DNA of 64,000 bases from Candidatus Zambryskibacteria bacterium RIFCSPHIGHO2_01_FULL_46_25 (GTDB taxonomy: Bacteria; Patescibacteriota; Minisyncoccia; Phycocordibacterales; Zambryskibacteraceae). The notes under the pieces were generated by a model. It had not been told where the DNA came from, made no database searches, and saw only the letters and a program-made list of their open reading frames with translations. The position numbers and the translations under genes were made by a program. Positions within the stretch are counted from its first letter, which is position 1, and each line of letters begins with the position of its first letter. The stretch is from positions 4,939 through 68,938 of the forward strand of contig MHVH01000006.1 of assembly GCA_001825155.1 (NCBI GenBank). The letters are read 5' to 3'. This document shows, one piece after another, positions 1 to 64,000 of the stretch.

Positions 1-6
1 GTCATC

Positions 7-354
7 TTGGGTAACATTATTTTCGCCATCCTTGTCCTTACGGCAGTTTTTGCCTTGGCCATATTCATCAACCGACCGCCAGAGAACGTGCGCGTCACAG
101 TAGACGAGACGGGCATTACCCGTGGCAGAGTCCGCTATCCGTACGAGAGCCTCAAATCTTTCTGGCTTGACGAGGACCACCCCTTCCCGAAGATTATCCT
201 CCAGTCGACGAAGCCATTGATGCCACTCATCGTCGTCCCGCTGGGGAAAGAAGTTGACGCTATTAAAGTAAACGATACTCTCTCCCGCTTCCTCACAGAG
301 GAATACCACTCTTTGCCCTTCGTAGAGAAAGTGCTAGAGTATTTGGGATTTTAA
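7..354 (+). CDS. hypothetical membrane protein (N-terminal TM helix)
   Basis: ORF track; hydrophobic N-terminus; no recognisable family. Confidence 0.35.
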   Translation: MGNIIFAILVLTAVFALAIFINRPPENVRVTVDETGITRGRVRYPYESLKSFWLDEDHPFPKIILQSTKPLMPLIVVPLGKEVDAIKVNDTLSRFLTEEYHSLPFVEKVLEYLGF

Positions 355-358
355 ATTA

Positions 359-430
359 GCTCTCGTAGTTAAATGGATATAATGCAAGCTTGCGGAGCTT
401 GCGTTCCAGGTTCGATTCCTGGCGAGGGCA
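359..430 (+). tRNA. tRNA-Arg, anticodon GCG by manual fold
   Basis: Cloverleaf by hand: acceptor GCTCTCG/CGAGGGC with one G-U pair; D-stem GTTA/TAAT; anticodon stem CAAGC/GCTTG with loop TTGCGGA; T-arm CCAGG-TTCGATT-CCTGG; no encoded CCA. Confidence 0.55.
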
Positions 431-694
431 CTAGGAAAGCTTCCTAACCAGTTTAGAAAGGCGGGATTTCTTGCGAGATGCGGTATTTTTGTTCAAAGTG
501 TGAGACTTGACCGCCTTGTCGAAAGCCTTCTGGAGAATAGGCATCAGGGCCTGGGCGGCTTTCTTGTCGCCGGCGAGAACCAGCTTCTTTAGAGACTTAA
601 CTACTTTGGAAACAGCGTCTTTTCTCCGCAGATTGAAGACGCGCTTTTTTAGAGACGCGCGATGGGCTTTCTTGGCTCCTCGTGTTATAGGCAT
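431..694 (-). CDS. rpsT: 30S ribosomal protein S20
   Basis: 87 aa, lysine/arginine/alanine-rich; matches the S20 pattern (AKKAHRASLKKR ... AAQALMP ... HTLNKNTASRKKSRL). Confidence 0.8.
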   Translation of the reverse strand: MPITRGAKKAHRASLKKRVFNLRRKDAVSKVVKSLKKLVLAGDKKAAQALMPILQKAFDKAVKSHTLNKNTASRKKSRLSKLVRKLS

Positions 695-720
695 TGGAGA
701 GATGCTACACTAGTTATTAT

Positions 721-1305
721 ATGATTTCAAGCCTTTCCGGCACGGTAAGATACAAGGACCTCCATAGCGTTGTGATAGACATCGGCGGGGTCGGATATAA
801 GGTGGCTGTGACCACGGATGTGGCTCTTGAGGCGCAACCAAGCTCCCCCATCTTCCTCTGGACACACCTGGCTGTCCGCGAGAATGCTCTCGACCTGTAT
901 GGTTTCCCGGATAAGGAAACCTTGGAAGTCTTCGAGCTTCTTATCACTATCCCCGGCATTGGACCGAAAACGGCTCTCGGCATCATGAACGTTGCCTCCC
1001 CCTCCATGCTCCGCCAGGCTGTGGCGAGCGGAGACACCACATACCTCACTCGCGTCTCTGGCATAGGCAAGAAGAACGCGGAGAAAATTGTGCTCGAACT
1101 CAGGGACAAGCTCAAAATAACCGAGACGGACGCTTCGACGGGCTCAGCGCAGGTAAGAGCAGAAGGAGATGCTCTCGAGGCCCTGGTCTCTCTAGGCTAC
1201 AGCGAGCGCGACGCGCGCGAAGCGTTGAAGAGAGTGCCTAAAGAAATTCAAGGGGCTGCGGAAAGAGTTAAGCACTCTCTTAAAATCCTAAGCACCAAAT
1301 CCTAA
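721..1305 (+). CDS. ruvA: Holliday junction DNA helicase RuvA
   Basis: GYKV and helix-hairpin-helix IPGIGPKTAL motifs; start set at the internal Met (MISSLSGTV) of ORF 694..1305; last 8 codons are encoded by the AAATCCTAA repeat. Confidence 0.85.
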   Translation: MISSLSGTVRYKDLHSVVIDIGGVGYKVAVTTDVALEAQPSSPIFLWTHLAVRENALDLYGFPDKETLEVFELLITIPGIGPKTALGIMNVASPSMLRQAVASGDTTYLTRVSGIGKKNAEKIVLELRDKLKITETDASTGSAQVRAEGDALEALVSLGYSERDAREALKRVPKEIQGAAERVKHSLKILSTKS

Positions 1306-1372
1306 ACTCTAAACAAATCCTAATGTTCAAAATTAAAAATTTAGGATTTAGAAATTAGGATTTAGGATTTTA
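1283..1372. repeat. cluster of AAATCCTAA units (minus orientation) followed by TTAGGATTT units (plus orientation), forming an imperfect long inverted repeat between ruvA and fpg
   Basis: Read directly: aaaatcctaagcaccaaatcctaaactctaaacaaatcctaa ... tttaggatttagaaattaggatttaggattt. Confidence 0.8.
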
Positions 1373-1377
1373 CTTTT

Positions 1378-2235
1378 ATGCCTGAATTACCAGAGGTCCA
1401 AACTACGGTAAACGGACTCAACAGAACCGTGCGCAATAGAAAAATCGTTGAAGTCTCAACGAGCTACAAAAGCGCTTATCATGCAGGCAAAGACAATATA
1501 AAAAACCCCGCATTTTTCAAAAAATTCAAAGAAATTGTCGAGGGCAGGAAAATTTTAAAAGCTGAGAGAAGGGCAAAGAATGTTCTCATTCATCTTTCGG
1601 GCGGACACACCATCATCGCCCACATGAAGATGACCGGACACTTCGTTTACGACAGGCCGAATTATCCATTTGTTCGTCTACAATTTAACCTTGACAATGC
1701 CAAGACCTTGGCATTGTCTGACATGCGCAAATTCGCCAAAGTTACGCTGGTAAATACTGCCGATGTGAATAAAAGCATGCATCTGGAACATCTCGGCCCG
1801 GAGCCACTCGAGAAAAATTTTCAATTTCCAAATTTCAATTTACAATTACACAAAAGGCCGAGGGCAAAAATAAAAACGGCCCTTATGGATCAAATTCTCA
1901 TCGCCGGAATCGGTAACATTTATTCCGACGAGATTCTCTGGAGAGCCGGGGTGCACCCCCTATCCGCCGTAAGCAAAATTCCCGCCAAAAATTTTAAACT
2001 CATGTTCGCTGCTATGAAAAAAGTTTTAAAAGAGGGCATAGATTTCGGCGGGGACTCGATGTCTGACTACCGGAATATCAAGGGCGAGAAAGGGAAATTC
2101 CAAGAACGCCACCGCGCTTACCGTCGCACAGGCAAGGCCTGTGGAAAAAAGGGTTGTAAGGGTGTGATAAAAAGAATTGTCGTCGGCGCCAGGAGCGCCC
2201 ACTTCTGCCCCATTCATCAGAAATTATATAAATGA
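1378..2235 (+). CDS. mutM: formamidopyrimidine-DNA glycosylase (Fpg/Nei family)
   Basis: N-terminal MPELPEV catalytic motif; C-terminal zinc finger CGKKGCKG...CPIHQ. Confidence 0.85.
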   Translation: MPELPEVQTTVNGLNRTVRNRKIVEVSTSYKSAYHAGKDNIKNPAFFKKFKEIVEGRKILKAERRAKNVLIHLSGGHTIIAHMKMTGHFVYDRPNYPFVRLQFNLDNAKTLALSDMRKFAKVTLVNTADVNKSMHLEHLGPEPLEKNFQFPNFNLQLHKRPRAKIKTALMDQILIAGIGNIYSDEILWRAGVHPLSAVSKIPAKNFKLMFAAMKKVLKEGIDFGGDSMSDYRNIKGEKGKFQERHRAYRRTGKACGKKGCKGVIKRIVVGARSAHFCPIHQKLYK

Positions 2236-2717
2236 AAACCTGCATCCTGATTTTAGAAAATCTGCGAAGCGTTGAGAATACAGCCTCGATTTTCCGCACT
2301 GCGGAGGGACTTGGTGTATCGAAAATAATTCTAGTCGGCACAACACCTGCGCCGATAGACAGGTTCGGTCGGAAGCGCGCCGATTTTGCCAAAGTTTCTT
2401 TGGGTTCCGAAGATATGATTGAGTGGAGTTATGTTGGGCAGGAAAATTTTCAATTAACAATTTCCAATTTGCAAAAGGAGGGATTCAAAATTATTGCGTT
2501 AGAACAGGATAGGAATTCAAATCCTTTGCAAGCTGTAAGCTCTAAGCTACAAGCTTTTGCCTTGATTGTCGGAAGCGAGGTAGAGGGGGTATCAAGGGGC
2601 ACCCTTGACATGTGCGACGAGATTCTAGAAATTCCAATGCGTGGCAAGAAAGAGTCTCTGAATGTCTCCGTCTCCACAGGCATCGCGCTCTATATGTTAT
2701 TATTGAATCATGCTTAA
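2232..2717 (+). CDS. TrmH/SpoU-family RNA 2'-O-methyltransferase
   Basis: SpoU-type motifs (ENLRSVEN, LIVGSEVEGVS, EIPMRG...SLNVSVSTGIALY). Confidence 0.7.
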   Translation: MKTCILILENLRSVENTASIFRTAEGLGVSKIILVGTTPAPIDRFGRKRADFAKVSLGSEDMIEWSYVGQENFQLTISNLQKEGFKIIALEQDRNSNPLQAVSSKLQAFALIVGSEVEGVSRGTLDMCDEILEIPMRGKKESLNVSVSTGIALYMLLLNHA

Positions 2718-3114
2718 TCCATTCCCGGACCTACTCTCGTATTCCCTCTTGGCGCCGCTTATCTTGCGCCTGGTAATCGGCATCATCTTCATCGACCTTG
2801 GGCTACTCAAGTTCCGTTCGGAGAAAGAGAGATGGCTTGCCTCCTTTGAGGCTCTCCAGCTACGTCCTGCGGACTTCTTCGTATATCTCTACGGTTTCTT
2901 ACAGGTTGCGGGCGGCATCTTGCTCCTTATCGGTCTGTGGACACAAGTAGCGGCGCTCGCCTTCGTCATCTTTACCGGTATAGAACTATATATAGAATGG
3001 TCGGCGCGCGAGGTGCTCAAGCGCGACATCGTCTTCTACCTTCTCATCTTTGCCATTTCCCTGTCACTTCTCTTCACGGGCGCCGGCGCCTACGCCTTCG
3101 ACATTCCGCTTTAA
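2710..3114 (+). CDS. DoxX-family membrane protein
   Basis: 134 aa with four predicted TM helices, DoxX-like pattern. Confidence 0.5.
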   Translation: MLNPFPDLLSYSLLAPLILRLVIGIIFIDLGLLKFRSEKERWLASFEALQLRPADFFVYLYGFLQVAGGILLLIGLWTQVAALAFVIFTGIELYIEWSAREVLKRDIVFYLLIFAISLSLLFTGAGAYAFDIPL

Positions 3115-3138
3115 TTCTTGTATAGTTTTCTTGTTTTC

Positions 3139-3209
3139 GCCCCCATAGCTTAGTGGTAAAGCAGTTGCCTTTTAAGCAATTGACCTAGGTCCGATTCCTA
3201 GTGGGGGCA
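3139..3209 (+). tRNA. tRNA-Lys, anticodon TTT
   Basis: Acceptor GCCCCCA/TGGGGGC; anticodon stem GTTGC/GCAAT with loop CTTTTAA; T-arm CTAGG-TCCGATT-CCTAG. Confidence 0.7.
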
Positions 3210-3227
3210 CATAAATAAAGACGCACT

Positions 3228-3896
3228 ATGAAAATCATCGAGGAACATCGTTTGGCTCTCACTGTATTTGTAGTATATGTGATTGGTTTCTTTTCTTGGA
3301 ATCATTACCTGGGTAGATTTGGGTTTTTTGAATATGAACTTATACAAACTCGCTTTTTTTCTGCAGGTTTTATGTCAGTAACAATACTCTCTCTGATTGT
3401 TTTGGTTGTATGGCGATTATTAAAGACTGTCAATTATGAAAAAAGGTTGTGGAAAATTTTTCTTAATCTACCAATTTTGTATCAAATTTCCATATTGATT
3501 TTTATTCTCTGTACATGGACTCTGTATTTTTCCACTTCCGTCTTTCCTCTTCTTCCCCAACATTGGGGCGGAGCAAGACCCCAAATTGTAAGTATAATAG
3601 CGAGTTCTTCTACAATCGATTATTTGCGAGTAATGAACATACTTCCTGTAAATGCTGGGGCTGGCAAGAACCCAATTGAATCAGAAAAGATTTGTCTCTT
3701 ATATCAAAACAAGGAATTTTTGTTACTAGGTCATAGTAATGTGGAGATTAATCAAGAAGCTACCCTAGCAACAACTTCACCTAACCGAGTTTTAATCTTA
3801 AAACGCGAGCAGATAGAGGCATTGAGTGTTCTTCCTCTTGTAAACACCATTTGGGCAAGACAGCTTGGGTGTTCATTAATTGAACTGTATAAATAA
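3228..3896 (+). CDS. hypothetical polytopic membrane protein, AT-rich
   Basis: ORF track; several hydrophobic segments; markedly AT-richer than neighbours; immediately downstream of tRNA-Lys. Confidence 0.4.
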   Translation: MKIIEEHRLALTVFVVYVIGFFSWNHYLGRFGFFEYELIQTRFFSAGFMSVTILSLIVLVVWRLLKTVNYEKRLWKIFLNLPILYQISILIFILCTWTLYFSTSVFPLLPQHWGGARPQIVSIIASSSTIDYLRVMNILPVNAGAGKNPIESEKICLLYQNKEFLLLGHSNVEINQEATLATTSPNRVLILKREQIEALSVLPLVNTIWARQLGCSLIELYK

Positions 3897-3897
3897 C

Positions 3898-4701
3898 ATG
3901 ACAATAATTCTGGATGGAAAGAAATTAAGCGGGAAGATTGCAAGTAATCTCGAAGGAAAAATCTCAAAGCTCAGAAAGAAGCCCAAACTTGTCATTGTCC
4001 AAGTCGGCAGCACCGAAGAATCGAATAGATATATAAGAAGGAAGATTATTTTCGGAGAGAGAATCGGTGCGGAGGTCGCACACAGGAAATACCCAACGGG
4101 AATTACGGAAAAGAAGCTTATCTCCGAAATCGGGCTTCTGAATTCAGATAGAAAAATACACGGCATCATCGTCCAGCTTCCTCTCCCCTCGCATCTTGAT
4201 CAGGGAAGGATTATAGGCGCTCTGGACCCGGTCAAAGACGTTGACGGATTCCACGGGCTCTTCACTCCGGCCACAGCCAAGGGCGTCATAGTCATGCTCG
4301 ACAACTACAAAGTAGAGATTGCGGGGAAGAAGGCGGTGGTGGTGGGCAAATCCGAACTCGTCGGCAAGCCCATAGCGCTCGCACTCCTTCGCAGTGGGGC
4401 CACCGTTACCGTCTGCCACAAGCAAACCAAGAATTTAAAGCGAGAGACGATACAGGCGGATATCCTTGTCGTAGCCGCCGGACATCCGAAACTCATTACC
4501 AAGAGCCATGTAAAGAAAGGCGCCGTGGTGATAGACGTAGGCATAAACGTGCTGAAAAACGGGAAATTGTCCGGCGACGTCGATTTCAAGAAAGTCTCCA
4601 AAATCGTGAGGGCTATCTCCCCCGTCCCCGGCGGCATCGGCCCCATGACGGTCGCATCGCTTTTCGAGAACCTGCTCGAAGCATATTGTTTACAAACCTA
4701 G
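3898..4701 (+). CDS. folD: bifunctional methylenetetrahydrofolate dehydrogenase/cyclohydrolase FolD
   Basis: Start at MTIILDGKKL; NAD(P) fold GKSELVGKPIALALL; HPKLIT...VIDVGIN...GDVDF motifs. Confidence 0.85.
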   Translation: MTIILDGKKLSGKIASNLEGKISKLRKKPKLVIVQVGSTEESNRYIRRKIIFGERIGAEVAHRKYPTGITEKKLISEIGLLNSDRKIHGIIVQLPLPSHLDQGRIIGALDPVKDVDGFHGLFTPATAKGVIVMLDNYKVEIAGKKAVVVGKSELVGKPIALALLRSGATVTVCHKQTKNLKRETIQADILVVAAGHPKLITKSHVKKGAVVIDVGINVLKNGKLSGDVDFKKVSKIVRAISPVPGGIGPMTVASLFENLLEAYCLQT

Positions 4702-5157
4702 AAGAGTTTTCTCGATGAAAGTTTCCGTCTCTTCTTCCCCTCTTCTTACCCGGTGGTAACCCTTGACCAAGTTTTCGGACAAGAGTTCCAGTTCTCCGGG
4801 TTTGAAATTTTTAATAAAACTTTTTGCCTTGCTGTACGGATATGGCTTCATCTCCGCTTCTTCGGCAGTCTTGGTGCGACTGGCGAGAAGCATAGTCTTG
4901 ACCTGCCAGAAAACTTTGTAGAAAACTTCTTCCGCTACCATCCCGGAAGCAAGCGCCTTTCGATAAATCACCCAGGCTTCTCTCTTATTTCGCCTGCCGA
5001 TGGCATCGGTCAAAGCAAATATATTGAATTCTCCCCGGCTCTTTAAGGCAAGGCCTTGGGAATCATCCTTAAGGCCTTGCCTTTCCCCGCCGAAAAGATC
5101 TTCCGAAGCGACTGTTTCCCCGAATAAGTTTTTCATATCTTTTCCATTTCTCCCCAA
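4690..5157 (-). CDS. DNA polymerase III delta-subunit (HolA) C-terminal domain-like protein; truncated, possible gene remnant
   Basis: FNIFALTDAIGRRNKREAWVIYRKALASGMVAEEVFYKVFWQVKTMLLA matches the HolA domain-III pattern; only 155 aa; overlaps polA stop and folD stop. Confidence 0.4.
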   Translation of the reverse strand: MGRNGKDMKNLFGETVASEDLFGGERQGLKDDSQGLALKSRGEFNIFALTDAIGRRNKREAWVIYRKALASGMVAEEVFYKVFWQVKTMLLASRTKTAEEAEMKPYPYSKAKSFIKNFKPGELELLSENLVKGYHRVRRGEEETETFIEKTLLGL

Positions 5158-7505
5158 TTTTTACCCGAATGCGCTTCGGCTACGATAGGCACACCTCGAC
5201 TTACGCTCGGGGCAAGCACCCCTTCCATGATTTTTTTGAAATTCTTGGCCACCTCATCCGCCAGCTCTTCGGAAACTTCGAAAACCAGTTCATCGTGTAC
5301 CTGGAGTACCAGGCGAACCTTGCCAGCCTCCCCGTTCTTCCTTATGTAATCATCAACTTTTTTCATAGCAATCTTGATGATGTCGGCTTGCGTGCCCTGG
5401 ATAGGAGCATTTACCGCCATGCGCTCAGCTTGCGCTCTGACATAAGGCAGAGGAGATTTGAACCCGGAGAAATATCGGCGCCGACCGAACATTGTCTCCG
5501 TATAGCCTCTGCGCGCCGTCTCGGCCTTAATCTTGTCAATATAAGCCGCAAGCCCGGCAAAGGTGCCGAAGTATTGATTGTAAAATTCCTGAGCCTCCTT
5601 CCTGTCAGTGCCGAGATTTTTCTGCAGGGCAGTAACACCCATGCCGTAGAGAATGCCGAAATTAATGGTCTTCGCTTTGACCCTCATCCCCTTGTCTACT
5701 TTATCGGCCGGCACCTTGAAAACCCGCGAAGCAACGCCGGCATGCACATCTTCGCCTCGTTTGAAAATATCAATAAGTTTCTTATCCCCCGAGAGAATGG
5801 CCGCCAGACGCAGTTCGATCTGGGAATAGTCGAGGGAGACGAGCTTATGCCCGTCTTCCGCTACAAAAGCGTTTCTGATAGCGCGACCGAGCTCTGTCTT
5901 GTTCGGAATGTTCTGGAGATTTGGGTTATTCGAAGCCATGCGTCCCGTTACCGCTCCATTCTGGAGGAAGGTGGAGTGCAGGCGGGAATCCCTGTCCAAG
6001 AGGGGCGGTATGGCGTCGATATAGGTCGAGAGAAGCTTCGAAAGTTCGCGGTAGTCGAGAATCAGGGCGATTATGCGGTGTTTGTCCCGCAACTTTTCAA
6101 GCTCTGACTCTCTTGTCGAGAGGGCGCCCCCGGGAGTTTTCTTCTGCCTCTTATCGGCGAGGCCCAGCTTCTCGAACAGCACGCTACCAAGCACTTTGGG
6201 AGAATTAATATTGAATTCTTCTCCCGCCTCCCGCCAAATTTCTTTCTCCAGGCGGGAAAGTTCTTTGTGATACGCGGCGGACAAGCCGGACAAAATTTTC
6301 TTATCGACCTTGATGCCCGTTTCATTCATCTTCTCAACAATAGTCATGAGAGGTTTTTCTATCTCTTCGAAAACAAATCTTACTTTTCTCTTATCAAGCT
6401 CCTGCTCAATAACCTTCCTCGCCTCTTTAATATCCTTCGCTTTGGTAAAATTCATCACATCTTCGACGGTTGGCGCAGTAATGTTCGAATCAATTACCCA
6501 CAGAGCAAGCGCCAACTCTTTCTCCTCTTCATTATTAACCCCCTCCGGTTTCACCACCTCCCCCTTGACAGGGGGAGGGTCGGATGCGGCTATCAATTTT
6601 TTCACTCTCTCGCTCAAGGTGCGGAAACCAAGCTCTTTGAAAAGTTCGAGAATATTTTCGAGTTTGAAATTTTCTCTCCACTCGGCAGGCAATTTGAAAT
6701 TAATCGGCGCGTCTGTGCGAATAGTCGCGAGTGTTTTCGAAAAGAGCGCCTCTTCTTCGTTCTCCTGCAGAAGGTTCTTTACGCGCTCAGTAATTGCCGC
6801 CTTCTTCCAATCATCATTCTTTTTCTTCAGCACTTTGTAAATTTCTTCTATCGTGCCAAATGATTGGATAAGGGATGTAGCTGTTTTCTCTCCGATTCCT
6901 TTAACACCAATAATGTTGTCCGACGGGTCACCGCGCAAACCCTTGTAGTCTATGAGCTTGTCGGGGGCGAAGCCGAATCTCTCAACCACCCTATCTTCAT
7001 CATAAATAATGGTGTCGTTGAGCCCTTTTTTAAGCGTATAGACCCGCACCTTCTTGCCACTCACGAGTTGCATGGTGTCCATGTCCCCAGAGGCGATAAT
7101 AATTTCAAGATTTAGGATTTGGGATTTAGGATTTAGGATTTCATGCACTATGGTGCCAATGATATCGTCCGCTTCGAAGCCTGGGCAAGAATAAATCGGA
7201 ATGCCAAAAACTTTAAAAATATCTTTCGCTCGCTCAAGCTGGAGCTCCAAGTTGGCATCGTTTTCCTTCCGTCCAGCCTTGTAACTCTCCGCTGCCTCGT
7301 GGCGGAAGGTCGGACCATGGAGGTCGAAGGCCGCCACAATATAATCGGGTTTCAAATCGTTAACAATTTTTATAAGCATGGCAACAAGACCATAGAGAGC
7401 ACCAGTTGGCTCGCCGGTGGAAGAAGCGGTGAAGTCCGGCAGCGCGTGATAAGCACGGTGAATAATGGCGTGCGAATCAAGTAAAATTAATTTCTTAGCT
7501 TTCAT
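5133..7505 (-). CDS. polA: DNA polymerase I (5'-3' exonuclease plus polymerase domains)
   Basis: N-terminal 5'-3' exonuclease motifs (LLDSHAIIHRAYHALP, GFEADD); polymerase motifs DYSQIELR and QVHDELVFE; contains an in-frame TTTAGGATTT repeat at 7108-7142. Confidence 0.9.
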   Translation of the reverse strand: MKAKKLILLDSHAIIHRAYHALPDFTASSTGEPTGALYGLVAMLIKIVNDLKPDYIVAAFDLHGPTFRHEAAESYKAGRKENDANLELQLERAKDIFKVFGIPIYSCPGFEADDIIGTIVHEILNPKSQILNLEIIIASGDMDTMQLVSGKKVRVYTLKKGLNDTIIYDEDRVVERFGFAPDKLIDYKGLRGDPSDNIIGVKGIGEKTATSLIQSFGTIEEIYKVLKKKNDDWKKAAITERVKNLLQENEEEALFSKTLATIRTDAPINFKLPAEWRENFKLENILELFKELGFRTLSERVKKLIAASDPPPVKGEVVKPEGVNNEEEKELALALWVIDSNITAPTVEDVMNFTKAKDIKEARKVIEQELDKRKVRFVFEEIEKPLMTIVEKMNETGIKVDKKILSGLSAAYHKELSRLEKEIWREAGEEFNINSPKVLGSVLFEKLGLADKRQKKTPGGALSTRESELEKLRDKHRIIALILDYRELSKLLSTYIDAIPPLLDRDSRLHSTFLQNGAVTGRMASNNPNLQNIPNKTELGRAIRNAFVAEDGHKLVSLDYSQIELRLAAILSGDKKLIDIFKRGEDVHAGVASRVFKVPADKVDKGMRVKAKTINFGILYGMGVTALQKNLGTDRKEAQEFYNQYFGTFAGLAAYIDKIKAETARRGYTETMFGRRRYFSGFKSPLPYVRAQAERMAVNAPIQGTQADIIKIAMKKVDDYIRKNGEAGKVRLVLQVHDELVFEVSEELADEVAKNFKKIMEGVLAPSVSRGVPIVAEAHSGKNWGEMEKI
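7108..7142. repeat. tandem TTTAGGATTT units embedded in-frame in polA (translated ILNPKSQILNLEI)
   Basis: agatttaggatttgggatttaggatttaggattt read directly. Confidence 0.85.
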
Positions 7506-7932
7506 GGATTTCTATTTCTCTGGCACCTTCGTCGATAAATTTAAACGCAATTTTCCGTGCCGAGATAGGAATGGCGCCGGGCACATTCTCCGGCCATTCG
7601 ATAAAGACCAGATTTTCCGGCTCGCTTACTATTTCCTCCCAGCCCAAATGCAGAAGCTCCGAATCCCGCTCCAATCTATACGCGTCGACATGGATGAAAT
7701 TCTTGAATCCCTTAAAATCAATCTCATATATTTTCATTATGACGAATGTGGGGCTATGCATGTTCTCCACTACTCCCATAATTTTCCCCGCCTCTTGCGT
7801 AAAGGCGGTCTTGCCCGCGCCCAAATCGCCCTGCAGGGCGACCACGGTCGCCTTGCCACCCAGACTTATGGATTCGAGGAAATCCTTGGCGATTCCAGCA
7901 GTTTCCCCAAGGTTTTTGGAGAGGTATTTCAT
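7495..7932 (-). CDS. tsaE: tRNA threonylcarbamoyladenosine biosynthesis protein TsaE
   Basis: P-loop LQGDLGAGKTAFTQ; ~145 aa YjeE family. Confidence 0.8.
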   Translation of the reverse strand: MKYLSKNLGETAGIAKDFLESISLGGKATVVALQGDLGAGKTAFTQEAGKIMGVVENMHSPTFVIMKIYEIDFKGFKNFIHVDAYRLERDSELLHLGWEEIVSEPENLVFIEWPENVPGAIPISARKIAFKFIDEGAREIEIHES

Positions 7933-7990
7933 GAGGGCATTCTATCATTTCGTGGGCAAAAATGGACCTTTCGGGTTACAATGGAGCGGT

Positions 7991-9667
7991 ATGGTTACAT
8001 TCGATGAAGAGAAGCAGAATGAGCGCGTACGTTTACTGCGCGAGAAAGATGAAGAGAACCTGGCGGCAACCCTTGCGGAGCGCCATGGCGTTCCCTATAT
8101 AGACCTATCGGCCCACCCTATCAACCTCGACGCGCTTAGGGTGATGAAAGAGGCTGAAGCAAGAGAGGCTGGAGTGGCGGTGTTCAACGCCACGGACAAG
8201 AAGATAGACATTGCCGTCCTTTCCCCGCAGAACGAGAAAGCTCTCGTCGTCATCGAAGACCTGAAGCAAAGAGGCTACTTGCCAGAAATATTCATGGCCT
8301 CGCATCAGAGCCTGGAGAAAGTTTGGGAGCGCTACAAAGACCTCTCATACTCTTTCGAAACGAAATCCGGCGCCCTCGATATCTCAAACGAAGAGATTGT
8401 CGAAATAACAAGGAAAGTCCATTCGCTCGAGGATATAAAATCTATGATTGAGAGTGTTCTTTCCCTTAAGCGAGCCTATCGTATTTCGAAAATACTCGAA
8501 ATTATACTCGCGGGGGCAATCTCACTTAAGGCCTCCGACATCCACCTTGAGCCGGAGGACGAGAGTCTCCGCTTGCGCTACAGGCTCGACGGTGTGCTGA
8601 CCGACATATTGCATTTCGACAAAGAGACTTACGAACTTCTGCTCTCGCGCATTAAGCTTGTAAGCGAACTCAAGCTCAATCTCAAAGAGAAGGCTCAAGA
8701 TGGGCGCTTCTCGATTAAGCTCGGAGAAACGGAAATCGAGGTTCGCACATCCCTTCTACCCGGGCCATATGGCGAGTCGGTGGTATTGCGAGTGCTTAAT
8801 CCCGAGGCTATCGCTGTCGAACTCGACAAGCTCGGCATCCACCCTATGTTGCTTGAGATTCTCAATCGCGAAGTGCGGAAACCCAATGGCATGATTCTCA
8901 CCACCGGCCCTACCGGCTCCGGCAAGACAACCACCCTCTACGCATTTTTGAAAAAGATTTACAACCCGGAGATCAAGGTTATAACAATCGAGAATCCGAT
9001 TGAGTATCATCTCGGCGGTATTGTCCAAACCCAGACCGAACCGGAGAAGGGCTACACTTTCGCCGAAGGCCTTCGAAGCGCCTTGCGCCAGGACCCGGAC
9101 GTAATCATGGTGGGAGAAATTCGTGATGACGAGACGGCCGCCGTCGCGGTAAACGCCGCCCTTACCGGACACTTGGTGCTTTCGACTCTCCACACCAATA
9201 ACGCGGCGGGCTCATTCCCCCGCCTCTTGGACCTCGGCGTGAATCCCAAGGTCATAAGCTCCGCCCTAAACGTTTCTATCGCCCAGCGCTTGGTAAGAAC
9301 TCTCTGCCAGTCATGCAAAAAAGAAATCGCGCTTGATGGCACTGATAAAGAGAAGGTGGAAAGAATCCTTTCCGAAGTCGCCAACCATACATACCTTGAT
9401 GGTATTCAAAAAGAAAAAATTTGGGTTCCTGTCGGCTGCACAGAATGCAACAATCTGGGATACAAGGGTCGCATCGGCGTCTATGAAGCGATTCTCATAG
9501 ATGGGAAAATCGAGCAAGCAGTCATAAAGAATCCCTCCGAGCGCGATATTCGCGAAGCGGCCAAGGATCAGAAACTCCTGACGCTCGCCCAAGACGGCAT
9601 AATCAAGGTCCTAAATGGAGTTACTAGCATGGAAGAACTTAAGCGAGTTGTCGATATTGATATCTAA
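7991..9667 (+). CDS. pilB: type IV pilus / type II secretion assembly ATPase (PilB/GspE family)
   Basis: Walker A GPTGSGKTTT, Asp box, His box and C-terminal zinc motif CQSC...CTEC; start set at MVTFDEE because the longer ORF overlaps tsaE. Confidence 0.8.
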   Translation: MVTFDEEKQNERVRLLREKDEENLAATLAERHGVPYIDLSAHPINLDALRVMKEAEAREAGVAVFNATDKKIDIAVLSPQNEKALVVIEDLKQRGYLPEIFMASHQSLEKVWERYKDLSYSFETKSGALDISNEEIVEITRKVHSLEDIKSMIESVLSLKRAYRISKILEIILAGAISLKASDIHLEPEDESLRLRYRLDGVLTDILHFDKETYELLLSRIKLVSELKLNLKEKAQDGRFSIKLGETEIEVRTSLLPGPYGESVVLRVLNPEAIAVELDKLGIHPMLLEILNREVRKPNGMILTTGPTGSGKTTTLYAFLKKIYNPEIKVITIENPIEYHLGGIVQTQTEPEKGYTFAEGLRSALRQDPDVIMVGEIRDDETAAVAVNAALTGHLVLSTLHTNNAAGSFPRLLDLGVNPKVISSALNVSIAQRLVRTLCQSCKKEIALDGTDKEKVERILSEVANHTYLDGIQKEKIWVPVGCTECNNLGYKGRIGVYEAILIDGKIEQAVIKNPSERDIREAAKDQKLLTLAQDGIIKVLNGVTSMEELKRVVDIDI

Positions 9668-9696
9668 ATCAAATCGAGATAACTTGGAGGAAGATC

Positions 9697-9840
9697 CAGC
9701 CTATAAATCTCTAAGCAAAAGTCAAATGATTCTCTCGAGGATAACTCCAGTAAACCAGAGCGTCCTTAGAAAATTATCCGTTGCTTAGAGATTTATGTGC
9801 TGGATGATGTCTTATCCAAGTCTAGCACATAAACATTTTT
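9697..9840. other. structured intergenic element: 14-bp long-range inverted repeat plus a second hairpin, between pilB and ruvB
   Basis: aaatctctaagcaa ... ttgcttagagattt, then atgtgctgg ... ctagcacat followed by aaacattttta. Confidence 0.4.
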
Positions 9841-10872
9841 ATGTCAAGTAAGAAACCCGTGGTAAAAAACAGCATCGAAGAAGCCACCGCACCGTCACAT
9901 CTCGATAGAGAGCTTCGTCCATCACGCTGGGAGGACTATATCGGCCAGAAATCGGTCAAAGAAAACCTTAATATCCTGATAAGGGCGGCAAGCGAGCGCG
10001 GCGTGCCGCCGGAACACGTTCTTTTCTATGGTCCCCCCGGCCTGGGCAAGACTACACTCGCCCACCTGGTGGCGAAGGAAACCGGACGCAACCTTAAAAT
10101 CACCTCTGGCCCGGCAATAGAGAGAGTTGGAGACTTGGCATCAATTCTTACGAACCTCGCCGCCGGCGATATCCTCTTTATCGACGAGATCCACCGCCTG
10201 AATAAGACGATTGAGGAAGTCCTTTACCCCGCCATGGAATCCGGCGTACTCGACATCATCATTGGCAAAGGCCCTTCGGCCCGCACCATCCAGCTCGAGC
10301 TGCCCGCCTTTACTCTCCTTGCGGCCACAACGCGCGTCGCCATGATTTCTTCGCCCCTGCGCAGCCGCTTTTCCGGCGGCGTCTTCCGACTCGACTTCTA
10401 TACGGAAGATGAAATTGAGGAGATTCTTCGCCGCTCGGCAAGAATCATAGGCGTTGATATGGAAAAGGGCGCGGAAAAAGAAATCGCCAAGCGAAGCCGG
10501 TTTACTCCGCGCACCGCAAACTACTTCCTCAAGCGAGCGCGCGACTTCGCCCAAGTAGAAGGAGGAAAGTTGGATGCCGAGACTGTAATGAAGTCTTTGA
10601 AGCTCCTCGGCATCGACGATAAGGGCTTGTCCCCGTCCGACAGGCAACTTCTTCTCGTCATGGCGGATAAATTCGGCGGCGGGCCGGTGGGGCTCGGCAC
10701 CTTGGCGGCCGCGCTCTCGGAAGAAGAAGCAACCATTGAGGAGTTCAACGAGCCGTATCTTCTCCAACTAGGCCTCATCGAACGCACTACGCGCGGCCGC
10801 GCGCTCACGGCGCACGCCTACGAGCATTTAGGCAAAACTCCTCCTAAAAATTTGCAGAAAAAACTGCTATGA
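9841..10872 (+). CDS. ruvB: Holliday junction branch-migration ATPase RuvB
   Basis: Walker A GPPGLGKTTLA; RuvB-specific DEIHRL and sensor motifs. Confidence 0.9.
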   Translation: MSSKKPVVKNSIEEATAPSHLDRELRPSRWEDYIGQKSVKENLNILIRAASERGVPPEHVLFYGPPGLGKTTLAHLVAKETGRNLKITSGPAIERVGDLASILTNLAAGDILFIDEIHRLNKTIEEVLYPAMESGVLDIIIGKGPSARTIQLELPAFTLLAATTRVAMISSPLRSRFSGGVFRLDFYTEDEIEEILRRSARIIGVDMEKGAEKEIAKRSRFTPRTANYFLKRARDFAQVEGGKLDAETVMKSLKLLGIDDKGLSPSDRQLLLVMADKFGGGPVGLGTLAAALSEEEATIEEFNEPYLLQLGLIERTTRGRALTAHAYEHLGKTPPKNLQKKLL

Positions 10873-11399
10873 GTGGCCACAACAAATGGTCGAAAATTAA
10901 GAGGCAGAAGGCCGGTACAGATGCGGCCAAGTCGAAAATTTTTTCAAAAATGGCGCGGCTCATTTCTACCGCGTCCCGGCAAGTGAAGGGTGATGTAAAT
11001 TCTCCAATTCTAAGAACCGCCATAGATAAAGCGCGCGAGTTCAATATGCCAGCGGACAATATCGAGCGCGCGGTCAAGAAAGGTTCGAGTGCGACTATGG
11101 AAGCACTCGAAAATATTACGTACGAAGCATATGGACCGGGTGGCTCAGCTTTAATTATTGAGGCGCTAACTTCTAACCACAACAAAGCGGCACAGGAAGT
11201 GAAATTTATTTTATCCAAACACGGGTTCTCTCTCGCGGCGCCCCACGCCGCGAGCTGGGCCTTCACTCGCGAGCACCATGAATGGAAGCCAAACACGACC
11301 ATTCCCCTCTCGCCAGAAGACGAAAAAATTTTGGAAAACTTAATAGAAGAACTCGAAGAAAATGACGAAGTCCAGGAAGTTTATACCAATGCGGAGTAA
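10869..11399 (+). CDS. yebC: YebC/PmpR-family protein, short variant
   Basis: N-terminal MSGHNKWSKIKRQKA and YEAYGPGGSALIIEALTSNHNKAAQEVK YebC signatures; only 176 aa, middle domain apparently missing. Confidence 0.65.
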   Translation: MSGHNKWSKIKRQKAGTDAAKSKIFSKMARLISTASRQVKGDVNSPILRTAIDKAREFNMPADNIERAVKKGSSATMEALENITYEAYGPGGSALIIEALTSNHNKAAQEVKFILSKHGFSLAAPHAASWAFTREHHEWKPNTTIPLSPEDEKILENLIEELEENDEVQEVYTNAE

Positions 11400-11868
11400 A
11401 AGAGTTCTCGCTATAGACCCCGGTTTCGACCGCTTGGGGTTGGCGATTTTGGAGAGAAACACTCTTTTGCATTCAGAGTGCATTGTGACAAAGCCAAAAG
11501 ATTCCCATGACAAGCGGCTTTTGGTGATCGGCGAGAAGTTGCGTGAGACTATCGAAAAGTGGCAGCCCAAGGAACTTGCCATAGAGACCCTCTTCTTCAA
11601 TCAAAATACGACAAGTGCCCTAAAGGTCGCGGAAGCCCGTGGAGTGGCCCTGTACGAGGCTGCGCGGGCCGGACTTTCGGTATTTGAGTATTCACCCCAA
11701 GCAATAAAAATTGCCGTCACAGGCTACGGTAAGGCCGATAAAATCCAGGTGGGCATGATGGTCAAGAGATTGGTTCAATTACCGTTAAAAGACAGGAAGA
11801 TGCTCGATGATGAGCTCGACGCCATTGCACTGGGGATTACTCACCTTGCCACAAGAAGGAGTATCTGA
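11362..11868 (+). CDS. ruvC: crossover junction endodeoxyribonuclease RuvC
   Basis: VLAIDPGFDRLGLAIL N-terminal RNase-H-like motif; 168 aa. Confidence 0.85.
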   Translation: MTKSRKFIPMRSKRVLAIDPGFDRLGLAILERNTLLHSECIVTKPKDSHDKRLLVIGEKLRETIEKWQPKELAIETLFFNQNTTSALKVAEARGVALYEAARAGLSVFEYSPQAIKIAVTGYGKADKIQVGMMVKRLVQLPLKDRKMLDDELDAIALGITHLATRRSI

Positions 11869-11909
11869 TAAAAATATTAGCATTCGATTAAAAATAACCT
11901 GAGCCAAAC

Positions 11910-12086
11910 ATGGACGACGAAGTTTTAAAAGATGAGCCGGAAGAGATCGAGGACGAACCGCCTGTCGACGATGATCTCGAAGTGAAAAAAAAGATTCCCT
12001 CGGAAGAAGAGGAGGTCGAAAGCATTGACGAACTTGAAGAGCTTGAGGACGTGGAAGAGCCCTTCGATGATGTGAACCCAATCTAA
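11910..12086 (+). CDS. small, highly acidic protein (58 aa, about 50% Asp/Glu)
   Basis: Read directly: MDDEVLKDEPEEIEDEPPVDDDLEVKKKIPSEEEEVESIDELEELEDVEEPFDDVNPI; shorter than the ORF-track cutoff. Confidence 0.3.
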   Translation: MDDEVLKDEPEEIEDEPPVDDDLEVKKKIPSEEEEVESIDELEELEDVEEPFDDVNPI

Positions 12087-13213
12087 TCACTTCTCACTAT
12101 TTTGAGGAAACGGTGTTTGCCCACTCGGTAAACGCCGCTTTCTATTTCTTCTATCGCGCCGTCCTTATTTAGCCGGTTGAATTCGGTTTTGGAAGAAACG
12201 AGTCCTTCCTTAAGAAGAATTTCCACCAACGGCTCATCCTGTTGAGCCGTTACCGTTTTGACATCTTTGGGCATACCCCCCCTCGAGAAGGTTTCTGTAA
12301 AATTCTCCTGCGCCTTCTTTGCGGTCTCTTCTCCGTGATAAATTTTGGTAATTTCAAAAGCTAGCCGTATTTTGGCTTCTTTGGGATGCCCTGCCATAAT
12401 CTTCTTGATTTCTTTAATAGATACGCGCGTGCAAACTTCAAAGTAATTTTGAACTTGGCCATCCACCATACTCATGATTTTCCCGAACATTTCATTTGGC
12501 TCATCGCTAAAATTGATGGTATTGCCCCAGCTTGAGCTCATTTTGCGACCATCAAGACCTAAGACCGGGAAGGTTGTCATTACTATGGCTTGTGGTTCTT
12601 GTTTGAAATGTTCTTGGAGCGCGCGACCGGAAAGAAGGTTGAATCTCTGGTCAACTCCTCCCAACTCGACATCTGAGTTCACCGCCACGCTATCGTAGCC
12701 CTGCATCAAGGGATAGAGCATCTCTCGCAAAGATACTCTCTTCCCGTCATCCAACCTTCGCTTGATATTATCGCGAGCAATAAAGTCCGCGACAGAAAAT
12801 TGGTCCGCGTGTTCTCCGATTTCTCGATATGTCAAAGGCTCAAGCCATTCCGAGTTATATCTTAGTTCCGCCTTGTCCAAATCAATAAGCTTGCCGATTT
12901 GCGCAAAGTAATCTTTTTTATTTTTTTCAACCGCTTCGCGCGAAAGCATCGGTCGTTCGCTATCCTTATCCGAAGTATCGCCAATAACCCCGGTAAAATC
13001 TCCAACAATCAAAACAGCCTGGTGACCAAGATTTTGAAAATCTCTCATCTTTAAAATCGGAACGGAACGTCCCAAGTGAAGATTGGGGCTTGTCGGGTCA
13101 ATACCAAGTTTTATGCGAAGTTTCTTGCCTGAAGCGAGCTTCTTCGTCAGATTTTCTTTATCAATAACTTCAGCCACCCCTCTTGAAAGAAGCTCTTCTA
13201 CGTCTTTATCCAT
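12083..13213 (-). CDS. tyrS: tyrosyl-tRNA synthetase
   Basis: HIGH-like NLHLGR, KMSSS (KMSKS) motif, C-terminal S4-like domain. Confidence 0.85.
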   Translation of the reverse strand: MDKDVEELLSRGVAEVIDKENLTKKLASGKKLRIKLGIDPTSPNLHLGRSVPILKMRDFQNLGHQAVLIVGDFTGVIGDTSDKDSERPMLSREAVEKNKKDYFAQIGKLIDLDKAELRYNSEWLEPLTYREIGEHADQFSVADFIARDNIKRRLDDGKRVSLREMLYPLMQGYDSVAVNSDVELGGVDQRFNLLSGRALQEHFKQEPQAIVMTTFPVLGLDGRKMSSSWGNTINFSDEPNEMFGKIMSMVDGQVQNYFEVCTRVSIKEIKKIMAGHPKEAKIRLAFEITKIYHGEETAKKAQENFTETFSRGGMPKDVKTVTAQQDEPLVEILLKEGLVSSKTEFNRLNKDGAIEEIESGVYRVGKHRFLKIVRSD

Positions 13214-13249
13214 AAAGATATCTTAACATATGTTAAAATTAGGTTTCCT

Positions 13250-15388
13250 ATGAAAGATTTCTGGCGAAAAGCCCGTAATTCAAACCACTTTATAGCTCTG
13301 GGCGCGGTAATCCTCCTTATCGGTGGGCTCTTCATCCTATGGGTGGCCTCGCTCAGAATTCCCGCCCTTGAGAGTATATCCGAGAGACGTATAGACCAAT
13401 CAACCAAGATTTATGACCGCACGGGGGAAATCCTCCTCTACGACATGAGCAAAGACGTGCGGCGCGAGGCTGTGCCTTTCGAAGATATTTCTCCTTACGC
13501 CAAGGCCGCCACCATCGCCATCGAGGACAAAGACTTTTATTCTCACAACGGCTTTGTATTAAGCTCATTCATCCGGGCGGTGGTCGTGAACCTAACTTCC
13601 CTATCATTCAGTCAAGGCGGCTCGACCATTACCCAGCAAGTGGTCAAGAATTCCATTCTTACTAAGGACAAAACCCCGACAAGGAAGCTAAAAGAGCTTA
13701 TCCTCGCTCTCAAGCTTGAAAAGGTGCTGACTAAGGACGAGATTCTCTCCCTTTATCTAAATGAGATTCCTTACGGAGGCACGATTTACGGCATCGAGGA
13801 GGCATCACGAAGTTTTTTCGGCAAAAGCTCCTATGACCTTACCCTCGCGGAAGCGGCCTATCTCGCGGCGCTTCTCAAAGCCCCGACATATTATTCTCCA
13901 TATGGTTCTCATAAAGAGGAGCTAGAAGCGAGGAAGAACCAGGTCCTCTCCGAGATGTATAAGAATGAATTTATCACGGAAGATGAGCGTGACGCCGCCC
14001 TTGCGACAACAGTCGAATTTAAGGAGAGAAAAAATACCGCCAACATCAGAGCGGCGCACTTCGTATTTTTTGTCATTGAACACTTAACAAAGAAGTACGG
14101 CGAGAACACACTTACAAATAGCGGCTACAAAATTGTCACCACCCTCGACTACAAGATCCAAGAGGAAGCGGAAAGGTTGGCCAAGGAATACGGCGAACTT
14201 AACCAGGGAAAGTTCGACGCGGACAACAACGCCATTGTTGTCATGGACCCAAAAACCGGCGAGATCCTCGCCATGACTGGTTCCCGGGACTACTTCGATG
14301 ACGTGATGGACGGAAACTTCAACGCTGCCACGGGTTTCAGACAGCCTGGGTCTACCTTTAAACCATTTGTTTACTCCGTTCTTCTCAATAGGGGGTTTAC
14401 GGCGGAGACAATCCTTTGGGACGTGCAAACTCAATTCACGCCCTCTTGCGCGCCGGACAACTTCATTACGGATGATATTTGTTATTCTCCGGGAAACTAT
14501 GACGATAAGTTTAGAGGGCCAATGACTATAAGAAACGCCCTCGCCCAATCAATCAACGTTCCAGCGGTGGAAGCAAGTTATCTCGCGGGCGTCAGGAACT
14601 CGGTCAAGCTCGCTGGAGACATGGGTATTAAAAGTCTGACGAATGTATCGGATTATGGCTTGTCTCTTGTCCTTGGAGGAGGCTCCGTCTCCCTTCTTGA
14701 TATGGTCACGGCTTATTCCGCGTTTGCCAACGATGGGCTGGGCAATCCTTACACCTCAGTACTGTGGATAGAAGATGACAACGGTAATATTATAGATAGA
14801 TACTCTCTCTTCCCCACAAGAGTGTTGCCGGAAGAAACCGCCCGCACAATCTCCAGCATCCTCTCCGATAATGTGGCGCGCACGCCAGGCTATGGCACCA
14901 ATTCCCCTCTATACATCCCCTACCGCGATGTGGCAGTAAAAACCGGTACATCGGATGACTACCGCGATGCCTGGATAATCGGCTACGCTCCGAATCTGAC
15001 CATAGGCGCGTGGGTAGGCAACAACGACAACTCACCCATGGAAAAGAAGGTGGCTGGATTAATCGTTTCGCCACTCTGGAGAGACCTTATGGATAAGGTA
15101 CTTCCGAACTTCCCGGAGGAATCGTTTATCGACCCCCAGCCGGTTGACCCGTCAGAATTGAAACCGGTATTGCGTGGTGAGGTGGGGGCGGAACCGCACT
15201 CAATCCTTCATTGGGTAAGCAAAGACAATCCCCGAGGTCCAGTCCCCTCCAATCCCTCTAGCGACCCGCAGTATTCACACTGGGAATACGCGGTTAGAAA
15301 CTGGGTAAACGCCACTGGCTACGGCATGCCAGCGACTGAGCCCAACCCAGAGCTTCTCGTCCCACTCCCCGTACCAGCAGGATTCTAA
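13250..15388 (+). CDS. class A penicillin-binding protein (transglycosylase plus transpeptidase), PBP1A type
   Basis: N-terminal TM; GT51 motifs (IAIEDKDFYSHNG, GGSTITQQ); transpeptidase STFKP, SDN-like and KTGT motifs. Confidence 0.85.
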   Translation: MKDFWRKARNSNHFIALGAVILLIGGLFILWVASLRIPALESISERRIDQSTKIYDRTGEILLYDMSKDVRREAVPFEDISPYAKAATIAIEDKDFYSHNGFVLSSFIRAVVVNLTSLSFSQGGSTITQQVVKNSILTKDKTPTRKLKELILALKLEKVLTKDEILSLYLNEIPYGGTIYGIEEASRSFFGKSSYDLTLAEAAYLAALLKAPTYYSPYGSHKEELEARKNQVLSEMYKNEFITEDERDAALATTVEFKERKNTANIRAAHFVFFVIEHLTKKYGENTLTNSGYKIVTTLDYKIQEEAERLAKEYGELNQGKFDADNNAIVVMDPKTGEILAMTGSRDYFDDVMDGNFNAATGFRQPGSTFKPFVYSVLLNRGFTAETILWDVQTQFTPSCAPDNFITDDICYSPGNYDDKFRGPMTIRNALAQSINVPAVEASYLAGVRNSVKLAGDMGIKSLTNVSDYGLSLVLGGGSVSLLDMVTAYSAFANDGLGNPYTSVLWIEDDNGNIIDRYSLFPTRVLPEETARTISSILSDNVARTPGYGTNSPLYIPYRDVAVKTGTSDDYRDAWIIGYAPNLTIGAWVGNNDNSPMEKKVAGLIVSPLWRDLMDKVLPNFPEESFIDPQPVDPSELKPVLRGEVGAEPHSILHWVSKDNPRGPVPSNPSSDPQYSHWEYAVRNWVNATGYGMPATEPNPELLVPLPVPAGF

Positions 15389-15398
15389 AGACACCTAA

Positions 15399-15665
15399 TC
15401 AGAGGAGTTTCTTAATCGTTTGTTCGTTTATACCTGCCCGCCTTACAAATTCCCTTTTCTTTGAAATTTGACTGGTGGAAGTAAGCATCACAAGAACAGA
15501 ATCTATTTTAGGATTTTTATTAAGTACAACAAAATAGCGATTCTTAGATTGTCGACCATCCCCACTAACCTCTAATTTAAAATTAAAAACAGAACCCTGT
15601 TCTATAGTTAAGGGGATTCTGATTTTTGGAGGTATTTCCATCACCCAAGGAAGCTTACCCGGCAA
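15399..15665 (-). CDS. MazF/PemK-like toxin fragment (C-terminal half missing)
   Basis: GSVFNFKLEVSGDGRQSKNRYFVVLNKNPKIDSVLVMLTSTSQ parallels the PemK N-terminal core; 88 aa; overlaps the upstream Panacea gene by 11 nt. Confidence 0.4.
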   Translation of the reverse strand: MPGKLPWVMEIPPKIRIPLTIEQGSVFNFKLEVSGDGRQSKNRYFVVLNKNPKIDSVLVMLTSTSQISKKREFVRRAGINEQTIKKLL

Positions 15666-16257
15666 AAAATGCTGACACCTCCTCTAGTTCATTAAAGGAC
15701 TCTTTCGCGAGTGCTAAATTTATTTTTTTCTGTCCAAACACAGGATCTGTTTTGCCAGCTTCTGCAAAAAAATCCCTATAATTCATCTCGACTCTTTTTT
15801 TCCCAGACTCCAATTCTTTTTTATGTTTTTTCCACTCCGGATATTGGTGAGTTAATGTGGCCAACTCAAATTGGTCTTTGTCGCCAAAATTTTTGTAAAT
15901 AATTTCTAAACACTCTAAGTCTGTCTTAGAAAATAATTCAAGATCTGCTGGCTTTAGAGAAACAAAAAATTGCTTCTTTTCATCTCCCGGTCGGATATAT
16001 TTTTTTGTGTATGACAAAAGTTCAGTTGGCAGATCAAGTTCTGCCGCTCTTTTTGTTCGCGAACCTACAGGTCCTAGTTTCATAGCCCAATATAGATCGC
16101 CTACAATCGGACGCCCATATTTGCGTAGATGCAATTTGTCAGCAAGATAGATAAGCTTGATAGCTTTCATCTTATTGATTTGGCCGTCCTTCTTCTGGGC
16201 TAGAAAATTGAGTGCTTGGGTTGCCTTCTTATAGCTTGTTTCAGGTAAGGTTGCCAT
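15655..16257 (-). CDS. Panacea (DUF4065, SocA-like) antitoxin-domain protein
   Basis: MKAIKLIYLADKLHLRKYGRPIVGDLYWAMKLGPV resembles the Panacea core also seen in ORF 41242..41751. Confidence 0.5.
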   Translation of the reverse strand: MATLPETSYKKATQALNFLAQKKDGQINKMKAIKLIYLADKLHLRKYGRPIVGDLYWAMKLGPVGSRTKRAAELDLPTELLSYTKKYIRPGDEKKQFFVSLKPADLELFSKTDLECLEIIYKNFGDKDQFELATLTHQYPEWKKHKKELESGKKRVEMNYRDFFAEAGKTDPVFGQKKINLALAKESFNELEEVSAFFAG

Positions 16258-16344
16258 GTTTGTATGATATCAAAACTATCTATTCTTTAAAAGACTCAGT
16301 TTATGGCTAATTTAAAGGAACGATCGAAAAGGTCAAAAATTAGC

Positions 16345-16373
16345 TTGACAAGTTAAGAGCTTTATGCTAAGAT
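16345..16373 (+). promoter_or_regulatory. sigma70-like promoter TTGACA-N17-TAAGAT
   Basis: Read directly at 16345-16350 and 16368-16373, about 75 nt upstream of the 16447 start. Confidence 0.5.
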
Positions 16374-16446
16374 AGATAAAGGTCAAATTCCTGTATGTAT
16401 GTACAGGTCGCCCGAGAAGGGTAGGATGGAAAAAAGGATGTGATGT

Positions 16447-16764
16447 ATGTCACAGCACGAGTTTACGATCACAGACGGTCCTTGCAAACAGAATCTTCTC
16501 ACCGCCTTCGGCAACGCTTACGGGGGTAAAAAAAGCGATGAGATTGATACTGTTTACTTCCATTTCTTCATCCGCCAGACGCTAGGCGAGAACAAGGCAA
16601 TGATTCATACCAGAATTTTCACTCTCCAACATATCGCCCCGGGCTCAGGAGATAGTTGGAAATTCACCGGTATCGCAGAAATGCCGAGCGGTTACTACGA
16701 GCGCATCACTGGTCGCTACAACACTCACGACCGCACCGGCAACTTTTCTATCAATCCGAGATGA
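16447..16764 (+). CDS. hypothetical protein
   Basis: ORF track; bracketed by a promoter-like site and an intrinsic terminator. Confidence 0.45.
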   Translation: MSQHEFTITDGPCKQNLLTAFGNAYGGKKSDEIDTVYFHFFIRQTLGENKAMIHTRIFTLQHIAPGSGDSWKFTGIAEMPSGYYERITGRYNTHDRTGNFSINPR

Positions 16765-16782
16765 CCACAAAGCTCCACACTG

Positions 16783-16825
16783 AAAAGCTCCACAGCTTAC
16801 ACAGTGTGGAGCTTTTCTTTTTTGA
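16783..16825 (+). terminator. rho-independent terminator
   Basis: aaaagctccaca...tgtggagctttt hairpin followed by tttcttttttt. Confidence 0.7.
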
Positions 16826-16843
16826 GCAACTCAATAAACCAAA

Positions 16844-17104
16844 TTATTTATAAAGTACGCGGGAGATATTAATTTTATAAACTTCCCTGAGTTTTGTTTT
16901 TATAATTTCTTCTTTCAGTCTTATTTCATTTTTTGCCGGCGCGGAGGCGGAAATTTCGAGCACACCATTTTTGAGATAAATATTTTCCGGATCTAAATTT
17001 ACTTTAGCTAGATTAAAAACGGTTTCTGCGATATTTTCTTTGACCGCCGATCCTTTATTGAGAATTTTGGCAAATCTTTCGAGAAGAGAAGACAGATTGC
17101 GCAT
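16844..17104 (-). CDS. DUF721/DciA-like small protein immediately downstream of dnaN
   Basis: 86 aa; position and size typical of the DUF721 gene after dnaN; weak sequence support. Confidence 0.35.
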   Translation of the reverse strand: MRNLSSLLERFAKILNKGSAVKENIAETVFNLAKVNLDPENIYLKNGVLEISASAPAKNEIRLKEEIIKTKLREVYKINISRVLYK

Positions 17105-17107
17105 ATT

Positions 17108-18211
17108 CTATGCCTGGTTCATTGGCATGACTAGGTAAAGAAAACTCTGGTCCCCCACTCCGCGAATAACAATCGGTTTCGCCTGGCCGGAGAAACTTAG
17201 AGACAGGCTGTCTGTCATTACGGACTGGAAACAGTCAGTAAAATACCGGTGATTAACATTGATGGAAATATCTTCTCCCTCAAGAACAGCCTCAAGACTC
17301 TGGATACTTTCTCCAACAGTGGAGTTTTTCGACTCAATTTCAAACTTCTTTTCTTTTGGCACGAGTCTTAGAATGAGTTGATTCATCGAGTCTGAGAATA
17401 TTAAGCTTGTCTTTAGAGAGGCAATGAGGTCTTGCTTGAGCGTTACCGCCGTAGTTTTTGATTCCTTAGGAATAATCTGACGATAATCCGGAAAGTTGCC
17501 GTCAATAATGCGTGAAGTTATATAGACCCCATTTGATCGCAGAGCCATCTGATGTTCTTCTATGGAAATAGATACCTCCTCATCCCCTCGGTCGAATATT
17601 TTAACAATTTCCAAAGCGTTTTTCTGTGGAACAAGAATTTGCTTGAAGTGTGGGGCTTTCTTTATTTTTATTTTTTTCTCAGCAAGCCGGAATGAGTCCG
17701 TGGCGGCAAAAACTAAAAACTCTCCTTCGTGAGTGATGGATATGGAAGAGAGCTCTGGCTTAATACTTCCTACGGCCGCGGCATAAATAACAGATCTAAT
17801 TCCAAAAACGAAGTCCCGGGCCGGCATGGAGAAAGCTCCGTCATTACCGATCTCCGGAATTATAGGAAATTCTTCACTCGGAAGAGTATTGATACTTGTT
17901 TTGGTCGTCTTTGTTTTTATATCCAAAACCTGATTTTTCGTCTGGAGGGTAATGTTGCGATCGGAAACAAGAGAAGACACAAAAGAAGAGATGATATGGG
18001 CAGGCACCACGACTATTCCTGGTTCTATAACCTTAACAGGAATACTTACCGATATTCCCAAATCAAGATTGGTAGCCTTAACAATAAGAAGATTATCTCT
18101 AGCATCCAAATAAAAACCAGAGAGTACTGGTAGATTTTGATTCTTACCGGCAATCTTATCCGCCTTGTTGAATGCTTCCTCAAGTTGTCCTTTAATAGCT
18201 TCTATTTTCAT
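17108..18211 (-). CDS. dnaN: DNA polymerase III beta sliding clamp
   Basis: 367 aa three-domain beta-clamp pattern; N-terminal MKIEAIKGQLEEAF...LPVLSGFYLDA. Confidence 0.85.
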   Translation of the reverse strand: MKIEAIKGQLEEAFNKADKIAGKNQNLPVLSGFYLDARDNLLIVKATNLDLGISVSIPVKVIEPGIVVVPAHIISSFVSSLVSDRNITLQTKNQVLDIKTKTTKTSINTLPSEEFPIIPEIGNDGAFSMPARDFVFGIRSVIYAAAVGSIKPELSSISITHEGEFLVFAATDSFRLAEKKIKIKKAPHFKQILVPQKNALEIVKIFDRGDEEVSISIEEHQMALRSNGVYITSRIIDGNFPDYRQIIPKESKTTAVTLKQDLIASLKTSLIFSDSMNQLILRLVPKEKKFEIESKNSTVGESIQSLEAVLEGEDISINVNHRYFTDCFQSVMTDSLSLSFSGQAKPIVIRGVGDQSFLYLVMPMNQA

Positions 18212-18412
18212 ATATAAAATTTATTACTATTATTAGGGGTGTGTATACCGTGGATTATAAATAATACTTGAAAACAAAGGGTTTTTTGACCATACTGCCT
18301 GATTTGTTGGTGGATAGTGTCTTACAATTATACCCATAATTTCAACACCTCCTTTTTTATCCCCAACCCCAACCATCTTATTAACATTATTTGCACTATA
18401 TTTCCACATCTT
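18212..18412. other. candidate oriC / DnaA-box region (AT-rich dnaA-dnaN intergenic)
   Basis: About 68% AT; DnaA-box-like 9-mers cgtggatta, ggtggatag, ttatcccca, atttccaca. Confidence 0.4.
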
Positions 18413-19759
18413 CTACACAGTGATTAAGTTCCTGATTTGGCCAACCTCATCAACCAATGTTTGGTCAAGTTTGATGTCATTTTTTATTTTTTCGCATGAA
18501 TGGATGACTGTGGTGTGGTCCCTACCACCAAGCTTCTGCCCTATCGAGGGGTAAGATATATTGAAGTCCTCTCTCAAGATGTACATAATTATTTGTCTGG
18601 GGCGTATTACCTCCTTGTGGCGGGTCTTCTCATAAATACTCTCCTCTTTAATATTGTAGAAATCGGAAATAATTCTTACCACATCTTTTACCGCCACAAT
18701 CCTCTTGGGTTTTATGTTGTTTTTGATATAGTTTCTAACATCCGTCATAGAAATCTCCTTTCCCTTAAGTTCAAACTGGCACAAAAGGGAGTTGACCGCG
18801 CCCTCAAGCTCGCGGATATTGCCGTTAATGGAGTGGGCCAGGTAATCGATTATCTCAGGCGAGAGGGCTACTCCCTGCTGGACGGACTTTGCCGCTATAA
18901 TGGCGATTCTGGACTCTTTGTCAGGGGGAGGGATGTCGACAATCATGCCGGCGCTTAGGCGGGATTTGAGCCGGTCTTCAAGCCCGGTAATGAAATGTGG
19001 ATGTTTGTCGGATGAGAAGATGATTTGTCGGTTGTTGTCGTAAAGGGTGTTGAAGAGGTGAAAAAGCTCTTCCTGGAACTTCTGCTTATCGGAGAAAAAC
19101 TGGATGTCATCTACTATCAAAACGTCATATTTCCTGTATTTTTCCTTGAAAACATTCATTTTCTGGTGCTGAAGGGCGTTCATGCAGTCCTGACCGAATT
19201 GTTCCGAGGTCATATAATAAACCTTTTTGCCCGGGGACGTGGCCTTGATGTGGTTGCCGATAGCTTGGATCAAGTGAGTCTTGCCGTGGCCGGTAGATCC
19301 GTATATAAAGAGCGGGTTATACATGATCCCGGGCTTCTTGATGACCGCCTGGGCTGCCGCGTGCGCCAGTTCATTAAACGGTCCGATAACGAATGATTCG
19401 AAAGTGTATCTGGGGTTGAGGTTATCGTCCTTATTGACCTCGACCTCGGGCAAGGGCAGTTCGCGGGTATTAGTTTCCCTTCCGGGCCTCTCTTCTCTGC
19501 GGCGGGTTTCCTCCTTATTAACCACATACTCTATGGCGTGGACGGAGCTCTCGAGGTTCCTCAAACTTCTTAAGATTGTGTTATGGTACTTTGTCAGAAG
19601 CCACTCTTTGACAAAAGCATTGGGCACCGAGAGAACCACCACCCCACCCTCTTCTTTGACTATTCTTGTATCCTTAAACCAGGTGGTGAAGTTGGCGCTG
19701 GATATTCCCAATTCCATCTCGATAAGTACCTTCTGCCAGAGCTGTTTGTAGTCTGTCAT
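18413..19759 (-). CDS. dnaA: chromosomal replication initiator DnaA
   Basis: AAA+ Walker A GSTGHGKTHL; C-terminal DNA-binding signature (IGQKLGGRDHTTVIHSCEKI). Confidence 0.9.
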   Translation of the reverse strand: MTDYKQLWQKVLIEMELGISSANFTTWFKDTRIVKEEGGVVVLSVPNAFVKEWLLTKYHNTILRSLRNLESSVHAIEYVVNKEETRRREERPGRETNTRELPLPEVEVNKDDNLNPRYTFESFVIGPFNELAHAAAQAVIKKPGIMYNPLFIYGSTGHGKTHLIQAIGNHIKATSPGKKVYYMTSEQFGQDCMNALQHQKMNVFKEKYRKYDVLIVDDIQFFSDKQKFQEELFHLFNTLYDNNRQIIFSSDKHPHFITGLEDRLKSRLSAGMIVDIPPPDKESRIAIIAAKSVQQGVALSPEIIDYLAHSINGNIRELEGAVNSLLCQFELKGKEISMTDVRNYIKNNIKPKRIVAVKDVVRIISDFYNIKEESIYEKTRHKEVIRPRQIIMYILREDFNISYPSIGQKLGGRDHTTVIHSCEKIKNDIKLDQTLVDEVGQIRNLITV

Positions 19760-19856
19760 GATTTTTGTTGCTACAGTATAGCTTTTAAGCTACTGAGAAG
19801 AACTTGTGAAGAGGCAAAAAAATGTTTATAATATGTGAATAAACTGTTAAGAGAAA

Positions 19857-19991
19857 ATGTCCAGAACATACAATCCAAAAAAGCGCAAGCGGGCTAAGGC
19901 TCACGGCTTCCTTTCGCGAAGCAAAACATCTACCGGCAAGCGCACCATACGCAACAGGCGCAGAAAAGGACGGGCGCGCCTAGCTGTTTAG
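19857..19991 (+). CDS. rpmH: 50S ribosomal protein L34
   Basis: Translated by hand: [44 protein letters not shown] (44 aa); below the ORF-track cutoff. Confidence 0.85.
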
Positions 19992-19992
19992 T

Positions 19993-20256
19993 TTGACGGG
20001 CTCACTACAGGTAATGTCACACTTCTCAGTCAAGTTCGTTAAGGGCGAGAAAAAAGGAGTAGTTATTTCCGTTTCCAAGAAAATATCAAAGAAAGCCGTT
20101 ACTCGCAACACAATCAAACGCAGAGTGCGTGCCGTATTGCGTGATTTAGAAAAGAAGCAGGAACTCACTTCGTTTTTAATCATCGCCAGACCCGGTGCTG
20201 AAAATATCAAGGGTGATGAATTGAAAAAAGAGTTAAAGGCTCTTCTCGGGTTATAA
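19993..20256 (+). CDS. rnpA: RNase P protein component
   Basis: Directly follows rpmH; basic RnpA motif TRNTIKRRVRAVLR. Confidence 0.75.
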   Translation: MTGSLQVMSHFSVKFVKGEKKGVVISVSKKISKKAVTRNTIKRRVRAVLRDLEKKQELTSFLIIARPGAENIKGDELKKELKALLGL

Positions 20257-20286
20257 TGGTTCGACATCCTCACCACAAGTAATCCA

Positions 20287-21003
20287 ATGTCATATCTTTA
20301 TCACTCATTCTTCTTCGACCCGCTATACAATTCGCTCATATTTCTTTTTCAAATTCTTCCTTGGGCGGACGCGGGAATCGTGGTGGTTCTTCTTACGATA
20401 CTTGTGCGACTTATACTCTTCCCTCTTTCTCGTAAGGCCGTTGTGACGCAAGTGAAGATGGCAGAGATCGGACCGGAGTTGAGCGCCATTAAAGAAAAAT
20501 ATAAAAACAATTCTGAAGAACAAGCGAGAAAAACTCTAGCTCTCTATAAGGAGAAAGGGGTGAATCCCTTTTCCGGCATTCTCGTTGTCATCATTCAGAT
20601 TCCAATCATTCTCGCTCTCTACCAAATATTTCTCCACTTCCCTGAAGTAAACAGCGCCCTTCTCTACTCCTTCGTCTCCGTGCCGGAAAATATCAATACG
20701 ACATTCCTCGGGCTTGTCGACGTAAGCGCCAAGAGCGCCGTAATTGCTCTGCTTGCCGCCGCCTCAACCTATTTCCAGTTCCTGGCCTCGATGAAGGGGC
20801 AGAAAGAATCTAAAGGAACGTCTTTCGGTGACAATCTGACGAGAAGTATGCAAAAACAGATGAAGTATTTCTTCCCCGTACTGGTATTCTTTATCTCTTA
20901 TAATATCTCGGGTGTAATAGCTCTCTACTGGCTCACGACAAACCTCTTCAGCATCGCCCAAGAACTGTTTGTGAAAAGGAAAATCGCATCTACTGTAGCT
21001 TGA
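20287..21003 (+). CDS. yidC: membrane protein insertase YidC (short form)
   Basis: Conserved YidC/Oxa1 core (GVNPFSGILVVIIQIPIILALYQ, TFLGLVDVS, WLTTNLFSIAQ); canonical rpmH-rnpA-yidC order. Confidence 0.8.
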   Translation: MSYLYHSFFFDPLYNSLIFLFQILPWADAGIVVVLLTILVRLILFPLSRKAVVTQVKMAEIGPELSAIKEKYKNNSEEQARKTLALYKEKGVNPFSGILVVIIQIPIILALYQIFLHFPEVNSALLYSFVSVPENINTTFLGLVDVSAKSAVIALLAAASTYFQFLASMKGQKESKGTSFGDNLTRSMQKQMKYFFPVLVFFISYNISGVIALYWLTTNLFSIAQELFVKRKIASTVA

Positions 21004-22204
21004 ATGCCCAAAGACTTATATCTCGCTTATTGATGAAGATAAGGTAATCTTCGGAAGGGGAAATTTTTGGCTCGATGACATCGAGTTGTAAGCCAAAAGA
21101 AACATGGGGCTCTAAAAGAACTTGGGCAATTTCCTTATTGAGGTCGAATTCCCAAACCCGGTCATAAAAACTCGTTTTGCCTTGGTACCAGTCGTCCGGT
21201 TCGTTACCACCGACCTCATCTACTGGAACGCCGCAGAAAACAACGCCGGCTTTCTTGATGCTCCACACACATTTTTCTGCCAATGTAGCAGGAGAAGTTT
21301 CTGCTCCAGAGCCCGTTTTAATATTCTTGCCTGCTGACCTCGCCGATCCATTGTTGTATGAGTAGAAAACCCATGTACCTAAAGCATCGGGCATAACCGA
21401 GAGCCCGTTTAATGGACCAAGAATTTTACCAAGAGAGCCGTTTGTGACGTTGAGCGTGTACGCGTACCCGGGAGATTGGATACTTGCCTTGGTTTGCGCC
21501 ACAAGGTTATTGCCGAAAGACATCAGCCGCCAGTCTGTGAAGGGCGAATTCAAAACAGTTTTCGTTGGGCTACCACTAAATGGTAGCGAAACGATTGCCT
21601 TAGAGCCCTTATCGGAGTAGAAGAGCGTATTCCCCTGCCCGACCGCCACGCTTCCCATATCTCCACGCACATTGACAGCAGTGGAACTGGTGGCAGCAAG
21701 ATTCAAGATTATATTTCTCTGTGCGCCGGACTCACTCTCAAGCATGCGCAGGAGAACGGAGTTGCCGTCCGGTCGGAAATAAGCCTCGTAGACCTTCGGA
21801 ATGGTGTTATTGGTAATTTTCTTCTTCTCTAACGGCACAAGGGCCTTGCCGGCAGGTAGAACGGTTTCGTAAATATGTCCCGTAGCGCGGTCAGCGAAGC
21901 GCACTACAGTCTGCCCGCCGCGGGTGAAGGCGACTGCCCCGGCCACAGGTGCGTCAGAGATTTGGGAAATATCTGCTGTTGGTATCCCATTCTCGTCGAG
22001 CAACTGTTCCTGGTTGCTTGTCCCGAGCGAAGTCGAGGGGTCAGTCGTTGGTTGTCCCAGGTTATCTCCAGTTCCGAAAGGTAGAAGGTCTACTATTGCT
22101 TCTCCGGCAGGCACTGTTTTGTCCCGACCGATGAAGAACCAGGTGAAGAAGGCGACAAGTAGTAATGCAACTATTGTTATTGAAATATAAAGCGTTTTTT
22201 TCAT
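20990..22204 (-). CDS. hypothetical membrane-anchored extracellular protein
   Basis: N-terminal TM/signal anchor; first gene of a three-gene secreted-protein operon. Confidence 0.4.
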   Translation of the reverse strand: MKKTLYISITIVALLLVAFFTWFFIGRDKTVPAGEAIVDLLPFGTGDNLGQPTTDPSTSLGTSNQEQLLDENGIPTADISQISDAPVAGAVAFTRGGQTVVRFADRATGHIYETVLPAGKALVPLEKKKITNNTIPKVYEAYFRPDGNSVLLRMLESESGAQRNIILNLAATSSTAVNVRGDMGSVAVGQGNTLFYSDKGSKAIVSLPFSGSPTKTVLNSPFTDWRLMSFGNNLVAQTKASIQSPGYAYTLNVTNGSLGKILGPLNGLSVMPDALGTWVFYSYNNGSARSAGKNIKTGSGAETSPATLAEKCVWSIKKAGVVFCGVPVDEVGGNEPDDWYQGKTSFYDRVWEFDLNKEIAQVLLEPHVSFGLQLDVIEPKISPSEDYLIFINKRDISLWAFKLQ

Positions 22205-22205
22205 A

Positions 22206-23033
22206 TTATTGACATTTTGTTACATCCCAATGATTGCTTTCCAAACCATAGAGTGCCCCGCTTGGGGATTTATACATTTTTGCGCCGTCGCTACGATAAC
22301 CTATGTCAGTAAAATTTTTAGTAATGTAATCAGTTAGGGCTCGGCCCTCATTCTTATTTCTTAAATCAACCTTGTAGCCGTTTGCATGGCTACAAGTTCC
22401 TGGGTTATGAGAACCGCCTGTAGCTGAAGTAAGCACAACTTCACAACCGCACGAACTCTTAAGATTAATAATTTCATTAACAACAATTTCTTTCACGCCA
22501 GCTAGGTTTGGGGCGCCGGCAATTTTTATACCACCCTCTGTTAATTTATTGTAAGCCTCTTGGTGACTTAAAGATGGGGATGGGGTTGGTATTGTTCCGC
22601 CTCCTCCTAACCAAGGCGGTGTGGAGGTGGCGATTGGAAGTTTTTCAATATTAAAATTTATTTCTACCAGCTTCGGGTTGATGGTATAGAGGATTAGCCA
22701 CGAGGCTATGACAAGACCAAGACCCCAAAGAGTGTTTTCGATAATCTCCTTGGCCTCGTTCTTGCCCGAGAAGGCGTCTGTGGACATGTACTTTATGCCC
22801 GCATATATGAGCATGACGACAGCCAGCGCTCCCGCAAGACCGATAATAAGTCTGAAGAGGCCGGTAATGTATTGAACCGCGGTAGTCTTGGTGGTGACGT
22901 CTCCACTCGCGCTATCGAGAGGAATGGGTGCGAGGAGAGTATATTCGGTAGGTTTAGCATCTTGTGCCGATGCCAAAACTGGAACCATCATCGCAGTAAA
23001 CAAAATTGTGACCAGTAGCTTATTCATTGCCAA
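22206..23033 (-). CDS. VirB2/TrbC-like pilin N-terminal region fused to a putative M15-type peptidoglycan peptidase domain
   Basis: Signal peptide plus two hydrophobic helices (LFRLIIGLAGALAVVMLIYAGIKY ... LWGLGLVIASWLILYTI); C-terminal SATGGSHNPGTCSHANGYKVDLR...ESNHWDV resembles the M15 zinc-peptidase motif. Confidence 0.35.
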   Translation of the reverse strand: MAMNKLLVTILFTAMMVPVLASAQDAKPTEYTLLAPIPLDSASGDVTTKTTAVQYITGLFRLIIGLAGALAVVMLIYAGIKYMSTDAFSGKNEAKEIIENTLWGLGLVIASWLILYTINPKLVEINFNIEKLPIATSTPPWLGGGGTIPTPSPSLSHQEAYNKLTEGGIKIAGAPNLAGVKEIVVNEIINLKSSCGCEVVLTSATGGSHNPGTCSHANGYKVDLRNKNEGRALTDYITKNFTDIGYRSDGAKMYKSPSGALYGLESNHWDVTKCQ

Positions 23034-23706
23034 ATTGTATTAAAAATTTCCTTTCAATCGGGCGCGAGATTGTTCCGGAGTTCGAAAAGGTGAGGTTGAC
23101 GCTTGCCAAGCCGCCCGCATCTTCCGGCGCGCGGTACGTAACCGAGTTACCGCTCCATGCATCGCCGCTATTCGTGCTCCAGCGGTAAGAAAATGTTGCT
23201 GTTTCGCGCTCGGCGGGGCTCGCGAAGAGCGGGAAGGCGGCCAAGGTCGCCTCACTCTTCGCGAGTTTGAACGATTCTCCTACTTCGGAGTGGAACATGA
23301 ATCCATATAGAGGATTGTCTTCATAGACAAGAAGCATTGGGCCTTGAGCCGTGACTACAATCTCTGACTCTGCCAAAACTTCTTCGAATTGGTCTAGAAT
23401 CTCAACTCTTACCCTGTATGGTTTCGAAAATATTGAGTCTTTGAATGTAAGAGAATTCCTGCCTGTGCCGGAAACGCTTCCGAGCACCGTACCGTTCTGG
23501 GTCCATTTGTAATTTAAACTTGCCGGACTACCGAGGCCTTGAGGGATGGCTACAAAAGTTATTGCAGATTGCTTCGTCCAAAGGCTCTTGCCCTCATAAA
23601 ACGGCGGCACGTACCCCTCCCCCTGCCATAAGATGTCGACAGACTGGGCAAGCACTGAAGTAGATAGTAGGAAGTAGATGGTAGATAGAAGAAATACTTT
23701 TTTCAT
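23020..23706 (-). CDS. hypothetical secreted protein
   Basis: Signal peptide MKKVFLLSTIYFLLSTSVLA. Confidence 0.4.
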   Translation of the reverse strand: MKKVFLLSTIYFLLSTSVLAQSVDILWQGEGYVPPFYEGKSLWTKQSAITFVAIPQGLGSPASLNYKWTQNGTVLGSVSGTGRNSLTFKDSIFSKPYRVRVEILDQFEEVLAESEIVVTAQGPMLLVYEDNPLYGFMFHSEVGESFKLAKSEATLAAFPLFASPAERETATFSYRWSTNSGDAWSGNSVTYRAPEDAGGLASVNLTFSNSGTISRPIERKFLIQFGNE

Positions 23707-23746
23707 TTCCCATTCATTATACCCCGATTATTGATACAATTATCCT

Positions 23747-24151
23747 ATGTTTAAGGACTTTTGGAAATGGCATAAAAAGAAGGAGCTTGTTCATGAAGCA
23801 GGAGGAACCGCACTATTCCATGAACGTGAAGTCTGGTGGTGTACTCTCGGCACCAATATTGGATTTGAGCAAGATGGCAGCGGAGAATTATTTACACGTC
23901 CAGTGGTTATTCTCACAAAATTCAATCTAGACGCTTGCCTTATAGTTCCTCTAACCGCTAAACCAAAGAAAGGTAAGTATTATTTTGAGGTTGGAGATGT
24001 GGATGGTAAAAAGGCAGTAGCAGTGCTTTCACAGCTACGTTTTGTGGATAGAAAAAGACTCGCCGTCAAAATTACCACTTTAGACAGGGAAATATTTGAC
24101 AATCTTACCCGAGTAGCAGTAGGCGCCTGCTTCCCCGGTCTCTTTAAATAG
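23747..24151 (+). CDS. MazF/PemK-family endoribonuclease toxin (orphan)
   Basis: REVWWCTLGTNIGFEQDGSGELFTRPVVIL, LIVPLTAKPKK and VLSQLRFVDRKRL match the PemK fold pattern. Confidence 0.6.
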   Translation: MFKDFWKWHKKKELVHEAGGTALFHEREVWWCTLGTNIGFEQDGSGELFTRPVVILTKFNLDACLIVPLTAKPKKGKYYFEVGDVDGKKAVAVLSQLRFVDRKRLAVKITTLDREIFDNLTRVAVGACFPGLFK

Positions 24152-24154
24152 TTT

Positions 24155-24176
24155 TCCCCCGCCTTTTGGGCGGGGG
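24155..24176. terminator. GC-rich hairpin between convergent genes (possible bidirectional terminator)
   Basis: cccccgcc-ttttg-ggcggggg directly after the MazF stop; no clear U-tract. Confidence 0.3.
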
Positions 24177-24272
24177 CAGGCCGAAGCCGTTTGTATATAT
24201 AGACTATCAAATAGGCGTTTTCTGTCAAGTAGAAGTTGTTCACATCCTCAAACAAGCTGGATTGGAATATTT

Positions 24273-24797
24273 CTAAGAACGTGGTTTTTCAAGAGAATCC
24301 ACCGATTTTAACGGCTCAACTGGTTGTTTAACTTGAGTATTATCGATAGGAGCCGTTGGGGCGGGAGTATTGCCATACAGCTGAGGTTTAAGAGTATTGA
24401 GGGTGCGAATATGTTCCATCGTTGGTCGGGCGGGACGTTTTGGCAGAGGCGGACCTTTTTGCTGTATTGGCTGAGCGGTAGCGCCCAGTATTTTTTTAGC
24501 CTTGTAATCCAAAATCAAAACAACCACGGCTCCGGTCCAGGCTGGGAGCGCGGCAAGAATCGGCACAATCTCGATGATGAAAGCTCCGCCCATGGTGGCC
24601 AGGCGCTTTGGCGTCATAAACTTCATTCCGTAAAGTTTGAACCAGACAAAGAAGGTGAGAAAGGCAAATATGCTTACCAGCCAATCCATAAATACAAAAG
24701 CCAGAAGCCACTGGAGCACATCGAAAAAGAGCGCCGTACAAACCATTAGAGCGATCGTATGGTTCTTTAATCCCCTTTCTTTATTCTGTTCCGGCAT
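24273..24797 (-). CDS. hypothetical membrane protein downstream of virB4
   Basis: Three to four TM helices then a Pro-rich tail; overlaps virB4 by 17 nt. Confidence 0.4.
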   Translation of the reverse strand: MPEQNKERGLKNHTIALMVCTALFFDVLQWLLAFVFMDWLVSIFAFLTFFVWFKLYGMKFMTPKRLATMGGAFIIEIVPILAALPAWTGAVVVLILDYKAKKILGATAQPIQQKGPPLPKRPARPTMEHIRTLNTLKPQLYGNTPAPTAPIDNTQVKQPVEPLKSVDSLEKPRS

Positions 24798-26664
24798 TTG
24801 GGTTCTCAGCGGCTTGTTTTAAGCGCTCTTGTTGGGCGCGGATGGCCTCGTCTTTGTCCTCGATGGATTCTTGCCGGGCCTTCTTGATAGCCAGAACTTG
24901 TGAAGGGTCGGAAGTAATAATCTGATCTTCCGTATAAGAAGCAATAGCCTTGATGGCAACATGTTTGAGTCCCGCGAAGAAGATTCCTTCTCCGACATCT
25001 GATTCGAGCAGAAGATATTTCTCTTCGTCTGTGAGATTGAAAGTTTTTTGCAGCTCGTCAATCGTCGCCGGAGATTGCTTGAGAAGCATTTGGATGGAAG
25101 AGTTGGTAATGATGGGTATGCCGTATGGAGATTTGAGGAAGTCGCCAACATCTTGAGTAATAGTTGCCACACCGAGGAAATATTTGCGGCCCCTTTTAAC
25201 AAGGCCCATGAGGAATGAGGCCGTGTCCTCCGACTTCATCATCCACCAGGCTTCGTCGATGACGAGCAGGCGCTTCTTGAGCTCCTTCCTTATCGCGTTC
25301 CATATATAGTGAGTAACGATGTACATGGCGATTGGTTTTAGCTCATCTTCCATGTCTCGGAGAGAAAAGACGACAAACTTCCTGTTTATATCCACATTCG
25401 AAGGCCTGTTGATGAATCCGGCCCAGGTGCCTTTCGTGTACTTAGAGAGTCGTTGTGCCAGTGATTCTCCCCCATCCATGCCCGAGAGCACGAGCTCAAA
25501 GTCGCTCATGAGCGGTGGCTCAATGTTTCGGAAGTCGGAATCGGCGGTAATATCTTTCAAGGCGTATGTCTCGGTAATAGCTCGGTCGATAATGGCATCC
25601 TCTTCCGCGGTAAGACCGCCCATCATAAGCCGGAAGAGGCCAACGAGGTTAATGATGTTACTGCGCAAAATGTTTGCGGCGCTCTCATCTGGACCAGGTA
25701 TTGGTAGGTCGAACGGATTGATGTGGTGTTCGGAGTTAAGCGAGATGTTGAAGTATCGTCCGCCGGTCGCTTCGGCCATGTATTCGTACTCTTTCTCCGG
25801 GTCAATGACTATGACTTCCGTATCGAACATCAAGGTGCGGAGAATCTCAAGCTTCGTCGCGTATGACTTGCCGGCGCCGGCCTTGGCGAAGGTAACCGAG
25901 TTGTAGTTCTCGAGGGAGAAGCGGTCGAAGAGGATTAGAGACGAGTTGTGGCGGTTGATGCCGTAGAGAATACCCTTGTCCGAAGTGAGGTCGAAGGATG
26001 TGAATGGGAAAAGGGATGAGAGGGGCGAAGAATTGAGCTTCGAGTGGACGTTGAGCTGGTCGTTACCGAGAGGCAGGGTGCTCTGGTAGCCCTGCTCCTG
26101 CTGGAAGAGGGCCGGCTTCACGTATATAAGCTTTGCCTCAAGAATCGACTTAATCTCGCTCTCCACCTTGTCGAGCTCATCCGAGCTGTCGCCGTAGATT
26201 GTGATGTAGAGGCCCACGTCGAAGAGTTTCTCTTGCGCTTGTTGGAGCTGGTCACGCAGATTCTCGAGGTCTTGATAGGCGACATCAAGCATTGGGTCAC
26301 GCACAAGACCCTTTTCTTCCCTTGTATGAATCTGGCTTTGTACCTCGGCTACCTTCCTTTGGAATTGACGGAGCACCTTGGATGTCTCGATGGGGTGGAC
26401 GAAGATTGAGACGTCGAAAACCTTGTCCATGTTTATAATCGGCGAGAACCATCCTTCAGAGAGATAGCGCGGGTATGAGATGACGAAGAAGCTTCTAAGA
26501 ATTTTCTCCCCCAAGTTAATTTCCTTGGGACTTACCTTCAGCGCCGAGGGTGCGATGATGTCCTTGAGCTCGAGGACGCCCGCTTCAAAGATTTCTTTAG
26601 GCAAAATTGACGAAATTTTCGCCTCCTCTTCCTTCTTGCCGATTAATTTATCAAAAAATCCCAT
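24781..26664 (-). CDS. virB4: VirB4/TrbE/CagE-family type IV secretion ATPase
   Basis: Walker A FAKAGAGKSYATK; Walker B LLVIDEAWWMM; C-terminal VirB4 signature GVATITQDVGDF. Confidence 0.8.
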   Translation of the reverse strand: MGFFDKLIGKKEEEAKISSILPKEIFEAGVLELKDIIAPSALKVSPKEINLGEKILRSFFVISYPRYLSEGWFSPIINMDKVFDVSIFVHPIETSKVLRQFQRKVAEVQSQIHTREEKGLVRDPMLDVAYQDLENLRDQLQQAQEKLFDVGLYITIYGDSSDELDKVESEIKSILEAKLIYVKPALFQQEQGYQSTLPLGNDQLNVHSKLNSSPLSSLFPFTSFDLTSDKGILYGINRHNSSLILFDRFSLENYNSVTFAKAGAGKSYATKLEILRTLMFDTEVIVIDPEKEYEYMAEATGGRYFNISLNSEHHINPFDLPIPGPDESAANILRSNIINLVGLFRLMMGGLTAEEDAIIDRAITETYALKDITADSDFRNIEPPLMSDFELVLSGMDGGESLAQRLSKYTKGTWAGFINRPSNVDINRKFVVFSLRDMEDELKPIAMYIVTHYIWNAIRKELKKRLLVIDEAWWMMKSEDTASFLMGLVKRGRKYFLGVATITQDVGDFLKSPYGIPIITNSSIQMLLKQSPATIDELQKTFNLTDEEKYLLLESDVGEGIFFAGLKHVAIKAIASYTEDQIITSDPSQVLAIKKARQESIEDKDEAIRAQQERLKQAAENPNAGTE

Positions 26665-26673
26665 ATATTCATT

Positions 26674-26738
26674 ATAAACCCTAAACCCTAAATCCTAAAC
26701 TCTAAATAAGCACCAAATCCAAAATAATAAGTCCTAAA
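26674..26738. repeat. half MITE-like repeat (TATAAACCCTAAA terminus plus AAATCCTAA units) immediately upstream of the virB4 start
   Basis: tataaaccctaaaccctaaatcctaaactctaaataagcaccaaatcc; shares the 17-mer aaatcctaaactctaaa with 1309-1325. Confidence 0.75.
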
Positions 26739-27105
26739 CATTGACAGCCTTGGCTTTCTCTAAAATTGAGCCAAACATTTTTCTAAACTCCACAGCCTCT
26801 TGTATCAGATCATTTCTTACTGATATTTCCTCAGTGTTAGGTTCAGCCAAAGAAAGCCAGTACTCACTCTCCTTAGCTTCTTTTCTAGAAATTTTGATAC
26901 GCATAAAAAAGTCCTTTCTACTAAGAGATTCATTAGCTTCAATGTAGTTTGCTCCTACGGAACCCGAAGAACGTATCAATTGCTTGCCATACTCAAAGTT
27001 CGGAGTTGTTTTAGGCAGCTTTTTGGTATAGTCTCTTACTTTTCTTGCGAAAACTAAACATCTGTCTTCCAAGTCATATTTTTTAGGATTTTGAATTTCG
27101 GACAT
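26734..27105 (-). CDS. four-helix-bundle protein (23S rRNA IVS protein / Avd-like family)
   Basis: YGKQLIRSSGSVGANYIEANESLSRKDFFMRIKISRKEAKESEYWLSL matches the family; residues 4-9 (IQNPKK) are encoded by a TTTAGGATTTT repeat. Confidence 0.65.
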   Translation of the reverse strand: MSEIQNPKKYDLEDRCLVFARKVRDYTKKLPKTTPNFEYGKQLIRSSGSVGANYIEANESLSRKDFFMRIKISRKEAKESEYWLSLAEPNTEEISVRNDLIQEAVEFRKMFGSILEKAKAVNV

Positions 27106-27111
27106 TAAAAT

Positions 27112-27146
27112 TTATTTAGGATTTAGCGCTTAGAATTTAGGATTTG
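27112..27146. repeat. TTTAGGATTT repeat units plus an adjacent palindrome
   Basis: tttatttaggatttagcgcttagaatttaggattt followed by caaaatgcgctaacgcattttg. Confidence 0.75.
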
Positions 27147-27155
27147 CAAAATGCG

Positions 27156-27794
27156 CTAACGCATTTTGATTGGCTTTTCCGTCTCACCTGGATTGAATGC
27201 TTTGTAGAAAAGCTCGATAGTCTCCTCTGTCCCCAACCGTGCAACCCTAATGCCGGAGCGCACAAGGCCCTGCTCTACCACGGACATGCGCTCCTCAAGC
27301 TGGCTTCTCTCCTCTTCGAAGCTGCTATTGCTCGTTTTCTTGTCTTTCCTTCCGCCGCCGATGCCAAGACTTGAGACGAAGTTACCTGCCGCTCCGACGC
27401 TGAGCGTTGCCGGGTTGTAGGGTACCACGATGAAGAAGTGCTTGGTCATAATGTTGGCATCCTCGGTAAACTTCTTGATGAATTCGATATATTCCCTGAC
27501 CTGAATCTTCAAAAGGTTGTTGGTCTGCTTCGTTTCTTGCCCCTCAAGAAGCGCGATGTATGGGCGTATGTCGAGCTTCCTCGACTGGACAAGTATCTGG
27601 ACCGAGAAATCGAGGGAGTTAAGGAAGTCTTGGAATTGGAGAAGAATGGCGTTTCTCTCGTCCTCGCTCTTGAGGGAGAAGTTGAGTGAGGAACAGAGAA
27701 GAATAGCCCGCATGCCGCCGTCCTTAAGTATGACGACACCATCGCGCACCTCCTTGATGGGAACGAACTCTTGAGTGGCATTACTAGATGGCAT
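27156..27794 (-). CDS. hypothetical protein of the type-IV-secretion-like locus
   Basis: Start set at MPSSNATQEF (ATG 27792-94) rather than the TTG-extended ORF ending at 27830; no family recognised. Confidence 0.4.
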   Translation of the reverse strand: MPSSNATQEFVPIKEVRDGVVILKDGGMRAILLCSSLNFSLKSEDERNAILLQFQDFLNSLDFSVQILVQSRKLDIRPYIALLEGQETKQTNNLLKIQVREYIEFIKKFTEDANIMTKHFFIVVPYNPATLSVGAAGNFVSSLGIGGGRKDKKTSNSSFEEERSQLEERMSVVEQGLVRSGIRVARLGTEETIELFYKAFNPGETEKPIKMR

Positions 27795-27800
27795 ACATCT

Positions 27801-27924
27801 AGTATAAACCCTAAAATCATTAAATCCCAAATCCTAAGCACTAAATTCTAAATAAATCCCAAATTCCAAGTATAAAAGACCCAAACCATTTAGAGTTTAG
27901 GATTTAGGGTTTAGGGTTTATACT
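27801..27924. mobile_element. MITE-like element (~124 bp) with 15-bp terminal inverted repeats AGTATAAACCCTAAA / TTTAGGGTTTATACT and internal AAATCCTAA units
   Basis: Read directly; termini are perfect reverse complements; no coding capacity. Confidence 0.7.
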
Positions 27925-27930
27925 ATAGCC

Positions 27931-28368
27931 ATGCGATTCCAAGTACCGCAATTTATAGAAGTCGAGGATAAAATTTTCGGTCCTTTGACCTTCAAACAAT
28001 TTGTCTACGTTGCCGGCGGAGGAGGCATCTGCGTTATCCTCTTCGTTTTCCTGCCGAAATTCCTGGCCATTCTCCTGTCCGTGCCCATAGTTGCATTCGC
28101 TGGAGCACTCGCGTTTTACAAGCCCAACGACAAGCCCTTTATAAACTTTGTGGAATCATTCTTCCACTACAGCCTCAAAAGCAAGCTCTATATATGGAAG
28201 AAAACAGACAACTTACAACCAACAACCGACAACAAAATAAGCGCCAAGCCGATAGAACAGATTTACGTACCAAAGTTGTCGGAATCGAAACTCAGAGAGC
28301 TTACGTGGAGCCTTGATATCAAAGAAAACAGGAATCCCATCACAGACGAGAAATCCAATAGGATTTAA
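27931..28368 (+). CDS. PrgI/VirB3-like type IV secretion membrane protein
   Basis: VPQFIEVEDKIFGPLTFKQFVYVAGGGGICVILFVF resembles the PrgI N-terminal pattern; two TM helices; last 6 codons encoded by the TAGGATTT repeat. Confidence 0.5.
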   Translation: MRFQVPQFIEVEDKIFGPLTFKQFVYVAGGGGICVILFVFLPKFLAILLSVPIVAFAGALAFYKPNDKPFINFVESFFHYSLKSKLYIWKKTDNLQPTTDNKISAKPIEQIYVPKLSESKLRELTWSLDIKENRNPITDEKSNRI

Positions 28369-28386
28369 TGCTTAGGATTTAGAGTT

Positions 28387-28953
28387 TTACTGCAGTGGTT
28401 CCCTGTACGGATCGACTCCGCTTGGATAAGTGGATTTCAATGGCTCATTTACCGGCACCTGAGCCGTTTGGGATTTTTCTTCTTCCTTATTCAACTTATT
28501 AACCTTATTCAACTCGACGCTCGCGGCCTCGTGTACTCCCTCACCCGGCTTAGTCGCGAGCGTTTCTTTCGCAAAATCCGGTTCGAGTACGGGGAGAGTG
28601 GTGGGGGTTGTTGCTGTCGGTGCTTGAACAGATGTGTTTTTTTCCAATTCCTCGACTTTTTGAGAAATTACTTTAAAAATTTTCTCATTTGCCTCTGTTG
28701 CAATGTTGAATGCCAAGTTTTCATCAATTTCTGCCTCGCGCGCCATGTTTGCGACGTAATCATCCGGACTCTCGAAGCCATAGAGAATAAACATCGTTTC
28801 TCTCTCGACAATTTCTGCCTGCTCCAGCTTCAAATTATGCAGTCCGGCAATCTGGTTAACGACAGATTTCCACGGAACAGCGCTGAACGCCTTCTGCAGT
28901 GCCGGCGGCAGTTTTTTCAATTGCTCTTCAACCATAGAGTTCTCGTCATCCAT
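28387..28953 (-). CDS. hypothetical protein (acidic, Thr/Pro-rich linker)
   Basis: ORF track only. Confidence 0.4.
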   Translation of the reverse strand: MDDENSMVEEQLKKLPPALQKAFSAVPWKSVVNQIAGLHNLKLEQAEIVERETMFILYGFESPDDYVANMAREAEIDENLAFNIATEANEKIFKVISQKVEELEKNTSVQAPTATTPTTLPVLEPDFAKETLATKPGEGVHEAASVELNKVNKLNKEEEKSQTAQVPVNEPLKSTYPSGVDPYREPLQ

Positions 28954-29039
28954 AGTATTTATTACTCTATAATATCATCGATTCATTTAAATTAAATTGG
29001 ACGGCCACGTCATGGCCGTCCAATCCTTGCGGGATTTTC

Positions 29040-29585
29040 CTAACTAAACCAACTCATTATCTTATTGGCTACCTCCTGTAGTGTAAAAGCAATTGCCACG
29101 ACGAAGAGGATTAGAAGACCAAAACCGATCAAAAGAGCAAAAACAAGATCTACTTTGTTTTCCCACTCTTTCTTGGCTTCACGTATCCCCCTAACGATTC
29201 TCTCCTTCTCTTCTTGTGCTTTTCTTTTTTGTTCTTCAGTAGCTTGCCGCTGTTTTTCCTCTATTTCAGCCTTACGTTTCCTCGTCTCCTCCTCTTTTTC
29301 GGCAACTTGTTTCCAGTATTCCTCCGAAATGCTCGAGCGGCACATCGGACAACGCTTCGCGCCCTTTTTAAGGGTAATGAAGTAACACTCGGGGCACTTG
29401 TAATCGCCCGGGTTACTCTGCTTGTAAAGAAGAGTATCCAGTCTTTCTGATACTTCTTCTGTTTGCTCTGACAAGCTGCTTAGAATGCTCTGGCGATCCT
29501 CCTCAGCCTGGTCTCTTACACAAGCGGGGCAAACGCTGCTGTACTCAATGCCGTGTTCACTGCAATGGTATCTACCCATAACCAC
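29040..29585 (-). CDS. zinc-ribbon protein with coiled coil and C-terminal TM anchor
   Basis: Two CxxC pairs (CSEHG...CPAC; CPEC...CPMC), Glu/Lys/Arg-rich coiled coil, hydrophobic C-terminus. Confidence 0.4.
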   Translation of the reverse strand: MVMGRYHCSEHGIEYSSVCPACVRDQAEEDRQSILSSLSEQTEEVSERLDTLLYKQSNPGDYKCPECYFITLKKGAKRCPMCRSSISEEYWKQVAEKEEETRKRKAEIEEKQRQATEEQKRKAQEEKERIVRGIREAKKEWENKVDLVFALLIGFGLLILFVVAIAFTLQEVANKIMSWFS

Positions 29586-29693
29586 TCCCTGTTTGTTAAA
29601 GGGCCGAACGAGTTCACTCTATGGATATAATAACACTCATTTTCCATATGTCAATATTTATAAATAAATAAAAAATTTAATTTATTGTGATTC

Positions 29694-31937
29694 TTATTTT
29701 TTCTCTTCCTCTCCACCCTCAGCCTTCTCTTCTTTTGGCTTTTCTTCTCCGCCACCTTCCGCTTTTTCTTTTTCTTTTGCCTCTGCTACTGCTAGTTCTG
29801 CTATTTTTTCTGCGTTAGATTTTCCTTTAGCAGCCGCTCTTATCGCTGCCGCCCTATCCTTGCCACCAATTACATAACCAGAGCCCTTAATGGCGTAGTT
29901 AATAATTTTTTTGGTAAACGGTATTTTCGCGGCAACCCTAAGCGTAGGATTGCGTTTCTCAGAAGTTACTGCCATATTTTCCATTGATTTTTCAAGGGAC
30001 TGTCTTTGTGCCGCATTAGTATCGCGTCTCGCTCTGGTTTCGGCCACGGTAGGTTCAGAAGAATTTTCTGCGTACTCTTTTCTTTTCTTAGCCAATTCTT
30101 TCTCGTGCTCATCTACTTTTTCTTGAGTGAGTTTAATTCGCGCGGCGTGCGCGGTTGCTGCAGCATCATCCATGCCTTTTGTTGTTGTTCCTCTTAATGT
30201 CTTGAGATAATCTTCGTCCTCAGTATGTTCATTAGATTTTGTAATTGCTTTTTCAGCCAAGACATCTAATTTCTTCTGATTTTCAGCTTCATATCCCTTG
30301 TACTTATCGATTTCTTTTTTGTCTGGTTTATACTTCTCAAATTTCTTAGCCAAATCTTTTTGATCTTGGACCCAACCACCCTTTTGAGCCTTACCTGATC
30401 CCATAATTCCTCCTAAGCCTGTGGCACGCATATCAAAACTTGACTTCGCCACCTTGCCAGCGGTAGCGAGTTTAAGTCTCGCCCCCATATCTCCCTGTCT
30501 GGCTCGAGCTTTTAGATCCTCATCATTTAATGCGTTTCCACCCCAACTGCCGATGGTTTTTCTTCCAGTCCAACCAGCCACACCAAGCGTGGCTTTACCA
30601 GCCGCACCCGTCGCCCAGCTGGTGAGTTTGCCCACCTGTGGCCCGGCCTTGTTGGCCCATTCTTTGGCGATGACAAGAGAAATGATGATAAACGCTATTA
30701 CAATTGCAAAATTTATGAATGTGGCAACGATTCCTTCCGAGGCGCCGGAGACTGCCTGGTTACTAGCCACGGAACCTAAATTTCCGATTGCGGAAAAATC
30801 AGCAGCTTTCCCGAACACCGCCTTTTCAGCACCCATAATGCCCGCCAATATTTTGAGACTAATCCAAGTAAGGGCAAAATAGATGGGGGCAAAAAATGCC
30901 TGACCGGAAAGTGCTTTCCACCACTGGTCCCTATACTGATTCATCTCCGGCAGGACGAAGGATAGAAAGGCAATCGGAGAAAGGATGAGGACAATTATTA
31001 GAACAACGTACCGAATAATGAACATTAGGGCAACAGCGAAGAAGACGAACGCCGAGATGAGAAGCAAGATAGAACCCATTATGCCCATAGTGATTATTTC
31101 GCTCATGCTCAAATTTAAACCATTGGTTGATGAGCCGAAGAGAGAAGTCAGTTTAAGATATTGTGTAAACGCATGAGAAAGACCTGTTTCTGAAATTGAG
31201 AAGCCTGTAGCGGCAGCCCCTGGCACGATCGCATCATAAAATGCCAAAGCCAAAACATTTGAAATATCAATAATTACTTTTGTGAAGAAGAGACTGAAAT
31301 TAATGAGTATCGCCACTACTACAATTTTTACGATGAGCTCCTTATTGTTTTTTCCAGTTCCAAGTATTGTCGTTATAGCAGCATAAAGTAGGACGAAGAT
31401 AAAGCCCATATTCCCCAAGTCGCGAATTGTTTTCCAGGCAACGTTTATTCCTTCGATTTTGTCATAGTTTTCTTTAACGTTTACGATTGTATGATAAATA
31501 ACGCCATTCAGAATGATGCCAGCCAAGCCTGTTAGCAAGCTGACGAATCCTAGAACAACATTCACAATCCAACCGAAGAACGGTTTGAAAACTTTTTCTA
31601 CCCACCAGCCAGGATCGTCGGAAGTTGATGGAGCATTACTTACCTTGTTTTCATCGTTTGGAAACCACGCAGCAATTGTGCCATCTTGTTTCGCAAGGGC
31701 AACGCACGCTGGTTTCGTTATATTTTGCTGAACTTTACTTCCCCAAATACATTTCCCAATTTTTTCTTGCGGAGCTGGCACTTGTTCCCCTGGCAATGTA
31801 TCCCCTGGGATGCCCGGGGTTGTCGGTATACTTGGAATTTGTGCCGCAACTTCTTGAGGGGAAACAATTCCGCTTACCGCAAACACAAAACTTAGCGTAA
31901 GTAGGAAGGCTGTTAGTTTTTTGAAATAGCGGTTCAT
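29694..31937 (-). CDS. large polytopic membrane protein, VirB6/TrbL-like, with Lys/Glu-rich cytoplasmic tail
   Basis: Signal/TM start then at least six TM helices; long charged C-terminal tail (KEKAEGGGEEKPKEEKAEGGEEEKK). Confidence 0.4.
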   Translation of the reverse strand: MNRYFKKLTAFLLTLSFVFAVSGIVSPQEVAAQIPSIPTTPGIPGDTLPGEQVPAPQEKIGKCIWGSKVQQNITKPACVALAKQDGTIAAWFPNDENKVSNAPSTSDDPGWWVEKVFKPFFGWIVNVVLGFVSLLTGLAGIILNGVIYHTIVNVKENYDKIEGINVAWKTIRDLGNMGFIFVLLYAAITTILGTGKNNKELIVKIVVVAILINFSLFFTKVIIDISNVLALAFYDAIVPGAAATGFSISETGLSHAFTQYLKLTSLFGSSTNGLNLSMSEIITMGIMGSILLLISAFVFFAVALMFIIRYVVLIIVLILSPIAFLSFVLPEMNQYRDQWWKALSGQAFFAPIYFALTWISLKILAGIMGAEKAVFGKAADFSAIGNLGSVASNQAVSGASEGIVATFINFAIVIAFIIISLVIAKEWANKAGPQVGKLTSWATGAAGKATLGVAGWTGRKTIGSWGGNALNDEDLKARARQGDMGARLKLATAGKVAKSSFDMRATGLGGIMGSGKAQKGGWVQDQKDLAKKFEKYKPDKKEIDKYKGYEAENQKKLDVLAEKAITKSNEHTEDEDYLKTLRGTTTKGMDDAAATAHAARIKLTQEKVDEHEKELAKKRKEYAENSSEPTVAETRARRDTNAAQRQSLEKSMENMAVTSEKRNPTLRVAAKIPFTKKIINYAIKGSGYVIGGKDRAAAIRAAAKGKSNAEKIAELAVAEAKEKEKAEGGGEEKPKEEKAEGGEEEKK

Positions 31938-31940
31938 TTT

Positions 31941-34706
31941 TTAAAATTGATTTCTGGCCGCGTTTTCCGGCACTTTCTCCACCTTAAGCAAGCCCTTGTT
32001 GGTGTGGTGCGCGATGACGAAGTTCGTGCCGTCGAAGACCACGTCCACAGTTACAGAGCCGGAGTCAGGATTCCCCGTGTCGAGGACGATGGCACTTCTG
32101 CTGTTCCACGGTCTTAGGATAACGTATGATTTATTCGTCGAATTGCTTTCCACGGATGTGGCAATCCACGGAGCGCCTCTAACCATGAAGATGTCCGGTT
32201 TTCCCTCGAAGCTGAATGTTCCAATTTTTTTGTTCGTGTCGTTTCCATACGGGTCAACGCCCCGCACGCTTGACCCTCCCGCGTAGAGAATGTATCCGCC
32301 GTTTATGTATGTTTCATTGAACGCTATTTGAGCATCGATTACTTTGCTCAAGGTCGAGCCGTCCCAGACGCATAGGTCCGGGTTGTTGCTTCCGTCGCAG
32401 GCGTGCACTAGCGTATTCCCACCGATCGACAATGCTCCGCCCGGGCTGTTTGCCGCCAGGACGACATTGTCTTTCGTGATTCTTCCGGGATTGCTCGCCA
32501 GATAAGAGGCCCAGTGCCCATCTTTGGCGGCAAAAATTGTTGCGCGGACCAGACTTTTATCGTCATTGGTAATTCTTGGCACCCATTCCCCTACCTTTAC
32601 TTCGTATCTGGCCATTATGCCGTTGTCGACCAATTCGCAAACAAAGGTAAGTGTCGTAGCCGTTATCCATTCTCCAGCCCGGCATCCGGCTCCGGTAGTA
32701 ATTCCCGAGCCAGCCGGATTAGATAAATCCCAAGTCTGATTGGCCTGCAGGTCGGTCACCCAGTTTCCCCCGAAATTGCCGTAAGTTACATATCTTCCGT
32801 CAGGAGACAATTTTCCCCACCAGCCATTGTTGGTCTGCGGACTCCAGGTGCTTATGGGGTTCGCTGTAGTGATGCTTCCTACGCCACCGGAGCTGTTTAC
32901 AAGAATTAATATGCCATTCGACCAGATTTGATTGCCTTGGTAAATTTTAACCGTTGCGTTGCCTTGTGGTAAGTCGGCCGGTACAAGGACTGTTGTCTGC
33001 GTTTTGGCGGAATTGACCGTGCCGACTACGGTATTTCTCGCGCCGGCATTATCATAGAACGAAACTTGGTTCGTGAGATTGCTGCCGTTTATTGTAAGAG
33101 TGGTAACGCCTGCTTGCGCTGTTACCGGGTTAATAGATGTAATAACGGTATTGCTACCGGGAGTTGGATTAGGGTTAGGCCCCGGAGTGGGCGGTTCAGT
33201 ACCGCCTGAACTACATCCACAGTTCGTACCTCCGCCGGATGCCGTACAGTTGAGCGGAATGAATCCGGTGAAGTCGGTGGTAGCCGCCGCGCCTATGGTA
33301 GAAGCACTGCCAATAATTGCGTCATAGCGCTCCATCTTGCCGTCCCCGCTTCTCCAAACGGCAATCAGGTCGCCGGTATTGGGATTATTGTTGCCGTTCA
33401 GCACTTCGTCGGTGGCTTCGTAGCCCATGGAAATAAGTTTTGTTTCAACAAGCGCAAGGAAGGTTCTGGCGTTCTGCCTGCCGCCGGATTCTATGTTTGG
33501 CAGATTTGCCACATCGGGATTCTCCGAAAGAACCGCATTCATTGCGTTACGCAATTCTCCGGCGTACTGGTTCCCGGTCGCGTCGCACGTTCCTCCGCCC
33601 CCGCCTGGTTGTTCAAAGTTTGTTGAGCCCAAGCATGGCGGGCCTACCGTATCGTTCTCGCCACCGTAGAGGCAGATATCAGGCTCTCCGTCTCCGTCAG
33701 TATCCGTGCCGTCGATAATACCATCGCCGTCTATGTCAATCGGCAAGGCTCTTCTGGGGGGCTGCCCTGTCTCGCTTGAGCCTCCTCCTTCACCAGCCAA
33801 CCCTTTGCCACCGCTGAGAACTTTTTGAATTAATTGGGTTACCAGAGCGCCGACTATTTCATCGAATTCGTCTGCCAACTCAAGCTGTCTGATGCCTGTG
33901 CCGAGTACGTTTGCCATCTGGCTCTCGATAAGAGTGCCGGGGGTGGAAATTTTTTGTTCACCGGGGCCAGTGAGGTTTTTGTTGTAACAAACTTTCGTAG
34001 GCTTGCCTGTCCCAGGTTCGATACCATCCATCTCGACGCCATCGCATGTTTTCCAGGAGAGAATGCCTTTTCCCCAATCTAGTTCTTGATTTTTTAGTCC
34101 GATCGCGCTTGCGATACGGCTATCCATATCAACTCTTGCTTTCAGGTACGCTCCGTAAGGATTGTTTGTCGGGTTTTGCGTCATCGAGAACCACGCGTCC
34201 CATCCGCCCTGCGAGAAATCGTCGAAGAATCCCTCAATATTATCGGTTACCTCGCTCAAGGTACATTGATAAGGCAGGGGCTCGTAATATTCCTGCATAA
34301 GCGAAAGTCGGATGTTTGCCTGGAACGGTGAACAGAGTAAGTTAAGGTCACTGCTCATGATGAACTCCCCCGCCATTCCGTCGGCTATGTCCGTGAAGTA
34401 TTGTTTCGGGTTGTTCACATAAGCCGGATTGCCGTCGAAGCCACTGTTAATCCACTTGACGGTGGAGTTGACCAGTTTGTCTATCATGTGCTTTGCCACC
34501 ACCAGCGCTATTGAGTCCCAGCTTAAGCCGGGGACCGTATAGCCGAAAATGGTAATGCCGACCTCCTTCTGTCTTAAGGCGCTGTCGCTTACCGGCACCG
34601 AGGTTTGGGCCAATGCTATTGGAGCGAAGGATAGAAAGGATATCGAGAGAGCAAGAGTAAGAGCTGTAATTTTTTTATAACTCATTGATTGGGGTTGCTC
34701 GACCAA
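31941..34706 (-). CDS. large secreted surface protein (921 aa) with Asp-rich calcium-binding-like repeats and an Ig/IPT-like segment
   Basis: Signal peptide; DIDGDGIIDGTDTDGDGEPD repeats; TVITSINPVTAQAGVTTLTINGSNLTNQ IPT-like segment. Confidence 0.45.
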   Translation of the reverse strand: MVEQPQSMSYKKITALTLALSISFLSFAPIALAQTSVPVSDSALRQKEVGITIFGYTVPGLSWDSIALVVAKHMIDKLVNSTVKWINSGFDGNPAYVNNPKQYFTDIADGMAGEFIMSSDLNLLCSPFQANIRLSLMQEYYEPLPYQCTLSEVTDNIEGFFDDFSQGGWDAWFSMTQNPTNNPYGAYLKARVDMDSRIASAIGLKNQELDWGKGILSWKTCDGVEMDGIEPGTGKPTKVCYNKNLTGPGEQKISTPGTLIESQMANVLGTGIRQLELADEFDEIVGALVTQLIQKVLSGGKGLAGEGGGSSETGQPPRRALPIDIDGDGIIDGTDTDGDGEPDICLYGGENDTVGPPCLGSTNFEQPGGGGGTCDATGNQYAGELRNAMNAVLSENPDVANLPNIESGGRQNARTFLALVETKLISMGYEATDEVLNGNNNPNTGDLIAVWRSGDGKMERYDAIIGSASTIGAAATTDFTGFIPLNCTASGGGTNCGCSSGGTEPPTPGPNPNPTPGSNTVITSINPVTAQAGVTTLTINGSNLTNQVSFYDNAGARNTVVGTVNSAKTQTTVLVPADLPQGNATVKIYQGNQIWSNGILILVNSSGGVGSITTANPISTWSPQTNNGWWGKLSPDGRYVTYGNFGGNWVTDLQANQTWDLSNPAGSGITTGAGCRAGEWITATTLTFVCELVDNGIMARYEVKVGEWVPRITNDDKSLVRATIFAAKDGHWASYLASNPGRITKDNVVLAANSPGGALSIGGNTLVHACDGSNNPDLCVWDGSTLSKVIDAQIAFNETYINGGYILYAGGSSVRGVDPYGNDTNKKIGTFSFEGKPDIFMVRGAPWIATSVESNSTNKSYVILRPWNSRSAIVLDTGNPDSGSVTVDVVFDGTNFVIAHHTNKGLLKVEKVPENAARNQF

Positions 34707-35461
34707 ATTATACCATTGGTTGACATGGCAATTTGGACATTTAAGAACAATTCGTCTTCCTTTTTTGTATTCTGGACTTGCGTTTGAATTGCGGCATAGA
34801 TTTTTACCGGGTCGTCGGAAGATTCCGCAATTGTTTTCATAGCTTCGGCGCTCTGGAAATAGTTGTTGATAATCTCCAGGTGATTTTTGGCAAGCAATGC
34901 TGGCACTTTTATTTTCAGGAGCTCATTTGCCGAGTTAAGATACAAATCCCCGGCTTGCGAGATGAAATCATCAAAGTCTCCTTGGCTTAGATCCCCCGCA
35001 TTCTCGCTCTCTTCTTTGGCTGCCGAAGCATATTTACTGCGCAGGGCAATCATAGCCTTGCCATAATTAAAAATATTTTCCGCCGAGTCGGGAATGATTA
35101 TAAGTTCTTCGATAGCGGCAATCTTTGAGGTTCCGGGTTCTATATTCAAGATGCCGTCTGCGTATCTTTCTGCCAGGTAATCAAGGTTTTCAAGAGAAGT
35201 CTCGCCTCTTGACTTCAGATTGGCGTAATCGGCAAAAAGCTGTCTCGATAAAATGTCCGTAGTCGAGAGTGGGGTGCTACTTGAGGTGTTTAAATTGGTG
35301 TTCAAAAAAGCTTCTTCGCGCGTTGTTGCGGCGCTTTCAGGATTTAGAACGGCAACAATGTTTCCCGTCGGCTTATTGTCGGGAAGTCTGGACCAAAGTG
35401 CCGTCCCGACCATAATTAAAGAGACAATAAGAGCGGATAATATTTTAGCCCTCATAATCAT
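34682..35461 (-). CDS. hypothetical secreted protein
   Basis: N-terminal signal anchor. Confidence 0.4.
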   Translation of the reverse strand: MIMRAKILSALIVSLIMVGTALWSRLPDNKPTGNIVAVLNPESAATTREEAFLNTNLNTSSSTPLSTTDILSRQLFADYANLKSRGETSLENLDYLAERYADGILNIEPGTSKIAAIEELIIIPDSAENIFNYGKAMIALRSKYASAAKEESENAGDLSQGDFDDFISQAGDLYLNSANELLKIKVPALLAKNHLEIINNYFQSAEAMKTIAESSDDPVKIYAAIQTQVQNTKKEDELFLNVQIAMSTNGIIWSSNPNQ

Positions 35462-35506
35462 TAATTGTATCAGATAAATACGTGGTTTATTGTGTATAAT
35501 GAGGAT

Positions 35507-35878
35507 ATGAAAACCGCCTTGTTATCCGTTCTGCTCTCCTTTGCCATGTTATTCCCTGTTTCTTACGCAAAGGCACAAATAATGCCATTTGGCGGACTTT
35601 CTACTTTCTTCGTTCCATGCACTTGTTCGGGCAACCTAGCTATATGGTTTGCCCCATTTTTCCTCGGCGGACCAGCAATTGCGACTGGGTTCATCACTTA
35701 TTCGCCATATGCTACTTTCCAATACTCCGATTACATGGCTGGGATGCCTGATGTGTGGTATCTTGGGTCTTATATACCTGGAGTACAAGCTTGTTATATA
35801 TATGTGGGAGTGACTTGCACGTTATTTCCCACAATTGGGCTCATGACACAAGTTGGAACGGGTTTACCGGGGATATAA
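35507..35878 (+). CDS. small hydrophobic secreted protein (possible pilin-like)
   Basis: Start set at MKTALLSVLLSFAM; signal peptide then Gly/aromatic-rich hydrophobic body. Confidence 0.3.
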   Translation: MKTALLSVLLSFAMLFPVSYAKAQIMPFGGLSTFFVPCTCSGNLAIWFAPFFLGGPAIATGFITYSPYATFQYSDYMAGMPDVWYLGSYIPGVQACYIYVGVTCTLFPTIGLMTQVGTGLPGI

Positions 35879-36721
35879 TCAGCTGACGAGAAGTCTCGCC
35901 AGGGCTCCCCATTTTTCGGCTGGAAGGTCTTCAGCTCTCAAGTTTGGGTCCAAGTTGAGTTTTCCGAAAGCTTCATTCACCTTTTTCTTGTCAAAGTGCT
36001 TGGAAAGATTCGATGAGAGCTTCTTTCTCTTGGATTGGAAGCCTGCTTTGAGCAATTTGAAGAAAAATTCTTCCGAAATTGTGGACGCTCGGCTTCCACG
36101 ATTGAAGAAATTCCTAGAAATGTCCTCGACTGTGATGATTGCCGAATCCACCTTCGGCGCAGGAGCAAATGAGCCCGCCTTGACTGTTTCCACATACCGC
36201 GGTCTCCCGTAAACCTTGACCGAAATCGACAAAATACTCTCTTTCGTGAACGCCTGGCGTCCACGCCCACCCACTATTCTTTCTGCCACCTCTTTTTGAA
36301 CCAGAAGCACCATGCGCTTGGGCTGACACTCAGCGGACAAAAACTTTTTCAGAATCGCGCCGGTTATGTTGTAAGGAATGTTGGCGACAACTTTGTAATT
36401 TTCTTGCCTGCCGGCAGGCAGGGCAATTTTCAATTTAAAATTTTCAATTTCGAAATTCAGGATGTCATCATGAATCAGAATTAATTTCCCAGAATTTATC
36501 TCGTTTTGAAATTTGATTTTTAAATTTTCATATAAATTATCATCTTTCTCTACCGCGACAACTTTCGCACCGGTTTCCAAAAGTTTTTCAGTTAGTGCTC
36601 CCGTGCCGGGACCAATTTCTAAGACTGTGTCGCCGGAATTCAATCTTCCTGCCTCGACAATCGCGGCAAGAGCGCGTTCGGATTTTAAAAAATGCTGACC
36701 CAGAGATTTTTTCGCTCTCAT
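35879..36721 (-). CDS. ksgA: 16S rRNA (adenine1518/1519-N6)-dimethyltransferase KsgA/RsmA
   Basis: LGQHFL; SAM motif LEIGPGTGALT; NIPYNITG; carries in-frame repeat insertions at 36425-36458 and 36077-36100. Confidence 0.85.
   Translation of the reverse strand: MRAKKSLGQHFLKSERALAAIVEAGRLNSGDTVLEIGPGTGALTEKLLETGAKVVAVEKDDNLYENLKIKFQNEINSGKLILIHDDILNFEIENFKLKIALPAGRQENYKVVANIPYNITGAILKKFLSAECQPKRMVLLVQKEVAERIVGGRGRQAFTKESILSISVKVYGRPRYVETVKAGSFAPAPKVDSAIITVEDISRNFFNRGSRASTISEEFFFKLLKAGFQSKRKKLSSNLSKHFDKKKVNEAFGKLNLDPNLRAEDLPAEKWGALARLLVS
36077..36100. repeat. REP-like palindrome copy 1 (inside ksgA, translated RGSRAST)
   Basis: aattgtggacgctcggcttccacg; the 27-mer aaattgtggacgctcggcttccacga is identical to copy 2. 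Confidence 0.85.
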
Positions 36722-36735
36722 TTGATGTTTACCAA

Positions 36736-37392
36736 TTAAATCCCCGTTTCTTCCAACTCTTCCAATAAAATTTTTCTTTCAATAATACCCCGCAAACTCT
36801 CTTCAGCAAATTTTTTATACTCCGCTCTATTTTTAAACTGCTCCAAAATCCTTTCTTTAGCGCAAATCGGTTCGGGGAAATTTTTATTCATATACTCTTC
36901 CCAGCTTGTTTGACAAATTGTGGACGCTCGGCTTCCACGACTATGAGCTAGGTGATTTAAATTTATATATGCGCTCAAATGAAGCAAATATTCATTTGTG
37001 TCTATAAGTTTTGCCTTAAATTTCCCCTGGAATAAAGAACCGGATCTTTTATATTTCGCGTTGAAATACTTACTAAATCCGGTGCCTAAGCGATGCATAA
37101 ACTTTTCAATCCCCTTTTCTGATACTTGTTCAAGCATAAAATGAAAGTGATTCGGATTGATGCCGTAAACAGTGAACTTTACCAAGGGTTTTCCCTCAGT
37201 TGTGGAAGCTCGGCTTCCACGTTTGCGTTCCCTATTCTCGTAGATGCTTCCTATGGGCTTTATCGTGTTGAACTCTCTCATACTTTTTATGAATCGTTCT
37301 AAATCCTTATGTTCCAAAAGAATTTTTCTTCCGTCAACTCCACGGTTGTAAATGTGGTAATACTCTTTTTCTACAAATGGGATATCACGCAT
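36736..37392 (-). CDS. IS200/Y1 HUH transposase-like protein, probable REP-associated tyrosine transposase (RAYT)
   Basis: YHIYNRG N-terminus, HUH motif NHFHFML, C-terminal LSAYINLNHL tyrosine region; contains two in-frame copies of the palindrome. Confidence 0.55.
   Translation of the reverse strand: MRDIPFVEKEYYHIYNRGVDGRKILLEHKDLERFIKSMREFNTIKPIGSIYENRERKRGSRASTTEGKPLVKFTVYGINPNHFHFMLEQVSEKGIEKFMHRLGTGFSKYFNAKYKRSGSLFQGKFKAKLIDTNEYLLHLSAYINLNHLAHSRGSRASTICQTSWEEYMNKNFPEPICAKERILEQFKNRAEYKKFAEESLRGIIERKILLEELEETGI
36917..36940. repeat. REP-like palindrome copy 2 (inside the transposase ORF, translated SRGSRASTI)
   Basis: aattgtggacgctcggcttccacg. Confidence 0.85.
37198..37222. repeat. REP-like palindrome copy 3 (inside the transposase ORF, translated KRGSRASTT)
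   Basis: cagttgtggaagctcggcttccacgt; perfect 8-bp stem gtggaagc/gcttccac with 3-nt loop. Confidence 0.85.
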
Positions 37393-37409
37393 TCATAATA
37401 TCTTAACAC

Positions 37410-37434
37410 AATTGTGGAAGCTCGGCTTCCACAG
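37410..37434. repeat. REP-like palindrome copy 4 (intergenic, about 20 nt upstream of the transposase start)
   Basis: caattgtggaagctcggcttccaca. Confidence 0.85.
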
Positions 37435-37452
37435 GACCTGCACACACAGAAA

Positions 37453-39417
37453 TCAGAAATCTATCTCAAGTAAGGGTTTTCCTTCCCTTCTTCGCGAAGT
37501 TTCTTCGCTAACTTCTTCTTCCATCAGATTTTCCGGAATGTCGAAAATAAATTCCGACGGAGTATTGGCTCGTGTTCGGCCGAAAACGGTGCGCGTTTGC
37601 GCGTAAGTAAGAAAAACTTTTTTTCTCGCTCGCGTGAGCGCCACATAGAAAAGGCGGCGCTCCTCCTCCGCTTCTTCGGGTGTTATATACGTTTCCTTCA
37701 TCTTCTGATGCGGAAATAATCCGTCCTCTAGTCCGGCGACGAATACAATGTCGAATTCGAGCCCTTTTGCGGCGTGAACCGTCATAAGTCTGACCGCCCT
37801 TCTCTCTTCCTTCAGTTCGTCCTGGTCGCTCTGTAGGGCCGTTTCTGAGAGAAATGCCTGTACGCCTTCCTCACTAGGAAGCTCATTGTATCTGGTGGCA
37901 AAATTAACCAACTCGTACGCATTTTCGAGCCTTGCCGCACCGTCTTCTCCTCCCTCTTTCCACTCTGTTTCTAACCCAGACTCTTTGATAATAAAGAGAA
38001 TAGTTTCAGAAATTTTTTGCTCTTTGGCAATCATGGCAATTTTTTCCAACAGTTTACGGAAAGAACTGATTTTCGACTTCATGCCGATGGGCAATGCGGT
38101 TTCCTGGCCGGAGAACATTCTGACAATAGTCGTTTTACCTATGCCGCGCGCCGGCGTGTTGATGACGCGTTTGAGATCGGTAAGACACTCCGGGTTAAGG
38201 GCGGCGCGCAGGTAAGAAATAATGTCTTTCACTTCTTTGCGCTCGAAGAATCTGGTGCCGAGAATTTGGTACGGCACGCCCTCGTTCATAAAGGCTTCTT
38301 CGAGCGCTCGCGACTGAAAGTTGGCGCGGTAAAGCACGGCAATCTCGCCGGGGTCGGCGCTGGCGGCTATGAGATTCTTGGATTTTGAAGCGATGAAGCT
38401 TGCCTCGCTTGTTTCGTCGAGGCAAGAGACTGTACTAATTTTCTCTCCCGCCTGGTTTTCGGTAAAGAGATTTTTTTTCCGCCTGATTTTATTTTTCTCA
38501 ATGACGGCATTGGCCGCTTCGAGGATTGTCTTGGTCGAGCGGTAGTTCTCCTCAAGCGTGAATGTTTGCGCCCCCGGGTAGTCGTCTTCGAAGGCGAGAA
38601 TATTTTTGATATCCGCGCCGCGCCAGGAATAAATATTCTGGTCTATGTCGCCGACAACGCAGATATTTTGCTCGGGGCCGGTAAGCATGCGCGAAATTTC
38701 ATACTGCACTCTGTTCGTATCCTGGTATTCGTCGATGTGAATGTATTTCCAAACATTCTGGTAGTAACCACGCACGAACGAATCGTTTCTTAAAAGATTG
38801 CCGGTCTTGAGCAGCAAGTCATCGAAGTCGAGCGCGTTCTCCCGCTCAAGAGATTTTTCATATACCGGCCAGACTTGCCCCACTACGTCCATGAAGTAGC
38901 CTCCTTCGCCCACGCTTGCCCATTCCTCCACGCCTATGCCCTTGCCCTTGAGTTTTGAAATAATGCTTAAAATCGCGCCCGGTTCATGGGTTTTCGGGTC
39001 AAGTCCGATGGAAACAATCGCTTCTTTTACTGTTTTCTTGCTGTCATCTCGGTCGAAGATGGAGAAATGTTTCTTGAGCCCCGCCTTGCCGGCATGTTCA
39101 CGCAATATGTGGACGCCGAGAGAGTGAAAGGTGCTGACAAAAGGTCTTTCGCTCATCGAGATTGGGCGATTGATATCGGGGTCGGACGCAAGCCTTGCGG
39201 AAATGCGGTCGCGCATCTCCTTCGCCGCCTTATTGGTGAAAGTAATGGCAAGAATATTGGATGGCGCCACTCCGGAATGGACGAGATGGCGGATGCGCTC
39301 GGTTATAGTCTTGGTTTTGCCCGCTCCGGCTCCCGCCAGTATGAGAACCGGTCCTTCGGTTGCTTCGACGGCCCTTTTTTGCTCCGAGTTGAGAGAGTGC
39401 ATAAGGTACTGGCACAC
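37453..39417 (-). CDS. UvrD/PcrA-family ATP-dependent DNA helicase
   Basis: Walker A AGAGAGKTKTI; helicase motifs (DEYQDTN, VGDIDQNIY, VHAAKGLEFD). Confidence 0.85.
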   Translation of the reverse strand: MCQYLMHSLNSEQKRAVEATEGPVLILAGAGAGKTKTITERIRHLVHSGVAPSNILAITFTNKAAKEMRDRISARLASDPDINRPISMSERPFVSTFHSLGVHILREHAGKAGLKKHFSIFDRDDSKKTVKEAIVSIGLDPKTHEPGAILSIISKLKGKGIGVEEWASVGEGGYFMDVVGQVWPVYEKSLERENALDFDDLLLKTGNLLRNDSFVRGYYQNVWKYIHIDEYQDTNRVQYEISRMLTGPEQNICVVGDIDQNIYSWRGADIKNILAFEDDYPGAQTFTLEENYRSTKTILEAANAVIEKNKIRRKKNLFTENQAGEKISTVSCLDETSEASFIASKSKNLIAASADPGEIAVLYRANFQSRALEEAFMNEGVPYQILGTRFFERKEVKDIISYLRAALNPECLTDLKRVINTPARGIGKTTIVRMFSGQETALPIGMKSKISSFRKLLEKIAMIAKEQKISETILFIIKESGLETEWKEGGEDGAARLENAYELVNFATRYNELPSEEGVQAFLSETALQSDQDELKEERRAVRLMTVHAAKGLEFDIVFVAGLEDGLFPHQKMKETYITPEEAEEERRLFYVALTRARKKVFLTYAQTRTVFGRTRANTPSEFIFDIPENLMEEEVSEETSRRREGKPLLEIDF

Positions 39418-39450
39418 TATATCATATGGCGCTATAATGGGTTTACATCA

Positions 39451-40443
39451 ATGAAAAAACGTGCTCCCATGGCTCCGTTGAGCCATTTCGTCATATTAGG
39501 GCTTGTTCTCTCACCTCTCCTGGTTCTCGCCAGGAGCCAGGCTGGGCAAATATTACGCATGCCGGAAAGCAAAGAGTCGGGTAATTCCCAAACTATGAAT
39601 CTTCTTGAAGGCTATCTTAATTGGAACCCCGCCGGCATCGGCGGGCCTATTCTCGCGATAGTCGACAGCACTGCTCTCGAGGCGGGCAGAATAGGCGGCG
39701 AAACATTCGTAGAGCAAGGTGGGTTAGGCACCGGCCAGATTAGCATCTATGTCGTACAAGCGGACGATACTCTAAGCGAGATTGCCGAGACGCACAGGGT
39801 TTCCACAAACACTATAATTTGGGCCAATGATTTAAGGGGAAGTACCATTAAAGAAGGTCAAGAACTGCTTATTTTGCCTATCTCCGGCGTGCGCCATATT
39901 ATCAAGTCTGGTGACACACTACAGTCAATTGCGAAAAGTTATAAAGCCGAACTTGACGACATTCTTTCATACAACGACCTTTCAACCGACTCCAAAATTA
40001 AGGTGGGCGATGCGATTATCATTCCCAATGGAGTAATCAGCGCGTCAGCCAACATCAAGTCCTCTTTAACGCAAACCTCCTCAAGCCTGCCGACTTACTC
40101 CGGCTATTACTTGCGTCCGATAACTGGCGGTAGGAAAAGCCAGGGCATTCACGGCTATAACGGTGTTGATTTAGCCGCTCCGGCGGGCACTCCTATCATG
40201 GCTTCCGCGGACGGCACGGTCATCATAGCAAGAACAAGCGGCTACAACGGAGGCTACGGACTCTATGTCGTAATCAAGCACTCAAACGGCACTCAGACGC
40301 TCTACGCGCATATGTCGAAAGTAAATGTCGTGGTGGGCCAGCAGGTTTCCCAGGGTGAGATTATCGGCGCTGTCGGCAACACCGGCCACTCCACCGGTCC
40401 CCACGTCCACTTCGAAATCAGAGGAGCAAAGAATCCATTTTAG
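39451..40443 (+). CDS. LysM-domain M23-family peptidoglycan metallopeptidase
   Basis: Start set at MKKRAPMA (signal peptide); two LysM repeats; M23 motifs HGYNGVDLAAPAGTPI and GNTGHSTGPHVHFEI. Confidence 0.8.
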   Translation: MKKRAPMAPLSHFVILGLVLSPLLVLARSQAGQILRMPESKESGNSQTMNLLEGYLNWNPAGIGGPILAIVDSTALEAGRIGGETFVEQGGLGTGQISIYVVQADDTLSEIAETHRVSTNTIIWANDLRGSTIKEGQELLILPISGVRHIIKSGDTLQSIAKSYKAELDDILSYNDLSTDSKIKVGDAIIIPNGVISASANIKSSLTQTSSSLPTYSGYYLRPITGGRKSQGIHGYNGVDLAAPAGTPIMASADGTVIIARTSGYNGGYGLYVVIKHSNGTQTLYAHMSKVNVVVGQQVSQGEIIGAVGNTGHSTGPHVHFEIRGAKNPF

Positions 40444-40461
40444 AAATTTAAATTAAAATAT

Positions 40462-40773
40462 ATGGATCGAAAATTAGCTCAAGAAATTATTGATGAGCTG
40501 GCTCCATATAGACGAAATACTGGAGCGGTTTGGGGAATAGAGCATGATTTTGTTGATAAAATTCCAAACTCACGTATTGGGGTTTCTTTTTATGAAATGG
40601 ATCACGAACAAATCGAAGATTTTTTAAATGCTGATGATAAGGAAAAATTTGATATGGCTTATTGGGCAGAAAGATATAGAGAAAAAGTAGCATCAAGACA
40701 TGGATTTTATATAGGGATTTCTGTAGGAATAATAATCACTATTATATTTTTCTCCGTTGTTTTAAGTGGTTGA
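40462..40773 (+). CDS. small hypothetical protein with C-terminal TM helix
   Basis: ORF track; AT-rich. Confidence 0.35.
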   Translation: MDRKLAQEIIDELAPYRRNTGAVWGIEHDFVDKIPNSRIGVSFYEMDHEQIEDFLNADDKEKFDMAYWAERYREKVASRHGFYIGISVGIIITIIFFSVVLSG

Positions 40774-40784
40774 TTCAGTTTTAA

Positions 40785-41258
40785 TTATTTTTTATGTTTC
40801 TTCTGCCAGCTTCCTTTACTTGTATCATAATGAGTTCCTCGTACAGCAATCACGAAAAAGATTTTTTCTTTTTCCAGTAGACTAAAAAACATCCTTACAT
40901 CTTGTTTCTTTTTCTCATGAATAAACTTAATTTCATGGACCTCTTCGTCCTCGTATAGACCTCTGTATAAATCCTTATACTCCCCATCTCTCTTGATTGG
41001 TTTGATTTCGGTATGGCTAGTATTAGACAAAAAATTTGTTTTATTTGTAAAGTGCACGCCAACATCCCTCATAACATGAAGAGCTGCTTGAGAATTTTCT
41101 AACGTCATTCCATCGATTTGGCATTCTTTCTTTTTATATTTGATAAAAGACATATAGAAAGGGGAGGCTTCTGGTGCCTCATCTTCTTGTGGTAGAGTCG
41201 TGGCTGTTGGAGGGATTGGACCAGCTTGAACTGGCTCTGCACTATCTGTGTCTGACAT
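40785..41258 (-). CDS. candidate toxin partner of the Panacea antitoxin (no recognised family)
   Basis: 157 aa; overlaps the upstream Panacea gene by 17 nt, same strand; AT-rich. Confidence 0.35.
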   Translation of the reverse strand: MSDTDSAEPVQAGPIPPTATTLPQEDEAPEASPFYMSFIKYKKKECQIDGMTLENSQAALHVMRDVGVHFTNKTNFLSNTSHTEIKPIKRDGEYKDLYRGLYEDEEVHEIKFIHEKKKQDVRMFFSLLEKEKIFFVIAVRGTHYDTSKGSWQKKHKK

Positions 41259-41751
41259 TGTCAGCCGAGAGTTTCAATTTTGAATAAAAATCAAACATAT
41301 CCTTAATAGATATTTCCTTGTCAGTACCAATGTGGGCTTCTATTCCTACTCGGGCTTTCTTCCACGGATCTTCAGAGTGAGTTAGGTATTCTAAATATTG
41401 TCCGTCGTATGCACCATATACATTCCAAACATTCTCCATGTGCTCTATCTTATCGGACGAAATTGAATTGAATGTTCCTCCGTCTATCTTTTTGGTAATT
41501 GGCTCAAATCCGAATCTTTTGTATTCTAAATATATTTCTCTAACAGCTGGACCGTGTATCCAAGCTTCAATTTTTTCATCGAACAACTTTTCTTTTTTAA
41601 GGGCTACAAACCAGGCTTGAGCATAATAGATCAGCTTTTGGAGCTTTTTGTTGGTTATGGGCTTGCCATCAACCTGGGCTTTCCATATGAAGTACTCGGC
41701 AACTTGCTGAGCACTTAACAGTTTAGGTCGAGCCATTAGATAAAGTGCCAA
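41242..41751 (-). CDS. Panacea (DUF4065, SocA-like) antitoxin-domain protein
   Basis: KLQKLIYYAQAWFVALKKEKLFDEKIEAWIHGPAVREIY matches the Panacea core. Confidence 0.6.
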   Translation of the reverse strand: MALYLMARPKLLSAQQVAEYFIWKAQVDGKPITNKKLQKLIYYAQAWFVALKKEKLFDEKIEAWIHGPAVREIYLEYKRFGFEPITKKIDGGTFNSISSDKIEHMENVWNVYGAYDGQYLEYLTHSEDPWKKARVGIEAHIGTDKEISIKDMFDFYSKLKLSADNVRHR

Positions 41752-41865
41752 TACTATTATTACACTTCTAGGAAAAGCAGCAATAGCCTAATCCACAACT
41801 TTCTGCAATTTGTGCATAATAAGACTTAAAATAAGGGGAATTCTTACTGTTTACATGTTCGATTT

Positions 41866-43395
41866 CTATATATCAAATTTCTTCGGCCTGTACTCTACTG
41901 CTTCGAGGATGTGGGGACCCTTGACTATATCCGAACCCTCTAGGTCGGCGATGGTGCGGGCCACCTTTATCATCCGGTGATACACGCGGGGCGAGAAGCC
42001 AAGGCGTTCAGCCGCCATGTTGAGCATTTTCTCCGCTTCTTTCTCAAGCTTCACGTGCAAGACCAATTCTTTCGCGCCCATCTCGCCATTCTTTGTGATT
42101 TTCTTACCGGAGAATCTTTCTAACTGAATTTCCCTCGCTCGAGAAACTTTTTTTCTAAATATTTCACTTTCTTCCCCCGTCCTACCCTCACTCCCCAATT
42201 CGTGCGGTAGAATTCGGTCCACTTCGAGCCAGATGTCTATCCTGTCTATGATGGGCCCGGACATTTTTCTTCTGTATCTCTGGAGAGCGGAAGGCGTGCA
42301 GATGCATTGCTTGCCGCGGAAGCCGTAATTGCCGCAAGGGCATGGATTCATAGCGGCAATGAGGAGAACATTGGCCGGGAAATGCGCCGTGCCCTTCGCC
42401 CGTGCAACGGATATCACCTTGTCTTCCAAAGGCTGTCTCAAGCTTTCTATCACTCGCCTCTCGAATTCCGGGAATTCATCCATGAAGAGCACTCCATGAT
42501 GCGCCAGGGTAATCTCTCCGGGGCGTGGCGTGGCTCCGCCGCCAATGAGTGAAACGTATGAGGCGGTATGGTGTGGCGCCCGGAATGGCGGATTAGTAAT
42601 GAATGTTTCCTGCAACGTGCCTGCAACCGAGTGGATGCCTGTCGCCTCCAGGGCTTCTTCAAAATTGAGCTTGGGTAATATTCCGGCAAACGCTTTGGCA
42701 AGCATGGTCTTGCCCGTGCCCGGAGGGCCGTACATAGCCACGTTATGCCCGCCGGCGGCGGCGATGAGGAGACCCCTCTTCGCTCTCTCCTGCCCTCTCA
42801 CGTCGGCAAAGTCGGTGGGGGTAATGACTAGTTCTTCGTCGAGTTTGGTAAGTTCTTCGGCATCAAGCGCTTCTTCTTCGGTAAGATGTTCTATAACTTG
42901 TTTCAAACTAGAGATGGCATACACGAGGATACCTTCGATAAGCGCCGCTTCGCGCGCATTCTCGACTGGCACAAAAATTTCTTTGAATCCTTTTTCTTTC
43001 GCAAATCTCGCAATAGGAAGAATGCCACGCACCGGGCGAACTTTCCCATCGAGGGAAAGTTCGCCCAAGAAAATTTTCTTCTCCGGGTCGAACTCTATTT
43101 CATCATTTGCCAATAGATACGATAGCGCGATAGCGAGGTCGAAAGATGCGCCCGCTTTCTCGAGAGAAGCGGGCGCGAGCGATATGACAATCTTGTGATT
43201 ATTGTTCTTCGGCGATTTAAAACCGGAATTTTTTATCGCGGCGCTTACTCTGTCTCTCGCTTCTTCAACCGCTTTGTCCGGCAAGCCGACGATGGCAAAA
43301 GCAAAAAGGCTACCTCTCGTAATATCTGTTTCAACGGAAATCGGCGTGACATTAAGCAAACTCGTCTGCGCGGAATAAACTTTCGAGAAACTCAT
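41866..43395 (-). CDS. YifB/ComM-family Mg-chelatase-like AAA+ ATPase
   Basis: Start set at MSFSKVYSA; N-terminal Lon-like VGLPD; Walker A GPPGTGKTML; C-terminal ChlI-type motifs. Confidence 0.8.
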   Translation of the reverse strand: MSFSKVYSAQTSLLNVTPISVETDITRGSLFAFAIVGLPDKAVEEARDRVSAAIKNSGFKSPKNNNHKIVISLAPASLEKAGASFDLAIALSYLLANDEIEFDPEKKIFLGELSLDGKVRPVRGILPIARFAKEKGFKEIFVPVENAREAALIEGILVYAISSLKQVIEHLTEEEALDAEELTKLDEELVITPTDFADVRGQERAKRGLLIAAAGGHNVAMYGPPGTGKTMLAKAFAGILPKLNFEEALEATGIHSVAGTLQETFITNPPFRAPHHTASYVSLIGGGATPRPGEITLAHHGVLFMDEFPEFERRVIESLRQPLEDKVISVARAKGTAHFPANVLLIAAMNPCPCGNYGFRGKQCICTPSALQRYRRKMSGPIIDRIDIWLEVDRILPHELGSEGRTGEESEIFRKKVSRAREIQLERFSGKKITKNGEMGAKELVLHVKLEKEAEKMLNMAAERLGFSPRVYHRMIKVARTIADLEGSDIVKGPHILEAVEYRPKKFDI

Positions 43396-43413
43396 GCATA
43401 GATTATATATCAT

Positions 43414-43446
43414 GCAAACGAAAAGGCGCTGACCGGTGTCAGCGCC
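43414..43446 (-). terminator. intrinsic terminator-like hairpin plus U-tract on the minus strand, about 20 nt upstream of the yifB start
   Basis: Minus strand reads ggcgctgacaccggtcagcgcc then ttttcgtttg. Confidence 0.5.
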
Positions 43447-43615
43447 TCCGGTGTGCGTGTCTAGCCTAGATAGTACTTATAGTTATAAAAAATACTACCG
43501 GTGTCTTTCCTTATGTAATTTCACATTCCCTAAGAAATCCGGATTTTAGCGATAAGGCAGCGGGCGAAGCCCTACGCTGTCGCAAGGAGCTTGATAGTGG
43601 TATATTAGAAGTAAT

Positions 43616-43897
43616 ATGCGTAAGAAAAAGCAAAAACAAGTATCTCGTAATAACGGCTTATTGGCTTTAAAAACCGATGAAGCTTATATCACCTATGACA
43701 AAGAAGCTGATGCCGCCTATTTCTCCGTGAAAAAAGGCAAAGTGGCAAAAACTATTCAGTTGGACGAATGGCTTCTGGCTGACGTAAACAAGAAAGGGGC
43801 GCTTCTTGGTATTGAAATGCTTTTTGTTTCTCTTCGCGCTCCTAAACATTCAATAATTTCTTCTCTAAAGACTGGAAGAATTCCTGTTTTTGCTTAG
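43616..43897 (+). CDS. DUF2283-family small protein
   Basis: YDKEADAAYFSV...GALLGIEML pattern typical of DUF2283. Confidence 0.45.
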   Translation: MRKKKQKQVSRNNGLLALKTDEAYITYDKEADAAYFSVKKGKVAKTIQLDEWLLADVNKKGALLGIEMLFVSLRAPKHSIISSLKTGRIPVFA

Positions 43898-43903
43898 AAA
43901 ACT

Positions 43904-44272
43904 CTATACTACATCCACGTGTTCCTTGCATGTCCTTGCCGAGGGGTTCGCCTCGAGACGGTCTCCCTCGATTTCTTTCTGGCAGACTTGGCAGATGCCG
44001 TAGGTGCCATGCTTAATCTTGTCGAGACCACTTTTGACATCGTTGTAACGGGTCTCGAGCGTGGTAACAATTGCCTTATTACTGTCATATTCTTCTAGAT
44101 TATCAGCAGCGGTATTCTCATCAGCTTGCGAGGTGTCGCGATCTACGGGAGGCGTGGCTTCCCAGTCCGAAGGATTATCGGGATTGACGCGGCCGACCTT
44201 CTCAAGCTCTTTCTCAAGCAATTTTTTCTCGGCTTTGAGCTTCTCTTTGAAGTGTTCGTAATTGATAGTCAT
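43904..44272 (-). CDS. DksA/TraR-family C4 zinc-finger protein
   Basis: C-terminal CQVCQKEIEGDRLEANPSARTCKEH zinc finger; coiled-coil N-terminus. Confidence 0.7.
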   Translation of the reverse strand: MTINYEHFKEKLKAEKKLLEKELEKVGRVNPDNPSDWEATPPVDRDTSQADENTAADNLEEYDSNKAIVTTLETRYNDVKSGLDKIKHGTYGICQVCQKEIEGDRLEANPSARTCKEHVDVV

Positions 44273-44306
44273 ATATTGGATTTGAATAAGTGTATCAGAG
44301 TGAGTG

Positions 44307-45173
44307 TTAACGGGAAAGCCTTTCCCGGGTCAGCCGGTCTATGAGAGTCTGCAGGGCGTCAAAGCTGTCGGTAATAATGAGAAAATTGTTATCGAAGAAA
44401 GAATAAAGGAGAACGGGCGTAGAGCTGGCGTACAGGGCGCGGACATCCTTGTTTCTCACGGTAACATCTCTGAAGACGTATCCGGGTGCAATCACTTTCA
44501 ACTCCTCGCTCGCGGAGAAGAGAGGTAGAAGGTCTTCCGCCATGATGTTCTCCCAGGCAAGCATGCCAGCGAAAGCGTTTTCGAAAGAAGCGAGCTTCAC
44601 GAGTATGAAAGGATTCTTCCCCACTACTCCGAGCATGAATACTTTATCGAAGGCGCGAACGAGGCTGCCAGACGCGCGGCTCTGAAGAAGGGAAAAAAGT
44701 TCCGCGGTCGTGGCGAGTCGCAAGGGTGTTGTGGTGCCGACTCTTGCCACGAGGTGCACCAGTTCTTCATCGCCTGCGCCAGAGGCGATTTCTGCGAACT
44801 TGACGGTAAAATCCTCGCGGTTCATGAGGGAAATATTTATCTCCGTTTCTCGGTCTGGTGAGATGAGTCGGCTCTCCGGGGCGATAATTGCCGGCGGGGC
44901 CGTTCTCCTCGTGTATTCCCGGTAGCCGAACCACGCGCCGAGAGTTCCCACAATGATGAAGAAGACGCTGCCGATAAGAAGGAAGAGGAAATCATTTTTC
45001 TTCTTCCCCATTTCTATCTCCGTGGCGGAAGGCTCTGCTGGAATGCCGGTGGTTCTCCGCTTGAGCGCTTCTTGCTGTTGGATAGAGACAAGGGATTCGT
45101 TCTGTCTGCCCAGGGCATCGGCAACGTCGCCTTGGTAAGTGCGTATTTGTTTTAGAGGAGATTCGGGGTCCAT
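44307..45173 (-). CDS. hypothetical membrane-anchored protein
   Basis: Single TM (FLFLLIGSVFFIIVGTLGAWF); no family recognised. Confidence 0.4.
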   Translation of the reverse strand: MDPESPLKQIRTYQGDVADALGRQNESLVSIQQQEALKRRTTGIPAEPSATEIEMGKKKNDFLFLLIGSVFFIIVGTLGAWFGYREYTRRTAPPAIIAPESRLISPDRETEINISLMNREDFTVKFAEIASGAGDEELVHLVARVGTTTPLRLATTAELFSLLQSRASGSLVRAFDKVFMLGVVGKNPFILVKLASFENAFAGMLAWENIMAEDLLPLFSASEELKVIAPGYVFRDVTVRNKDVRALYASSTPVLLYSFFDNNFLIITDSFDALQTLIDRLTRERLSR

Positions 45174-45181
45174 TTATCCAT

Positions 45182-45727
45182 TTATTTTAGAGCCGGGCGG
45201 CGAGGGGTGCGCACAACTTCGCCCATAAGAAGATACTTTCTAGGGTTAAGGTCTAGGTCGAAGAAGTCGTCGGCCGCTTCTATGAGCTTAGCCGAGGAAG
45301 ATTTGCCGAAGGAGACCACTTCCACTTGCGTGCCGTGGGTATTCTGCAGATATTCGACGAGAGAGACGAAGTCGCCGTCACCAGACACGATTATAATCGT
45401 GTCCAACTTGGGCGCGAGCTTGACCGCGTCCATGGCAAGATCAATGTCCCAATTGGCCTTCTTGGCCCCGCCGACGAATATTTGCAGAGGCTTGGAGCGA
45501 ATCTCAATACCTACCTTGGCTAGAGCTTCGAAAAAGGCTTTTTCCTCGCCGGATTCCGTCGAAGCGACATAAGCGATGGCGCGTACAAGCACCCGGCTGT
45601 CGAGAGCGTCCTTGATAATGGCACCGAAGTTCGCCTTGGCGTGGTGAATATTCTTCGCGCTGTGATAAATATTCTGCGTGTCTATGAAAATGCCGACCCG
45701 CTGGGCTTTGTGCTTAATAACTGTCAT
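45182..45727 (-). CDS. NYN/LabA-like PIN-domain protein
   Basis: VGIFIDTQNIYHSAK...IIIVSGDGDF typical of the NYN domain. Confidence 0.65.
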   Translation of the reverse strand: MTVIKHKAQRVGIFIDTQNIYHSAKNIHHAKANFGAIIKDALDSRVLVRAIAYVASTESGEEKAFFEALAKVGIEIRSKPLQIFVGGAKKANWDIDLAMDAVKLAPKLDTIIIVSGDGDFVSLVEYLQNTHGTQVEVVSFGKSSSAKLIEAADDFFDLDLNPRKYLLMGEVVRTPRRPALK

Positions 45728-45751
45728 AAAAAATTATTTAAACTGGTAAAA

Positions 45752-46036
45752 CTATTTCTTCAGACCGAGTTTCTTCTGCAAAGCGAGAGCTCTCTTAGGG
45801 CTTTTCTTTTCCAAATATTTCATATGCGACTGGCGGTCTGCAACCATAGCCAATAGGCCGCGGCGCGAGTGATTATCTTTGGCGTGCGACTTGAGGTGTT
45901 TCGAGAGCTCCTCAATGCGCTTCGTCAGTATGGAAATTTGCACTTCGGGAGAGCCGGTATCACTTTCGTGAATGGCAACCTCCTTAATGAGCTTTTGCTT
46001 CTTGGTCTTTGAAATCACACTTCGACAATAGCACAC
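45752..46036 (-). CDS. rpsO: 30S ribosomal protein S15
   Basis: GSPEVQISILTKRIEELSKHLKSHAKDNHSRRGLLAMV matches the S15 signature; true start may be the GTG at 46018. Confidence 0.8.
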   Translation of the reverse strand: MCYCRSVISKTKKQKLIKEVAIHESDTGSPEVQISILTKRIEELSKHLKSHAKDNHSRRGLLAMVADRQSHMKYLEKKSPKRALALQKKLGLKK

Positions 46037-46103
46037 TTCGACTCGCCTTGCAAGGCAGGAAATCGCTTGACGATCCGTCTCTGATGATTATAATACTATT
46101 ATA

Positions 46104-46343
46104 ATGACACAAAAAGTAATAAAAGTAGGCGACTCCGTTGCCGTAGTCATCCCCAAGAAATCCCTTAAGGAGCTTGGTTTGAAGCTGGGAGACGAGGTCG
46201 TCGTTGACGTCAATCCCAAGAGTCAGTCAATGTCCATCCGTTCCCTCGCGAAGCCTTCTAAGCATCAGGAGAGGATTGCCGAGCTTGCGTACAACTTCAT
46301 TAATCGTTATCGCAAGGACCTTGAAGCTCTTGCCAATAAATAA
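46104..46343 (+). CDS. AbrB/MazE/SpoVT-family antitoxin (Phd-like partner of Doc)
   Basis: MTQKVIKVGDSVAVVIPKKSLKELGLKLGDEVVVDV swapped-hairpin motif. Confidence 0.65.
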   Translation: MTQKVIKVGDSVAVVIPKKSLKELGLKLGDEVVVDVNPKSQSMSIRSLAKPSKHQERIAELAYNFINRYRKDLEALANK

Positions 46344-46344
46344 C

Positions 46345-46725
46345 GTGGAGTATTTAGACGCGAAAGATATTCTCCGCATTCACTCAATGGCGGTGGATGA
46401 AACTGGTGGGTCTCATGGCGTGCGGGACATGCATACTGTTTTAAGTTTAGGAAATTCGCCCAAACAGGCGGTTTTTGGAGAAGAGCTTTATCCTACCGTC
46501 TTTCTAAAGGCATCTGTCTATGCCCGTGAAATTATTATGGGGCACCCCTTTCTGGATGGGAACAAAAGGACCGCCATGGTCTGTGCTTCGGTATTTCTTG
46601 AAGCGAATAATTACTTTTCAAATCTCAAAAAAGGTCAGATTGAAAAATTTGCTCTCAAAATCGTGAAAGAGCGGTTAGAATTGAATGACATCGCCAAGTG
46701 GTTTGAAAAACACTTCAATAATTAA
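46345..46725 (+). CDS. Doc/Fic-family toxin
   Basis: Doc active-site motif HPFLDGNKRTA; GTG start one nt after the antitoxin stop. Confidence 0.7.
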   Translation: MEYLDAKDILRIHSMAVDETGGSHGVRDMHTVLSLGNSPKQAVFGEELYPTVFLKASVYAREIIMGHPFLDGNKRTAMVCASVFLEANNYFSNLKKGQIEKFALKIVKERLELNDIAKWFEKHFNN

Positions 46726-46845
46726 AAAAGAATGAAACAGTTGACGGGACGAAACATAGGCGCTATAGTAGAAAGGTAATAGTTTGGTATGAAGGATCGC
46801 CTCGCGGCGGTCCTTCTGCCATAAAGAGGCTTAAAATATACATAT

Positions 46846-47976
46846 ATGTTCGACCTAAAAGTCATCAATTCGGTCCTAAGCGAGCTGGAAGAAGTGCGCG
46901 GTATTCCGCGCGCCTCCATTATCGATGCCATAGAAGCGGCTCTCGCTACTGCTTACAAAAAGGAGTACGGCAAGCGCGGACAGATTATCCGCACCACTTT
47001 CGATATCAATACCGGCCAGACGGAATTCTACCAAGTAAAGATTGTGGTTGACGGCACGCGGGTAATCTTTGACGAGAGCGAGGAGGTTCCGGCGGAAGAT
47101 TTGCGCGAATACTACAATCCGGAGAAGCACATTCTCATCGAGGACGCGAGGAAGATCAAGAAGGATGCTCAGCTTGATGAAGAAGTGGTCTTCCCTATCG
47201 AATCGAAGGGAGATTACGGCCGCATTGCCGCGCAGACCGCCAAGCAGGTCATCATGCAGAAAATCCGCGAGGCGGAGAAGACCTCTGTCGTCTCCGAATT
47301 CGGTGAACGAGAAGGCCAGATAGTGAACGGCACCGTGCAGAGAATCGAGCGTGGCAACATCTTCGTCGATATGGGGCGTGCGACCGGCCTCCTGCCTTAC
47401 GAGGAGCAGATTCCTGGAGAGCGCTTCTCTCAAGGTGAGCGCGTGCGCGCGTTTCTATACAGAGTGGAAGAATCTCCACGAGGCGTCTTTCTCCGTCTCT
47501 CGCGTTCTCATCCGAAGTTTCTTGAGAAGCTCTTCGAAGCGGAAGCGCCCGAACTCGCAAATGGCGCGGTTGTAATCAAGGCCATCGCCCGCGAAGCGGG
47601 GTACCGCTCTAAGATTGCCGCCGAGGCCAAGGATACTCATATTGACCCCGTTGGCTCCCTTGTCGGCCAGCGAGGCGTGCGCGTCTCGACCGTTATGTCA
47701 GAATTGCGCGGCGAGAAGATTGACATCATCGAGTGGTCCGCCGATTCGAAGAAGTTTATAGAAGAGGCTCTCTCTCCGGCCAAGGTGCTAGAGATAAAGG
47801 TCAATGAAGAAGAAAAGTCGGCTGTCGTCATGGTAGCCGAGGACCAGCAATCTCTTGCTATCGGCAAGGGCGGGCAGAACGTGCGTCTAGCGGCGAAACT
47901 TACCGGTTGGAAGATAGACATCCAGTCCGCCAAGGGAGAAGACCTTGCAACAGCGGAAGCACAGGCTAATATATAA
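46846..47976 (+). CDS. nusA: transcription termination/antitermination factor NusA
   Basis: N-terminal NusA domain, S1 domain, two KH domains (LAIGKGGQNVRLAAKLTGW). Confidence 0.85.
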   Translation: MFDLKVINSVLSELEEVRGIPRASIIDAIEAALATAYKKEYGKRGQIIRTTFDINTGQTEFYQVKIVVDGTRVIFDESEEVPAEDLREYYNPEKHILIEDARKIKKDAQLDEEVVFPIESKGDYGRIAAQTAKQVIMQKIREAEKTSVVSEFGEREGQIVNGTVQRIERGNIFVDMGRATGLLPYEEQIPGERFSQGERVRAFLYRVEESPRGVFLRLSRSHPKFLEKLFEAEAPELANGAVVIKAIAREAGYRSKIAAEAKDTHIDPVGSLVGQRGVRVSTVMSELRGEKIDIIEWSADSKKFIEEALSPAKVLEIKVNEEEKSAVVMVAEDQQSLAIGKGGQNVRLAAKLTGWKIDIQSAKGEDLATAEAQANI

Positions 47977-47999
47977 GCCATTAACATAATTAAATATTC

Positions 48000-50000
48000 A
48001 TGGAATCGACCATCTTGCTTTGGACTACCGTTTCGGGCCTGGTTGCGCTTATTTTCTCCGGTGTTCTGACCTTCCAGATTCTCTCCCTGCCGGACGGCAA
48101 CGAGAAGATGAATCAGATTGCCAATGCCATCAAGACCGGCGCCAACGCCTATCTCTGGAGACAATACAAGGTGGTAGCGGTGGTGGCGGTACTTGTCGCC
48201 CTCTTCCTCGGCATCTACCTTTCGTCCGTTGTGGCGGTTGGATTTATCATTGGCGCGGTAGTCTCTGCTCTTTCTGGCTACATAGGCATGGCGGTGGCGG
48301 TAAGAAGTAATGTCCGCACGGCTGAAGCGGCGAGGCATGGCATCCCGACGGCGCTTCGCACAGCCTTCAAGGCAGGGTCTATTACCGGTCTTACGGTGGC
48401 GGCGCTCGCTCTTCTCTCCGTAACCCTTTTCTATTGGACAACGGGTAATCTCGACGCCATGATAGGTCTCGCCTTCGGCTCATCTCTCATCTCCGTATTC
48501 GCCAGGCTGGGCGGAGGCATCTTTACCAAAGGGGCTGATGTTGGCGCGGACCTCGTCGGCAAGATTGAGGCGGGCATTCCGGAAGACGACCCAAGAAATC
48601 CGGCAGTTATCGCGGACAACGTGGGCGACAACGTGGGAGACACCGCCGGCATGGCCGCGGACCTCTTCGAAACCTATGTTGTCTCTGCTGTGGCAGTAAT
48701 GCTTCTCGGCTCGCTTATTCTCCCGGGTTTTGTCGGCGCGCTCATCTATCCTCTCGCTCTCGGAGCGGCGGCGCTCTTGGCATCCGTTATCGCGACATTC
48801 TTTGTCCGCGGTGGGACGGAAGATTCCATTATGAAAGTGCTTTATAGAGGACTCATCATTTCTGTTCTTCTCTCTGTCGCGGTTTTCTACCCTATCACCA
48901 GGTGGATTATGGAGGGCAATGGCCAATTCGAAATCATTAATCTCTTCTACTGCGCTCTTGTCGGCATGGGAGTGACCGCGGGCATGTTCGTTATTACCGA
49001 TTACTATACGTCGAAGAAATATAATCCCGTGCAATCCATCGCCAAGTCTTCCACCACCGGACATGGCACAAACATCATTACCGGTCTTGCCGTATCTATG
49101 CAGTCAACGGCGCTTCCGGTCATTCTCATCGTAGCGGGCATTCTCTCGGCGCATTACTTCGCCGGATTATACGGCGTGGCAGTAGCTGTCATGTCGATGC
49201 TCTCGCTTACCGCGGTGGTTGTCGCTATCGACGCTTTTGGTCCAATTACCGATAACGCTGGCGGTATCGCGGAGATGTCCGAACTGCCAAGCGAAGTGAG
49301 GAAGGTGACCGATGCGCTGGACGCTGTCGGCAATACCACAAAGGCGGTAACGAAAGGTTATGCCATCGCTTCCGCGGGGCTAGCCGCAACGGTACTCTTT
49401 GCTTCTTATACGCAGGAGCTTGGCAGGATAGGCATGGTAGACATCGCCTTCGACCTTTCTGACCCGAGAGTGCTCGTTGGTCTTCTTATCGGTGGCCTCC
49501 TTCCCTACCTCTTCGGCTCCATGGCGATGTCTGCCGTGGGCAAAGCCGGACACGCGGTGGTGGAAGAAGTGCGCCGACAATTTAAAGAAATTCCAGGTAT
49601 TATGGAAAGGACCGCCATGCCTGACTATGGCAAGGCAGTAGAGATAGTAACCGCCGCCGCGCAGAGACTCATGATCGTGCCGGCAATCCTCCCCGTGTTA
49701 GCGCCCGTTCTTGTCTGGTGGCTCTTGGGTCTAGAGGCTCTGGGCGGGCTCTTGGTGGGTGTAATTGTTACCGGTCTATTCGTAGCAATCTCCATGACCT
49801 CAGGTGGAGCAGCTTGGGACAATGCCAAGAAATATATTGAGGACGGTAATTACGGTGGCAAGGGCGGGCACGCTCACCACGCGGCTGTGACAGGCGATAC
49901 TGTAGGCGACCCGTACAAGGATACCGCCGGACCGGCTATCAACCCCATGATTAAAGTGGTAAACATCGTCGCGCTTCTAATCGTAAGCTTCTTAATCTAA
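48000..50000 (+). CDS. hppA: membrane-bound H+ (or Na+)-translocating pyrophosphatase
   Basis: [17 protein letters not shown] and DNVGDNVGD signatures; 16-TM architecture. Confidence 0.9.
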
Positions 50001-50017
50001 GTGCTATAATAAAAAAT

Positions 50018-50485
50018 ATGAAACAAAAAATACTCGCTATTACCGTACTGGCAACACTGCTTCTCGCCGCCATTCCCGTATCCGCGCAAAGTGTCCAGCG
50101 TGCACAGCAGAGAAATGCTTCTTCGACCGAGAAGAGGATGGAACTTCAAAGCAATATCGCTAAGAAAAGGGCGGTCAATACGTCTCGAGTACTTACGGCG
50201 ACTGTCGAGCGTCTTGGAAACATTGCTACCCGCATTGAGTCCCGCATTGCCAAGGTGAAAGCCGCCGGTGGAGATGTGACACAGTCAGAAGCTGCCATCG
50301 CGGAGGCAAGGAATCACCTCTCGCTCGCGAAGACCTCAATATCCGCCTTCACTTCAATCGACCTTTCGACCGGGGATGTGCGCGAGAAATACGACAGAGT
50401 GAAGGCAGTCGCCGCCGAAGTTAAGACACACCTTCGCGAAGCGCACCGGAGCCTTATGAAAGCGGTTGTTTCCCTCAAAAAGTAA
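50018..50485 (+). CDS. hypothetical secreted coiled-coil protein
   Basis: Signal peptide then helical repeats. Confidence 0.4.
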   Translation: MKQKILAITVLATLLLAAIPVSAQSVQRAQQRNASSTEKRMELQSNIAKKRAVNTSRVLTATVERLGNIATRIESRIAKVKAAGGDVTQSEAAIAEARNHLSLAKTSISAFTSIDLSTGDVREKYDRVKAVAAEVKTHLREAHRSLMKAVVSLKK

Positions 50486-50491
50486 AAATAT

Positions 50492-50761
50492 ATGGACGAA
50501 AATAATCAAAACGTAGTGCAAGAGGCGGGCAGTTCGGTAGGACCGATTATTGCCGGCATCGTCATCCTCGCCGTTATTATCTTCGGTGCGCTCTATTTCA
50601 TGGGCGACCGTGAAGGCAATAGGGCTCTTCAAGATCAACTCAACACCATTGACCAGCAGAGTGAGTCGGACGCCACAGCGGATATCGAAGCGGACCTCAA
50701 CGCGACCGATGTCGAGAATGTCGACTACAACCTCGACGAAGAGAACTTCACTTCTTCTTAA
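50492..50761 (+). CDS. small membrane protein with acidic C-terminal tail
   Basis: One TM helix, Asp/Glu-rich tail. Confidence 0.35.
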   Translation: MDENNQNVVQEAGSSVGPIIAGIVILAVIIFGALYFMGDREGNRALQDQLNTIDQQSESDATADIEADLNATDVENVDYNLDEENFTSS

Positions 50762-50840
50762 ATTCCCCTTCTCAATCTCAATCATTGCGTGATTGGGGGC
50801 AAACCTTGATTCAAGGGAAACTTTGAGTTAATCTACCCGC

Positions 50841-51416
50841 ATGACCTATTTAATTCCTACAGTAATAGAAAAATCTCAGTTCGGCGAGAGGGCGTACGAT
50901 ATTTACTCGCGGTTGCTTCGGGAACGCATCATCTTCCTTGGTGGACCTATAGATGACGGCGTGGCGAATATCGTGATTGCCCAACTTCTATTCCTCCAGT
51001 CTGAAGACCCGAAGAAGGATATTTCTCTCTACATCAACTCCCCTGGTGGCTCGGTTACCGCCGGTCTGGCTATCATCGACACCATGAATCACATTAAGCC
51101 CGACGTTTCTACTATGTGCGTGGGTATGGCGGCATCCATGGGGGCGTGGATTCTGTCCTCCGGGAAAAAAGGAAAGAGATTTGCCCTTCCGAACGCGGAA
51201 ATAATGATTCATCAGCCTCTTGGTGCGGCCGAAGGCCAGGCTACCGAGATAGAAATTGCGGCCAAGCGTATTATTGAGAACAGGAAAGCCCTTAACCGCA
51301 TTATGTCCGAGAATACGGGCCAGCCTATAGCCAAGGTTGATAAAGATGTCGACCGCGACCTCTTCATGACCGCCGAAGCCGCCAAGAAATACGGCATCAT
51401 AGACAAAATTTTGTAG
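50841..51416 (+). CDS. clpP: ATP-dependent Clp protease proteolytic subunit
   Basis: Catalytic Ser GMAASMG, His and Asp positions; YINSPGG. Confidence 0.9.
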
Positions 51417-51508
51417 AAGTAGTACACTTAGGTAGTTCACTTAAATATTAATTTGAAACGTTTCTGGTGCTTTCCGCCTGACCGCTCTGACTGATTGAGC
51501 TACTGCAA

Positions 51509-53038
51509 ATGTCCCTAAAGTTAGCCCTTCTTTTAGCATTGCTTGCCGCGTCGGCCGGTATCGGCTTCGGTTATTTGCTGCGCCTCCTAATCTCTCTCGG
51601 TAGGAAGGGTTCCATGGAGCTAGACATCAAGCAGATGGAGCTCCGAAGTCGCGAGGAGGCCTCGCAAATTCTTGAAGAAGCAGAGAAGAGAGCCGAGGAT
51701 GTCCTGAAGGGCGCTCAGTCCGAGCTCAAGGAGCGGGAGAATCGTCTTAAGGCGAGCGAAGACAGAGTGGTGAAGAAGGAGGAGTTTTTGGAAAAGCGCC
51801 AAACAGACTTGGAGGAGGAAATGGAGCACGTAAAGAGCCGTGCCGCGGAAGTGAGAACACTTAAGGATAAAATTGAAAAATTAGCGACCGAGAAAATCCA
51901 AGAATTATCCAAAGTCGCTAATTTTTCTCCCATTGAGGCCAAAAGTGAGCTCATGCGAGTAATCGAGCGTGATTTCGAAGAAGATTTTTTGGTAAAAATG
52001 CGCAAGCTCGAAACGCAAAACGCCGAGGATCTCGATAAAAGGGCAAAAGAGATTCTCTCTACAGCTATTCAACGCATGGCCGTATCCATTTCAAGTGAAG
52101 TAATGGCAACATCTATTCCTCTACCATCGGATGACCTCAAGGGCAAGATTATCGGCAAGGAAGGCAGGAATATCAAAGCTTTTGAAAGAGCGACAGGAGT
52201 GGAAGTGATCGTTGACGATACGCCAAATTCCATCACTCTCTCCTCCTTCGACCCGGTGCGTCGCGCGGTGGCGAAGATGGCGCTGGAAAATCTTATTGCC
52301 GACGGCCGTATCCAGCCGGCGAAGATTGAGGAATTCGTGGCCAAGGCGGGAGAGGAAATCAATAAAATTATTAAGGAGAAGGGCGAGGAGGCGGCAGTAG
52401 AGTGCGAAGTGTTCAATCTGGACCCGAAATTGCTCGCCATTCTCGGGCGACTTCACTTCCGCACCAGCTACAGCCAAAATGTTCTCGAACATTCGGTCGA
52501 GATGGCGCATTTGGCAGGCATGATAGCCGAGGAACTCGGCGCCAATGTGGCCATAGCCAAGGCTGGAGCGCTTCTGCATGATATAGGCAAGGCCCTCGAC
52601 CATGAGGTCGCTGGCACTCACGTTGAGATTGGACGAAGAATCTTGCAGAAGTTTGGCGTATTGGAAGATATCATCAAGGCTATGCAGGCACATCACGGCG
52701 AATATCCATACGAAACCCTCGAATCCGTCATCGTCCAGACAGCCGACGCTATATCTGGTGGCCGGCCTGGTGCCAGAAGGGATAATCTGGAGCACTACCT
52801 CAAGCGTCTTGAAGACCTCGAGAACATCGCCACTTCCTTCGAGGGTGTGGAGAAGGCCTATGCTCTGCAGGCAGGCAGAGAGATAAGGGTGTTCGTCACC
52901 CCGGAGAAAGTAAGCGACCTGGAAGCCAAGAAAATGGCTAGAGATATAGCTATTAGGATCGAACAGGAGCTCAAGTATCCAGGAGAAATCAAGGTAAACG
53001 TCATAAGAGAAGCAAGGTCCATAGAGTTTGCCAGGTAG
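51509..53038 (+). CDS. rny: ribonuclease Y
   Basis: N-terminal TM, coiled coil, KH domain (IIGKEGRNIKAFE), HD domain (LHDIGKA). Confidence 0.85.
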   Translation: MSLKLALLLALLAASAGIGFGYLLRLLISLGRKGSMELDIKQMELRSREEASQILEEAEKRAEDVLKGAQSELKERENRLKASEDRVVKKEEFLEKRQTDLEEEMEHVKSRAAEVRTLKDKIEKLATEKIQELSKVANFSPIEAKSELMRVIERDFEEDFLVKMRKLETQNAEDLDKRAKEILSTAIQRMAVSISSEVMATSIPLPSDDLKGKIIGKEGRNIKAFERATGVEVIVDDTPNSITLSSFDPVRRAVAKMALENLIADGRIQPAKIEEFVAKAGEEINKIIKEKGEEAAVECEVFNLDPKLLAILGRLHFRTSYSQNVLEHSVEMAHLAGMIAEELGANVAIAKAGALLHDIGKALDHEVAGTHVEIGRRILQKFGVLEDIIKAMQAHHGEYPYETLESVIVQTADAISGGRPGARRDNLEHYLKRLEDLENIATSFEGVEKAYALQAGREIRVFVTPEKVSDLEAKKMARDIAIRIEQELKYPGEIKVNVIREARSIEFAR

Positions 53039-53043
53039 ATTTT

Positions 53044-53334
53044 CTACTCGGCTTCCTGCATGTATTCTGTAACAATAGTAATTACTTTCTGGACAGTTTT
53101 ATTGCAATTTTTGAACTTTACTTTATCTAGTACATTATCACCATGTTTTCTAAACGGTTCGCTAATTAAAGCATGAATAAAGGACTGTGTTGCCCCATCA
53201 ACTCCTGTAAAGTCTATAATGATTTCCTCGCCTTTATTGAGTGTCGGTAGAATTGTATTTATTCTGAAGTCACGAGCAATGTCCTTATTTTCGGCAAATT
53301 CCCCCGCTTCTTGTTTGATATTAATAGTAATCAT
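53044..53334 (-). CDS. DUF4325 (STAS-like) protein
   Basis: 96 aa; resembles ORF 61142..61459; directly downstream of a GHKL-ATPase gene and overlapping it by 4 nt. Confidence 0.45.
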   Translation of the reverse strand: MITINIKQEAGEFAENKDIARDFRINTILPTLNKGEEIIIDFTGVDGATQSFIHALISEPFRKHGDNVLDKVKFKNCNKTVQKVITIVTEYMQEAE

Positions 53335-54290
53335 ATAAATATTGGTTTTTTGTATCTACCCTTCTTTCTTTCTCTAACTGCTCTAGTGTACACAGTTCTG
53401 ACGTGTTCCAACAGAGAAGTAAATTTTTCATGCTCATCGAGTTTCATATCGATCCCAATAGCAACCCCTTGCCAGTATGGGTAATTATTTTCTGCAGAGT
53501 GTCTATCACTGAAAGGATCTGCGTTTAGCAACTCTTTTTTATCTCGATCTTGCCTGAGTAATTTATAGAAAGCTTTTCCGCTATATATACCGAAGAAGTC
53601 TCCATTTACCGCAGCAATAGATTTAACGAAAAATAATCCTGCCCCAGCATTTTGCTCAGTGCCACCTTCGCGCGGTGTTGTGCCAGTTATTCCTGGGGTT
53701 AGGGCAAGTCTTAGAGCCTGCAAATCATCTATTGCTTTGTGCGATTTGCGTATAGTCTTTGTGATTCCGACACCGCTATCGCATATGCCAATTCTGATCG
53801 TATTGCTCTTATGATAATATTGCGCAGCAACGAATGCCCCGTTTGGTGATTCAGAATGTTCAAGCACGTTACGTACTAACTCACTCACAATATAACGAAT
53901 AGGTTCTGCATTGCTCGGCTCAAGGTGTAATAATGGGACCATGTCAGTTATGAATTCGCTAAGTGAAGAAGAATTGAGGATTTGCGTTATGGGGATAAAT
54001 CTACCACTTGGGTCATGTTCAGTGATGGATATTCCCGAACGCAATCCCAATGCCTTAAAGAGACCCATTCTTTCAAAATAATGCTTTGATTTAGCCTGAA
54101 GTACTTCAAATCCTACGTGTCCATGGGTAGATTGACCAAGAGCGGCAATCATTGTTAATACTAACGGATGTACTGATATCCATTTTTTATTTGAGGTCAC
54201 GTGTAAAATGGTTGAGTCGTTTGGGTCAAATCCCCTAAAAAAAGAATCAATATTTCCCAGGAAAGCACTATTTGGGAGATGAATTTTCAT
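53331..54290 (-). CDS. histidine-kinase-like (GHKL) ATPase-domain protein with unknown N-terminal domain
   Basis: N-box ELVRNVLEHS, G1 ICDSGVGI, G2 GAGLFFV. Confidence 0.55.
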   Translation of the reverse strand: MKIHLPNSAFLGNIDSFFRGFDPNDSTILHVTSNKKWISVHPLVLTMIAALGQSTHGHVGFEVLQAKSKHYFERMGLFKALGLRSGISITEHDPSGRFIPITQILNSSSLSEFITDMVPLLHLEPSNAEPIRYIVSELVRNVLEHSESPNGAFVAAQYYHKSNTIRIGICDSGVGITKTIRKSHKAIDDLQALRLALTPGITGTTPREGGTEQNAGAGLFFVKSIAAVNGDFFGIYSGKAFYKLLRQDRDKKELLNADPFSDRHSAENNYPYWQGVAIGIDMKLDEHEKFTSLLEHVRTVYTRAVRERKKGRYKKPIFI

Positions 54291-54496
54291 AAATATGGCT
54301 TAAATCACCGGGAATTCAATCATATATCATTTCCCGGTAAATAGCAATACAACACAATCGAATACAAAGCCAATGCTCAACAATACAACTTTATTTGGCG
54401 GTGGCGACAAAAAATGGCTAGGAGTATAATTAAATCAAGTCGATCCCGCCTTGGCGGGGCAGGCGCAAAAAAGATTATCAATAATTTAGCTAGATA

Positions 54497-54769
54497 ATGA
54501 ACAAAGTAGATATCGCAAACGCAGTGCACGCCAAACTCGGTGGCACGAAAGTCCAGGCGGAAGAAGTTGTCGACATTGTTATCGAATCTATCGTCTCCAC
54601 GCTGAAGAAGGGCGGAGAAGTTTCGATCGCCGGTCTTGGCATCTTCTCCACCAAGACGCGCGCCGCCCGCCAGGCAAGGAATCCTCGCACGGGTGAAGCC
54701 ATCTCGGTGCCCTCAATGCGCGTGCCGAAGTTCCGCCCGGCGAAAGGTTTGAAGGACGCAGTGAAGTAG
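54497..54769 (+). CDS. hup: DNA-binding protein HU
   Basis: 90 aa; MNKVDIANAV...GFGIFSTK...RNPRTGE pattern. Confidence 0.85.
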   Translation: MNKVDIANAVHAKLGGTKVQAEEVVDIVIESIVSTLKKGGEVSIAGLGIFSTKTRAARQARNPRTGEAISVPSMRVPKFRPAKGLKDAVK

Positions 54770-54780
54770 TTTCTTTCAAT

Positions 54781-54824
54781 AAAAAAGAATTTAGTTTCCT
54801 CATATACTAAATTCTTTTTTATTT
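54781..54824. terminator. bidirectional intrinsic terminator
   Basis: aaaaaagaatttagt...actaaattctttttt, U/A tracts on both sides. Confidence 0.65.
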
Positions 54825-54850
54825 TGCTATATACTGAAACAAATCCACCC

Positions 54851-55354
54851 ATGAATCCAGTCTATAACAAGATTATCATCACTGGAGATGCCGGGCGTGG
54901 TAAGTCTACGCTGGCAGAGAAGCTTTCCATGAAACTTGGTATCCCCTGCCATTCCACCGATGACTATTATTACGAATTCAAATTTTTCAAACCTAGAGAC
55001 AGAGAGAATGCGCTTGCGCAAATTACCAAGCTTTATCAAGAAGATAGGTGGATAGTGGAAGGTACAACCGCATGGCTGCTCAAACCGGGCATGGAAGCGG
55101 CCGACCTCATCATTCATCTACGGTACAAAAACATCTTTCATCAATGGTTTACCCTGTTTAAACGCTATTTACACAGAGAGGAAGAAACCTTGAAGGGCCT
55201 GCTTATCCTCATGCGCCATGTGTTCTATAAACGTTATGGTCTCGGCTATAAGAGGGGCAAAATGACCCATCTCGAGTTTGTCGCGCCGCACAAGAACAAG
55301 CTCATCACACTCTCTTCCTTTAATGAAATTGATGAATTCTTAAATACCCTTTAA
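54851..55354 (+). CDS. P-loop NTPase (nucleoside/nucleotide kinase-like)
   Basis: Walker A ITGDAGRGKSTLAEKL; start set at MNPVYNK after the terminator. Confidence 0.5.
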   Translation: MNPVYNKIIITGDAGRGKSTLAEKLSMKLGIPCHSTDDYYYEFKFFKPRDRENALAQITKLYQEDRWIVEGTTAWLLKPGMEAADLIIHLRYKNIFHQWFTLFKRYLHREEETLKGLLILMRHVFYKRYGLGYKRGKMTHLEFVAPHKNKLITLSSFNEIDEFLNTL

Positions 55355-55423
55355 ATATCCGGACTCTTTTATTGTAAAAATGAGCTACATTATAAAAGAA
55401 CGGTCGTCGGCTTATAATGTATG

Positions 55424-55711
55424 TTATTTTCCCAGTCTTTTCTTTGCGATTTTGTAAACTTCGCTTCGATGGCCGACGATGTGGATGAAAATCCCGTCCT
55501 TTTCGATGGAATAGATGACGCGGAAATCTCCGGCACGGAGCTTCCATAAATTCTTAAGGAAGCCGCGCATAGGCTCGCCATAAAGTTCCGGAAGTGTAAG
55601 AAGCCTTTGCTTGATTAACTTGTGTATTCGCTGACGAAGGGTGGAATCTAAACGAGGAAGGTCGTATTTTATAACCAACCGATGGAGTCTGATCTTATTT
55701 CCAGAACTCAT
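55424..55711 (-). CDS. RelE/ParE-family toxin
   Basis: C-terminal DFRVIYSIEKDGIFIHIVGHRSEVY pattern. Confidence 0.55.
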   Translation of the reverse strand: MSSGNKIRLHRLVIKYDLPRLDSTLRQRIHKLIKQRLLTLPELYGEPMRGFLKNLWKLRAGDFRVIYSIEKDGIFIHIVGHRSEVYKIAKKRLGK

Positions 55712-55919
55712 CTCTGTCTAAAATGTATTTACTGCCGTCATTCCTGCGCTGTTCGGCCGTATCCCCCAGTCTGAAGTCCTCTTCAAGTTCAAGTGCATCA
55801 TTAAGCAAGCGAGTTGTTATGGTCGCCTTGGGGACATTGGCTTTCTTGGCAAGGAGATTCAGGATTTTGTCCGTCTCTTTGTCAATTGTTATATTTATTC
55901 TTTTTTTCAACGTTGGCAT
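55695..55919 (-). CDS. ribbon-helix-helix (CopG-like) antitoxin
   Basis: 74 aa; KKRINITIDKETDKILNLLAKK RHH motif; overlaps the toxin by 17 nt. Confidence 0.5.
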   Translation of the reverse strand: MPTLKKRINITIDKETDKILNLLAKKANVPKATITTRLLNDALELEEDFRLGDTAEQRRNDGSKYILDRDEFWK

Positions 55920-55972
55920 AGATTAAGTGTATCAAAAGTGTATCACCCATGCAAGACGTTCCAAAATGCTGT

Positions 55973-57445
55973 TTATTTCACCTTGTATTCTTCTCGGATT
56001 TTTTCGACTTCTTTCTCGTCTTCGCTCGCGTTTTTTGCTCTCGCTTCCCTGCCGACACGGGCAAGTTCTTGCGGGTCGAGGTCGTATAGTTCCTTTACTC
56101 GCGTTTCCAAATAATTTTTGTCATTCTTCTTCGGTTCGTCGAGCACTTCGGAGAGAAGTATTTCGAGAATGAAGCCTACGTGCGGACCCGGGCCCGCTTT
56201 AGTCAGCTTCATAATATCTTCGCCACCGACACTAAGCTGTTTTACGGAAATGGGATCACGCATAACCTCTTCTATCATCGAGTGGTACTTGCGCAGGCGA
56301 TACGGCGTCTCCTTGGGTCTCCCGGTGCCTATTCGATCGGCTGCCCTCATGTTCATAAGGTCCCAGACAAGGTCCGGGCCGACATTTCTCACCATTCTTC
56401 GCACCGCGGAGAGCGTAATTTGCTCCGTATCGGAGAAGAACATGTGCCAGCGCACGAGCTTGTGTGTCTTCTCGATTATTTCCTTTGAGAATTTCAAATT
56501 CTCAAGGACTTTTCGCGTAATACGCGAACCCACCACCTCGTGTCCATAGAAAGTGGGCTGACCATTCTTCACGGCCTTGGTGTGCGGCTTGGCAATGTCG
56601 TGGAAGAGCGCGGACAAACGGACGTGGAGAGGAAAATTTCTCTTCGCGGCATGGTTAAGAGAGCGAAGTAAGTGCTCCCAGACGGTGTAGGCATGCGCCT
56701 GATTCTGTTCCACTCCTATCCCCTTCTCGAATTCTTCCGAAATATATTTGAGTATGCTGAGCCGCGCGCACATCTCGAGTGCTATGCCCGGCTCGGGAGA
56801 CATAATAATTTTTGCGAACTCGTCTCTTATTCTTTCTTTCGAAATTTTCTCAAGCAGGTGCGTGCATTTGCTTATCGCTTCCAGCGTTTCGTGTTCTACG
56901 GCGAAACCGAGCTCTGCCGAGAGGCGTAGCGCGCGGAAAATGCGCAAAGCGTCTTCGCCGAAGCGTTCCTCCGGCTTCCCCACCGTGCGAATAATCTTTT
57001 TCTCAATATCTTTCTGCCCGCCGAATGGATCAATAGGATTTAGGATTTGAGATTTAGGATTTATGTCCAGAGCAATTGCATTCATAGTAAAATCTCTTCT
57101 CGCCAGGTCGTCTTCGAGCTTGTTCGCCCACTCTATTTTGTCTGGATGGCGTGCGTCGGAATATTCTGACTCGAGTCTGTACGGAGTGACTTCAACAATG
57201 CCAGTCGTCTCAGTCTTCACTCCCACTGTGCCGAAATCGTTTTCGTAGAAAGAATCCGGGAAAAGTTCAATGATCTTTTCCGGCGTGGCAATAGTGGTGA
57301 TGTCCCAATCTTTCGGTGTGCGGCCCATAATCAAATCGCGCACGCATCCGCCAACGAGAAAATTCTCGAATCCGGCATCGCTCAAGACGCGCGAGATTTC
57401 TCTCACATCTTTTGGAATTTCAAATTTAGATTTAATGGATGCCAT
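55973..57445 (-). CDS. cca: CCA-adding tRNA nucleotidyltransferase (polymerase head plus HD domain)
   Basis: Start set at MASIKSKF; GGCVRDLIMG...DWDIT head motif; HD motif (HDIAKP); in-frame TTTAGGATTT repeat at 57034-57064. Confidence 0.8.
   Translation of the reverse strand: MASIKSKFEIPKDVREISRVLSDAGFENFLVGGCVRDLIMGRTPKDWDITTIATPEKIIELFPDSFYENDFGTVGVKTETTGIVEVTPYRLESEYSDARHPDKIEWANKLEDDLARRDFTMNAIALDINPKSQILNPIDPFGGQKDIEKKIIRTVGKPEERFGEDALRIFRALRLSAELGFAVEHETLEAISKCTHLLEKISKERIRDEFAKIIMSPEPGIALEMCARLSILKYISEEFEKGIGVEQNQAHAYTVWEHLLRSLNHAAKRNFPLHVRLSALFHDIAKPHTKAVKNGQPTFYGHEVVGSRITRKVLENLKFSKEIIEKTHKLVRWHMFFSDTEQITLSAVRRMVRNVGPDLVWDLMNMRAADRIGTGRPKETPYRLRKYHSMIEEVMRDPISVKQLSVGGEDIMKLTKAGPGPHVGFILEILLSEVLDEPKKNDKNYLETRVKELYDLDPQELARVGREARAKNASEDEKEVEKIREEYKVK
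57034..57064. repeat. tandem TAGGATTT units embedded in-frame in cca (translated INPKSQILNPID)
   Basis: taggatttaggatttgagatttaggattt. Confidence 0.85.
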
Positions 57446-57604
57446 TGGTTTAATTATACATTTTGTTGTGGTCAGGAATATTCTGCTCGCCGTCGCTCGC
57501 AGAATTTCACGACCCTGACTCGGCTGTTTTGCGAGGCCGCAAAACATGCCTCCGTCCCGCACTAGTAGCGGAAATCAGCAGCAGTGCTGATTTCCGGCTC
57601 TAGT

Positions 57605-57677
57605 GCGCCCAGAGGGACTCGAACCCCCAACCCCTTGTTCCGAAGACAAGTACTCTATCCATTGAGCTATGGGCGCA
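57605..57677 (-). tRNA. tRNA-Arg, anticodon TCG
   Basis: Minus-strand cloverleaf: acceptor GCGCCCA/TGGGCGC; anticodon stem CTTGT/ACAAG with loop CTTCGGA; T-arm GGGGG-TTCGAGT-CCCTC. Confidence 0.65.
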
Positions 57678-57739
57678 ACAAACATATCCTACAATAATAC
57701 TCGATTTTTTTCCTTTATTACGCTATTATCTTTTCACTA

Positions 57740-57810
57740 GCGGGTATGGTTCAGTGGCAGAACAATTGGTTGCCAATCAATTGACGGGAGTTCGATTCTC
57801 CCTACCCGCA
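57740..57810 (+). tRNA. tRNA-Gly, anticodon GCC
   Basis: Acceptor GCGGGTA/TACCCGC; anticodon loop TTGCCAA; T-arm GGGAG-TTCGATT-CTCCC. Confidence 0.65.
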
Positions 57811-57828
57811 CATGGTGGCGCTCATAGT

Positions 57829-57899
57829 CGGGGTGTAGTACAGCAGTAGTATACACGCTTCGGGTGCGTGAGACCCGAGTGCGATTCTCGGCACCCCGA
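57829..57899 (+). tRNA. tRNA-Pro, anticodon CGG
   Basis: Acceptor CGGGGTG/CACCCCG; anticodon stem CACGC/GCGTG with loop TTCGGGT; T-arm CCGAG-TGCGATT-CTCGG. Confidence 0.6.
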
Positions 57900-57917
57900 C
57901 TCTGAGCATCACCGAAG

Positions 57918-57988
57918 CGGGCTGTAGTATAGTGGTAGTATATATGCTTTGGGAGCATAAGGTCTGGGTTCGATTCCCAGCAGCCCGA
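57918..57988 (+). tRNA. tRNA-Pro, anticodon TGG
   Basis: Acceptor CGGGCTG/CAGCCCG; anticodon stem TATGC/GCATA with loop TTTGGGA; T-arm CTGGG-TTCGATT-CCCAG. Confidence 0.6.
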
Positions 57989-57996
57989 CACGTAAA

Positions 57997-58067
57997 CGGA
58001 GTATAGTATAGTGGTAGTATACATCCATGGGGTGGATGAGGCTCCGGTTCGATTCCGGGTACTCCGA
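57997..58067 (+). tRNA. tRNA-Pro, anticodon GGG
   Basis: Acceptor CGGAGTA/TACTCCG; anticodon stem CATCC/GGATG with loop ATGGGGT; T-arm CCGG-TTCGATT-CCGG. Confidence 0.6.
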
Positions 58068-58076
58068 AACAATAAT

Positions 58077-58147
58077 GCGGGACTAGTTTAGTGGTAAAAC
58101 AACAGTTTTCCAAACTGTGGTCGGGAGTCCGATTCTCCCGTCCCGCA
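58077..58147 (+). tRNA. tRNA-Trp, anticodon CCA
   Basis: Acceptor GCGGGAC/GTCCCGC; anticodon stem CAGTT/AACTG with loop TTCCAAA; T-arm GGGAG-TCCGATT-CTCCC. Confidence 0.7.
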
Positions 58148-58150
58148 CCT

Positions 58151-58549
58151 CTAAATCACTATATTCTCTATCATCTCCACCCTCGCTCTGCGGGTGGTCA
58201 TGTCCATTTTTACCGTAATAAGGTCCAATTGCCAGTCACATTCCAGTTTCCTGTGTAACAAATAGGTCTGGATTACCCTACCCAAACGCTTAAGCTTCCA
58301 AGGATGCATATTCTCCTCCGGCCTTACCAAGGCAAGGCCTTGGTAAGTTACACAAGAAACACTTTTTACCTCTACAAAGTGAATAATATTAGCTTTTTTA
58401 GTCACTATATCTATTTCGCCCCACTTCCTTAGATAATTGCGCTCAACTATCTCATACCCGTGTTTCTTGAGAAACTCGCAGGCGATATTCTCGCCGATAT
58501 CGCCCAGTTTGCGTTTAGGAGTTCTAGTATCGGGTTTCATGATTAACAT
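58151..58549 (-). CDS. YraN-family (UPF0102) endonuclease-like protein
   Basis: GEIDIV...FVEVK core of the YraN restriction-endonuclease-like fold. Confidence 0.65.
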   Translation of the reverse strand: MLIMKPDTRTPKRKLGDIGENIACEFLKKHGYEIVERNYLRKWGEIDIVTKKANIIHFVEVKSVSCVTYQGLALVRPEENMHPWKLKRLGRVIQTYLLHRKLECDWQLDLITVKMDMTTRRARVEMIENIVI

Positions 58550-59086
58550 TGAGTTATATGTTTCATATGAAACATAGTTTTTATAAATATGGCTTAAATT
58601 AGGGACATTTTAAGGGACTACTCTTAAATAATATGTCTTTTAGTACACATATTCCACATACTTATCCACAGTTTGTGAAATTCCTTGTGAAATAAGCAAG
58701 GGTTTAAGCAGTTTTATAAAAAGGACATACAAAAACCGCCAACGGGCTTATTGACGGTTTTTACCGCCTCCTTGTGTTTTGCAAGTTGGCGGGGAACTCT
58801 ATTAGTACCACTCGACGCACAACACCAAACAAAACGGTGAAAAGATAGTTCCAGTAAGAAAGAGGGAAGCAGTTACGCCTGGGATCTAAAATGAATGTTG
58901 AGGATCCGTCGTATGCTCCTGACTTCTCCAAACCAGAACAGCTTCTCGAAAAGTCGTACGTACGTAAAAAGAACGTAAAGAACGGAACCAATAGCATTGG
59001 CTTGCAGAAGGCAAGCACTGCCGGGCGTCTGTAGCCATCTTAATCCTTAAAGGACAAATATAAAAGACAAATCTGTGGACAGCACG

Positions 59087-59878
59087 CTAATCTTTCAAGG
59101 TTAGCTTCACGGGACAGTGGTCGGAACCCATAATTTCGTCAAGTATCTTAATAGATTTTACCTTCTCTAACATCTCGGGGGAGGCAAAGAAGTAGTCAAT
59201 CCGCCAGCCGACATTGCGCTCGCGAGCGAAGCTCTTCATATCCCAGTATGTATAAGCGTCCGTCTTCTCCGGGTGGAAGTGACGGAAGACGTCTGTCCAT
59301 CCGTGGGAAGCAAGTTTGTCTACCCAGGCGCGTTCTATGGGGAGGAAGCCTATGTGAGTTTCGTTCTCCTTGGGTCTGGCAAGGTCTATTGCTTTGTGAG
59401 CCACATTCACATCTCCACAGAAGATAATAGGCTTATTGAGCCTGTCCGCCTGTCCGGTGGCGGATAACTTATCGATAAATTCTAGGAAATAGTCATAGAA
59501 ATCAAGCTTATATCGCAATCTCTCTGGCGCTCCGCCGCCGTTGGGGAAATAGCAGTTTATCAAGATAAAATCCTTATACTCGGCCATTATTAGCCGCCCT
59601 TCTTGGTCGAAGGCCTCAATGCCAAGGTCTCGGGTAATCTTCAAGGGTTTCTCTTTGCTGTATATAGCAACGCCGCTGTAGCCCTTCTTGACGGTAGGGA
59701 AGTGGAAGTAGGAATGGTAGCCCTCCGGGTCCCTTGCCTCCTGAGGAAGCTGGTCGGGCAGAGCCTTGGTCTCCTGTAAGCATAGGATGTCTGGTTTCAT
59801 ATGGAACACTTCGGCCAAATTGCCTTTCTTATGCACCGCTCTGACGCCGTTCACATTCCAGGAGATGATTTCTCGCAT
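59087..59878 (-). CDS. xth: exodeoxyribonuclease III (AP endonuclease Xth family)
   Basis: MREIISWNVNG, LQETK, SDHCPV motifs. Confidence 0.85.
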   Translation of the reverse strand: MREIISWNVNGVRAVHKKGNLAEVFHMKPDILCLQETKALPDQLPQEARDPEGYHSYFHFPTVKKGYSGVAIYSKEKPLKITRDLGIEAFDQEGRLIMAEYKDFILINCYFPNGGGAPERLRYKLDFYDYFLEFIDKLSATGQADRLNKPIIFCGDVNVAHKAIDLARPKENETHIGFLPIERAWVDKLASHGWTDVFRHFHPEKTDAYTYWDMKSFARERNVGWRIDYFFASPEMLEKVKSIKILDEIMGSDHCPVKLTLKD

Positions 59879-59906
59879 ATGCTTATGTTACAATATTTAG
59901 AAATAT

Positions 59907-60293
59907 ATGACTAAGAAAATACTTGCTTACGTTCTCGTTATTGTGATTCTCGCCGTGGCCGGATTTGCCGCCTATCGCGTCTTCAATAAACCCGATGAGC
60001 TGTCGTCGGAAAAAGCGGTCAAGCTCAATCTCGCCGAAATATCGTTCGAAGGGCAAGTCATCTCGATTGCGGGAGGCGTTGTAACAGCACGTGCCGGCCG
60101 AGTGCAGAGGACGGACGAGGGTAATGCGCTGGTTATGTATGATAGGGAGATAATCTTCTCCGGCACGGAAGGCAAAAACATTTTCGATAATCTCAAAGTA
60201 GGGGACAAAGCGGTTTTTTACGGCAAGGGCGACATCAATTCCGCCACCGACAACTCCAAGTTCACGGCGTACAAAGTGGTGAAGATTAAATAA
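59907..60293 (+). CDS. hypothetical secreted/membrane-anchored protein
   Basis: N-terminal TM; no family recognised. Confidence 0.4.
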   Translation: MTKKILAYVLVIVILAVAGFAAYRVFNKPDELSSEKAVKLNLAEISFEGQVISIAGGVVTARAGRVQRTDEGNALVMYDREIIFSGTEGKNIFDNLKVGDKAVFYGKGDINSATDNSKFTAYKVVKIK

Positions 60294-60405
60294 AGGGTTG
60301 ATTGGAACTAGCAAGTACGGTTTTTACTAGGCATAGGTTTATGTGGAAAACCTACTAATTTTGCTTGACTTTAGTAGGTTTAGACATTAAACTTAGTAAA
60401 CTCCT

Positions 60406-61134
60406 ATGATTGACGGTAAAGTACGAATAAGTGAAGCGGCGAAGATACTTGGAGTATCCGTCTCGACTCTTCGGAATTGGGAAGGGTCTGGGAAGCTCTA
60501 TGCGGAAAGAAGTGTTGGAAACCAGCGTTATTACCACTTGGCGGAACTTAAAAAGTTTGCCGCCGATATAGAGGCTCTGGGATTAGTGTGGGCAACAAGC
60601 GCGATACCACCAGAACTTCCTCCCGAATATTATTGCGAGTTACCTGACCGTTTTACAAGTCGAGTGACAAAAATGGGTATGGAACTCCAAGGAGACGTTC
60701 GCTTCTCGGAAGAGTTGGATTCACTCATCACTCTGGTTGCGAGCGAGATTGGCGATAATTCTTTTGCCCATAATGTGGGTAATTGGCCAGATAGTCCAGG
60801 CGCGTTCTATGCCTATGACCTTAGAAAGAGAGTCATAGTGATAGCTGACCGTGGTCGAGGCGTTAAGGCAACTCTTAGACAAGTAAGACCATCTATTGCC
60901 ACTGATATGGAAGCTTTGAAGGTTGCCTTTACGGAAATTATTTCTGGAAGAAATCCAGAAAAAAGAGGACAGGGGTTGAAGGTTGTACTTAAAGTTCTTG
61001 AGTCACGTGAAGTGGGACTTTTTTACCGTTCTGGTATTGGAGTCGTTACCGTCCCGGTTAAGAAGCCGGGCTATCTCAGTATTGGCCTGGCGGACCAAAA
61101 TGTGCGAGGCACATACTGTGTTATAAAGTTCTAA
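60406..61134 (+). CDS. MerR-family HTH fused to a GHKL (histidine-kinase-like) ATPase domain
   Basis: HTH ISEAAKILGVSVSTLRNWE; ATPase-like ASEIGDNSFAHN...IADRGRGV...RGQGLKVV. Confidence 0.5.
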   Translation: MIDGKVRISEAAKILGVSVSTLRNWEGSGKLYAERSVGNQRYYHLAELKKFAADIEALGLVWATSAIPPELPPEYYCELPDRFTSRVTKMGMELQGDVRFSEELDSLITLVASEIGDNSFAHNVGNWPDSPGAFYAYDLRKRVIVIADRGRGVKATLRQVRPSIATDMEALKVAFTEIISGRNPEKRGQGLKVVLKVLESREVGLFYRSGIGVVTVPVKKPGYLSIGLADQNVRGTYCVIKF

Positions 61135-61141
61135 AATCATT

Positions 61142-61459
61142 ATGCAAACAATTCATCTCAAAAGATTCGGTAACGTGCTAGTGGGACGGCCCAATGGGCA
61201 AGAAGCCTTTAACGCGATTCGTCCTCAGCTAAATCAAAATATGCTTGTTCAGATCAACTTTGACGACGTTCTTACGGTCAATCCTTCTTGGCTTGATGAA
61301 TTTATTACGCGCCTTGCCGACTTCAATCACGGGAAGGTTGAGTTACTTCCCACAAATAATGCTTCTGTACGCATAGCACTTCCCGTAATAGCGAAGGAAC
61401 GCAAAGATTATGTAGCTGACATAGTAAATCGAGCCGTTAAGCAGATGGGGTTGAATTAA
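61142..61459 (+). CDS. DUF4325 (STAS-like) protein
   Basis: 105 aa; resembles ORF 53044..53334; immediately downstream of the HTH-ATPase gene. Confidence 0.45.
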   Translation: MQTIHLKRFGNVLVGRPNGQEAFNAIRPQLNQNMLVQINFDDVLTVNPSWLDEFITRLADFNHGKVELLPTNNASVRIALPVIAKERKDYVADIVNRAVKQMGLN

Positions 61460-61568
61460 AGGTTGATTTTTCTAGGAATAAGCGTTTAATATATACAGAT
61501 TAAGATTGGTCCGTATCTTTGAGAGGGGGACTCTGGAAGTTTCCCTTGAGGAAAGGAGGTAAAAAGTC

Positions 61569-61799
61569 ATGAAGAGAAAGAGAATCAGCAAGCCCTTCAG
61601 TTTCCCGGTGCAGAATCAGGACTTCGTCAAGTCGTGGAAATCCGGGAAACACAACTACTGCGTGGAAGTTGCGCAGAAGCCGGAAGGTGTCGCCGTGCGA
61701 GACAGCAAGAATCGCAGTGGCGCGACTCTGTTCTTCACGAACGCCGAGTGGAGCGCCTTTCTCGCAGGCGCGAAGAGCGGTCAGTTCGACACCAGGTAG
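61569..61799 (+). CDS. DUF397-family protein
   Basis: KSWKSGKHNYCVEVAQ...VAVRDSKNRSGATLFFTNAEWSAFLAGAKSGQFD matches the DUF397 pattern known from Actinobacteria; GC content above local average. Confidence 0.5.
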   Translation: MKRKRISKPFSFPVQNQDFVKSWKSGKHNYCVEVAQKPEGVAVRDSKNRSGATLFFTNAEWSAFLAGAKSGQFDTR

Positions 61800-61837
61800 G
61801 ACGAAGAGGAGGACTCCGTGTCCTCCTCTAAGTTTTT

Positions 61838-62284
61838 ATGTATTCATTTATGCATTCAAAAAAAAGAAACAAAAGAATAAATTTTTTCTACGGGCTAGGC
61901 GATAAACCATCTGATTATGGGGCGCTTTCCAAATATCTAAATATCATAAAAATCGATTGGAATAATCCAGGCAGCGAGAAGGTACCTCAGTGTGACACCG
62001 TTGTCGGATTTTCCATGGGATGTTTCTTGGCGTTGGATTATGCAGAGAAGCATCGGATCAAAAAGTTGGTACTGTGTTCTCTCCCCGTGTGCGAGAACGT
62101 AGGTCCAGTCAAGGCAGATGAAATAATTTTCTTAGTCGGAGAAAAGGAGAAATGGATTCTGAAAGAGATAAACCGAGTGCGTAAAAGTATGAAAAGTAGG
62201 AGCCAGCTATTCATGATACTGGGTGCAAAACATAAAATAACAGGGAACTATAGAAAAAAATTGTTAGAGGTTATCGGCAATTAA
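61838..62284 (+). CDS. hypothetical protein, possibly alpha/beta-hydrolase-like
   Basis: GFSMG pentapeptide resembles the GxSxG nucleophile elbow; weak. Confidence 0.3.
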   Translation: MYSFMHSKKRNKRINFFYGLGDKPSDYGALSKYLNIIKIDWNNPGSEKVPQCDTVVGFSMGCFLALDYAEKHRIKKLVLCSLPVCENVGPVKADEIIFLVGEKEKWILKEINRVRKSMKSRSQLFMILGAKHKITGNYRKKLLEVIGN

Positions 62285-62389
62285 CAGAAAATATTGTGGA
62301 TATAGAAGATTCTTGGAAAGTGAGTTGGGGATAACTTTATTAAAAGTGGCTTAAAATATGGATAAAGTGAGTAAGGGGGAAGATTTGAC

Positions 62390-62418
62390 TTGACTTTGCG
62401 AAAGAATGGAGGTATGCT
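62390..62418 (+). promoter_or_regulatory. sigma70-like promoter TTGACT-N17-TATGCT
   Basis: Read directly; about 55 nt upstream of the 62475 start; the 5' UTR contains the palindrome ccggaattctccgg. Confidence 0.45.
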
Positions 62419-62474
62419 AGATGCAGACAGTAAACCGTAACTTGCCGGAATTCTCCGGCGGAAAGTAGGGTCAC

Positions 62475-62843
62475 ATGACCAGCAGAATGCTTCGACAGCT
62501 TCTCGTCGTTGTGACGCTGGTTGTGATGACCAGCGCCTGTGAGCAGATGGCGCGCTCGACGGTTTCGCCTTCGCCCGTAGTCGTGCCCACGACGGGCACG
62601 GTGACAGCGAGTCCGGGCAGCACTTCGCTCGGGCACTCCGTCAACGTCTCGTGGACTGCCACTTCGTCGGTGCGCGTGGATGTCTGCAATGTGCAGTGCA
62701 GCACGCTCGCAACCGCCACGGTCTCCGGGCAGACCACGCACACGCCGTCTGCTCCGGGTGAGTGGCGGTACGTACTCTACGGCGTGGCTGCTCAGCCGGA
62801 CGTCTTCGTCCGTTTGGCGGAAACCTCGGTGACCGTTCGTTAG
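62475..62843 (+). CDS. GC-rich putative lipoprotein (Thr/Ser/Val-rich)
   Basis: Signal peptide with lipobox-like LVVMTSAC; followed by an intrinsic terminator; chosen over the antisense 62340..62849 ORF. Confidence 0.4.
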   Translation: MTSRMLRQLLVVVTLVVMTSACEQMARSTVSPSPVVVPTTGTVTASPGSTSLGHSVNVSWTATSSVRVDVCNVQCSTLATATVSGQTTHTPSAPGEWRYVLYGVAAQPDVFVRLAETSVTVR

Positions 62844-62875
62844 AGTCACCTAGTCGCGGTTCGTCCGCAGTTCGA

Positions 62876-62911
62876 ACTCCTCACACGCGCACGTGTGAGG
62901 AGTTTTTCTTA
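62876..62911 (+). terminator. rho-independent terminator
   Basis: aactcctcacacg-cgc-acgtgtgaggagtt then tttct. Confidence 0.65.
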
Positions 62912-62919
62912 TGATAATT

Positions 62920-63402
62920 TTAGGAGGGGGATTTAATTTTTTCATAAATAGTTCTGATCTCAACGATAAAGGGTCCTTCGAGGTAAAAAACAGGAATATT
63001 AATTGATTTTGCGAAATCATGTTCCCATTTGCTGCCAACACTCGTTTCCCACAGCGGGAGAAACAAGAGTGCCCCAATTTTTCCGGACTCAAGTATTGGT
63101 TTATAAAAGAATTCTAATAAAGGATAGTCGTATCCAGTGTGATTCTCAAGTATAAGATCCATCCTACGTTCGTAGGCCATTTGGTTGAATACGGGAATTC
63201 CAATTTTTTCCGCGGCTTGTATTGTGGAAGAAATACACTCGATGTTTTCGTCTATGTTGCCGAATCCTCCTGTTGAGATAGGTCCGCAGAATTGAATCAC
63301 AGATCCCTTCTTGACCTCTATCTCCTTTATAGCTTGTAGTGCGAGTTCAAAGAGAGATTTTTCAGCCCCGGCTGATTTTGTGGTCAATCTTTGACTATTC
63401 AT
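62920..63402 (-). CDS. hypothetical protein
   Basis: ORF track; no family recognised. Confidence 0.4.
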   Translation of the reverse strand: MNSQRLTTKSAGAEKSLFELALQAIKEIEVKKGSVIQFCGPISTGGFGNIDENIECISSTIQAAEKIGIPVFNQMAYERRMDLILENHTGYDYPLLEFFYKPILESGKIGALLFLPLWETSVGSKWEHDFAKSINIPVFYLEGPFIVEIRTIYEKIKSPS

Positions 63403-63430
63403 TTACTTCTATTGTAAAGTAGAGTTTAAC

Positions 63431-64000
63431 ATGATTTCTTTGAGAGAACAGCAGAAAAAGCTATCTATAAACTTAATAAATTACGATCTTGAAAGGATGT
63501 GGAGTGCGCACCCTCTTATTTCAGAATTAAGGAAGCGAATTCTTCCTTTATTTCCCAAAAATGCAATATATGATCCCCAAGATTTGGAACATCAAGTTCT
63601 CTTTCGTCTCACGACCTTTGACCCAAAAGATATTAATGATGACCTCATACAATTTATAATTGATGAACAGTATCGTATTGTGCGGGACCGCCTTGATAAT
63701 TTAAAAGGTAAATTTGATATCGATTATCTTTTCAGGGGCTTAACCGAGAAATATCATGACCTTAATGTAAGTGACAGATTGGAATTAAAGTGGGAGGGTG
63801 AAAATCTTGTGGCAAAAAATGACAAAAGGTCTTTCAACATAGATTTTAGAGTGGTTCACGATGAGGATATCATAAGTCTATTCTCAAACGAACTTCACTA
63901 TATTCATAGGGATCGTCCGCGTGGCGAGACTTTCGGTTTTTATTTTGCTGGCGATGATATCCCGTGGGCTATAGAAACTACAGAGCCTTCTCCTATCGCT
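63431..64000 (+). CDS. hypothetical protein, 3'-truncated by the window edge
   Basis: Open frame from ATG 63431 to the end of the window (MISLREQQKKLS...). Confidence 0.4.
   Translation, partial: MISLREQQKKLSINLINYDLERMWSAHPLISELRKRILPLFPKNAIYDPQDLEHQVLFRLTTFDPKDINDDLIQFIIDEQYRIVRDRLDNLKGKFDIDYLFRGLTEKYHDLNVSDRLELKWEGENLVAKNDKRSFNIDFRVVHDEDIISLFSNELHYIHRDRPRGETFGFYFAGDDIPWAIETTEPSPIA

Follow-up and report, generated by a model that had tools for sequence, protein, structure and literature searches.

The window (the whole stretch of DNA analysed here, 64,000 nt) contains two essential minus-strand genes, polA (5133-7505) and the gene for the CCA-adding enzyme (cca, ORF 55973-57562), each of which carries a short tandem repeat translated in frame. 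The polA array lies at 7109-7141 on the minus strand (ATTTAGG/ATTTGGG, 4.7 units) and encodes I123-L133; in gene sense it reads AAATCCT AAATCCT AAATCCC AAATCCT AAATCTT, giving the peptide ILNPKSQILNL within the translation ...HEILNPKSQILNLEII.... The cca array at 57034-57063, on the same strand (TAGGATT, 4.3 units), reads AAATCCT AAATCTC AAATCCT AAATCCT in gene sense and encodes INPKSQILNP within ...LDINPKSQILNPIDP.... Both ORFs are intact, polA scoring 834 bits against NF004397 and cca matching CCA-enzyme models, and the arrays stand far above shuffle expectation; the in-frame repeat described by the original prediction is thus real. Its unit is a heptamer (AAATCCT in gene sense), not the 10-mer first proposed. 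The shared NPKSQILN peptide, which had been regarded as a telling sign, follows automatically from translating a 7-nt period and is uninformative alone, because a 21-nt stretch of such a repeat, read in any frame, gives a circular permutation of I-L-N-P-K-S-stop.

The nucleotide likeness between copies goes beyond chance. Counting arrays that match (AAATCCT)3 at 17 or more of its 21 bases, the window holds 11 versus 0.1 in shuffles, and TTTAGGATTT occurs 14 times versus 0.39 expected, a count attained by none of 100 shuffles. Period 7 is specific: 31 such arrays were found in 906 kb of related DNA, versus 0-6 for periods 5, 6 and 8-11. The window arrays are imperfect (any tested 14-19-mer is matched by only one to three window copies).

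A perfect AAATCCT array gives a stop codon in all frames. In both polA and cca, precisely the unit due to produce the in-frame TAA has CAA. Stop repair is also seen in related genomes, as TAA to AAA in L001 and TGA to TCT in L009, while in other orthologs the TGA position is occupied by Cys or Trp.

The focal arrays are single arms of 30-33 nt, in frame, and in each gene about 12 codons (~36 nt) stand in place of about eight ancestral loop codons (~24 nt). In polA, eight ancestral codons (xKKDKNxE) are swapped for 12, and the cca turn has 13 residues versus nine ancestral ones. The events are overwritings rather than clean insertions, and show no target-site duplication; polA and cca each gain a net 12 nt, as do several heptamer flavours. 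Mapping onto structures agrees with the surface-loop placement proposed earlier. In a structure model the polA array residues form the end of helix 112-124, the loop 125-132 and the start of strand 133-139, and alignment leaves a 5-residue gap at this site in mycobacterial Pol I and Taq. For cca, alignment with PDB 6ibp places a 5-residue gap precisely at the array-bearing turn; the assignment draws mainly on this alignment, because the AlphaFold model, which puts the array between strands 100-102 and 111-113, is of low confidence in the head domain (pLDDT 40-50). Neither focal array contains an AAGCAC unit or gives a fold in structure prediction.

The same unit builds a larger structure elsewhere in the window. 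A full cassette of 489 nt (26665-27155, minus strand) consists of a 5' arm (27111-27152; units AAATCCT AAATTCT AAGCGCT AAATCCT), an ORF for a four-helix-bundle protein (26734-27105; TIGR02436, 3.2e-20; PF05635, 8.8e-15) and a 3' arm (26668-26742) of complementary units. It lies between the stop of virB4-N and the start of virB4-C, two genes that are 3-13 nt apart in the relatives L141 and L142. We rejected the idea that the cassette splits a virB4 gene, the N-domain being a separate protein of ~210 residues in most relatives and the genes being adjacent in L141 and L142. An ORF-less hairpin element (about 1281-1377, plus strand; left arm 1281-1325, right arm 1339-1372) lies immediately 5' of the fpg ATG, where it displaces the final RuvA codons and provides the RuvA stop; in the relatives L001 and L004, ruvA overlaps with fpg as ATGCCTGA. 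This hairpin folds at -25.5 kcal/mol (z -5.3) and aligns with the 5' end of the cassette, the alignment taking in the region around the four-helix-bundle start codon. A second ORF-less hairpin (27800-27928, no strand assigned), between virB4-N and the inverted prgI, folds at -38.4 kcal/mol (z -7.4); its right arm equals the cassette 3' arm in 35 of 35 bases, and its left arm can be aligned with the 5' arm of the cassette and on into the ORF for ~20 nt. These alignments identify both hairpins as internally deleted copies of the cassette. Distant copies are identical over a stretch of 35 nt, and the variant unit AAGCAC[CT] recurs among them.

The original view of a dispersed DNA repeat family is borne out by the copies gained, relative to relatives, between ruvA and fpg and between virB4-N and virB4-C. 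The intergenic copies that it listed are likewise real, at 1281-1381, 26668-26742, 27111-27152 and 27814-27928, but they are inverted pairs folding into long hairpins. The RuvA tail KILSTKS with its stop, the N-terminal IQNPKK of the four-helix-bundle protein and the PrgI tail EKSNRI are all array-derived, as had been noted; the last is encoded with its stop by an array at 28357-28387 (plus strand) at the 3' end of prgI (27931-28368). Arrays of other types are translated too; the original prediction had overlooked them, as it had the anatomy of the cassette and the repair of the stop codons. An older in-frame array of AATTTTC type inside fpg (1816-1847, plus strand) encodes NFQFPNFNLQL and is kept in the relatives, being the same in L001, L004 and L009. 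A SpoU-like methyltransferase gene (2232-2717) bears an in-frame AATTTNC-type array (2445-2474, plus strand), which adds two residues and is divergent in sequence relative to L001 and L004. In rsmA (35879-36721), an in-frame AAATTGA-type array (36391-36451, minus strand) holds a nested GC-rich palindrome of 21 nt (36403-36423) encoding ALPAGRQ, and the same palindrome peptide is nested in the PolA loop array of another lineage. Agreement in orientation with neighbouring genes is about 84%.

A known RNA family at the hairpins was rejected, since an Rfam search over the window gave only tRNAs, with no family at the hairpins and no rRNA. Scans for sigma-70 promoters and intrinsic terminators at the hairpins gave no excess over shuffles, a null result that is weak evidence because the scan demands G+C-rich stems. 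Filled and empty junctions at ruvA/fpg and virB4N/C, compared by eye, showed no target-site duplication. No transposase or reverse transcriptase was found nearby, and the cassette gene encodes no known transposase.

Ortholog alignment confirms that the NPKSQILN segments are confined to this lineage: in PolA as in the CCA enzyme, the nearest ortholog (86% identity each) lacks the array and has the ancestral loop, which is found in 92 of 120 PolA and 84 of 120 CCA orthologs; altered loops number 28 in PolA and about 35 in CCA. In related lineages the PolA, CCA and RsmA loops bear other heptamer flavours and other mini-hairpins. The same loops carry an AAATCAC array in L004, an AAATTGA array in L009, which adds a single residue only, and a decayed CGACCAA-type array in L150; the cca of L005 contains a full in-frame hairpin of AAATCCG units. 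The neighbour-joining tree behind the argument for independent gains at these loops is weakly resolved. Empty sites hold putative seeds: the L149 cca contains AATATCCTAAC, and numerous PolA genes contain AAAAATCTnGAAAT. The element had also been called active, a description left unsupported by L001 and L002, the one independent assembly pair (from different samples), which are identical and show no strain-level insertion polymorphism.

The recurrence at identical positions may be read in another way, as a single ancient insertion in each gene that was inherited vertically, passed between related species as alleles through homologous recombination and homogenised to the current flavour of each genome, with no recent movement. 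Such a history would fit the identical position and the four added residues in four PolA array flavours and two CCA array types, the fpg array conserved in four lineages and the RPTTDNRQ-type CCA loop common to about 12 orthologs. Against it, 92 of 120 orthologs, the window gene's sister among them, keep the 16-residue ancestral PolA loop with its sequence conserved, and so wide a retention means that many precise losses would therefore be needed; the gains at ruvA/fpg and virB4N/C are, moreover, clearly recent. We regard this explanation as unlikely.

Local microsatellite growth appears similarly unlikely. Here each array would have grown independently by in-place slippage from an A-rich loop seed, and the likeness among arrays would reflect a genome-wide mutational bias. 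Proto-units in the empty sites, a net length change that is not a multiple of 7, the one residue added in L009 and the many unit types among the period-7 arrays of these genomes all speak for it. Slippage does not readily account, however, for the composite structure and the 35-nt identical stretch that copies have in common, for the complete two-armed hairpin in frame in the cca of L005, or for the gathering of arrays at ~4-5 units instead of a wide spread. The polA and cca unit is, besides, the unit of the same genome's cassette and hairpins; this identity and the L005 case together suggest that a cassette arm, and not slippage in place, gave rise to the focal arrays. The lack of an AAGCAC unit and of a fold in these two arrays tells against such an origin.

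The association of gene and arms is not confined to the window. PF05635 genes are very common in bacteria. The architecture of gene plus heptamer arms recurs at 73 metagenomic loci, where period-7 scores within 120 nt of the four-helix-bundle genes average 14.4 and 15.6 versus 9.4 for controls, and no period other than 7 is enriched. Inverted arm pairs were found in 35 of 37 cases, with pairing stronger than for shuffled sequence (p = 7e-12). All six plasmid loci, drawn from four phyla and including plasmids of Nostoc, Anabaena, Bacteroidota and Chloroflexota, have the same architecture, and in those of Nostoc and Anabaena the heptamer arrays flank PF05635 genes as inverted arms. Three further ideas were rejected or set aside. 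The clade of the four-helix-bundle protein does not set the arm flavour (same-flavour identity 0.605 versus 0.598, p = 0.27); a correspondence of five repeats to a pentameric protein was set aside, the median being 4.4 units but with a broad spread and a lower bound fixed by the detection threshold; and phage carriage was dismissed, viral contigs being without a relative of the four-helix-bundle gene. The repeats might instead be retained for some role that they play themselves, as a binding site for the pentameric four-helix-bundle protein or another regulator, an mRNA signal or a useful protein loop. This reading would suit the association across phyla and the standing of heptamer direct repeats as classical regulator sites, but it is very improbable given unrelated sequences in the same loops of sister lineages, unstructured focal arrays, no Rfam match and most orthologs without arrays.

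We consider it probable that the repeats in polA and cca represent solo arms from a family of selfish palindromic heptamer elements, copied in at the DNA level. The family has three forms: the full cassette, in which roughly five AAAnnCn units make up the 5' arm and the last of them serve as the first codons of the PF05635 gene, followed by the complementary 3' arm; ORF-less hairpins, arising by internal deletion of the gene; and single arms, found by themselves as well. We infer that an existing array acts as donor for new copies, through template switching or gene conversion, with A-rich AAAT-type seeds of the target site as primers, so that copying would overwrite ~24 nt with ~36 nt; the four-helix-bundle protein or RNase III might also have some role. 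A copy within a gene would survive only if the loop tolerates four extra residues, the frame is kept and the stop codon of the array is lost, and the same few loops would therefore be struck repeatedly across lineages. The intergenic hairpins would be transcribed with their hosts and probably act, like rRNA intervening sequences, as double-stranded RNA stems. The net +12 nt in polA, cca and several flavours is unpredicted by the copy model; it could alternatively reflect one old insertion that was spread by inter-species recombination and later homogenised.

Several known systems share features with these elements. Cyanobacterial STRR heptanucleotide repeats, reportedly described by Mazel et al. 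in 1990 and said to occur inside an RNase P RNA gene (Vioque, 1997), are likewise dispersed tandem heptamers of ~3-8 units, mostly intergenic and now and then in a functional gene; the unit here is AAATCCT instead of STRR1-3 (CCCCAGT and the like), and the host is Zambryskibacteria-like, not a heterocystous cyanobacterium. We know of no report of STRRs as in-frame protein parts or as the arms around a cassette gene. Rickettsia palindromic elements, as Ogata et al. reportedly showed in 2000, are also small dispersed repeats found in frame in conserved genes, surface-tolerated, lineage-specific and absent from close orthologs. They are, however, non-tandem palindromes of 100-150 bp inserted whole, whereas the focal copies are heptamer arms of 30-33 nt overwriting a loop; a gene-bearing parent form exists here, and an in-gene copy that is itself a palindrome of that size is seen only in the L005 cca. 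The small dispersed repeats of Nostoc punctiforme, said by Elhai et al. in 2008 to insert into heptamer arrays, resemble the 21-nt palindrome nested in the rsmA array and in the PolA loop array, but the sequences are unrelated and here both layers are translated. Like MITEs and REP/REPIN elements, the window elements include short hairpins that are not autonomous and that come from, or rely on, a parent with a gene; they differ in having no transposase-bound terminal inverted repeat, target-site duplication, RAYT or transposase, the parent being a four-helix bundle of unassigned activity. Compared with phase-variable simple sequence repeats, the window arrays are imperfect and in frame, and L001 and L002 do not differ (one assembly pair).

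A close likeness is to the S23p (PF05635) intervening sequences of Coxiella and Leptospira, in which an inverted-repeat stem surrounds a four-helix-bundle ORF (PMC4990558). In the Coxiella 23S rRNA intervening sequence, tandem heptamers lie directly 5' of the S23p ORF, as in the window, and both are embedded in a host transcript (PMC4990558). S23p intervening sequences have long been suspected to be selfish or mobile, a further likeness to the window cassette. Unlike them, the cassette lies in a protein-coding operon (virB4-N/virB4-C) and not in 23S rRNA helix 25 or 45, and ORF-less and single-arm derivatives are scattered here, some translated in essential genes. TAACTGA repeats of Beggiatoaceae, cyanobacteria and Bacteroidetes are also abundant intergenic heptamer direct repeats across distant phyla, with suggested roles in translation or rearrangement; that work draws no link to PF05635 genes or coding sequences (PMC4679880). 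Our literature search turned up no in-frame elements of heptamer or palindromic type from the Candidate Phyla Radiation (CPR).

It is possible, as a more tentative proposal, that PF05635 genes and the inverted heptamer arms around them make up a single class of self-propagating cassettes that spans phyla and unites 23S rRNA intervening sequences, STRR and CPR hairpins. In this class the Avd-like pentameric protein would bind to the heptamer arrays and favour their being copied to new sites, in reduced CPR genomes also into the loops of essential enzymes. In practice, the arrays give marker proteins spurious length variants and unusual low-complexity peptides, and (AAACCCT)n copies, identical to plant telomere repeats, could mislead contamination screens. 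One architecture ties together three oddities that had been described separately, namely S23p rRNA intervening sequences, the heptamer repeats of cyanobacteria and a very common bacterial gene without an assigned function, and Nostoc and Anabaena are genetically tractable, so that the role of the four-helix-bundle protein becomes testable. Selfish DNA translated inside essential proteins has been well documented mainly for Rickettsia; it now probably extends to the CPR, with its tiny genomes and strong reduction, where it recurs in the loops of PolA, the CCA enzyme and RsmA.

The minus-strand ORFs of DNA polymerase I (polA) and the CCA-adding enzyme (cca) each carry an imperfect heptamer array, at 7109-7141 and 57034-57063, respectively, with plus-strand units of the types ATTTAGG, ATTTGGG, and ATTTGAG in the two genes taken together (AAATCCT type in gene sense). 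The original prediction gave the repeat unit as a 10-mer, while the real period is 7; it rightly regarded both genes as otherwise intact, which their long uninterrupted ORFs and enzyme identification confirm, and all remaining repeat copies that it listed were recovered. The array codons are ATC CTA AAT CCT AAA TCC CAA ATC CTA AAT CTT in polA and AAT CCT AAA TCT CAA ATC CTA AAT CCT in cca, and the array peptides are ILNPKSQILNL and INPKSQILNP. The host of the window is a Zambryskibacteria-like member of the Paceibacteria (Patescibacteria/CPR): the best homologs of its PolA are 77-83% identical, and those with names belong to Candidatus Zambryskibacteria. This PolA (5133-7505) has only 790 residues: the linker that joins its 5' nuclease and polymerase domains is short and modelled poorly (pLDDT below 50 at 307-324), and the 3'-5' exonuclease domain is mostly without a match in its profile region. 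Seven tRNA genes clustered at 57604-58147 directly adjoin the gene of the CCA enzyme.

The repeat greatly exceeds its chance frequency: TTTAGGATTT occurs 14 times against 0.39 expected, and 11 arrays in the window match at ≥17 of 21 bases, where shuffles give 0.1. Across 906 kb comprising the window and related loci, 31 period-7 arrays were counted versus 0-6 for each of the periods 5, 6, and 8-11, and period 7 is special in this genome group. The (AAACCCT)n/(TTTAGGG)n runs at 26675-26692 and 27903-27920 have the same sequence as the plant-type telomere repeat, a chance identity of units that could still trip telomere or contamination screens.

The peptide shared by unrelated enzymes had been considered a telling sign. 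Since 7 is not a multiple of 3, (AAATCCT)n yields the series I-L-N-P-K-S-stop, circularly permuted, over every 21 nt whichever frame is read, and the NPKSQILN likeness of polA and cca is therefore an automatic outcome of translating a 7-nt period. Perfect (AAATCCT)n has TAA in all three frames, with TAG in all three on the opposite strand, and in both polA and cca exactly the unit due to give the in-frame TAA has a T to C change and reads CAA. At this PolA position L001, a locus of a relative, has AAA. Arrays of the AAATTGA flavour would yield TGA; another such locus, L009, has TCT there, and other PolA and RsmA orthologs have Cys or Trp at the potential TGA position, each one step from TGA. 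RuvA and PrgI end at TAA codons supplied by arrays, so that arrays at gene ends are used unaltered.

Ortholog alignments demonstrated that both focal segments are lineage-specific, as the original prediction implied. Of 120 close PolA orthologs, 92 have 16 residues (xKKDKNxE type) between GTIV and IIIASGDMD, where the window has 20; the ancestral LKKDKNTE is kept in the closest relative (P0001/L003, 86% identity). After RRDFTMNAIAL, the CCA turn is 9 residues long in 84 of the 120 orthologs compared and 13 in the window, and its closest relative (P0122/L149, 86%) reads NILTGELV. There have been recent gains in the window's lineage. The rival of one ancient insertion that recombination spread and that was homogenised later is unlikely given the conservation of the ancestral loop in most orthologs, but it keeps some probability, as the tree behind this question is weak. 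In polA and cca alike, about 24 nt were replaced by about 36 nt, which makes these two events overwrites rather than clean insertions. Proto-units occur at empty sites, namely AATATCCTAAC in the L149 cca and AAAAATCTnGAAAT in many PolA genes.

Mapping onto structures placed both arrays at the surface features expected by the original prediction. In the modelled PolA 5' nuclease domain, the array residues (pLDDT ~80) make up loop 125-132 together with the end of helix 112-124 before it and the initial residue of strand 133-139 after it, and Taq polymerase and mycobacterial Pol I have a 5-residue gap at this position. In the CCA enzyme they form a beta hairpin tip in a low-confidence model, and exactly this turn shows a gap of 5 residues in the solved enzyme 6ibp.

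These loops are recurrent targets in other lineages. The PolA loop contains AAATCCT arrays in L001 and P0071, an AAATCAC array in L004, AAATTGA arrays in L009 and about ten proteins, an AAATTCA-like array in P0068, and a hairpin, AAGGCAAGACCTT-taaagattccc-AAGGTCTTGCCTT, in L008 and P0025, and it is plain in more distant Paceibacteria (Adler-, Nomura-, and Kaiserbacteria). The CCA turn holds in L005 a two-armed element, complete and in frame, that is built of AAATCCG units and spans about 90 nt, a hairpin in L006 with the AAGG..CCTT design of the L008 PolA and a different yet complementary stem, a GC-rich hairpin in L007, and a decayed CGACCAA-type array in L150, common to about a dozen orthologs. 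Pure local slippage is contradicted by the shared composite structure of the copies and by the two-armed in-frame element of L005. Within genes, copies survive only in loops, in frame, and with their stops removed.

Other in-gene sequences were seen as well. A second mini-element family (AAGG-nnnnn-CCTT, taaa..gattccc, AAGG-nnnnn-CCTT) occupies these PolA and CCA loops, in frame, in other lineages (PolA, L008:783-900; cca, L006, within 682-2172), encoding CQGKTFKDSQGLAF and PEGSTLNHDSQGRT; its stems differ between the two loci, with complementarity kept in both. The PolA of L001 has an N-terminal extension built of AACAAGA/AACAAGG heptamers (L001:3162-3198), so that this gene has two in-frame arrays of different flavours. 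An AAATTGA-type array occupies an RsmA loop (rsmA, minus strand, 36391-36451), and nested in it is a 21-nt palindrome rich in GC (36403-36423, core TGCCTGCCGGCAGGCA) that encodes ALPAGRQ; in P0093 the nested peptide recurs, as AVPAGRQ between KLKI and EN, within the array of the PolA loop. The RsmA loop varies from 12 to 28 residues among 120 orthologs, many variants having 7-residue periodicity. A near-identical RsmA from another assembly (P0391) reads ALPDGRQ, and thus the only difference visible between the two strains sits inside the nested palindrome.

The intergenic copies are inverted pairs. Those at 1281-1377 (hairpin 1) and 27800-27928 (hairpin 2) fold as long imperfect hairpins (z -5.3 and -7.4, respectively); no folding was found for the polA and cca arrays. 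In L001 and L004 ruvA and fpg overlap (ATGCCTGA), and the window has about 93 nt directly before the fpg ATG; hairpin 1 is an insertion at ruvA/fpg. A four-helix-bundle gene (PF05635/TIGR02436) lies between virB4-N (27156-27830, minus strand) and virB4-C (24781-26664, minus strand) and has an arm on either side, 27111-27152 at its 5' end and, complementary to that one, 26668-26742 at its 3' end. As the N-domain is usually separate and the two genes are 3-13 nt apart in relatives, this cassette represents a 489-nt insertion between two operon genes; a virB4 split by the cassette was rejected, the N-domain being normally its own protein. Hairpin 2 is identical to the cassette 3' arm at 35 of 35 bases, and its other arm aligns along the 5' arm and for ~20 nt into the start of the ORF; hairpin 1 retains the start region TAATGT(T/C)C..AAATT.AAAAT. 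Since both ORF-less hairpins align to cassette ends, they are internally deleted derivatives of such a cassette, related to it as a MITE is to its parent. The repeats form a dispersed structured family of a gene-bearing form, deletion derivatives, and solo arms.

Across the virB4-N stop codon, a 9-bp hairpin (27147-27168, CAAAATGCG-ctaa-CGCATTTTG) has one arm made of the last virB4-N codons and the other of the first bases of the inserted cassette. Nearby, prgI (27931-28368, plus strand) is inverted relative to virB4-N and virB4-C, which in the relative L142 follow it co-directionally with gaps of 2-13 nt. Heptamer arrays that face in opposite directions (27814-27873 and 28357-28387) bound the inverted segment (within 27800-28387), a sign of probable recombination between arrays.

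Heptamer arms accompany PF05635 genes beyond the window. All three such genes in the examined Paceibacteria loci have inverted arms, with a different unit in each. Among 73 usable loci of 80 from a metagenome scan, the top period-7 score in the 120 nt next to the ORF ends averaged 14.4 upstream and 15.6 downstream versus 9.4 in control windows, with no enrichment near these ORFs at periods 5, 6, 8, 9, or 10. Strong arrays on both sides were inverted in 35 of 37 loci, and flank-flank pairing exceeded that of shuffled sequence (p = 7e-12) and of a flank from another locus (p = 0.006). The protein N-terminus, xQN(S/P)K, is coded by the last 5'-arm units; protein sequence does not track arm flavour, and contig L072 has two cassettes of differing flavours. 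The genes are co-oriented with both neighbours in ~84% of cases. Outside CPR, plasmid homologs come mainly from Nostoc and relatives, and arrays flank the gene in six of six plasmid loci (Anabaena cylindrica, N. punctiforme, N. flagelliforme, Pseudanabaena, Bernardetia, and Chlorohelix), N. flagelliforme having four perfect AATTCAA units opposite four TTGAATT units. On A. cylindrica pANACY.01 (L143) and a Pseudanabaena plasmid (L146), armed genes lie between cas2 and cas1 or beside cas1, wedged within an operon as the window's cassette is.

Coxiella has a 23S rRNA intervening sequence in which the heptamer GACAGAT, repeated in tandem two or three times depending on the strain, stands immediately 5' of the S23p ORF, and RNase III cuts at the first repeat (PMC4990558). 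A PF05635-family protein is also present inside CPR rRNA insertions (PMC11270868), and a PF05635 gene goes unmentioned in the work on the TAACTGA heptamers of Beggiatoaceae and cyanobacteria (PMC4679880). Our literature search turned up no earlier account of these elements within protein genes of CPR. The elements resemble S23p-bearing intervening sequences and cyanobacterial STRR in architecture, but they are not in rRNA and the host is not a cyanobacterium; in consequences for proteins they resemble the Rickettsia palindromic element, although the focal copies are not whole palindromes.

We suppose that existing arrays are the source of new copies, through template switching or gene conversion that AAAT-type seeds prime. 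Such copying would explain the overwriting, the missing target duplications, and the match of in-gene units to the genome's own arms; the net change of +12 nt in polA, cca, and several other flavours is unexplained by it. By analogy with intervening sequences, the intergenic hairpins may form double-stranded RNA stems in host transcripts. The repeat in polA and cca is real and richer than originally read, and it is plausible that PF05635 genes with heptamer arms constitute one widespread class of selfish cassettes.

Follow-up and report, generated by a model that had tools for sequence, protein, structure and literature searches.

A probable origin-proximal type IV secretion system, of the kind typical of Patescibacteria, in a Candidatus Zambryskibacteria genome

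Identity and conservation of the locus

Positions 20990-35878 of the window (the whole 64-kb stretch of DNA analysed) very probably represent the origin-proximal chromosomal type IV secretion system (T4SS) typical of Patescibacteria, here in a genome of Ca. Zambryskibacteria (Paceibacteria). The system is already known from work published in 2023-2025 (Wang 2023; Quiñonero-Coronel 2025). It originates from Gram-positive (MPF_FATA) mating-pair-formation machinery, and the conjugative DNA-processing genes are absent nearby. The component set consists of TrsD and a 627-aa VirB4, PrgI/VirB3, an extended VirB6, one VirB2-like pilin-peptidase and a modular surface protein, together with five more conserved genes for envelope or accessory proteins (of 404, 228, 259, 188 and 174 aa). 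All ORFs of the initial annotation were recovered at their coordinates; the features of the cluster are as follows.

20990..22204, minus strand: accessory protein of 404 aa, with a TM helix at the N-terminus and probably a beta-propeller outside the cytoplasm; its gene closes the cluster and abuts yidC
22206..23033, minus strand: VirB2-like pilin fused to a LAS/M15-like Zn-peptidase (PF18895)
23020..23706, minus strand: secreted protein of 228 aa carrying Ig-like repeats, conserved in 70-74 of 80 loci
23747..24151, plus strand: solitary PemK/MazF toxin gene (PF02452, 42.4 bits)
24273..24797, minus strand: small polytopic membrane protein of 174 aa, whose gene shares its first 17 nt with the 3' end of virB4; no family assigned
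24781..26664, minus strand: VirB4 ATPase of 627 aa, MPF_FATA / CD1110 type, without the N-terminal domain (NF045971)
26665..26733, minus strand: sense-oriented TTTAGGR heptamer array with TATAAT, 6 nt ahead of the virB4 start codon (ATG); it doubles as the 3' arm of the four-helix cassette
26734..27105, minus strand: 23S_rRNA_IVP four-helix-bundle gene (PF05635, Pfam 55.3 bits), between trsD and virB4
27106..27165, no strand: inverted TTTAGGR array (inverted repeats), the 5' arm of the cassette, with the palindrome AAAATGCG-TTAG-CGCATTTT at the trsD stop
27156..27830, minus strand: TrsD (TraC-like), homologue of the VirB4 N-terminal domain, 224-aa ORF
27795..27930, no strand: divergent intergenic region with a minus-oriented and then a plus-oriented heptamer array, as read in the sequence
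27931..28368, plus strand: PrgI (VirB3-like; PF12666, 49.7 bits, cut-off 27)
28387..28953, minus strand: acidic protein of 188 aa, conserved, with no TM segment; no Pfam family assigned
29040..29585, minus strand: insertion specific to this strain; the protein combines a double Zn-ribbon, a coiled coil and a TM segment at its C-terminus
29694..31937, minus strand: extended VirB6/TrbL-like polytopic channel subunit of 747 aa, whose long C-terminal domain is helical and rich in Lys/Glu
31941..34706, minus strand: modular surface protein of 914-921 aa with a conserved Cys-containing N-domain
34682..35461, minus strand: protein of 259 aa with a TM helix at the N-terminus and a helical ectodomain; its gene opens the minus-strand block; no family assigned
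35465..35878, plus strand: small secreted Cys-containing hydrophobic protein, divergently transcribed; no family assigned

The genes are packed tightly, with stop/start overlaps in several, and their order is constant over dozens of species. Relatives were confirmed in 590 cases, 80 genomes were kept for comparison and 42 loci were full length. VirB4 identity across the 80 genomes was 79-93%, and the order uvrD-ksgA-...-virB4-...-yidC-dnaA was kept in 42/42 full-length loci. Because of this conserved order, the "island" of the initial annotation was rejected in favour of a core locus beside the origin; the G+C content of the cluster is unremarkable, no adjoining tRNA was present in the 64-kb window and no direct-repeat boundary was found. 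An ORF scan of the window returned no VirD4, relaxase, VirB11-type ATPase, integrase or reverse transcriptase, in line with the earlier remark that the first three were not visible. Similarly, the Patescibacteria T4SS has been described with the same component set, without a relaxase and with dnaA and ksgA nearby, T4CP homologues being common in the phylum at sites far from virB4 (PMC12102498). VirD4 or a relaxase may lie elsewhere in the genome, beyond the 64 kb analysed.

An alternative explanation is that the cluster is an ordinary integrated conjugative element or its remnant, as the VirB4, PrgI, TrsD and pilin families are named after conjugative elements and an IS200-like Y1 transposase gene (36736-37392) lies 1 kb away. 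This is extremely unlikely and already largely refuted, given that the relaxase, T4CP, integrase, flanking tRNA and direct-repeat boundary are all absent from the window, while every full-length locus has the cluster at this same place, flanked by yidC-dnaA and ksgA-uvrD, VirB4 is very strongly conserved and the G+C content is normal.

Components of the apparatus

The proposed VirB4, PrgI, VirB2 and VirB6 assignments were upheld, including the VirB6/TrbL-like nature of the 747-aa protein. For VirB4, NF045971 (conju_CD1110, NCBIfam) scored 376 bits (cut-off 325) with model positions 185-734 covered, P-loop_TraG matched with an E of 5.5e-24, and the Walker A (KAGAGKS) and Walker B (LLVIDEAWW) motifs are intact. 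The 224-aa ORF at 27156-27830, which had been missed earlier, is TrsD according to NCBIfam profiles (NF045975, E 2e-11, positions 100-233; NF045971, positions 2-119; NF041427 TrsD). Its true start is probably the ATG at 27794, giving 212 aa, the length at which public assemblies call the gene, with PF26593. TrsD matches the N-terminal part of the VirB4 models that is missing from the 627-aa protein, and VirB4 is here made of two pieces, TrsD plus the ATPase. The trsD gene was found in 78-79 of the 80 loci, at a median gap of 5 nt to virB4.

The only pilin gene in the window encodes 273 aa from its annotated start and matched T4SS_pilin at aa 51-117 (33.7 bits, cut-off 26.6). The pilin hairpin (aa ~50-118) is followed by a Gly/Pro linker and the LAS/M15-like Zn-peptidase domain (aa ~150-275). 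Of the pilin-M15 fusion suggested before, the pilin was upheld; fold and metal ligands speak for M15 membership of the peptidase domain, which no HMM placed in M15. In relatives, the corresponding locus encodes this pilin scaffold with SLT (E 4.5e-15) or NlpC/P60 (E 2.3e-4) domains, which argues for a VirB1-like role of the fusion; such swappable cell-wall hydrolase domains on a pilin are possibly new.

For the surface protein, 34685 is the probable start (914 aa), forming an ATGA overlap with the stop of the upstream gene. Besides the Cys-containing N-domain (aa ~35-300), the protein has two DxDxDG motifs, a segment resembling IPT and a repeat region at the C-terminus. The extracellular protein of the initial annotation thus exists, whereas its "Asp-rich repeats" amount to just the two DxDxDG motifs. 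Conservation is confined to the N-domain, and the C-terminal domains differ across the family (Flg_new_2, SdrD_B, FG-GAP, PKD). Weak signals in the family were DUF4141 in six orthologues and VirB5 in two; these VirB5/TraI-like signals are possibly new.

The 404-aa gene occupies the same position in 56-61 of the 80 related loci; the window protein had no match in Pfam or NCBIfam, and its family gave only weak propeller hints (DUF5050, DPPIV_N, TolB). Orthologues of the 228-aa protein matched BiPBP_C and Ig_3, and its profile weakly matched phage Hoc. Orthologues of the 174-aa protein come immediately after virB4 in 35-39 loci, the 188-aa gene lies between the VirB6 gene and prgI in 28-37 loci, the 259-aa gene is at the same position in 21-22 loci, and the small Cys-containing hydrophobic protein gene keeps its place and orientation in 14. 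No VirB8-like component was identified among the cluster proteins, and the cluster holds none of the outer-membrane core genes VirB7, VirB9 and VirB10.

Remodelling of the core operon in this strain

The core operon has been remodelled in this strain by a four-helix cassette, a prgI inversion, and mazF and Zn-ribbon insertions. The PF05635 gene, present in a single copy in the window, is an insertion splitting trsD from virB4; in the close relative L084 the insert is absent and the genes are joined as trsD-TAA-C-ATG-virB4. The earlier label "Avd-like" applied at the family level only, with no reverse transcriptase nearby. prgI is oriented opposite to its neighbours between 29-nt inverted arrays (27822-27850 and 28359-28387), the inverted orientation being present in every place shown in the 24 contigs read, while prgI is on the virB4 strand in every listed full-length locus but L003.

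The previously noted hotspot of "MITE-like repeats" is real, but the repeats are better called heptamer arrays forming inverted arms around small cassettes. TTTAGGATTT occurs 14 times against 0.39 expected, and 12 of 24 TTTAGRRTTT sites fall in 26676-28378. TTTAGGR arrays form inverted arms around the four-helix gene and prgI and lie immediately upstream of virB4, trsD and prgI; a 51-nt stretch of the segment before virB4 matches the sequence preceding prgI at 86% identity. In the divergent region, both arrays terminate in TATACT, 6 nt upstream of the ATG of trsD or prgI, so that each of the three genes has one array-plus-TATAMT element at this distance. The element may be a promoter yielding leaderless transcripts, a reading weakened by a sigma-70 consensus scan, which gave one sigma-70-like match (trsD) and a total not above chance. 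A concentration of four-helix cassettes at the prgI/trsD/virB4 junctions is possibly a new observation.

The cassette arms form a closing stem in both MFE and centroid folds (z = -2.78). Similar to 23S rRNA intervening sequences (IVSs) with PF05635 proteins, a PF05635 ORF is thus placed between inverted repeats predicted to fold into a long closing stem; here, however, it lies between protein-coding operon genes instead of in rRNA, and the arms are heptamer arrays varying by species (TTTAGGR here, TTGTNGG-like in L003). The closing stems of rRNA IVSs are RNase III substrates.

The mazF gene lies on the opposite strand, is followed by a GC-rich hairpin and is absent from related loci (0/80), being an insertion specific to this strain. 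That it is an orphan was confirmed, as the check for an adjacent antitoxin found no plausible candidate, only a 36-aa TTG ORF downstream. The Zn-ribbon protein likewise had no match in any of the 80 loci.

The inversion and three insertions could have broken the core operon and left a decaying or non-functional cluster: prgI is inverted, the cassette parts trsD from virB4, which are coupled in a relative, and VirB4 is called as 549 aa plus a 65-aa fragment in some assemblies of the same population (L082 and L087). We regard decay as very unlikely, however, since no conserved ORF is truncated and the motifs are intact, identities to the nearest relative (L001) are 70% for PrgI, 82% for TrsD and 93% for VirB4, each displaced gene keeps a copy of the same upstream element, and the arrangement recurs in many independent assemblies.

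Proposed function and comparison with known systems

In a functional apparatus, TrsD/VirB4 would dock on PrgI and VirB6 and power a membrane channel. The pilin hairpin would anchor, or polymerise and display, the peptidoglycan peptidase outside the membrane, where the latter may do the job of VirB1, and the large surface protein, with its varying binding domains, would touch the host cell. If it works like the analogous Tn-seq-essential system of Ca. Southlakia epibionticum, the machine would serve an epibiotic lifestyle through exchange of proteins or other macromolecules with the host, not plasmid conjugation. The T4SS is essential in a cultivated saccharibacterium (PMC10633639; reviewed in PMC12857230), and the non-conjugative role in host interaction or DNA uptake put forward in the initial annotation agrees with the published view (PMC10633639, PMC12102498, PMC12857230).

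The same machine could instead be mainly a DNA import or exchange device, like archaeal Ced/Ted or Helicobacter ComB, supplying nucleotides or genes to a cell unable to make them. VirB4 partially matches the DNA-import ATPase CedB (NF041017, E 2e-9), relaxase and T4CP are not nearby, the DNA repair and recombination genes uvrD, ruvB, comM and polA are close by, and the T4SS of the ABY1 class co-localises with comF, recG and radA (PMC12102498). We consider this unlikely, though, because the similarity to CedB is limited to ~70 residues in the P-loop region and the adjacent DNA genes are ordinary origin-region housekeeping with conserved synteny. Moreover, comEC deletion in Ca. S. epibionticum ends competence and not viability, with the T4SS still essential (PMC12857230); nucleotide acquisition via transformation is therefore not its essential role.

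Among known systems, the closest is the T4SS of the Patescibacteria clade (surveyed by Quiñonero-Coronel et al. 2025), with that of Ca. S. epibionticum ML1 (SEML1_0006-0019); it shares the MPF_FATA-like VirB4, TrsD, PrgI/VirB3, VirB6 and VirB2-like pilin, a peptidoglycan hydrolase function just downstream of virB4, a cluster without relaxase or T4CP, and the chromosomal site adjoining dnaA and ksgA. It differs in having an array of six divergent pilins instead of one pilin gene fused to a peptidase domain, and the Zambryskibacteria clade has its own five accessory proteins. Compared to pCF10 (PrgD-PrgL, PcfC; MPF_FATA), VirB4 is homologous to PrgJ (hhalign 99.6%, window residues 31-567 on PrgJ 222-774), and the two systems have in common a PrgI-family protein, a channel protein of the VirB6 class and the role of a cell-wall hydrolase anchored in the membrane (PrgK). 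However, PrgJ is a single polypeptide whose N-terminal third is here the separate TrsD, pCF10 has PcfC (VirD4), a relaxase and LPXTG adhesins and no VirB2-like pilin, and hhalign gave no matches to PrgK, PrgL, PrgD, PrgF or PrgG among the cluster proteins.

R388 Trw and Agrobacterium VirB differ from the present cluster, which lacks VirB7, VirB9, VirB10, VirB11 and VirD4 and whose VirB6 has a ~300-aa C-terminal helical extension; they share the VirB2 hairpin and a secreted-protein gene directly upstream of virB6 (the virB5 position), with a hint of VirB5 homology (2 of 91 homologues, E 0.007). Compared to TraI (DUF4141) of Bacteroides conjugative transposons, the window surface protein itself gives no DUF4141 match and variable Ig-like or propeller domains come after the domain in Patescibacteria, whereas the N-domains of the six orthologues match below threshold (best E 1.3e-5 and 9.3e-5) and the surface-protein gene adjoins the VirB6 gene as DUF4141 adjoins traJ (VirB6).

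A type IV secretion locus at a conserved chromosomal position

All ORFs listed in the initial annotation were present at the positions it had assigned to them, and the cluster (20990-35878) is a densely packed gene block, for the most part on the minus strand, in which several stop/start pairs overlap or almost meet. The virB4 gene and the 174-aa gene (conserved accessory genes are named here by product length) overlap by 17 nt, 1 nt separates the pilin gene from the 404-aa gene, and the 259-aa gene shares an ATGA overlap with the surface-protein gene, if the 914-aa product annotated in public assemblies, with its start at 34685, is taken for the latter. The stop of the surface-protein gene lies 3 nt ahead of the start of the VirB6-like gene, a gap with a median of 5 nt across 60 loci. 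Housekeeping genes of the origin region flank the cluster.

Genes of the cluster and its flanks (window positions; strand where it matters below)
17108-18211, dnaN, yidC-side flank
18413-19759, dnaA, yidC-side flank
20287-21003, yidC, adjoining flank
22206-23033, minus strand, pilin protein
24781-26664, virB4
26734-27105, minus strand, four-helix (PF05635) gene
27156-27830, trsD
27931-28368, prgI, on the strand opposite to its neighbours
29694-31937, minus strand, VirB6-like protein
31941-34706, minus strand, surface protein
35879-36721, ksgA, opposite flank
36736-37392, IS200-like Y1 transposase ORF, ksgA side
37453-39417, uvrD, ksgA side

A VirB4 scan of the genome collection confirmed 590 relatives, 80 of which (VirB4 protein identity 79-93%) were kept for locus comparison. 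The synteny check in related genomes that had been proposed earlier returned one common gene order in all 42 fully flanked loci: uvrD, ksgA, the 137-aa gene (opposite strand), the 259-aa gene, surface protein, VirB6, the 188-aa gene, prgI, trsD, virB4, the 174-aa and 228-aa genes, pilin, the 404-aa gene, yidC (opposite strand) and dnaA. The window arrangement is also found on NCBI contig LCNF01000002.1 of GCA_001003005.1, and a pilin protein with 100% identity is recorded under Candidatus Zambryskibacteria. The G+C content of the cluster is in line with the remainder of the window, no tRNA gene adjoins the cluster, and we found no relaxase, coupling protein, integrase or VirB11-like ATPase among the ORFs scanned in the 64-kb window, confirming the earlier remark that VirD4, relaxase and VirB11 were not visible there. 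The locus is therefore core chromosomal and not a horizontally acquired island, as it had been termed. An integrative conjugative element was likewise rejected, as relaxase, T4CP, integrase and att sites or tRNA ends were not found in the window and the conserved synteny around the cluster argues against its mobility. Elsewhere in the window, the sole secretion-type ATPase is that of a type IV pilus, a T2SSE ATPase of the PilB type that carries an MshEN domain (7571-9667); further envelope- or DNA-related genes encode a LysM-LysM-M23 peptidase (38986-40443) and ComM (Mg-chelatase-like; 41866-43413).

With VirB4, TrsD adjoining virB4, VirB3/PrgI, VirB6 and a VirB2-like pilin, located near dnaA and ksgA and with neither relaxase nor coupling protein among the window ORFs scanned, the cluster belongs to the Patescibacteria-clade T4SS derived from MPF_FATA. 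Such systems have been described previously. Tn-seq in Ca. Southlakia epibionticum identified an essential T4SS (SEML1_0006-0019) with Gram-positive-like subunits and pilins and without coupling protein or relaxase (Wang et al. 2023, PMC10633639), and this remains the only organism for which a requirement of the T4SS for epibiotic growth is known. A survey of 2,474 virB4 genes in Patescibacteria recognised a separate VirB4 clade with affinity to MPF_FATA, found TrsD, PrgI, VirB6 and VirB2-like pilins to be frequent near virB4 and relaxases to be rare, and placed virB4 close to dnaA, dnaN, ksgA, rnpA and rpmH (Quiñonero-Coronel et al. 2025, PMC12102498); a 2025 review stresses the same points as these two studies. 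The main finding, a relaxase-less T4SS close to a CPR genome's origin, is thus already in the literature, and the initial interpretation of a non-conjugative system for host interaction or DNA uptake is supported and coincides with the published conclusions. The observation itself is confirmed, and some added value lies in the side observations. The locus is a well-resolved Paceibacteria example of a system that is considered among the most intriguing recent additions to the T4SS superfamily and that is essential in the one cultivated species tested.

Motor and channel components

The VirB4 assignment is firm and of the monoderm/CD1110 type: the protein scored 376 bits against NCBIfam NF045971 (conju_CD1110; cut-off 325), matched P-loop_TraG with an E value of 5.5e-24, and its Walker A and Walker B motifs are legible directly in the sequence. 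The match spans model positions 185-734 only, and hhalign against PrgJ of pCF10 (99.6%) aligned residues 31-567 with PrgJ 222-774. The adjoining 224-aa ORF, previously left uninterpreted, matches the N-terminal regions of the VirB4 models NF045975 and NF045971 as well as the TrsD family NF041427, is annotated in public assemblies as a 212-aa TraC-like protein with PF26593, and lies next to virB4 in 78 loci; TrsD is thus the predicted provider of the N-terminal part that is missing from VirB4. The PrgI-like protein matched the PrgI profile (PrgI/VirB3) with 49.7 bits, as had been expected, and the VirB6-like assignment was supported via homologues and fold. Since hhalign of ortholog alignments against single pCF10 Prg/Pcf proteins recovered the VirB4-PrgJ pair alone, no equivalents of VirB8 (PrgL, PrgD), PrgK, PrgF or PrgG were assigned, and the VirB6-like, 404-aa and 228-aa families had no meaningful counterparts in PDB sequence-profile searches. 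In some assemblies from the same population VirB4 is annotated as 549 aa (related loci L082, 862-2734, and L087, 918-2567), with an additional 65-aa fragment upstream in L082; the N-terminal region may carry a frameshift in these variants or may have been misassembled.

A pilin carrying exchangeable wall-hydrolase-like domains

The 275-aa pilin protein contains a T4SS_pilin domain that was matched by all 53 homologues, four of which also matched TrbC/VirB2, in agreement with the VirB2/TrbC-like pilin body proposed initially. The M15-like peptidase motif proposed for its C-terminal part was borne out by the zinc ligands and by a Hedgehog/DD-peptidase fold and not by family models: H216, D223 and H268 are invariant, with the H-x(6)-D ... 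H spacing of LAS metallopeptidases, and E265 and W269 are kept in at least 90% of sequences, whereas Peptidase_M15 or related Pfam models matched none of the 53 homologues, the C-terminal domain had no HMM match, and nothing was found with a PDB sequence profile of the family. With a pilin-domain HMM, one pilin gene was detected in the window and 69 pilin ORFs across 64 related loci; in 66 of the 69, the pilin domain is extended at its C-terminus by 86 residues or more. The extensions are LAS-like in 28 cases, SLT in three (E 4.5e-15 to PDB 6ta9) and NlpC/P60 in two (E 2.3e-4), the remainder being coiled-coil or unassigned. A 3D-domain hydrolase suspected in the pilin fusion of locus L062 was not confirmed.

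The swapping of wall-hydrolase domains on one pilin scaffold supports a VirB1-like role for the fusion. One possibility is that the enzyme is displayed by the pilin, so that the pilin, or a pilus made of it, may show wall-degrading enzymes against the cell's own wall or that of the host. This domain swapping may not be covered by the published survey. The main functional rival is a role as DNA importer comparable to the archaeal Ced system, favoured by a pilin that resembles the Ced-type pilus and by a partial match to CedB; the comEC result from Saccharibacteria speaks against it, however, and we consider DNA import improbable compared with a role in the epibiotic lifestyle.

A modular surface protein upstream of virB6

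Conservation of the surface protein is limited to its first ~300 residues, and the C-terminal parts differ among orthologues, which carry InlB-B-repeat, SdrD-B, FG-GAP or PKD domains. The N-domain gave recurring sub-threshold matches to DUF4141 (1 of 37 and 5 of 91 orthologues, six in all) and a weak match to VirB5 (PRK13860) in 2 of 91 orthologues with an E value of 0.007; a PDB sequence-profile search with the surface-protein family returned no match. DUF4141 genes adjoin traJ/VirB6 in Bacteroides conjugative transposons, and the surface-protein gene lies immediately upstream of virB6, as expected for a VirB5-like protein. The weak DUF4141 and VirB5 matches together with this position suggest that the protein may be a VirB5/TraI-like stalk or tip adhesin. 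Its C-terminal adhesin domains may likewise be swapped between species, and the findings on this protein possibly go beyond the published survey.

Gene content, its conservation, a domain order compatible with the topology, conserved metal ligands and fold similarities are direct observations. In the mechanism that we infer, TrsD and VirB4 would sit on PrgI and VirB6 as the motor, peptidoglycan would be opened by the pilin-peptidase, and the modular surface protein would bind the host, such that the system would serve an epibiotic lifestyle and not conjugation.

Four-helix cassettes at core-gene junctions

The four-helix gene had been described as Avd-like, which holds at the family level (PF05635) and not for Avd proper, as its neighbours are trsD and virB4; the window ORFs scanned showed no reverse transcriptase, and a DGR/Avd reading was dismissed for that reason. 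With an HMM built from the PF05635 copies, 20 genes of this family were detected across the 80 loci, all co-oriented with virB4 and 19 of them located between the VirB6/188-aa genes and virB4, mainly at the junctions 188|prgI, prgI|trsD and trsD|virB4.

PF05635 copies near the T4SS core
Window, 26734-27105
Related loci L003-L007, L015, L017, L025, L043, L047, L048, L053, L056, L063, L064, L071

Strongly complementary flanks (z < -3) were found for 11 of 21 cassettes compared to 3 of 99 control genes, and the minus-strand transcript is predicted to fold with the two arms around the window gene paired in a long closing stem, in the MFE as well as the centroid structure (z = -2.78). Intervening sequences with inverted repeats at their flanks, found in 23S rRNA genes, encode proteins of this family too. 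The window cassette is similar to these in having a PF05635 ORF with flanking inverted repeats that pair in the predicted transcript, but differs in its location between trsD and virB4 in an mRNA operon; Rfam detected no rRNA in the window, and the cassette does not lie inside a 23S rRNA gene. The concentration of PF05635 cassettes near the T4SS core is not mentioned in the 2025 survey (PMC12102498), and two of its supplementary files contain neither PF05635 nor the accessions of this genome. The cassettes may target the junctions around prgI, trsD and virB4 specifically, where highly conserved flanks may help them to spread by recombination; alternatively, they may have a role in the expression of the core operon.

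We tentatively propose, as one reading among others, that swapped extracellular domains on a sole VirB2-like pilin that always has one, a VirB5/TraI-like protein with swapped adhesins and PF05635 junction cassettes are three ways in which the T4SS of this Paceibacteria clade may be "armed" and modular. Swappable wall-hydrolase domains on the pilin, a possible VirB5-like variable adhesin and four-helix cassettes that repeatedly invade the core operon are possible experimental handles on wall crossing by the machine, on the determinants of host range and on the use that selfish elements make of highly conserved genes.

Strain-specific insertions and inverted prgI

Both mazF and the gene for a Zn-ribbon, coiled-coil, TM protein (29040-29585) are missing from all 80 related loci, and tblastn detected the four-helix gene in just two of them. 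The MazF/PemK toxin domain was verified at the family level, as was its orphan status: there is no adjoining antitoxin gene, with no ORF upstream and only a 36-aa TTG ORF and a hairpin downstream. A SocA/Panacea-domain antitoxin-like gene (PF13274, E 9.8e-18; 15655-16257, minus strand) is located ~8 kb away from mazF; as the two do not adjoin, we claim no link. The 174-aa/228-aa junction is a repeated insertion site, holding mazF in the window (23707-24272) and IS200-like ORFs in loci L004 (12849-13346) and L005 (13305-13772).

Locus L084 encodes an identical PrgI protein, lacks the four-helix gene and reads trsD-TAA-C-ATG-virB4 without interruption; hence, the ~500-bp four-helix cassette has been inserted into a junction at which trsD and virB4 are tightly coupled. 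Among the listed full-length loci, prgI lies on the virB4 strand in every case but L003, the single other genome with an inverted prgI. The inverted orientation was present in every place shown for the window's population (24 contigs read), and a phase-variable prgI switch was dismissed since one orientation prevailed throughout with no sign of switching.

Heptamer arrays and other repeats

The motif TTTAGGATTT occurs 14 times compared to 0.39 expected, and half of the 24 relaxed-motif sites, which are arrays of the heptamer TTTAGGR, fall within 26676-28378. Oppositely oriented arrays lie on either side of two genes.

Oppositely oriented heptamer arrays
26675-26707 and 27115-27145, either side of the four-helix gene
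27822-27850 and 28359-28387, either side of prgI

Sense-oriented arrays are closed by TATAAT or TATACT 6 nt ahead of the ATG of virB4, trsD and prgI, and the 51-nt stretches upstream of virB4 and prgI share 86% identity. These array-TATAMT elements are putative promoters that would give leaderless transcripts; a promoter consensus scan showed no enrichment over shuffles, and the trsD site alone passed. In locus L003 (8373-9346), a heptamer-like array of TTGTNGG/CCNACAA occupies the equivalent junctions, inverted around prgI and a four-helix gene; as it is unlike the TTTAGGR of the window, the array sequences vary among species and their placement is common.

Arrays of TTTAGGA also occur inside coding sequences, at 7111-7141 in polA (5133-7505, minus strand) and at 57036-57062 in the gene for the CCA-adding enzyme (55973-57562, minus strand), each directly followed by an ATG in the plus-strand reading. 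The polA array (21 nt) encodes EILNPKSQILN in frame, and the 5'-3' exonuclease domain match there is ~10 residues longer than the Pfam model. On the ksgA side of the cluster, a palindromic unit, GTGGAAGC-TCG-GCTTCCAC, is present in four copies (36068-36104, 36907-36943, 37189-37225 and 37401-37437), one in ksgA, two in the Y1-transposase ORF and one just upstream of this ORF, an arrangement reminiscent of REP elements accompanied by a REP-associated tyrosine transposase.

Follow-up and report, generated by a model that had tools for sequence, protein, structure and literature searches.

What is the 124-bp palindrome that separates a PrgI-family gene from its divergent TraC-like neighbor, and from where do these genes obtain their promoters? 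The locus lies in a 64,000-nt stretch of a Candidatus Zambryskibacteria genome, referred to here as the window. A sequence-only reading had described it as a MITE-like element whose inverted termini may carry portable leaderless promoters for type-IV-secretion-like genes. In the explanation favored here, which is considered probable, the PrgI and TraC-like genes share the element as their divergent promoter spacer, and it would hold back-to-back leaderless promoters in an ORF-less relative of an intervening-sequence (IVS)-like cassette. The features on which this explanation draws are collected in Table 1.

Table 1. Positions of repeat elements and neighboring genes in the window, counted from its first nucleotide.
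Feature	Position	Strand	Remarks
ORF-less palindrome, degenerate TTTAGRR heptamers	27801..27924	.	Divergent spacer between TraC-like gene (minus) and PrgI (plus)
Right-arm module of the palindrome, TTTAGAG TTTAGGA TTTAGGG TTTAGGG TTTATACT	27889..27924	+	TATACT 27919-27924, N6 ATAGCC, PrgI ATG 27931
Opposite arm, more degenerate, ends TTTAGGGTTTATACT	27801..27860	-	TATACT 27801-27806, N6 AGATGT, TraC-like ATG 27792-27794
PrgI-family gene, 145 aa	27931..28368	+	Pfam PF12666
TraC-like gene, 212 aa	27156..27794	-	PF26593
Decayed second palindrome/array remnant	28352..28392	.	Between PrgI 3' end and stop codon of a 188-aa gene
Four-helix-bundle cassette	26665..27155	-	Left arm 27106-27155, ORF 26734-27105, right arm 26665-26733
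Cassette right-arm module, TTTAGAG TTTAGGA TTTAGGG TTTAGGG TTTATAAT, then GAATAT	26665..26706	-	TATAAT 26671-26676, virB4 ATG 26662-26664
VirB4/TraC-type ATPase gene, 627 aa	24781..26664	-	Pfam PF19044, PF12846, PF01935
Small hairpin AAAATGCG-TTAG-CGCATTTT	27147..27168	.	Straddles TraC-like stop codon and cassette left edge
ORF-less palindrome, same family	1270..1377	+	Between ruvA and fpg/mutM
Heptamer array in frame in polA (gene on minus strand)	7104..7138	+	Translation ILNPKSQILN
Heptamer array in frame in CCA-adding enzyme gene (minus strand)	57034..57066	+	Translation INPKSQILNP

The palindrome opens with AGTATAAACCCTAAA (27801-27815) and closes with TTTAGGGTTTATACT (27910-27924), which are exact reverse complements of each other, as the sequence-only reading had stated. 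That reading was also right that no real ORF lies inside, apart from a 13-codon mini-ORF on the minus strand. The repeat units that it saw in the interior are present, and prove to be a degenerate 7-nt tandem array (TTTAGRR / YYCTAAA). The element is an imperfect palindrome of two inverted arrays, each of about four degenerate TTTAGRR heptamers, and the -10 hexamer TATACT is fused to the outer end of each array, 6 nt before an ATG. What was read as a 15-bp terminus consists of a single heptamer unit joined to this box. Both strands are predicted to fold, the plus strand into a long hairpin of -38.4 kcal/mol (z -7.9) and the minus strand at -42.7 kcal/mol (z -4.8). A search for arrays of period 4-11 in the window found period 7 only, in 6 regions versus 0 in shuffles. 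An Rfam search returned tRNAs only, with neither a known RNA family on the palindrome nor any rRNA in the rest of the window. In the population, 8 contigs from different samples are identical over this region, and a phase-variable microsatellite was rejected on this ground.

The motif TTTAGGGTTTATAMT, with up to two mismatches, matches three times in the 64 kb (0.25 expected; three reached in 0/100 shuffles). Besides the two ends of the palindrome, it is found as TTTAGGGTTTATAAT on the minus strand at 26671-26685. Each match is followed by exactly 6 nt and then by the ATG (26662-64 minus, 27792-94 minus, 27931-33 plus) of a virB4-like, a TraC-like and a PrgI gene, so the claimed geometry of TATA(A/C)T, 6 nt and ATG holds in three of three. 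N-terminal conservation in relatives backs the three start codons (MGFFDKLIGK, M..SNATQEFVPIKEV and MRFQVPQFIEVEDK). None of the spacers GAATAT, AGATGT and ATAGCC contains a Shine-Dalgarno sequence, and the TATAAT or TATACT box at N6 in all three genes has the position expected of a leaderless promoter, with TANNNT about 6-7 nt before the start.

This geometry is the general start architecture of the genome and is not special to the repeat. TANNNT stands exactly 6 nt before the ATG in 13 of the 71 genes of the window, compared with 0.6% of 681 control ATGs, and at a spacer of 5-9 in 23/71 genes, compared with 5% of controls (p = 3e-13). The spacer distribution spikes at 6, with 13 genes there and at most 8 at any other distance. 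Shine-Dalgarno-like motifs precede 4/71 genes (6%) versus 13% of controls; leaderless starts would fit a genome that is nearly without Shine-Dalgarno sequences and has a general TANNNT-N6-ATG. Ten of the 13 genes with a spacer of 6 have no array at all, and the array is thus dispensable for the signal. Likewise, relatives without arrays at these junctions still carry TATAAT or TAAAAT at N6 before the TraC-like gene and PrgI. A -10-like box at N6 without a Shine-Dalgarno sequence is a strong, non-random signal.

TANNNT-N6-ATG could in principle serve instead as a translation signal. In one alternative, TATAMT-N6 is not a promoter: the genes are read from upstream as operons, palindromes and cassettes function in the RNA in the manner of rRNA intervening sequences, with arms that pair and are cut by RNase III, and ribosomes enter at the AT-rich box independently of a Shine-Dalgarno sequence. 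RNase III is indeed retained in CPR bacteria (PMC12641178), and the arms of the cassette described below enclose a four-helix-bundle ORF in a long stem, as in PF05635-bearing 23S rRNA intervening sequences. In the relative L009, moreover, TATAAT-N6-ATG also occurs at internal operon junctions, where it overlaps the upstream stop codon. However, the motif has the exact -10 signature (T1, A2, T6), and the spike at spacer 6 matches the distance from a -10 box to the start. The divergent PrgI/TraC-like pair also has no upstream operon, so its promoters must lie within the 136-bp spacer. This RNA-level alternative is considered quite unlikely. A sigma-70 scan pairs the TATACT at 27801-27806 with a -35 TTGGGA at 18 nt; matches to the full consensus in the region are not above chance (2 found, 3.4 expected from shuffled sequence) because the -35 match (TTTAGG) is weak. 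A terminator scan of the region likewise did not exceed the shuffled expectation.

The arms of the palindrome have a counterpart at the virB4 junction. The supposed half copy at 26671-26738 is in fact the right arm of a larger, 491-bp cassette. Its ORF encodes a 123-aa protein of PF05635 / TIGR02436 with a match to PDB 2rld. The cassette arms are complementary (duplex -38.5 kcal/mol, z -6.8), and the predicted RNA fold is a stem formed by the ends of the element and enclosing the PF05635 ORF, as in intervening sequences; the palindrome is such a stem without the ORF. The cassette is flanked by the TraC-like and virB4 genes and is not housed in a 23S or 16S rRNA gene. Complementary period-7 arms are found in 7/7 four-helix-bundle cassettes examined in 5 genomes (z -4.2 to -7.4). 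In three genomes, ORF-less elements align with cassette arms across both arms at 56-79% identity, and the palindrome is homologous over both arms to cassette arms and to elements in L135 and L144. Arms at unrelated loci or in different genomes have conserved non-heptamer cores, for instance TTTGGTGCTTATTTAGAG. The repeat family to which the palindrome belongs thus has two forms: the full one, in which the same two arms surround a PF05635 gene, and the ORF-less one, represented by the palindrome. Strong concerted evolution of arms within genomes was considered and rejected, as the identity of ORF-less elements to cassette arms within a genome (61-79%) overlaps that between genomes (56-76%).

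Close relatives provide the empty site of the cassette. The sister of the window is L009, with 99% identity in the VirB4 N-terminus and 91% in the TraC-like protein, and L011 is next closest (94% and 86%). In both, the TraC-like/virB4 junction reads TAA-C-ATG, cleanly lacking the cassette, which in the window is an insertion that separates the TraC-like stop codon from the ATG of virB4. This clean absence indicates that the cassette was gained or lost as a unit. As box and spacer lie inside DNA absent from these relatives, the right arm of the inserted repeat brings the only promoter-like signal before virB4, its -10-N6. The proposal that a repeat terminus supplies the -10 element thus holds for virB4, and fails as a rule specific to the repeat, given the 10 array-free genes and the array-free relatives. 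The small hairpin at the TraC-like stop codon is absent from the empty sites of L009 and L011; at its position in L135 and L144 the stems differ in sequence yet stay complementary.

The surroundings of PrgI vary in a similar manner. The junction upstream of this gene has nothing in L009, an ORF-less palindrome in L144 and a cassette with different heptamers in L013; related cassettes are also found before PrgI in L276 and before pilB in the pilus operon of L266. The PrgI gene of the window is inverted relative to the operon order in L009, L013, L144 and L276, and is bracketed by the palindrome and the decayed remnant, at whose equivalent position L135 has a full palindrome. The genes dnaA and dnaN are situated about 8 kb from the flagged palindrome.

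Comparison of relatives also bears on whether the palindrome is a genuine MITE, that is, a non-autonomous transposon with 15-bp TIRs, a recent arrival at 27801-27924 with a promoter facing outward at each end. Its termini are perfect 15-bp inverted repeats, a length of about 124 bp and a hairpin are typical of MITEs, and members of the family are polymorphic for presence or absence in relatives. However, comparison of the flanks CATACATCT and ATAGCCATG reveals no direct repeat and hence no target-site duplication, and none is seen at the cassette junctions on comparison with empty sites. No transposase-bearing parent was found; the ORF-bearing form encodes the PF05635 four-helix bundle. The inverted 15-mer is missing from the left end of other copies. 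Homologous palindromes occupy the same divergent PrgI/TraC-like site in L135, L011 and L158, which indicates that this copy was inherited rather than recently inserted. It is also invariant in the population, which leaves its own mobility hypothetical: the empty-site polymorphism anticipated for a mobile element is real for the cassette and for the ORF-less element upstream of PrgI, but the palindrome itself has orthologous counterparts. The MITE identity proposed by the sequence-only reading is therefore dropped as very improbable.

Conversely, the palindrome may have evolved in place as a non-mobile structure, its arrays arising by replication slippage in AT-rich spacers and being kept as operator, curvature, terminator or insulator DNA, while the -10 boxes are the genes' own promoters. 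Such an origin would account for -10-N6-ATG without arrays in window and relatives, for the lack of target-site duplication, for the invariance in the population, and for the variation in unit number and sequence that orthologous arrays show among species. It is nonetheless considered unlikely. The 491-bp cassette is all-or-none, with clean empty sites in the closest relatives, and homology between arms extends across unrelated loci and separate genomes and takes in the non-heptamer cores. Furthermore, the module contains four units in 8/12 tabulated cases, unlike the random length of a microsatellite, and the same arrays occur in frame within polA and cca. The heptamer-array family is old and widespread in Parcubacteria/Patescibacteria, and at gene junctions it is acquired or lost in one piece.

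The module is likewise portable between genes. An arrangement of (TTTAGRR)x4-TTTATAAT-N6/7-ATG precedes virB4, PrgI and, in another Patescibacteria genome, pth, and cysS, rpmF and an unannotated gene of L212 have variants with three or six units in front of them. The sequence TTTATAAT-GAATAT-ATG is identical at virB4 of the window and at the unrelated L212 gene. The geometry is not specific to type-IV-secretion-like genes. The motif recurs in other genomes as a complete module of array, box and ATG; bare TANNNT-N6-ATG also recurs without arrays. Left arms carry a -10 box only where a gene faces them, as would be expected of a functional box. On the other side, several right arms have a poor -10 at their end or one at the wrong distance: TTTTACT-N3 (fpg), TTTTAAA-N4 (L276), TATAAT-N3 (cysS) and N9 (rpmF). 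Wider scans do not amount to a census. The bare 15-mer, run against contigs over 596 Gb, is too short a probe and gave chance matches in unrelated phyla, the only genuine module among the matches listed being in L047 (labelled Saccharibacteria). A metagenome scan with TTTAGRRTTTAGRRTTTATAMT yielded at least about ten CPR-type matches, swamped by long degenerate (TTTAGGG)n tracts that resemble eukaryotic telomeres.

Other members of the family in the window have entered coding sequence. In the palindrome between ruvA and fpg/mutM, the left arm encodes the C-terminus of ruvA (KILSTKS*) and the right arm ends in TTTAGGA TTTTACT TTT ATG. In-frame copies inside conserved protein genes, a property of Rickettsia-type elements, are found in polA and cca. 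Both proteins are 5 aa longer than their solved homologues precisely at the array; the PolA loop has a modal length of 20 aa (74/120 Parcubacteria PolA proteins) and measures 24 aa in the window. These copies are single arms of 28-35 nt in which the in-frame TAA of one unit is changed to CAA.

How such elements spread is the subject of a further alternative, which is compatible with the favored explanation. The elements could be REPIN-like and spread as single-stranded hairpins through a RAYT-like HUH/Y1 transposase, with the promoter role being secondary. A 218-aa gene of the window (36736..37392) has a weak match to REP-associated tyrosine transposases and carries HUH (HFHF) and YI..N motifs, and the elements are REPIN-sized hairpins that lack target-site duplications, as expected for Y1 enzymes. 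The transposase match, however, scores 24.9 bits against a cut-off of 80, and the gene is flanked by no heptamer arrays, with only an unrelated 9-bp hairpin upstream. The elements do occur as hairpin palindromic doublets at many extragenic sites, but REPs are neither built of tandem heptamers nor known to carry ORFs, and this mode of spread is regarded as decidedly improbable.

Three other candidates were rejected. Iterons or a chromosomal origin near dnaA and dnaN do not explain arrays in polA, cca and unrelated loci of other genomes. A diversity-generating retroelement, suggested by the relation of PF05635 to bAvd, would require a reverse transcriptase and a template/variable repeat pair; neither was found, the former among the neighboring genes. 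TIGR-Tas arrays consist of units of about 36 nt with spacers and require a Nop-domain Tas protein, and are ruled out as neither is present here. Arrays of this type do occur in CPR bacteria (PMC12045711).

Under the favored explanation of a divergent leaderless promoter spacer, RNA polymerase would use the -10 box while the array occupies the spacer and -35 region, and transcription would start at or beside the A of the ATG, producing leaderless mRNAs. When a member of the family lands between translationally coupled genes, the -10-N6 of its right arm may keep the downstream gene expressed. The paired arms probably act as a nucleic-acid hairpin, either insulating against or terminating read-through, or being processed like an rRNA intervening sequence. 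The arms may also have provided the inverted homology that let the PrgI gene flip.

A broader proposal is tentative and seen as possible rather than likely. PF05635 cassettes with lineage-specific heptanucleotide-array arms might constitute an unrecognized class of selfish elements in Patescibacteria, of the same nature as the enigmatic ORF-bearing rRNA intervening sequences. They would colonize gene junctions, survive by offering the displaced downstream gene a right-arm leaderless promoter, lose the ORF by decay to leave palindromes that act as promoters in both directions and as substrates for inversion, and give rise to in-frame inserts in essential genes such as polA and cca; the mobility factor would be the four-helix-bundle protein or a RAYT-like HUH enzyme.

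If confirmed, these observations would provide clean sequence evidence that most genes of a groundwater Parcubacteria genome start with no Shine-Dalgarno sequence and have their -10 box at a distance of exactly 6 nt from the ATG, which bears on gene calling, start-codon choice and attempts at gene expression in CPR bacteria. They would also tie the long-unexplained PF05635 '23S rRNA intervening-sequence protein' to a cassette of inverted heptamer arrays, ORF and outward promoter that is gained and lost at operon junctions outside rRNA, which would allow tests of where ORF-bearing intervening sequences come from and what they do. Lastly, confirmation would mean that in minimal genomes lineage-specific heptanucleotide arrays invade both intergenic DNA and loops of essential proteins, as an overlooked source of rearrangement (the PrgI inversion), promoter turnover and protein insertions.

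The heptamer-array family is apparently undescribed: a literature search turned up no account of such arrays, of CPR four-helix-bundle cassettes located outside rRNA, or of Parcubacteria having leaderless promoters. The principle, however, has precedents in known promoter-bearing palindromic repeats. The Correia elements (CREE/NEMIS) found in Neisseria, like similar promoter-bearing bacterial MITEs, are intergenic palindromes of about 100-150 bp whose ends can create outward -10/-35 boxes, and whose transcribed hairpins are cut by RNase III or terminate transcription. The termini of Correia elements are defined inverted repeats of 26 bp, their target duplication is TA, and they are not known to have an ORF-bearing form. 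The palindrome resembles them in being an intergenic repeat of similar size with outward -10 boxes, and differs in its tandem-heptamer arms, the lack of duplication, a putative leaderless-type promoter (N6 to ATG) and the existence of a PF05635 ORF-bearing form. Rickettsia palindromic elements (RPE) are inserted whole, at 100-150 bp; as with RPE, members of the present family lie in frame at tolerant surface loops of essential proteins (polA, cca), but here only as single arms.

REP, BIME and REPIN sequences are similar as short hairpin extragenic palindromes at many gene junctions without target-site duplication, and a RAYT-like gene is present in the window. Unlike in those systems, this gene is not associated with the repeats, which have a tandem-heptamer substructure, ORF-bearing members and in-frame intragenic copies. 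The leaderless promoters of Actinobacteria and Deinococcus, as described in PMC12641261 (citing Cortes et al., 2013), have a -10 box 6-7 nt before the start, a weak -35 and no Shine-Dalgarno sequence. The TANNNT spike at N6 and the Shine-Dalgarno depletion match this pattern, here in a different phylum, the Patescibacteria. A parallel to the cassette is offered by the 23S rRNA intervening sequences with PF05635 / TIGR02436 of Leptospira, Coxiella and others, in which complementary arms likewise form a long stem around a small ORF of that family; such sequences are reported in CPR rRNA insertions as well (PMC11270868). The cassette differs from them in lying between protein genes of a T4SS-like operon, in its heptamer arms, and in a right arm that ends in -10-N6-ATG.

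The ORF-less palindrome at 27801-27924 lies between the divergent TraC-like and PrgI-family genes, in a region of a groundwater Parcubacteria/Patescibacteria genome that resembles a type IV secretion system (T4SS) and is situated about 8 kb from dnaA, dnaN, rnpA and yidC. The sequence-only reading had described it as a MITE-like element with perfect 15-bp inverted termini; every repeat it listed is present in the window, and the anatomy of the element is established. The interior, however, is not unique sequence. It consists of two degenerate TTTAGRR heptamer arrays in inverted orientation, and the "terminus" is therefore one heptamer unit (TTTAGGG) followed by TTTATAMT (M, A or C) with its -10-like hexamer. 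When periods 4 to 11 were tested, arrays were found at period 7 only, in six regions of the window and in none of the shuffled sequences. With up to two mismatches allowed, TTTAGGGTTTATAMT occurs in the window only at 26671-85 (minus), 27801-15 (minus) and 27910-24 (plus): three matches against 0.25 expected, a count reached in 0 of 100 shuffles. Six bases separate each copy from an ATG, that of virB4, of the TraC-like gene or of PrgI; these start codons are backed by N-termini conserved in relatives, and the proposed geometry of box, six-base spacer (N6) and ATG is borne out at all three genes. For the 136-nt spacer between the divergent genes, a single long hairpin is predicted (-38.4 and -42.7 kcal/mol, z -7.9 and -4.8).

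Genes, heptamer arrays and promoter-like modules in the window and in other loci (L numbers)
Feature	Position or context	Strand or orientation	Remarks
VirB4/TraC-type ATPase gene	24781..26664	minus	T4SS-like cluster
PF05635 four-helix-bundle gene	26734..27105	minus	T4SS-like cluster
TraC-like gene, PF26593	27156..27794	minus	T4SS-like cluster
PrgI-family gene	27931..28368	plus	beside T4SS-like cluster
TTTAGRR family	1286-1313 and 1340-1367	inverted pair	between ruvA and fpg
TTTAGRR family	27082-27142 and 26672-26706		
TTTAGRR family	28372-83		remnant given as 28352-28392
TTTAGRR family, TTTAGGA array inside a long ORF	7104-7138	gene minus	polA (5133..7505); encodes ILNPKSQILN
TTTAGRR family, TTTAGGA array inside a long ORF	57034-57066	gene minus	CCA-adding enzyme gene (55973..57562); encodes INPKSQILNP
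(TTTAGRR)x4-TTTATAAT-N6-ATG	before window's virB4 and PrgI, L144's PrgI, pth of L047/L159		
(TTTAGRR)x4-TTTATAAT with N7	before L144's virB4		
Six units	before an unrelated, unannotated gene in L212		spacer GAATAT, as at window's virB4
Three units, N3	before cysS		
Three units, N9	before rpmF		

The supposed half copy beside virB4 is also present, but it is really the right arm of a cassette (26665-27155, minus strand) enclosing a PF05635 / TIGR02436 family gene of 123 aa. The left arm (27106-27155) is complementary to the right arm (26665-26733; duplex -38.5 kcal/mol, z -6.8), and the RNA is predicted to fold with the arms paired and the ORF held in the loop. Six more cassettes from four other genomes share this design, with complementary arms (z -4.2 to -7.4) and a period-7 bias; some use the heptamers of the window and some use others, namely (TTGTTCA)n and (TGATTCT)n in L013. 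Because the ORF-less elements and cassette arms of the window, L135 and L144 are homologous over both arms (56-79% identity, with conserved cores such as TTTGGTGCTTATTTAGAG), the alignment establishes the flagged element as an ORF-less relative of the PF05635 cassette. On its left side the cassette is bordered by a small hairpin that spans the stop codon of the TraC-like gene (window 27147-27168, L135 ~1940-1958, L144 ~1946-1958) and is absent from the empty sites of L009 and L011. The stems of this hairpin vary by species yet stay complementary (AAAATGCG/CGCATTTT, AAGTGAG/CTCACTT, ACTCA/TGAGT), and in the window it has a terminator-like score on the plus strand.

Gain and loss at these junctions is evident among relatives fetched with the TraC-like protein as query. 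The closest, L009 (VirB4 N-terminus 99% identical, TraC-like 91%), has a compact operon of PrgI, TraC-like gene and virB4, whose TraC-like/virB4 junction reads TAA-C-ATG with neither cassette nor palindrome; the next closest, L011, also has TAA-C-ATG. The cassette occupies this junction in the window, L135/L139 and L144 (four-helix-bundle proteins 78% and 69% identical to the window's, respectively), and a different cassette occupies it in L013. Upstream of PrgI, the junction is 9 nt in L009, an ORF-less TTTAGRR palindrome in L144, a cassette in L013, and a palindrome with an inverted PrgI in L135. Related cassettes also precede pilB in a pilus operon (L266-L275) and PrgI (L276-L283). Whatever the polarity, this pattern requires that copies were gained repeatedly at gene junctions or lost precisely, and as a unit the family is therefore dynamic. 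Comparison with empty sites supports gain or loss as a unit for the cassette at virB4, where L009 and L011 provide clean ones, but not for 27801-27924, whose divergent site is occupied by homologous palindromes in L135, L011 and L158 as well. That copy is identical in eight contigs from different samples, shows no target-site duplication, and is inherited, not a recent insertion.

Of the window's 71 long ORFs, 13 (18%) have TANNNT exactly 6 nt ahead of their first ATG, compared with 0.6% of 681 internal control ATGs; any other single spacer accounts for at most 8 genes. Spacers of 5-9 nt are found at 23 of the 71 (5% of controls, p = 3e-13). Shine-Dalgarno-like motifs precede 4 of the 71, below the 13% seen at internal control ATGs, and both the N6 signal and the expected absence of Shine-Dalgarno sequences are established. 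The TANNNT-N6 signature is the basis for inferring leaderless transcription in Actinobacteria and Deinococcus; a literature search found no report of it for Parcubacteria. Against a promoter, a full sigma-70 scan gave matches not above chance. Many window genes have TG 1-2 nt upstream of the box, resembling an extended -10.

Arrays stand at only 3 of the 13 N6 genes, and in L009, where these junctions lack arrays, PrgI still starts as TAAAAT-N6-ATG and the TraC-like gene as TATAAT-N6-ATG. The whole organism therefore uses this geometry, which does not come from the repeat, and the notion of wiring specific to T4SS genes does not survive. The claim that the repeat terminus supplies the -10 element does stand at virB4. 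There, box and spacer both lie within inserted DNA and the empty site (…AAATAACATGG) has no -10-like box at all; the signal is brought in by the repeat.

The module of array, box, spacer and ATG recurs outside the window, before pth, L144's PrgI and the L212 gene. A "portable promoter" is supported by this recurrence and by the cassette at virB4; the N6 geometry itself is genome-wide. Of 12 modules compiled, 8 have four units ahead of the one that bears the -10; such an array spans the spacer and the -35 region, where TTTAGG at 17 bp forms a weak -35. Evidence against a promoter comes from some right arms, in which the box is poor or the spacing wrong (TTTTACT-N3 at fpg, TTTTAAA-N4 in L276). 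Among left arms, a -10 is confined to those facing a gene (the divergent pair of the window, and L135); those in co-directional settings or cassettes have none. This distribution favours a functional box over one that is simply an intrinsic terminal repeat.

Arrays also lie in frame within essential genes. In both polA and the CCA-adding enzyme gene, the unit whose TAA would be in frame reads CAA, and each protein has five extra residues relative to solved PDB homologues, in a loop exactly at the array. The PolA loop is 20 aa in 74 of 120 Parcubacteria N-terminal domains and 24 aa in the window; other lineages have 7-aa-periodic inserts there, LEIGNWKLEI fitting (TTGGAAA)n and KIENCELKI fitting (AAAATTG)n. 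These different periodic inserts at one PolA loop suggest lineage-specific heptamer families across Parcubacteria, whose arrays would therefore invade coding loops throughout the group.

Such inserts, KIENCKLE among them, are carried by PolA homologues P0250, P0293, P0295, P0329 and more. A plus-strand ATG follows the last unit of each in-frame array by 3-4 nt (7143, 57062), and six tRNA genes (57604-58147) adjoin the CCA-adding enzyme gene. The heptamer of L013's (TGATTCT)n arms recurs as AGAATCA inside two coding genes including PrgI (2946-2974, 3838-3866), so that within this genome the intragenic arrays are of the same type as the arms. Another period-7 array in the window, of different sequence (TGCAAGC TGTAAGC TCTAAGC TACAAGC, 2527-2555) encodes LQAVSSKLQA within an RlmB/TrmH-like methyltransferase gene (2232..2717, plus), and a Staskawiczbacteria contig has the akin (AGCTACA)n (L022, 6228-6261). 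The metagenome matches listed (L146-L265) are mostly long degenerate (TTTAGGG)n tracts from lake and Antarctic samples, which resemble eukaryotic telomeric repeats; the bacterial heptamer equals the plant-type telomere unit, a trap in pattern searches.

PrgI is inverted in the window, L011, L135 and L158 and not in L009, L013, L144 and L276. Its orientation flips among close relatives out of step with the protein tree and is uniform in all 8 contigs of the window's population. Heptamer palindromes bracket PrgI in the window and L135, and those flanking it in the window (27801-27924 and the remnant at 28352-28392) could supply the inverted homology for such inversion. Both ends of 27801-27924 may be back-to-back leaderless promoters, and when a cassette is newly acquired its right arm would rescue expression of the displaced gene. 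The paired arms may form an insulating, terminating or RNase-III-processed hairpin, by analogy with rRNA intervening sequences. A lead on how the family spreads is a RAYT-like HUH/Y1 gene (218 aa, 36736..37392, minus), a weak match to REP-associated tyrosine transposases (24.9 bits, cut-off 80). No heptamer arrays flank it; immediately upstream (37405-37435) there is a hairpin with a perfect 9-bp stem, TGTGGAAGC-tcg-GCTTCCACA.

Several known classes were considered. A strict MITE identity is not supported, there being neither target-site duplication nor transposase parent, and "MITE-like" holds only in the sense of an ORF-less cassette relative. An rRNA intervening sequence is rejected by location outside rRNA, and a REPIN by the lack of a cognate RAYT flanked by repeats. 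The distribution of the family is like that of REP/REPIN elements and RPEs, and the arrays inside coding loops resemble Rickettsia palindromic elements. In structure, ORF-bearing 23S rRNA intervening sequences come closest, sharing the protein family and the stem-and-loop layout. In function, the nearest analogues are the Correia elements of Neisseria, palindromic repeats with promoter-making ends and a transcript hairpin that undergoes processing. The element is best placed among palindromic repeats that bear promoters, here predicted ones, as a further form coupled to a PF05635 cassette.
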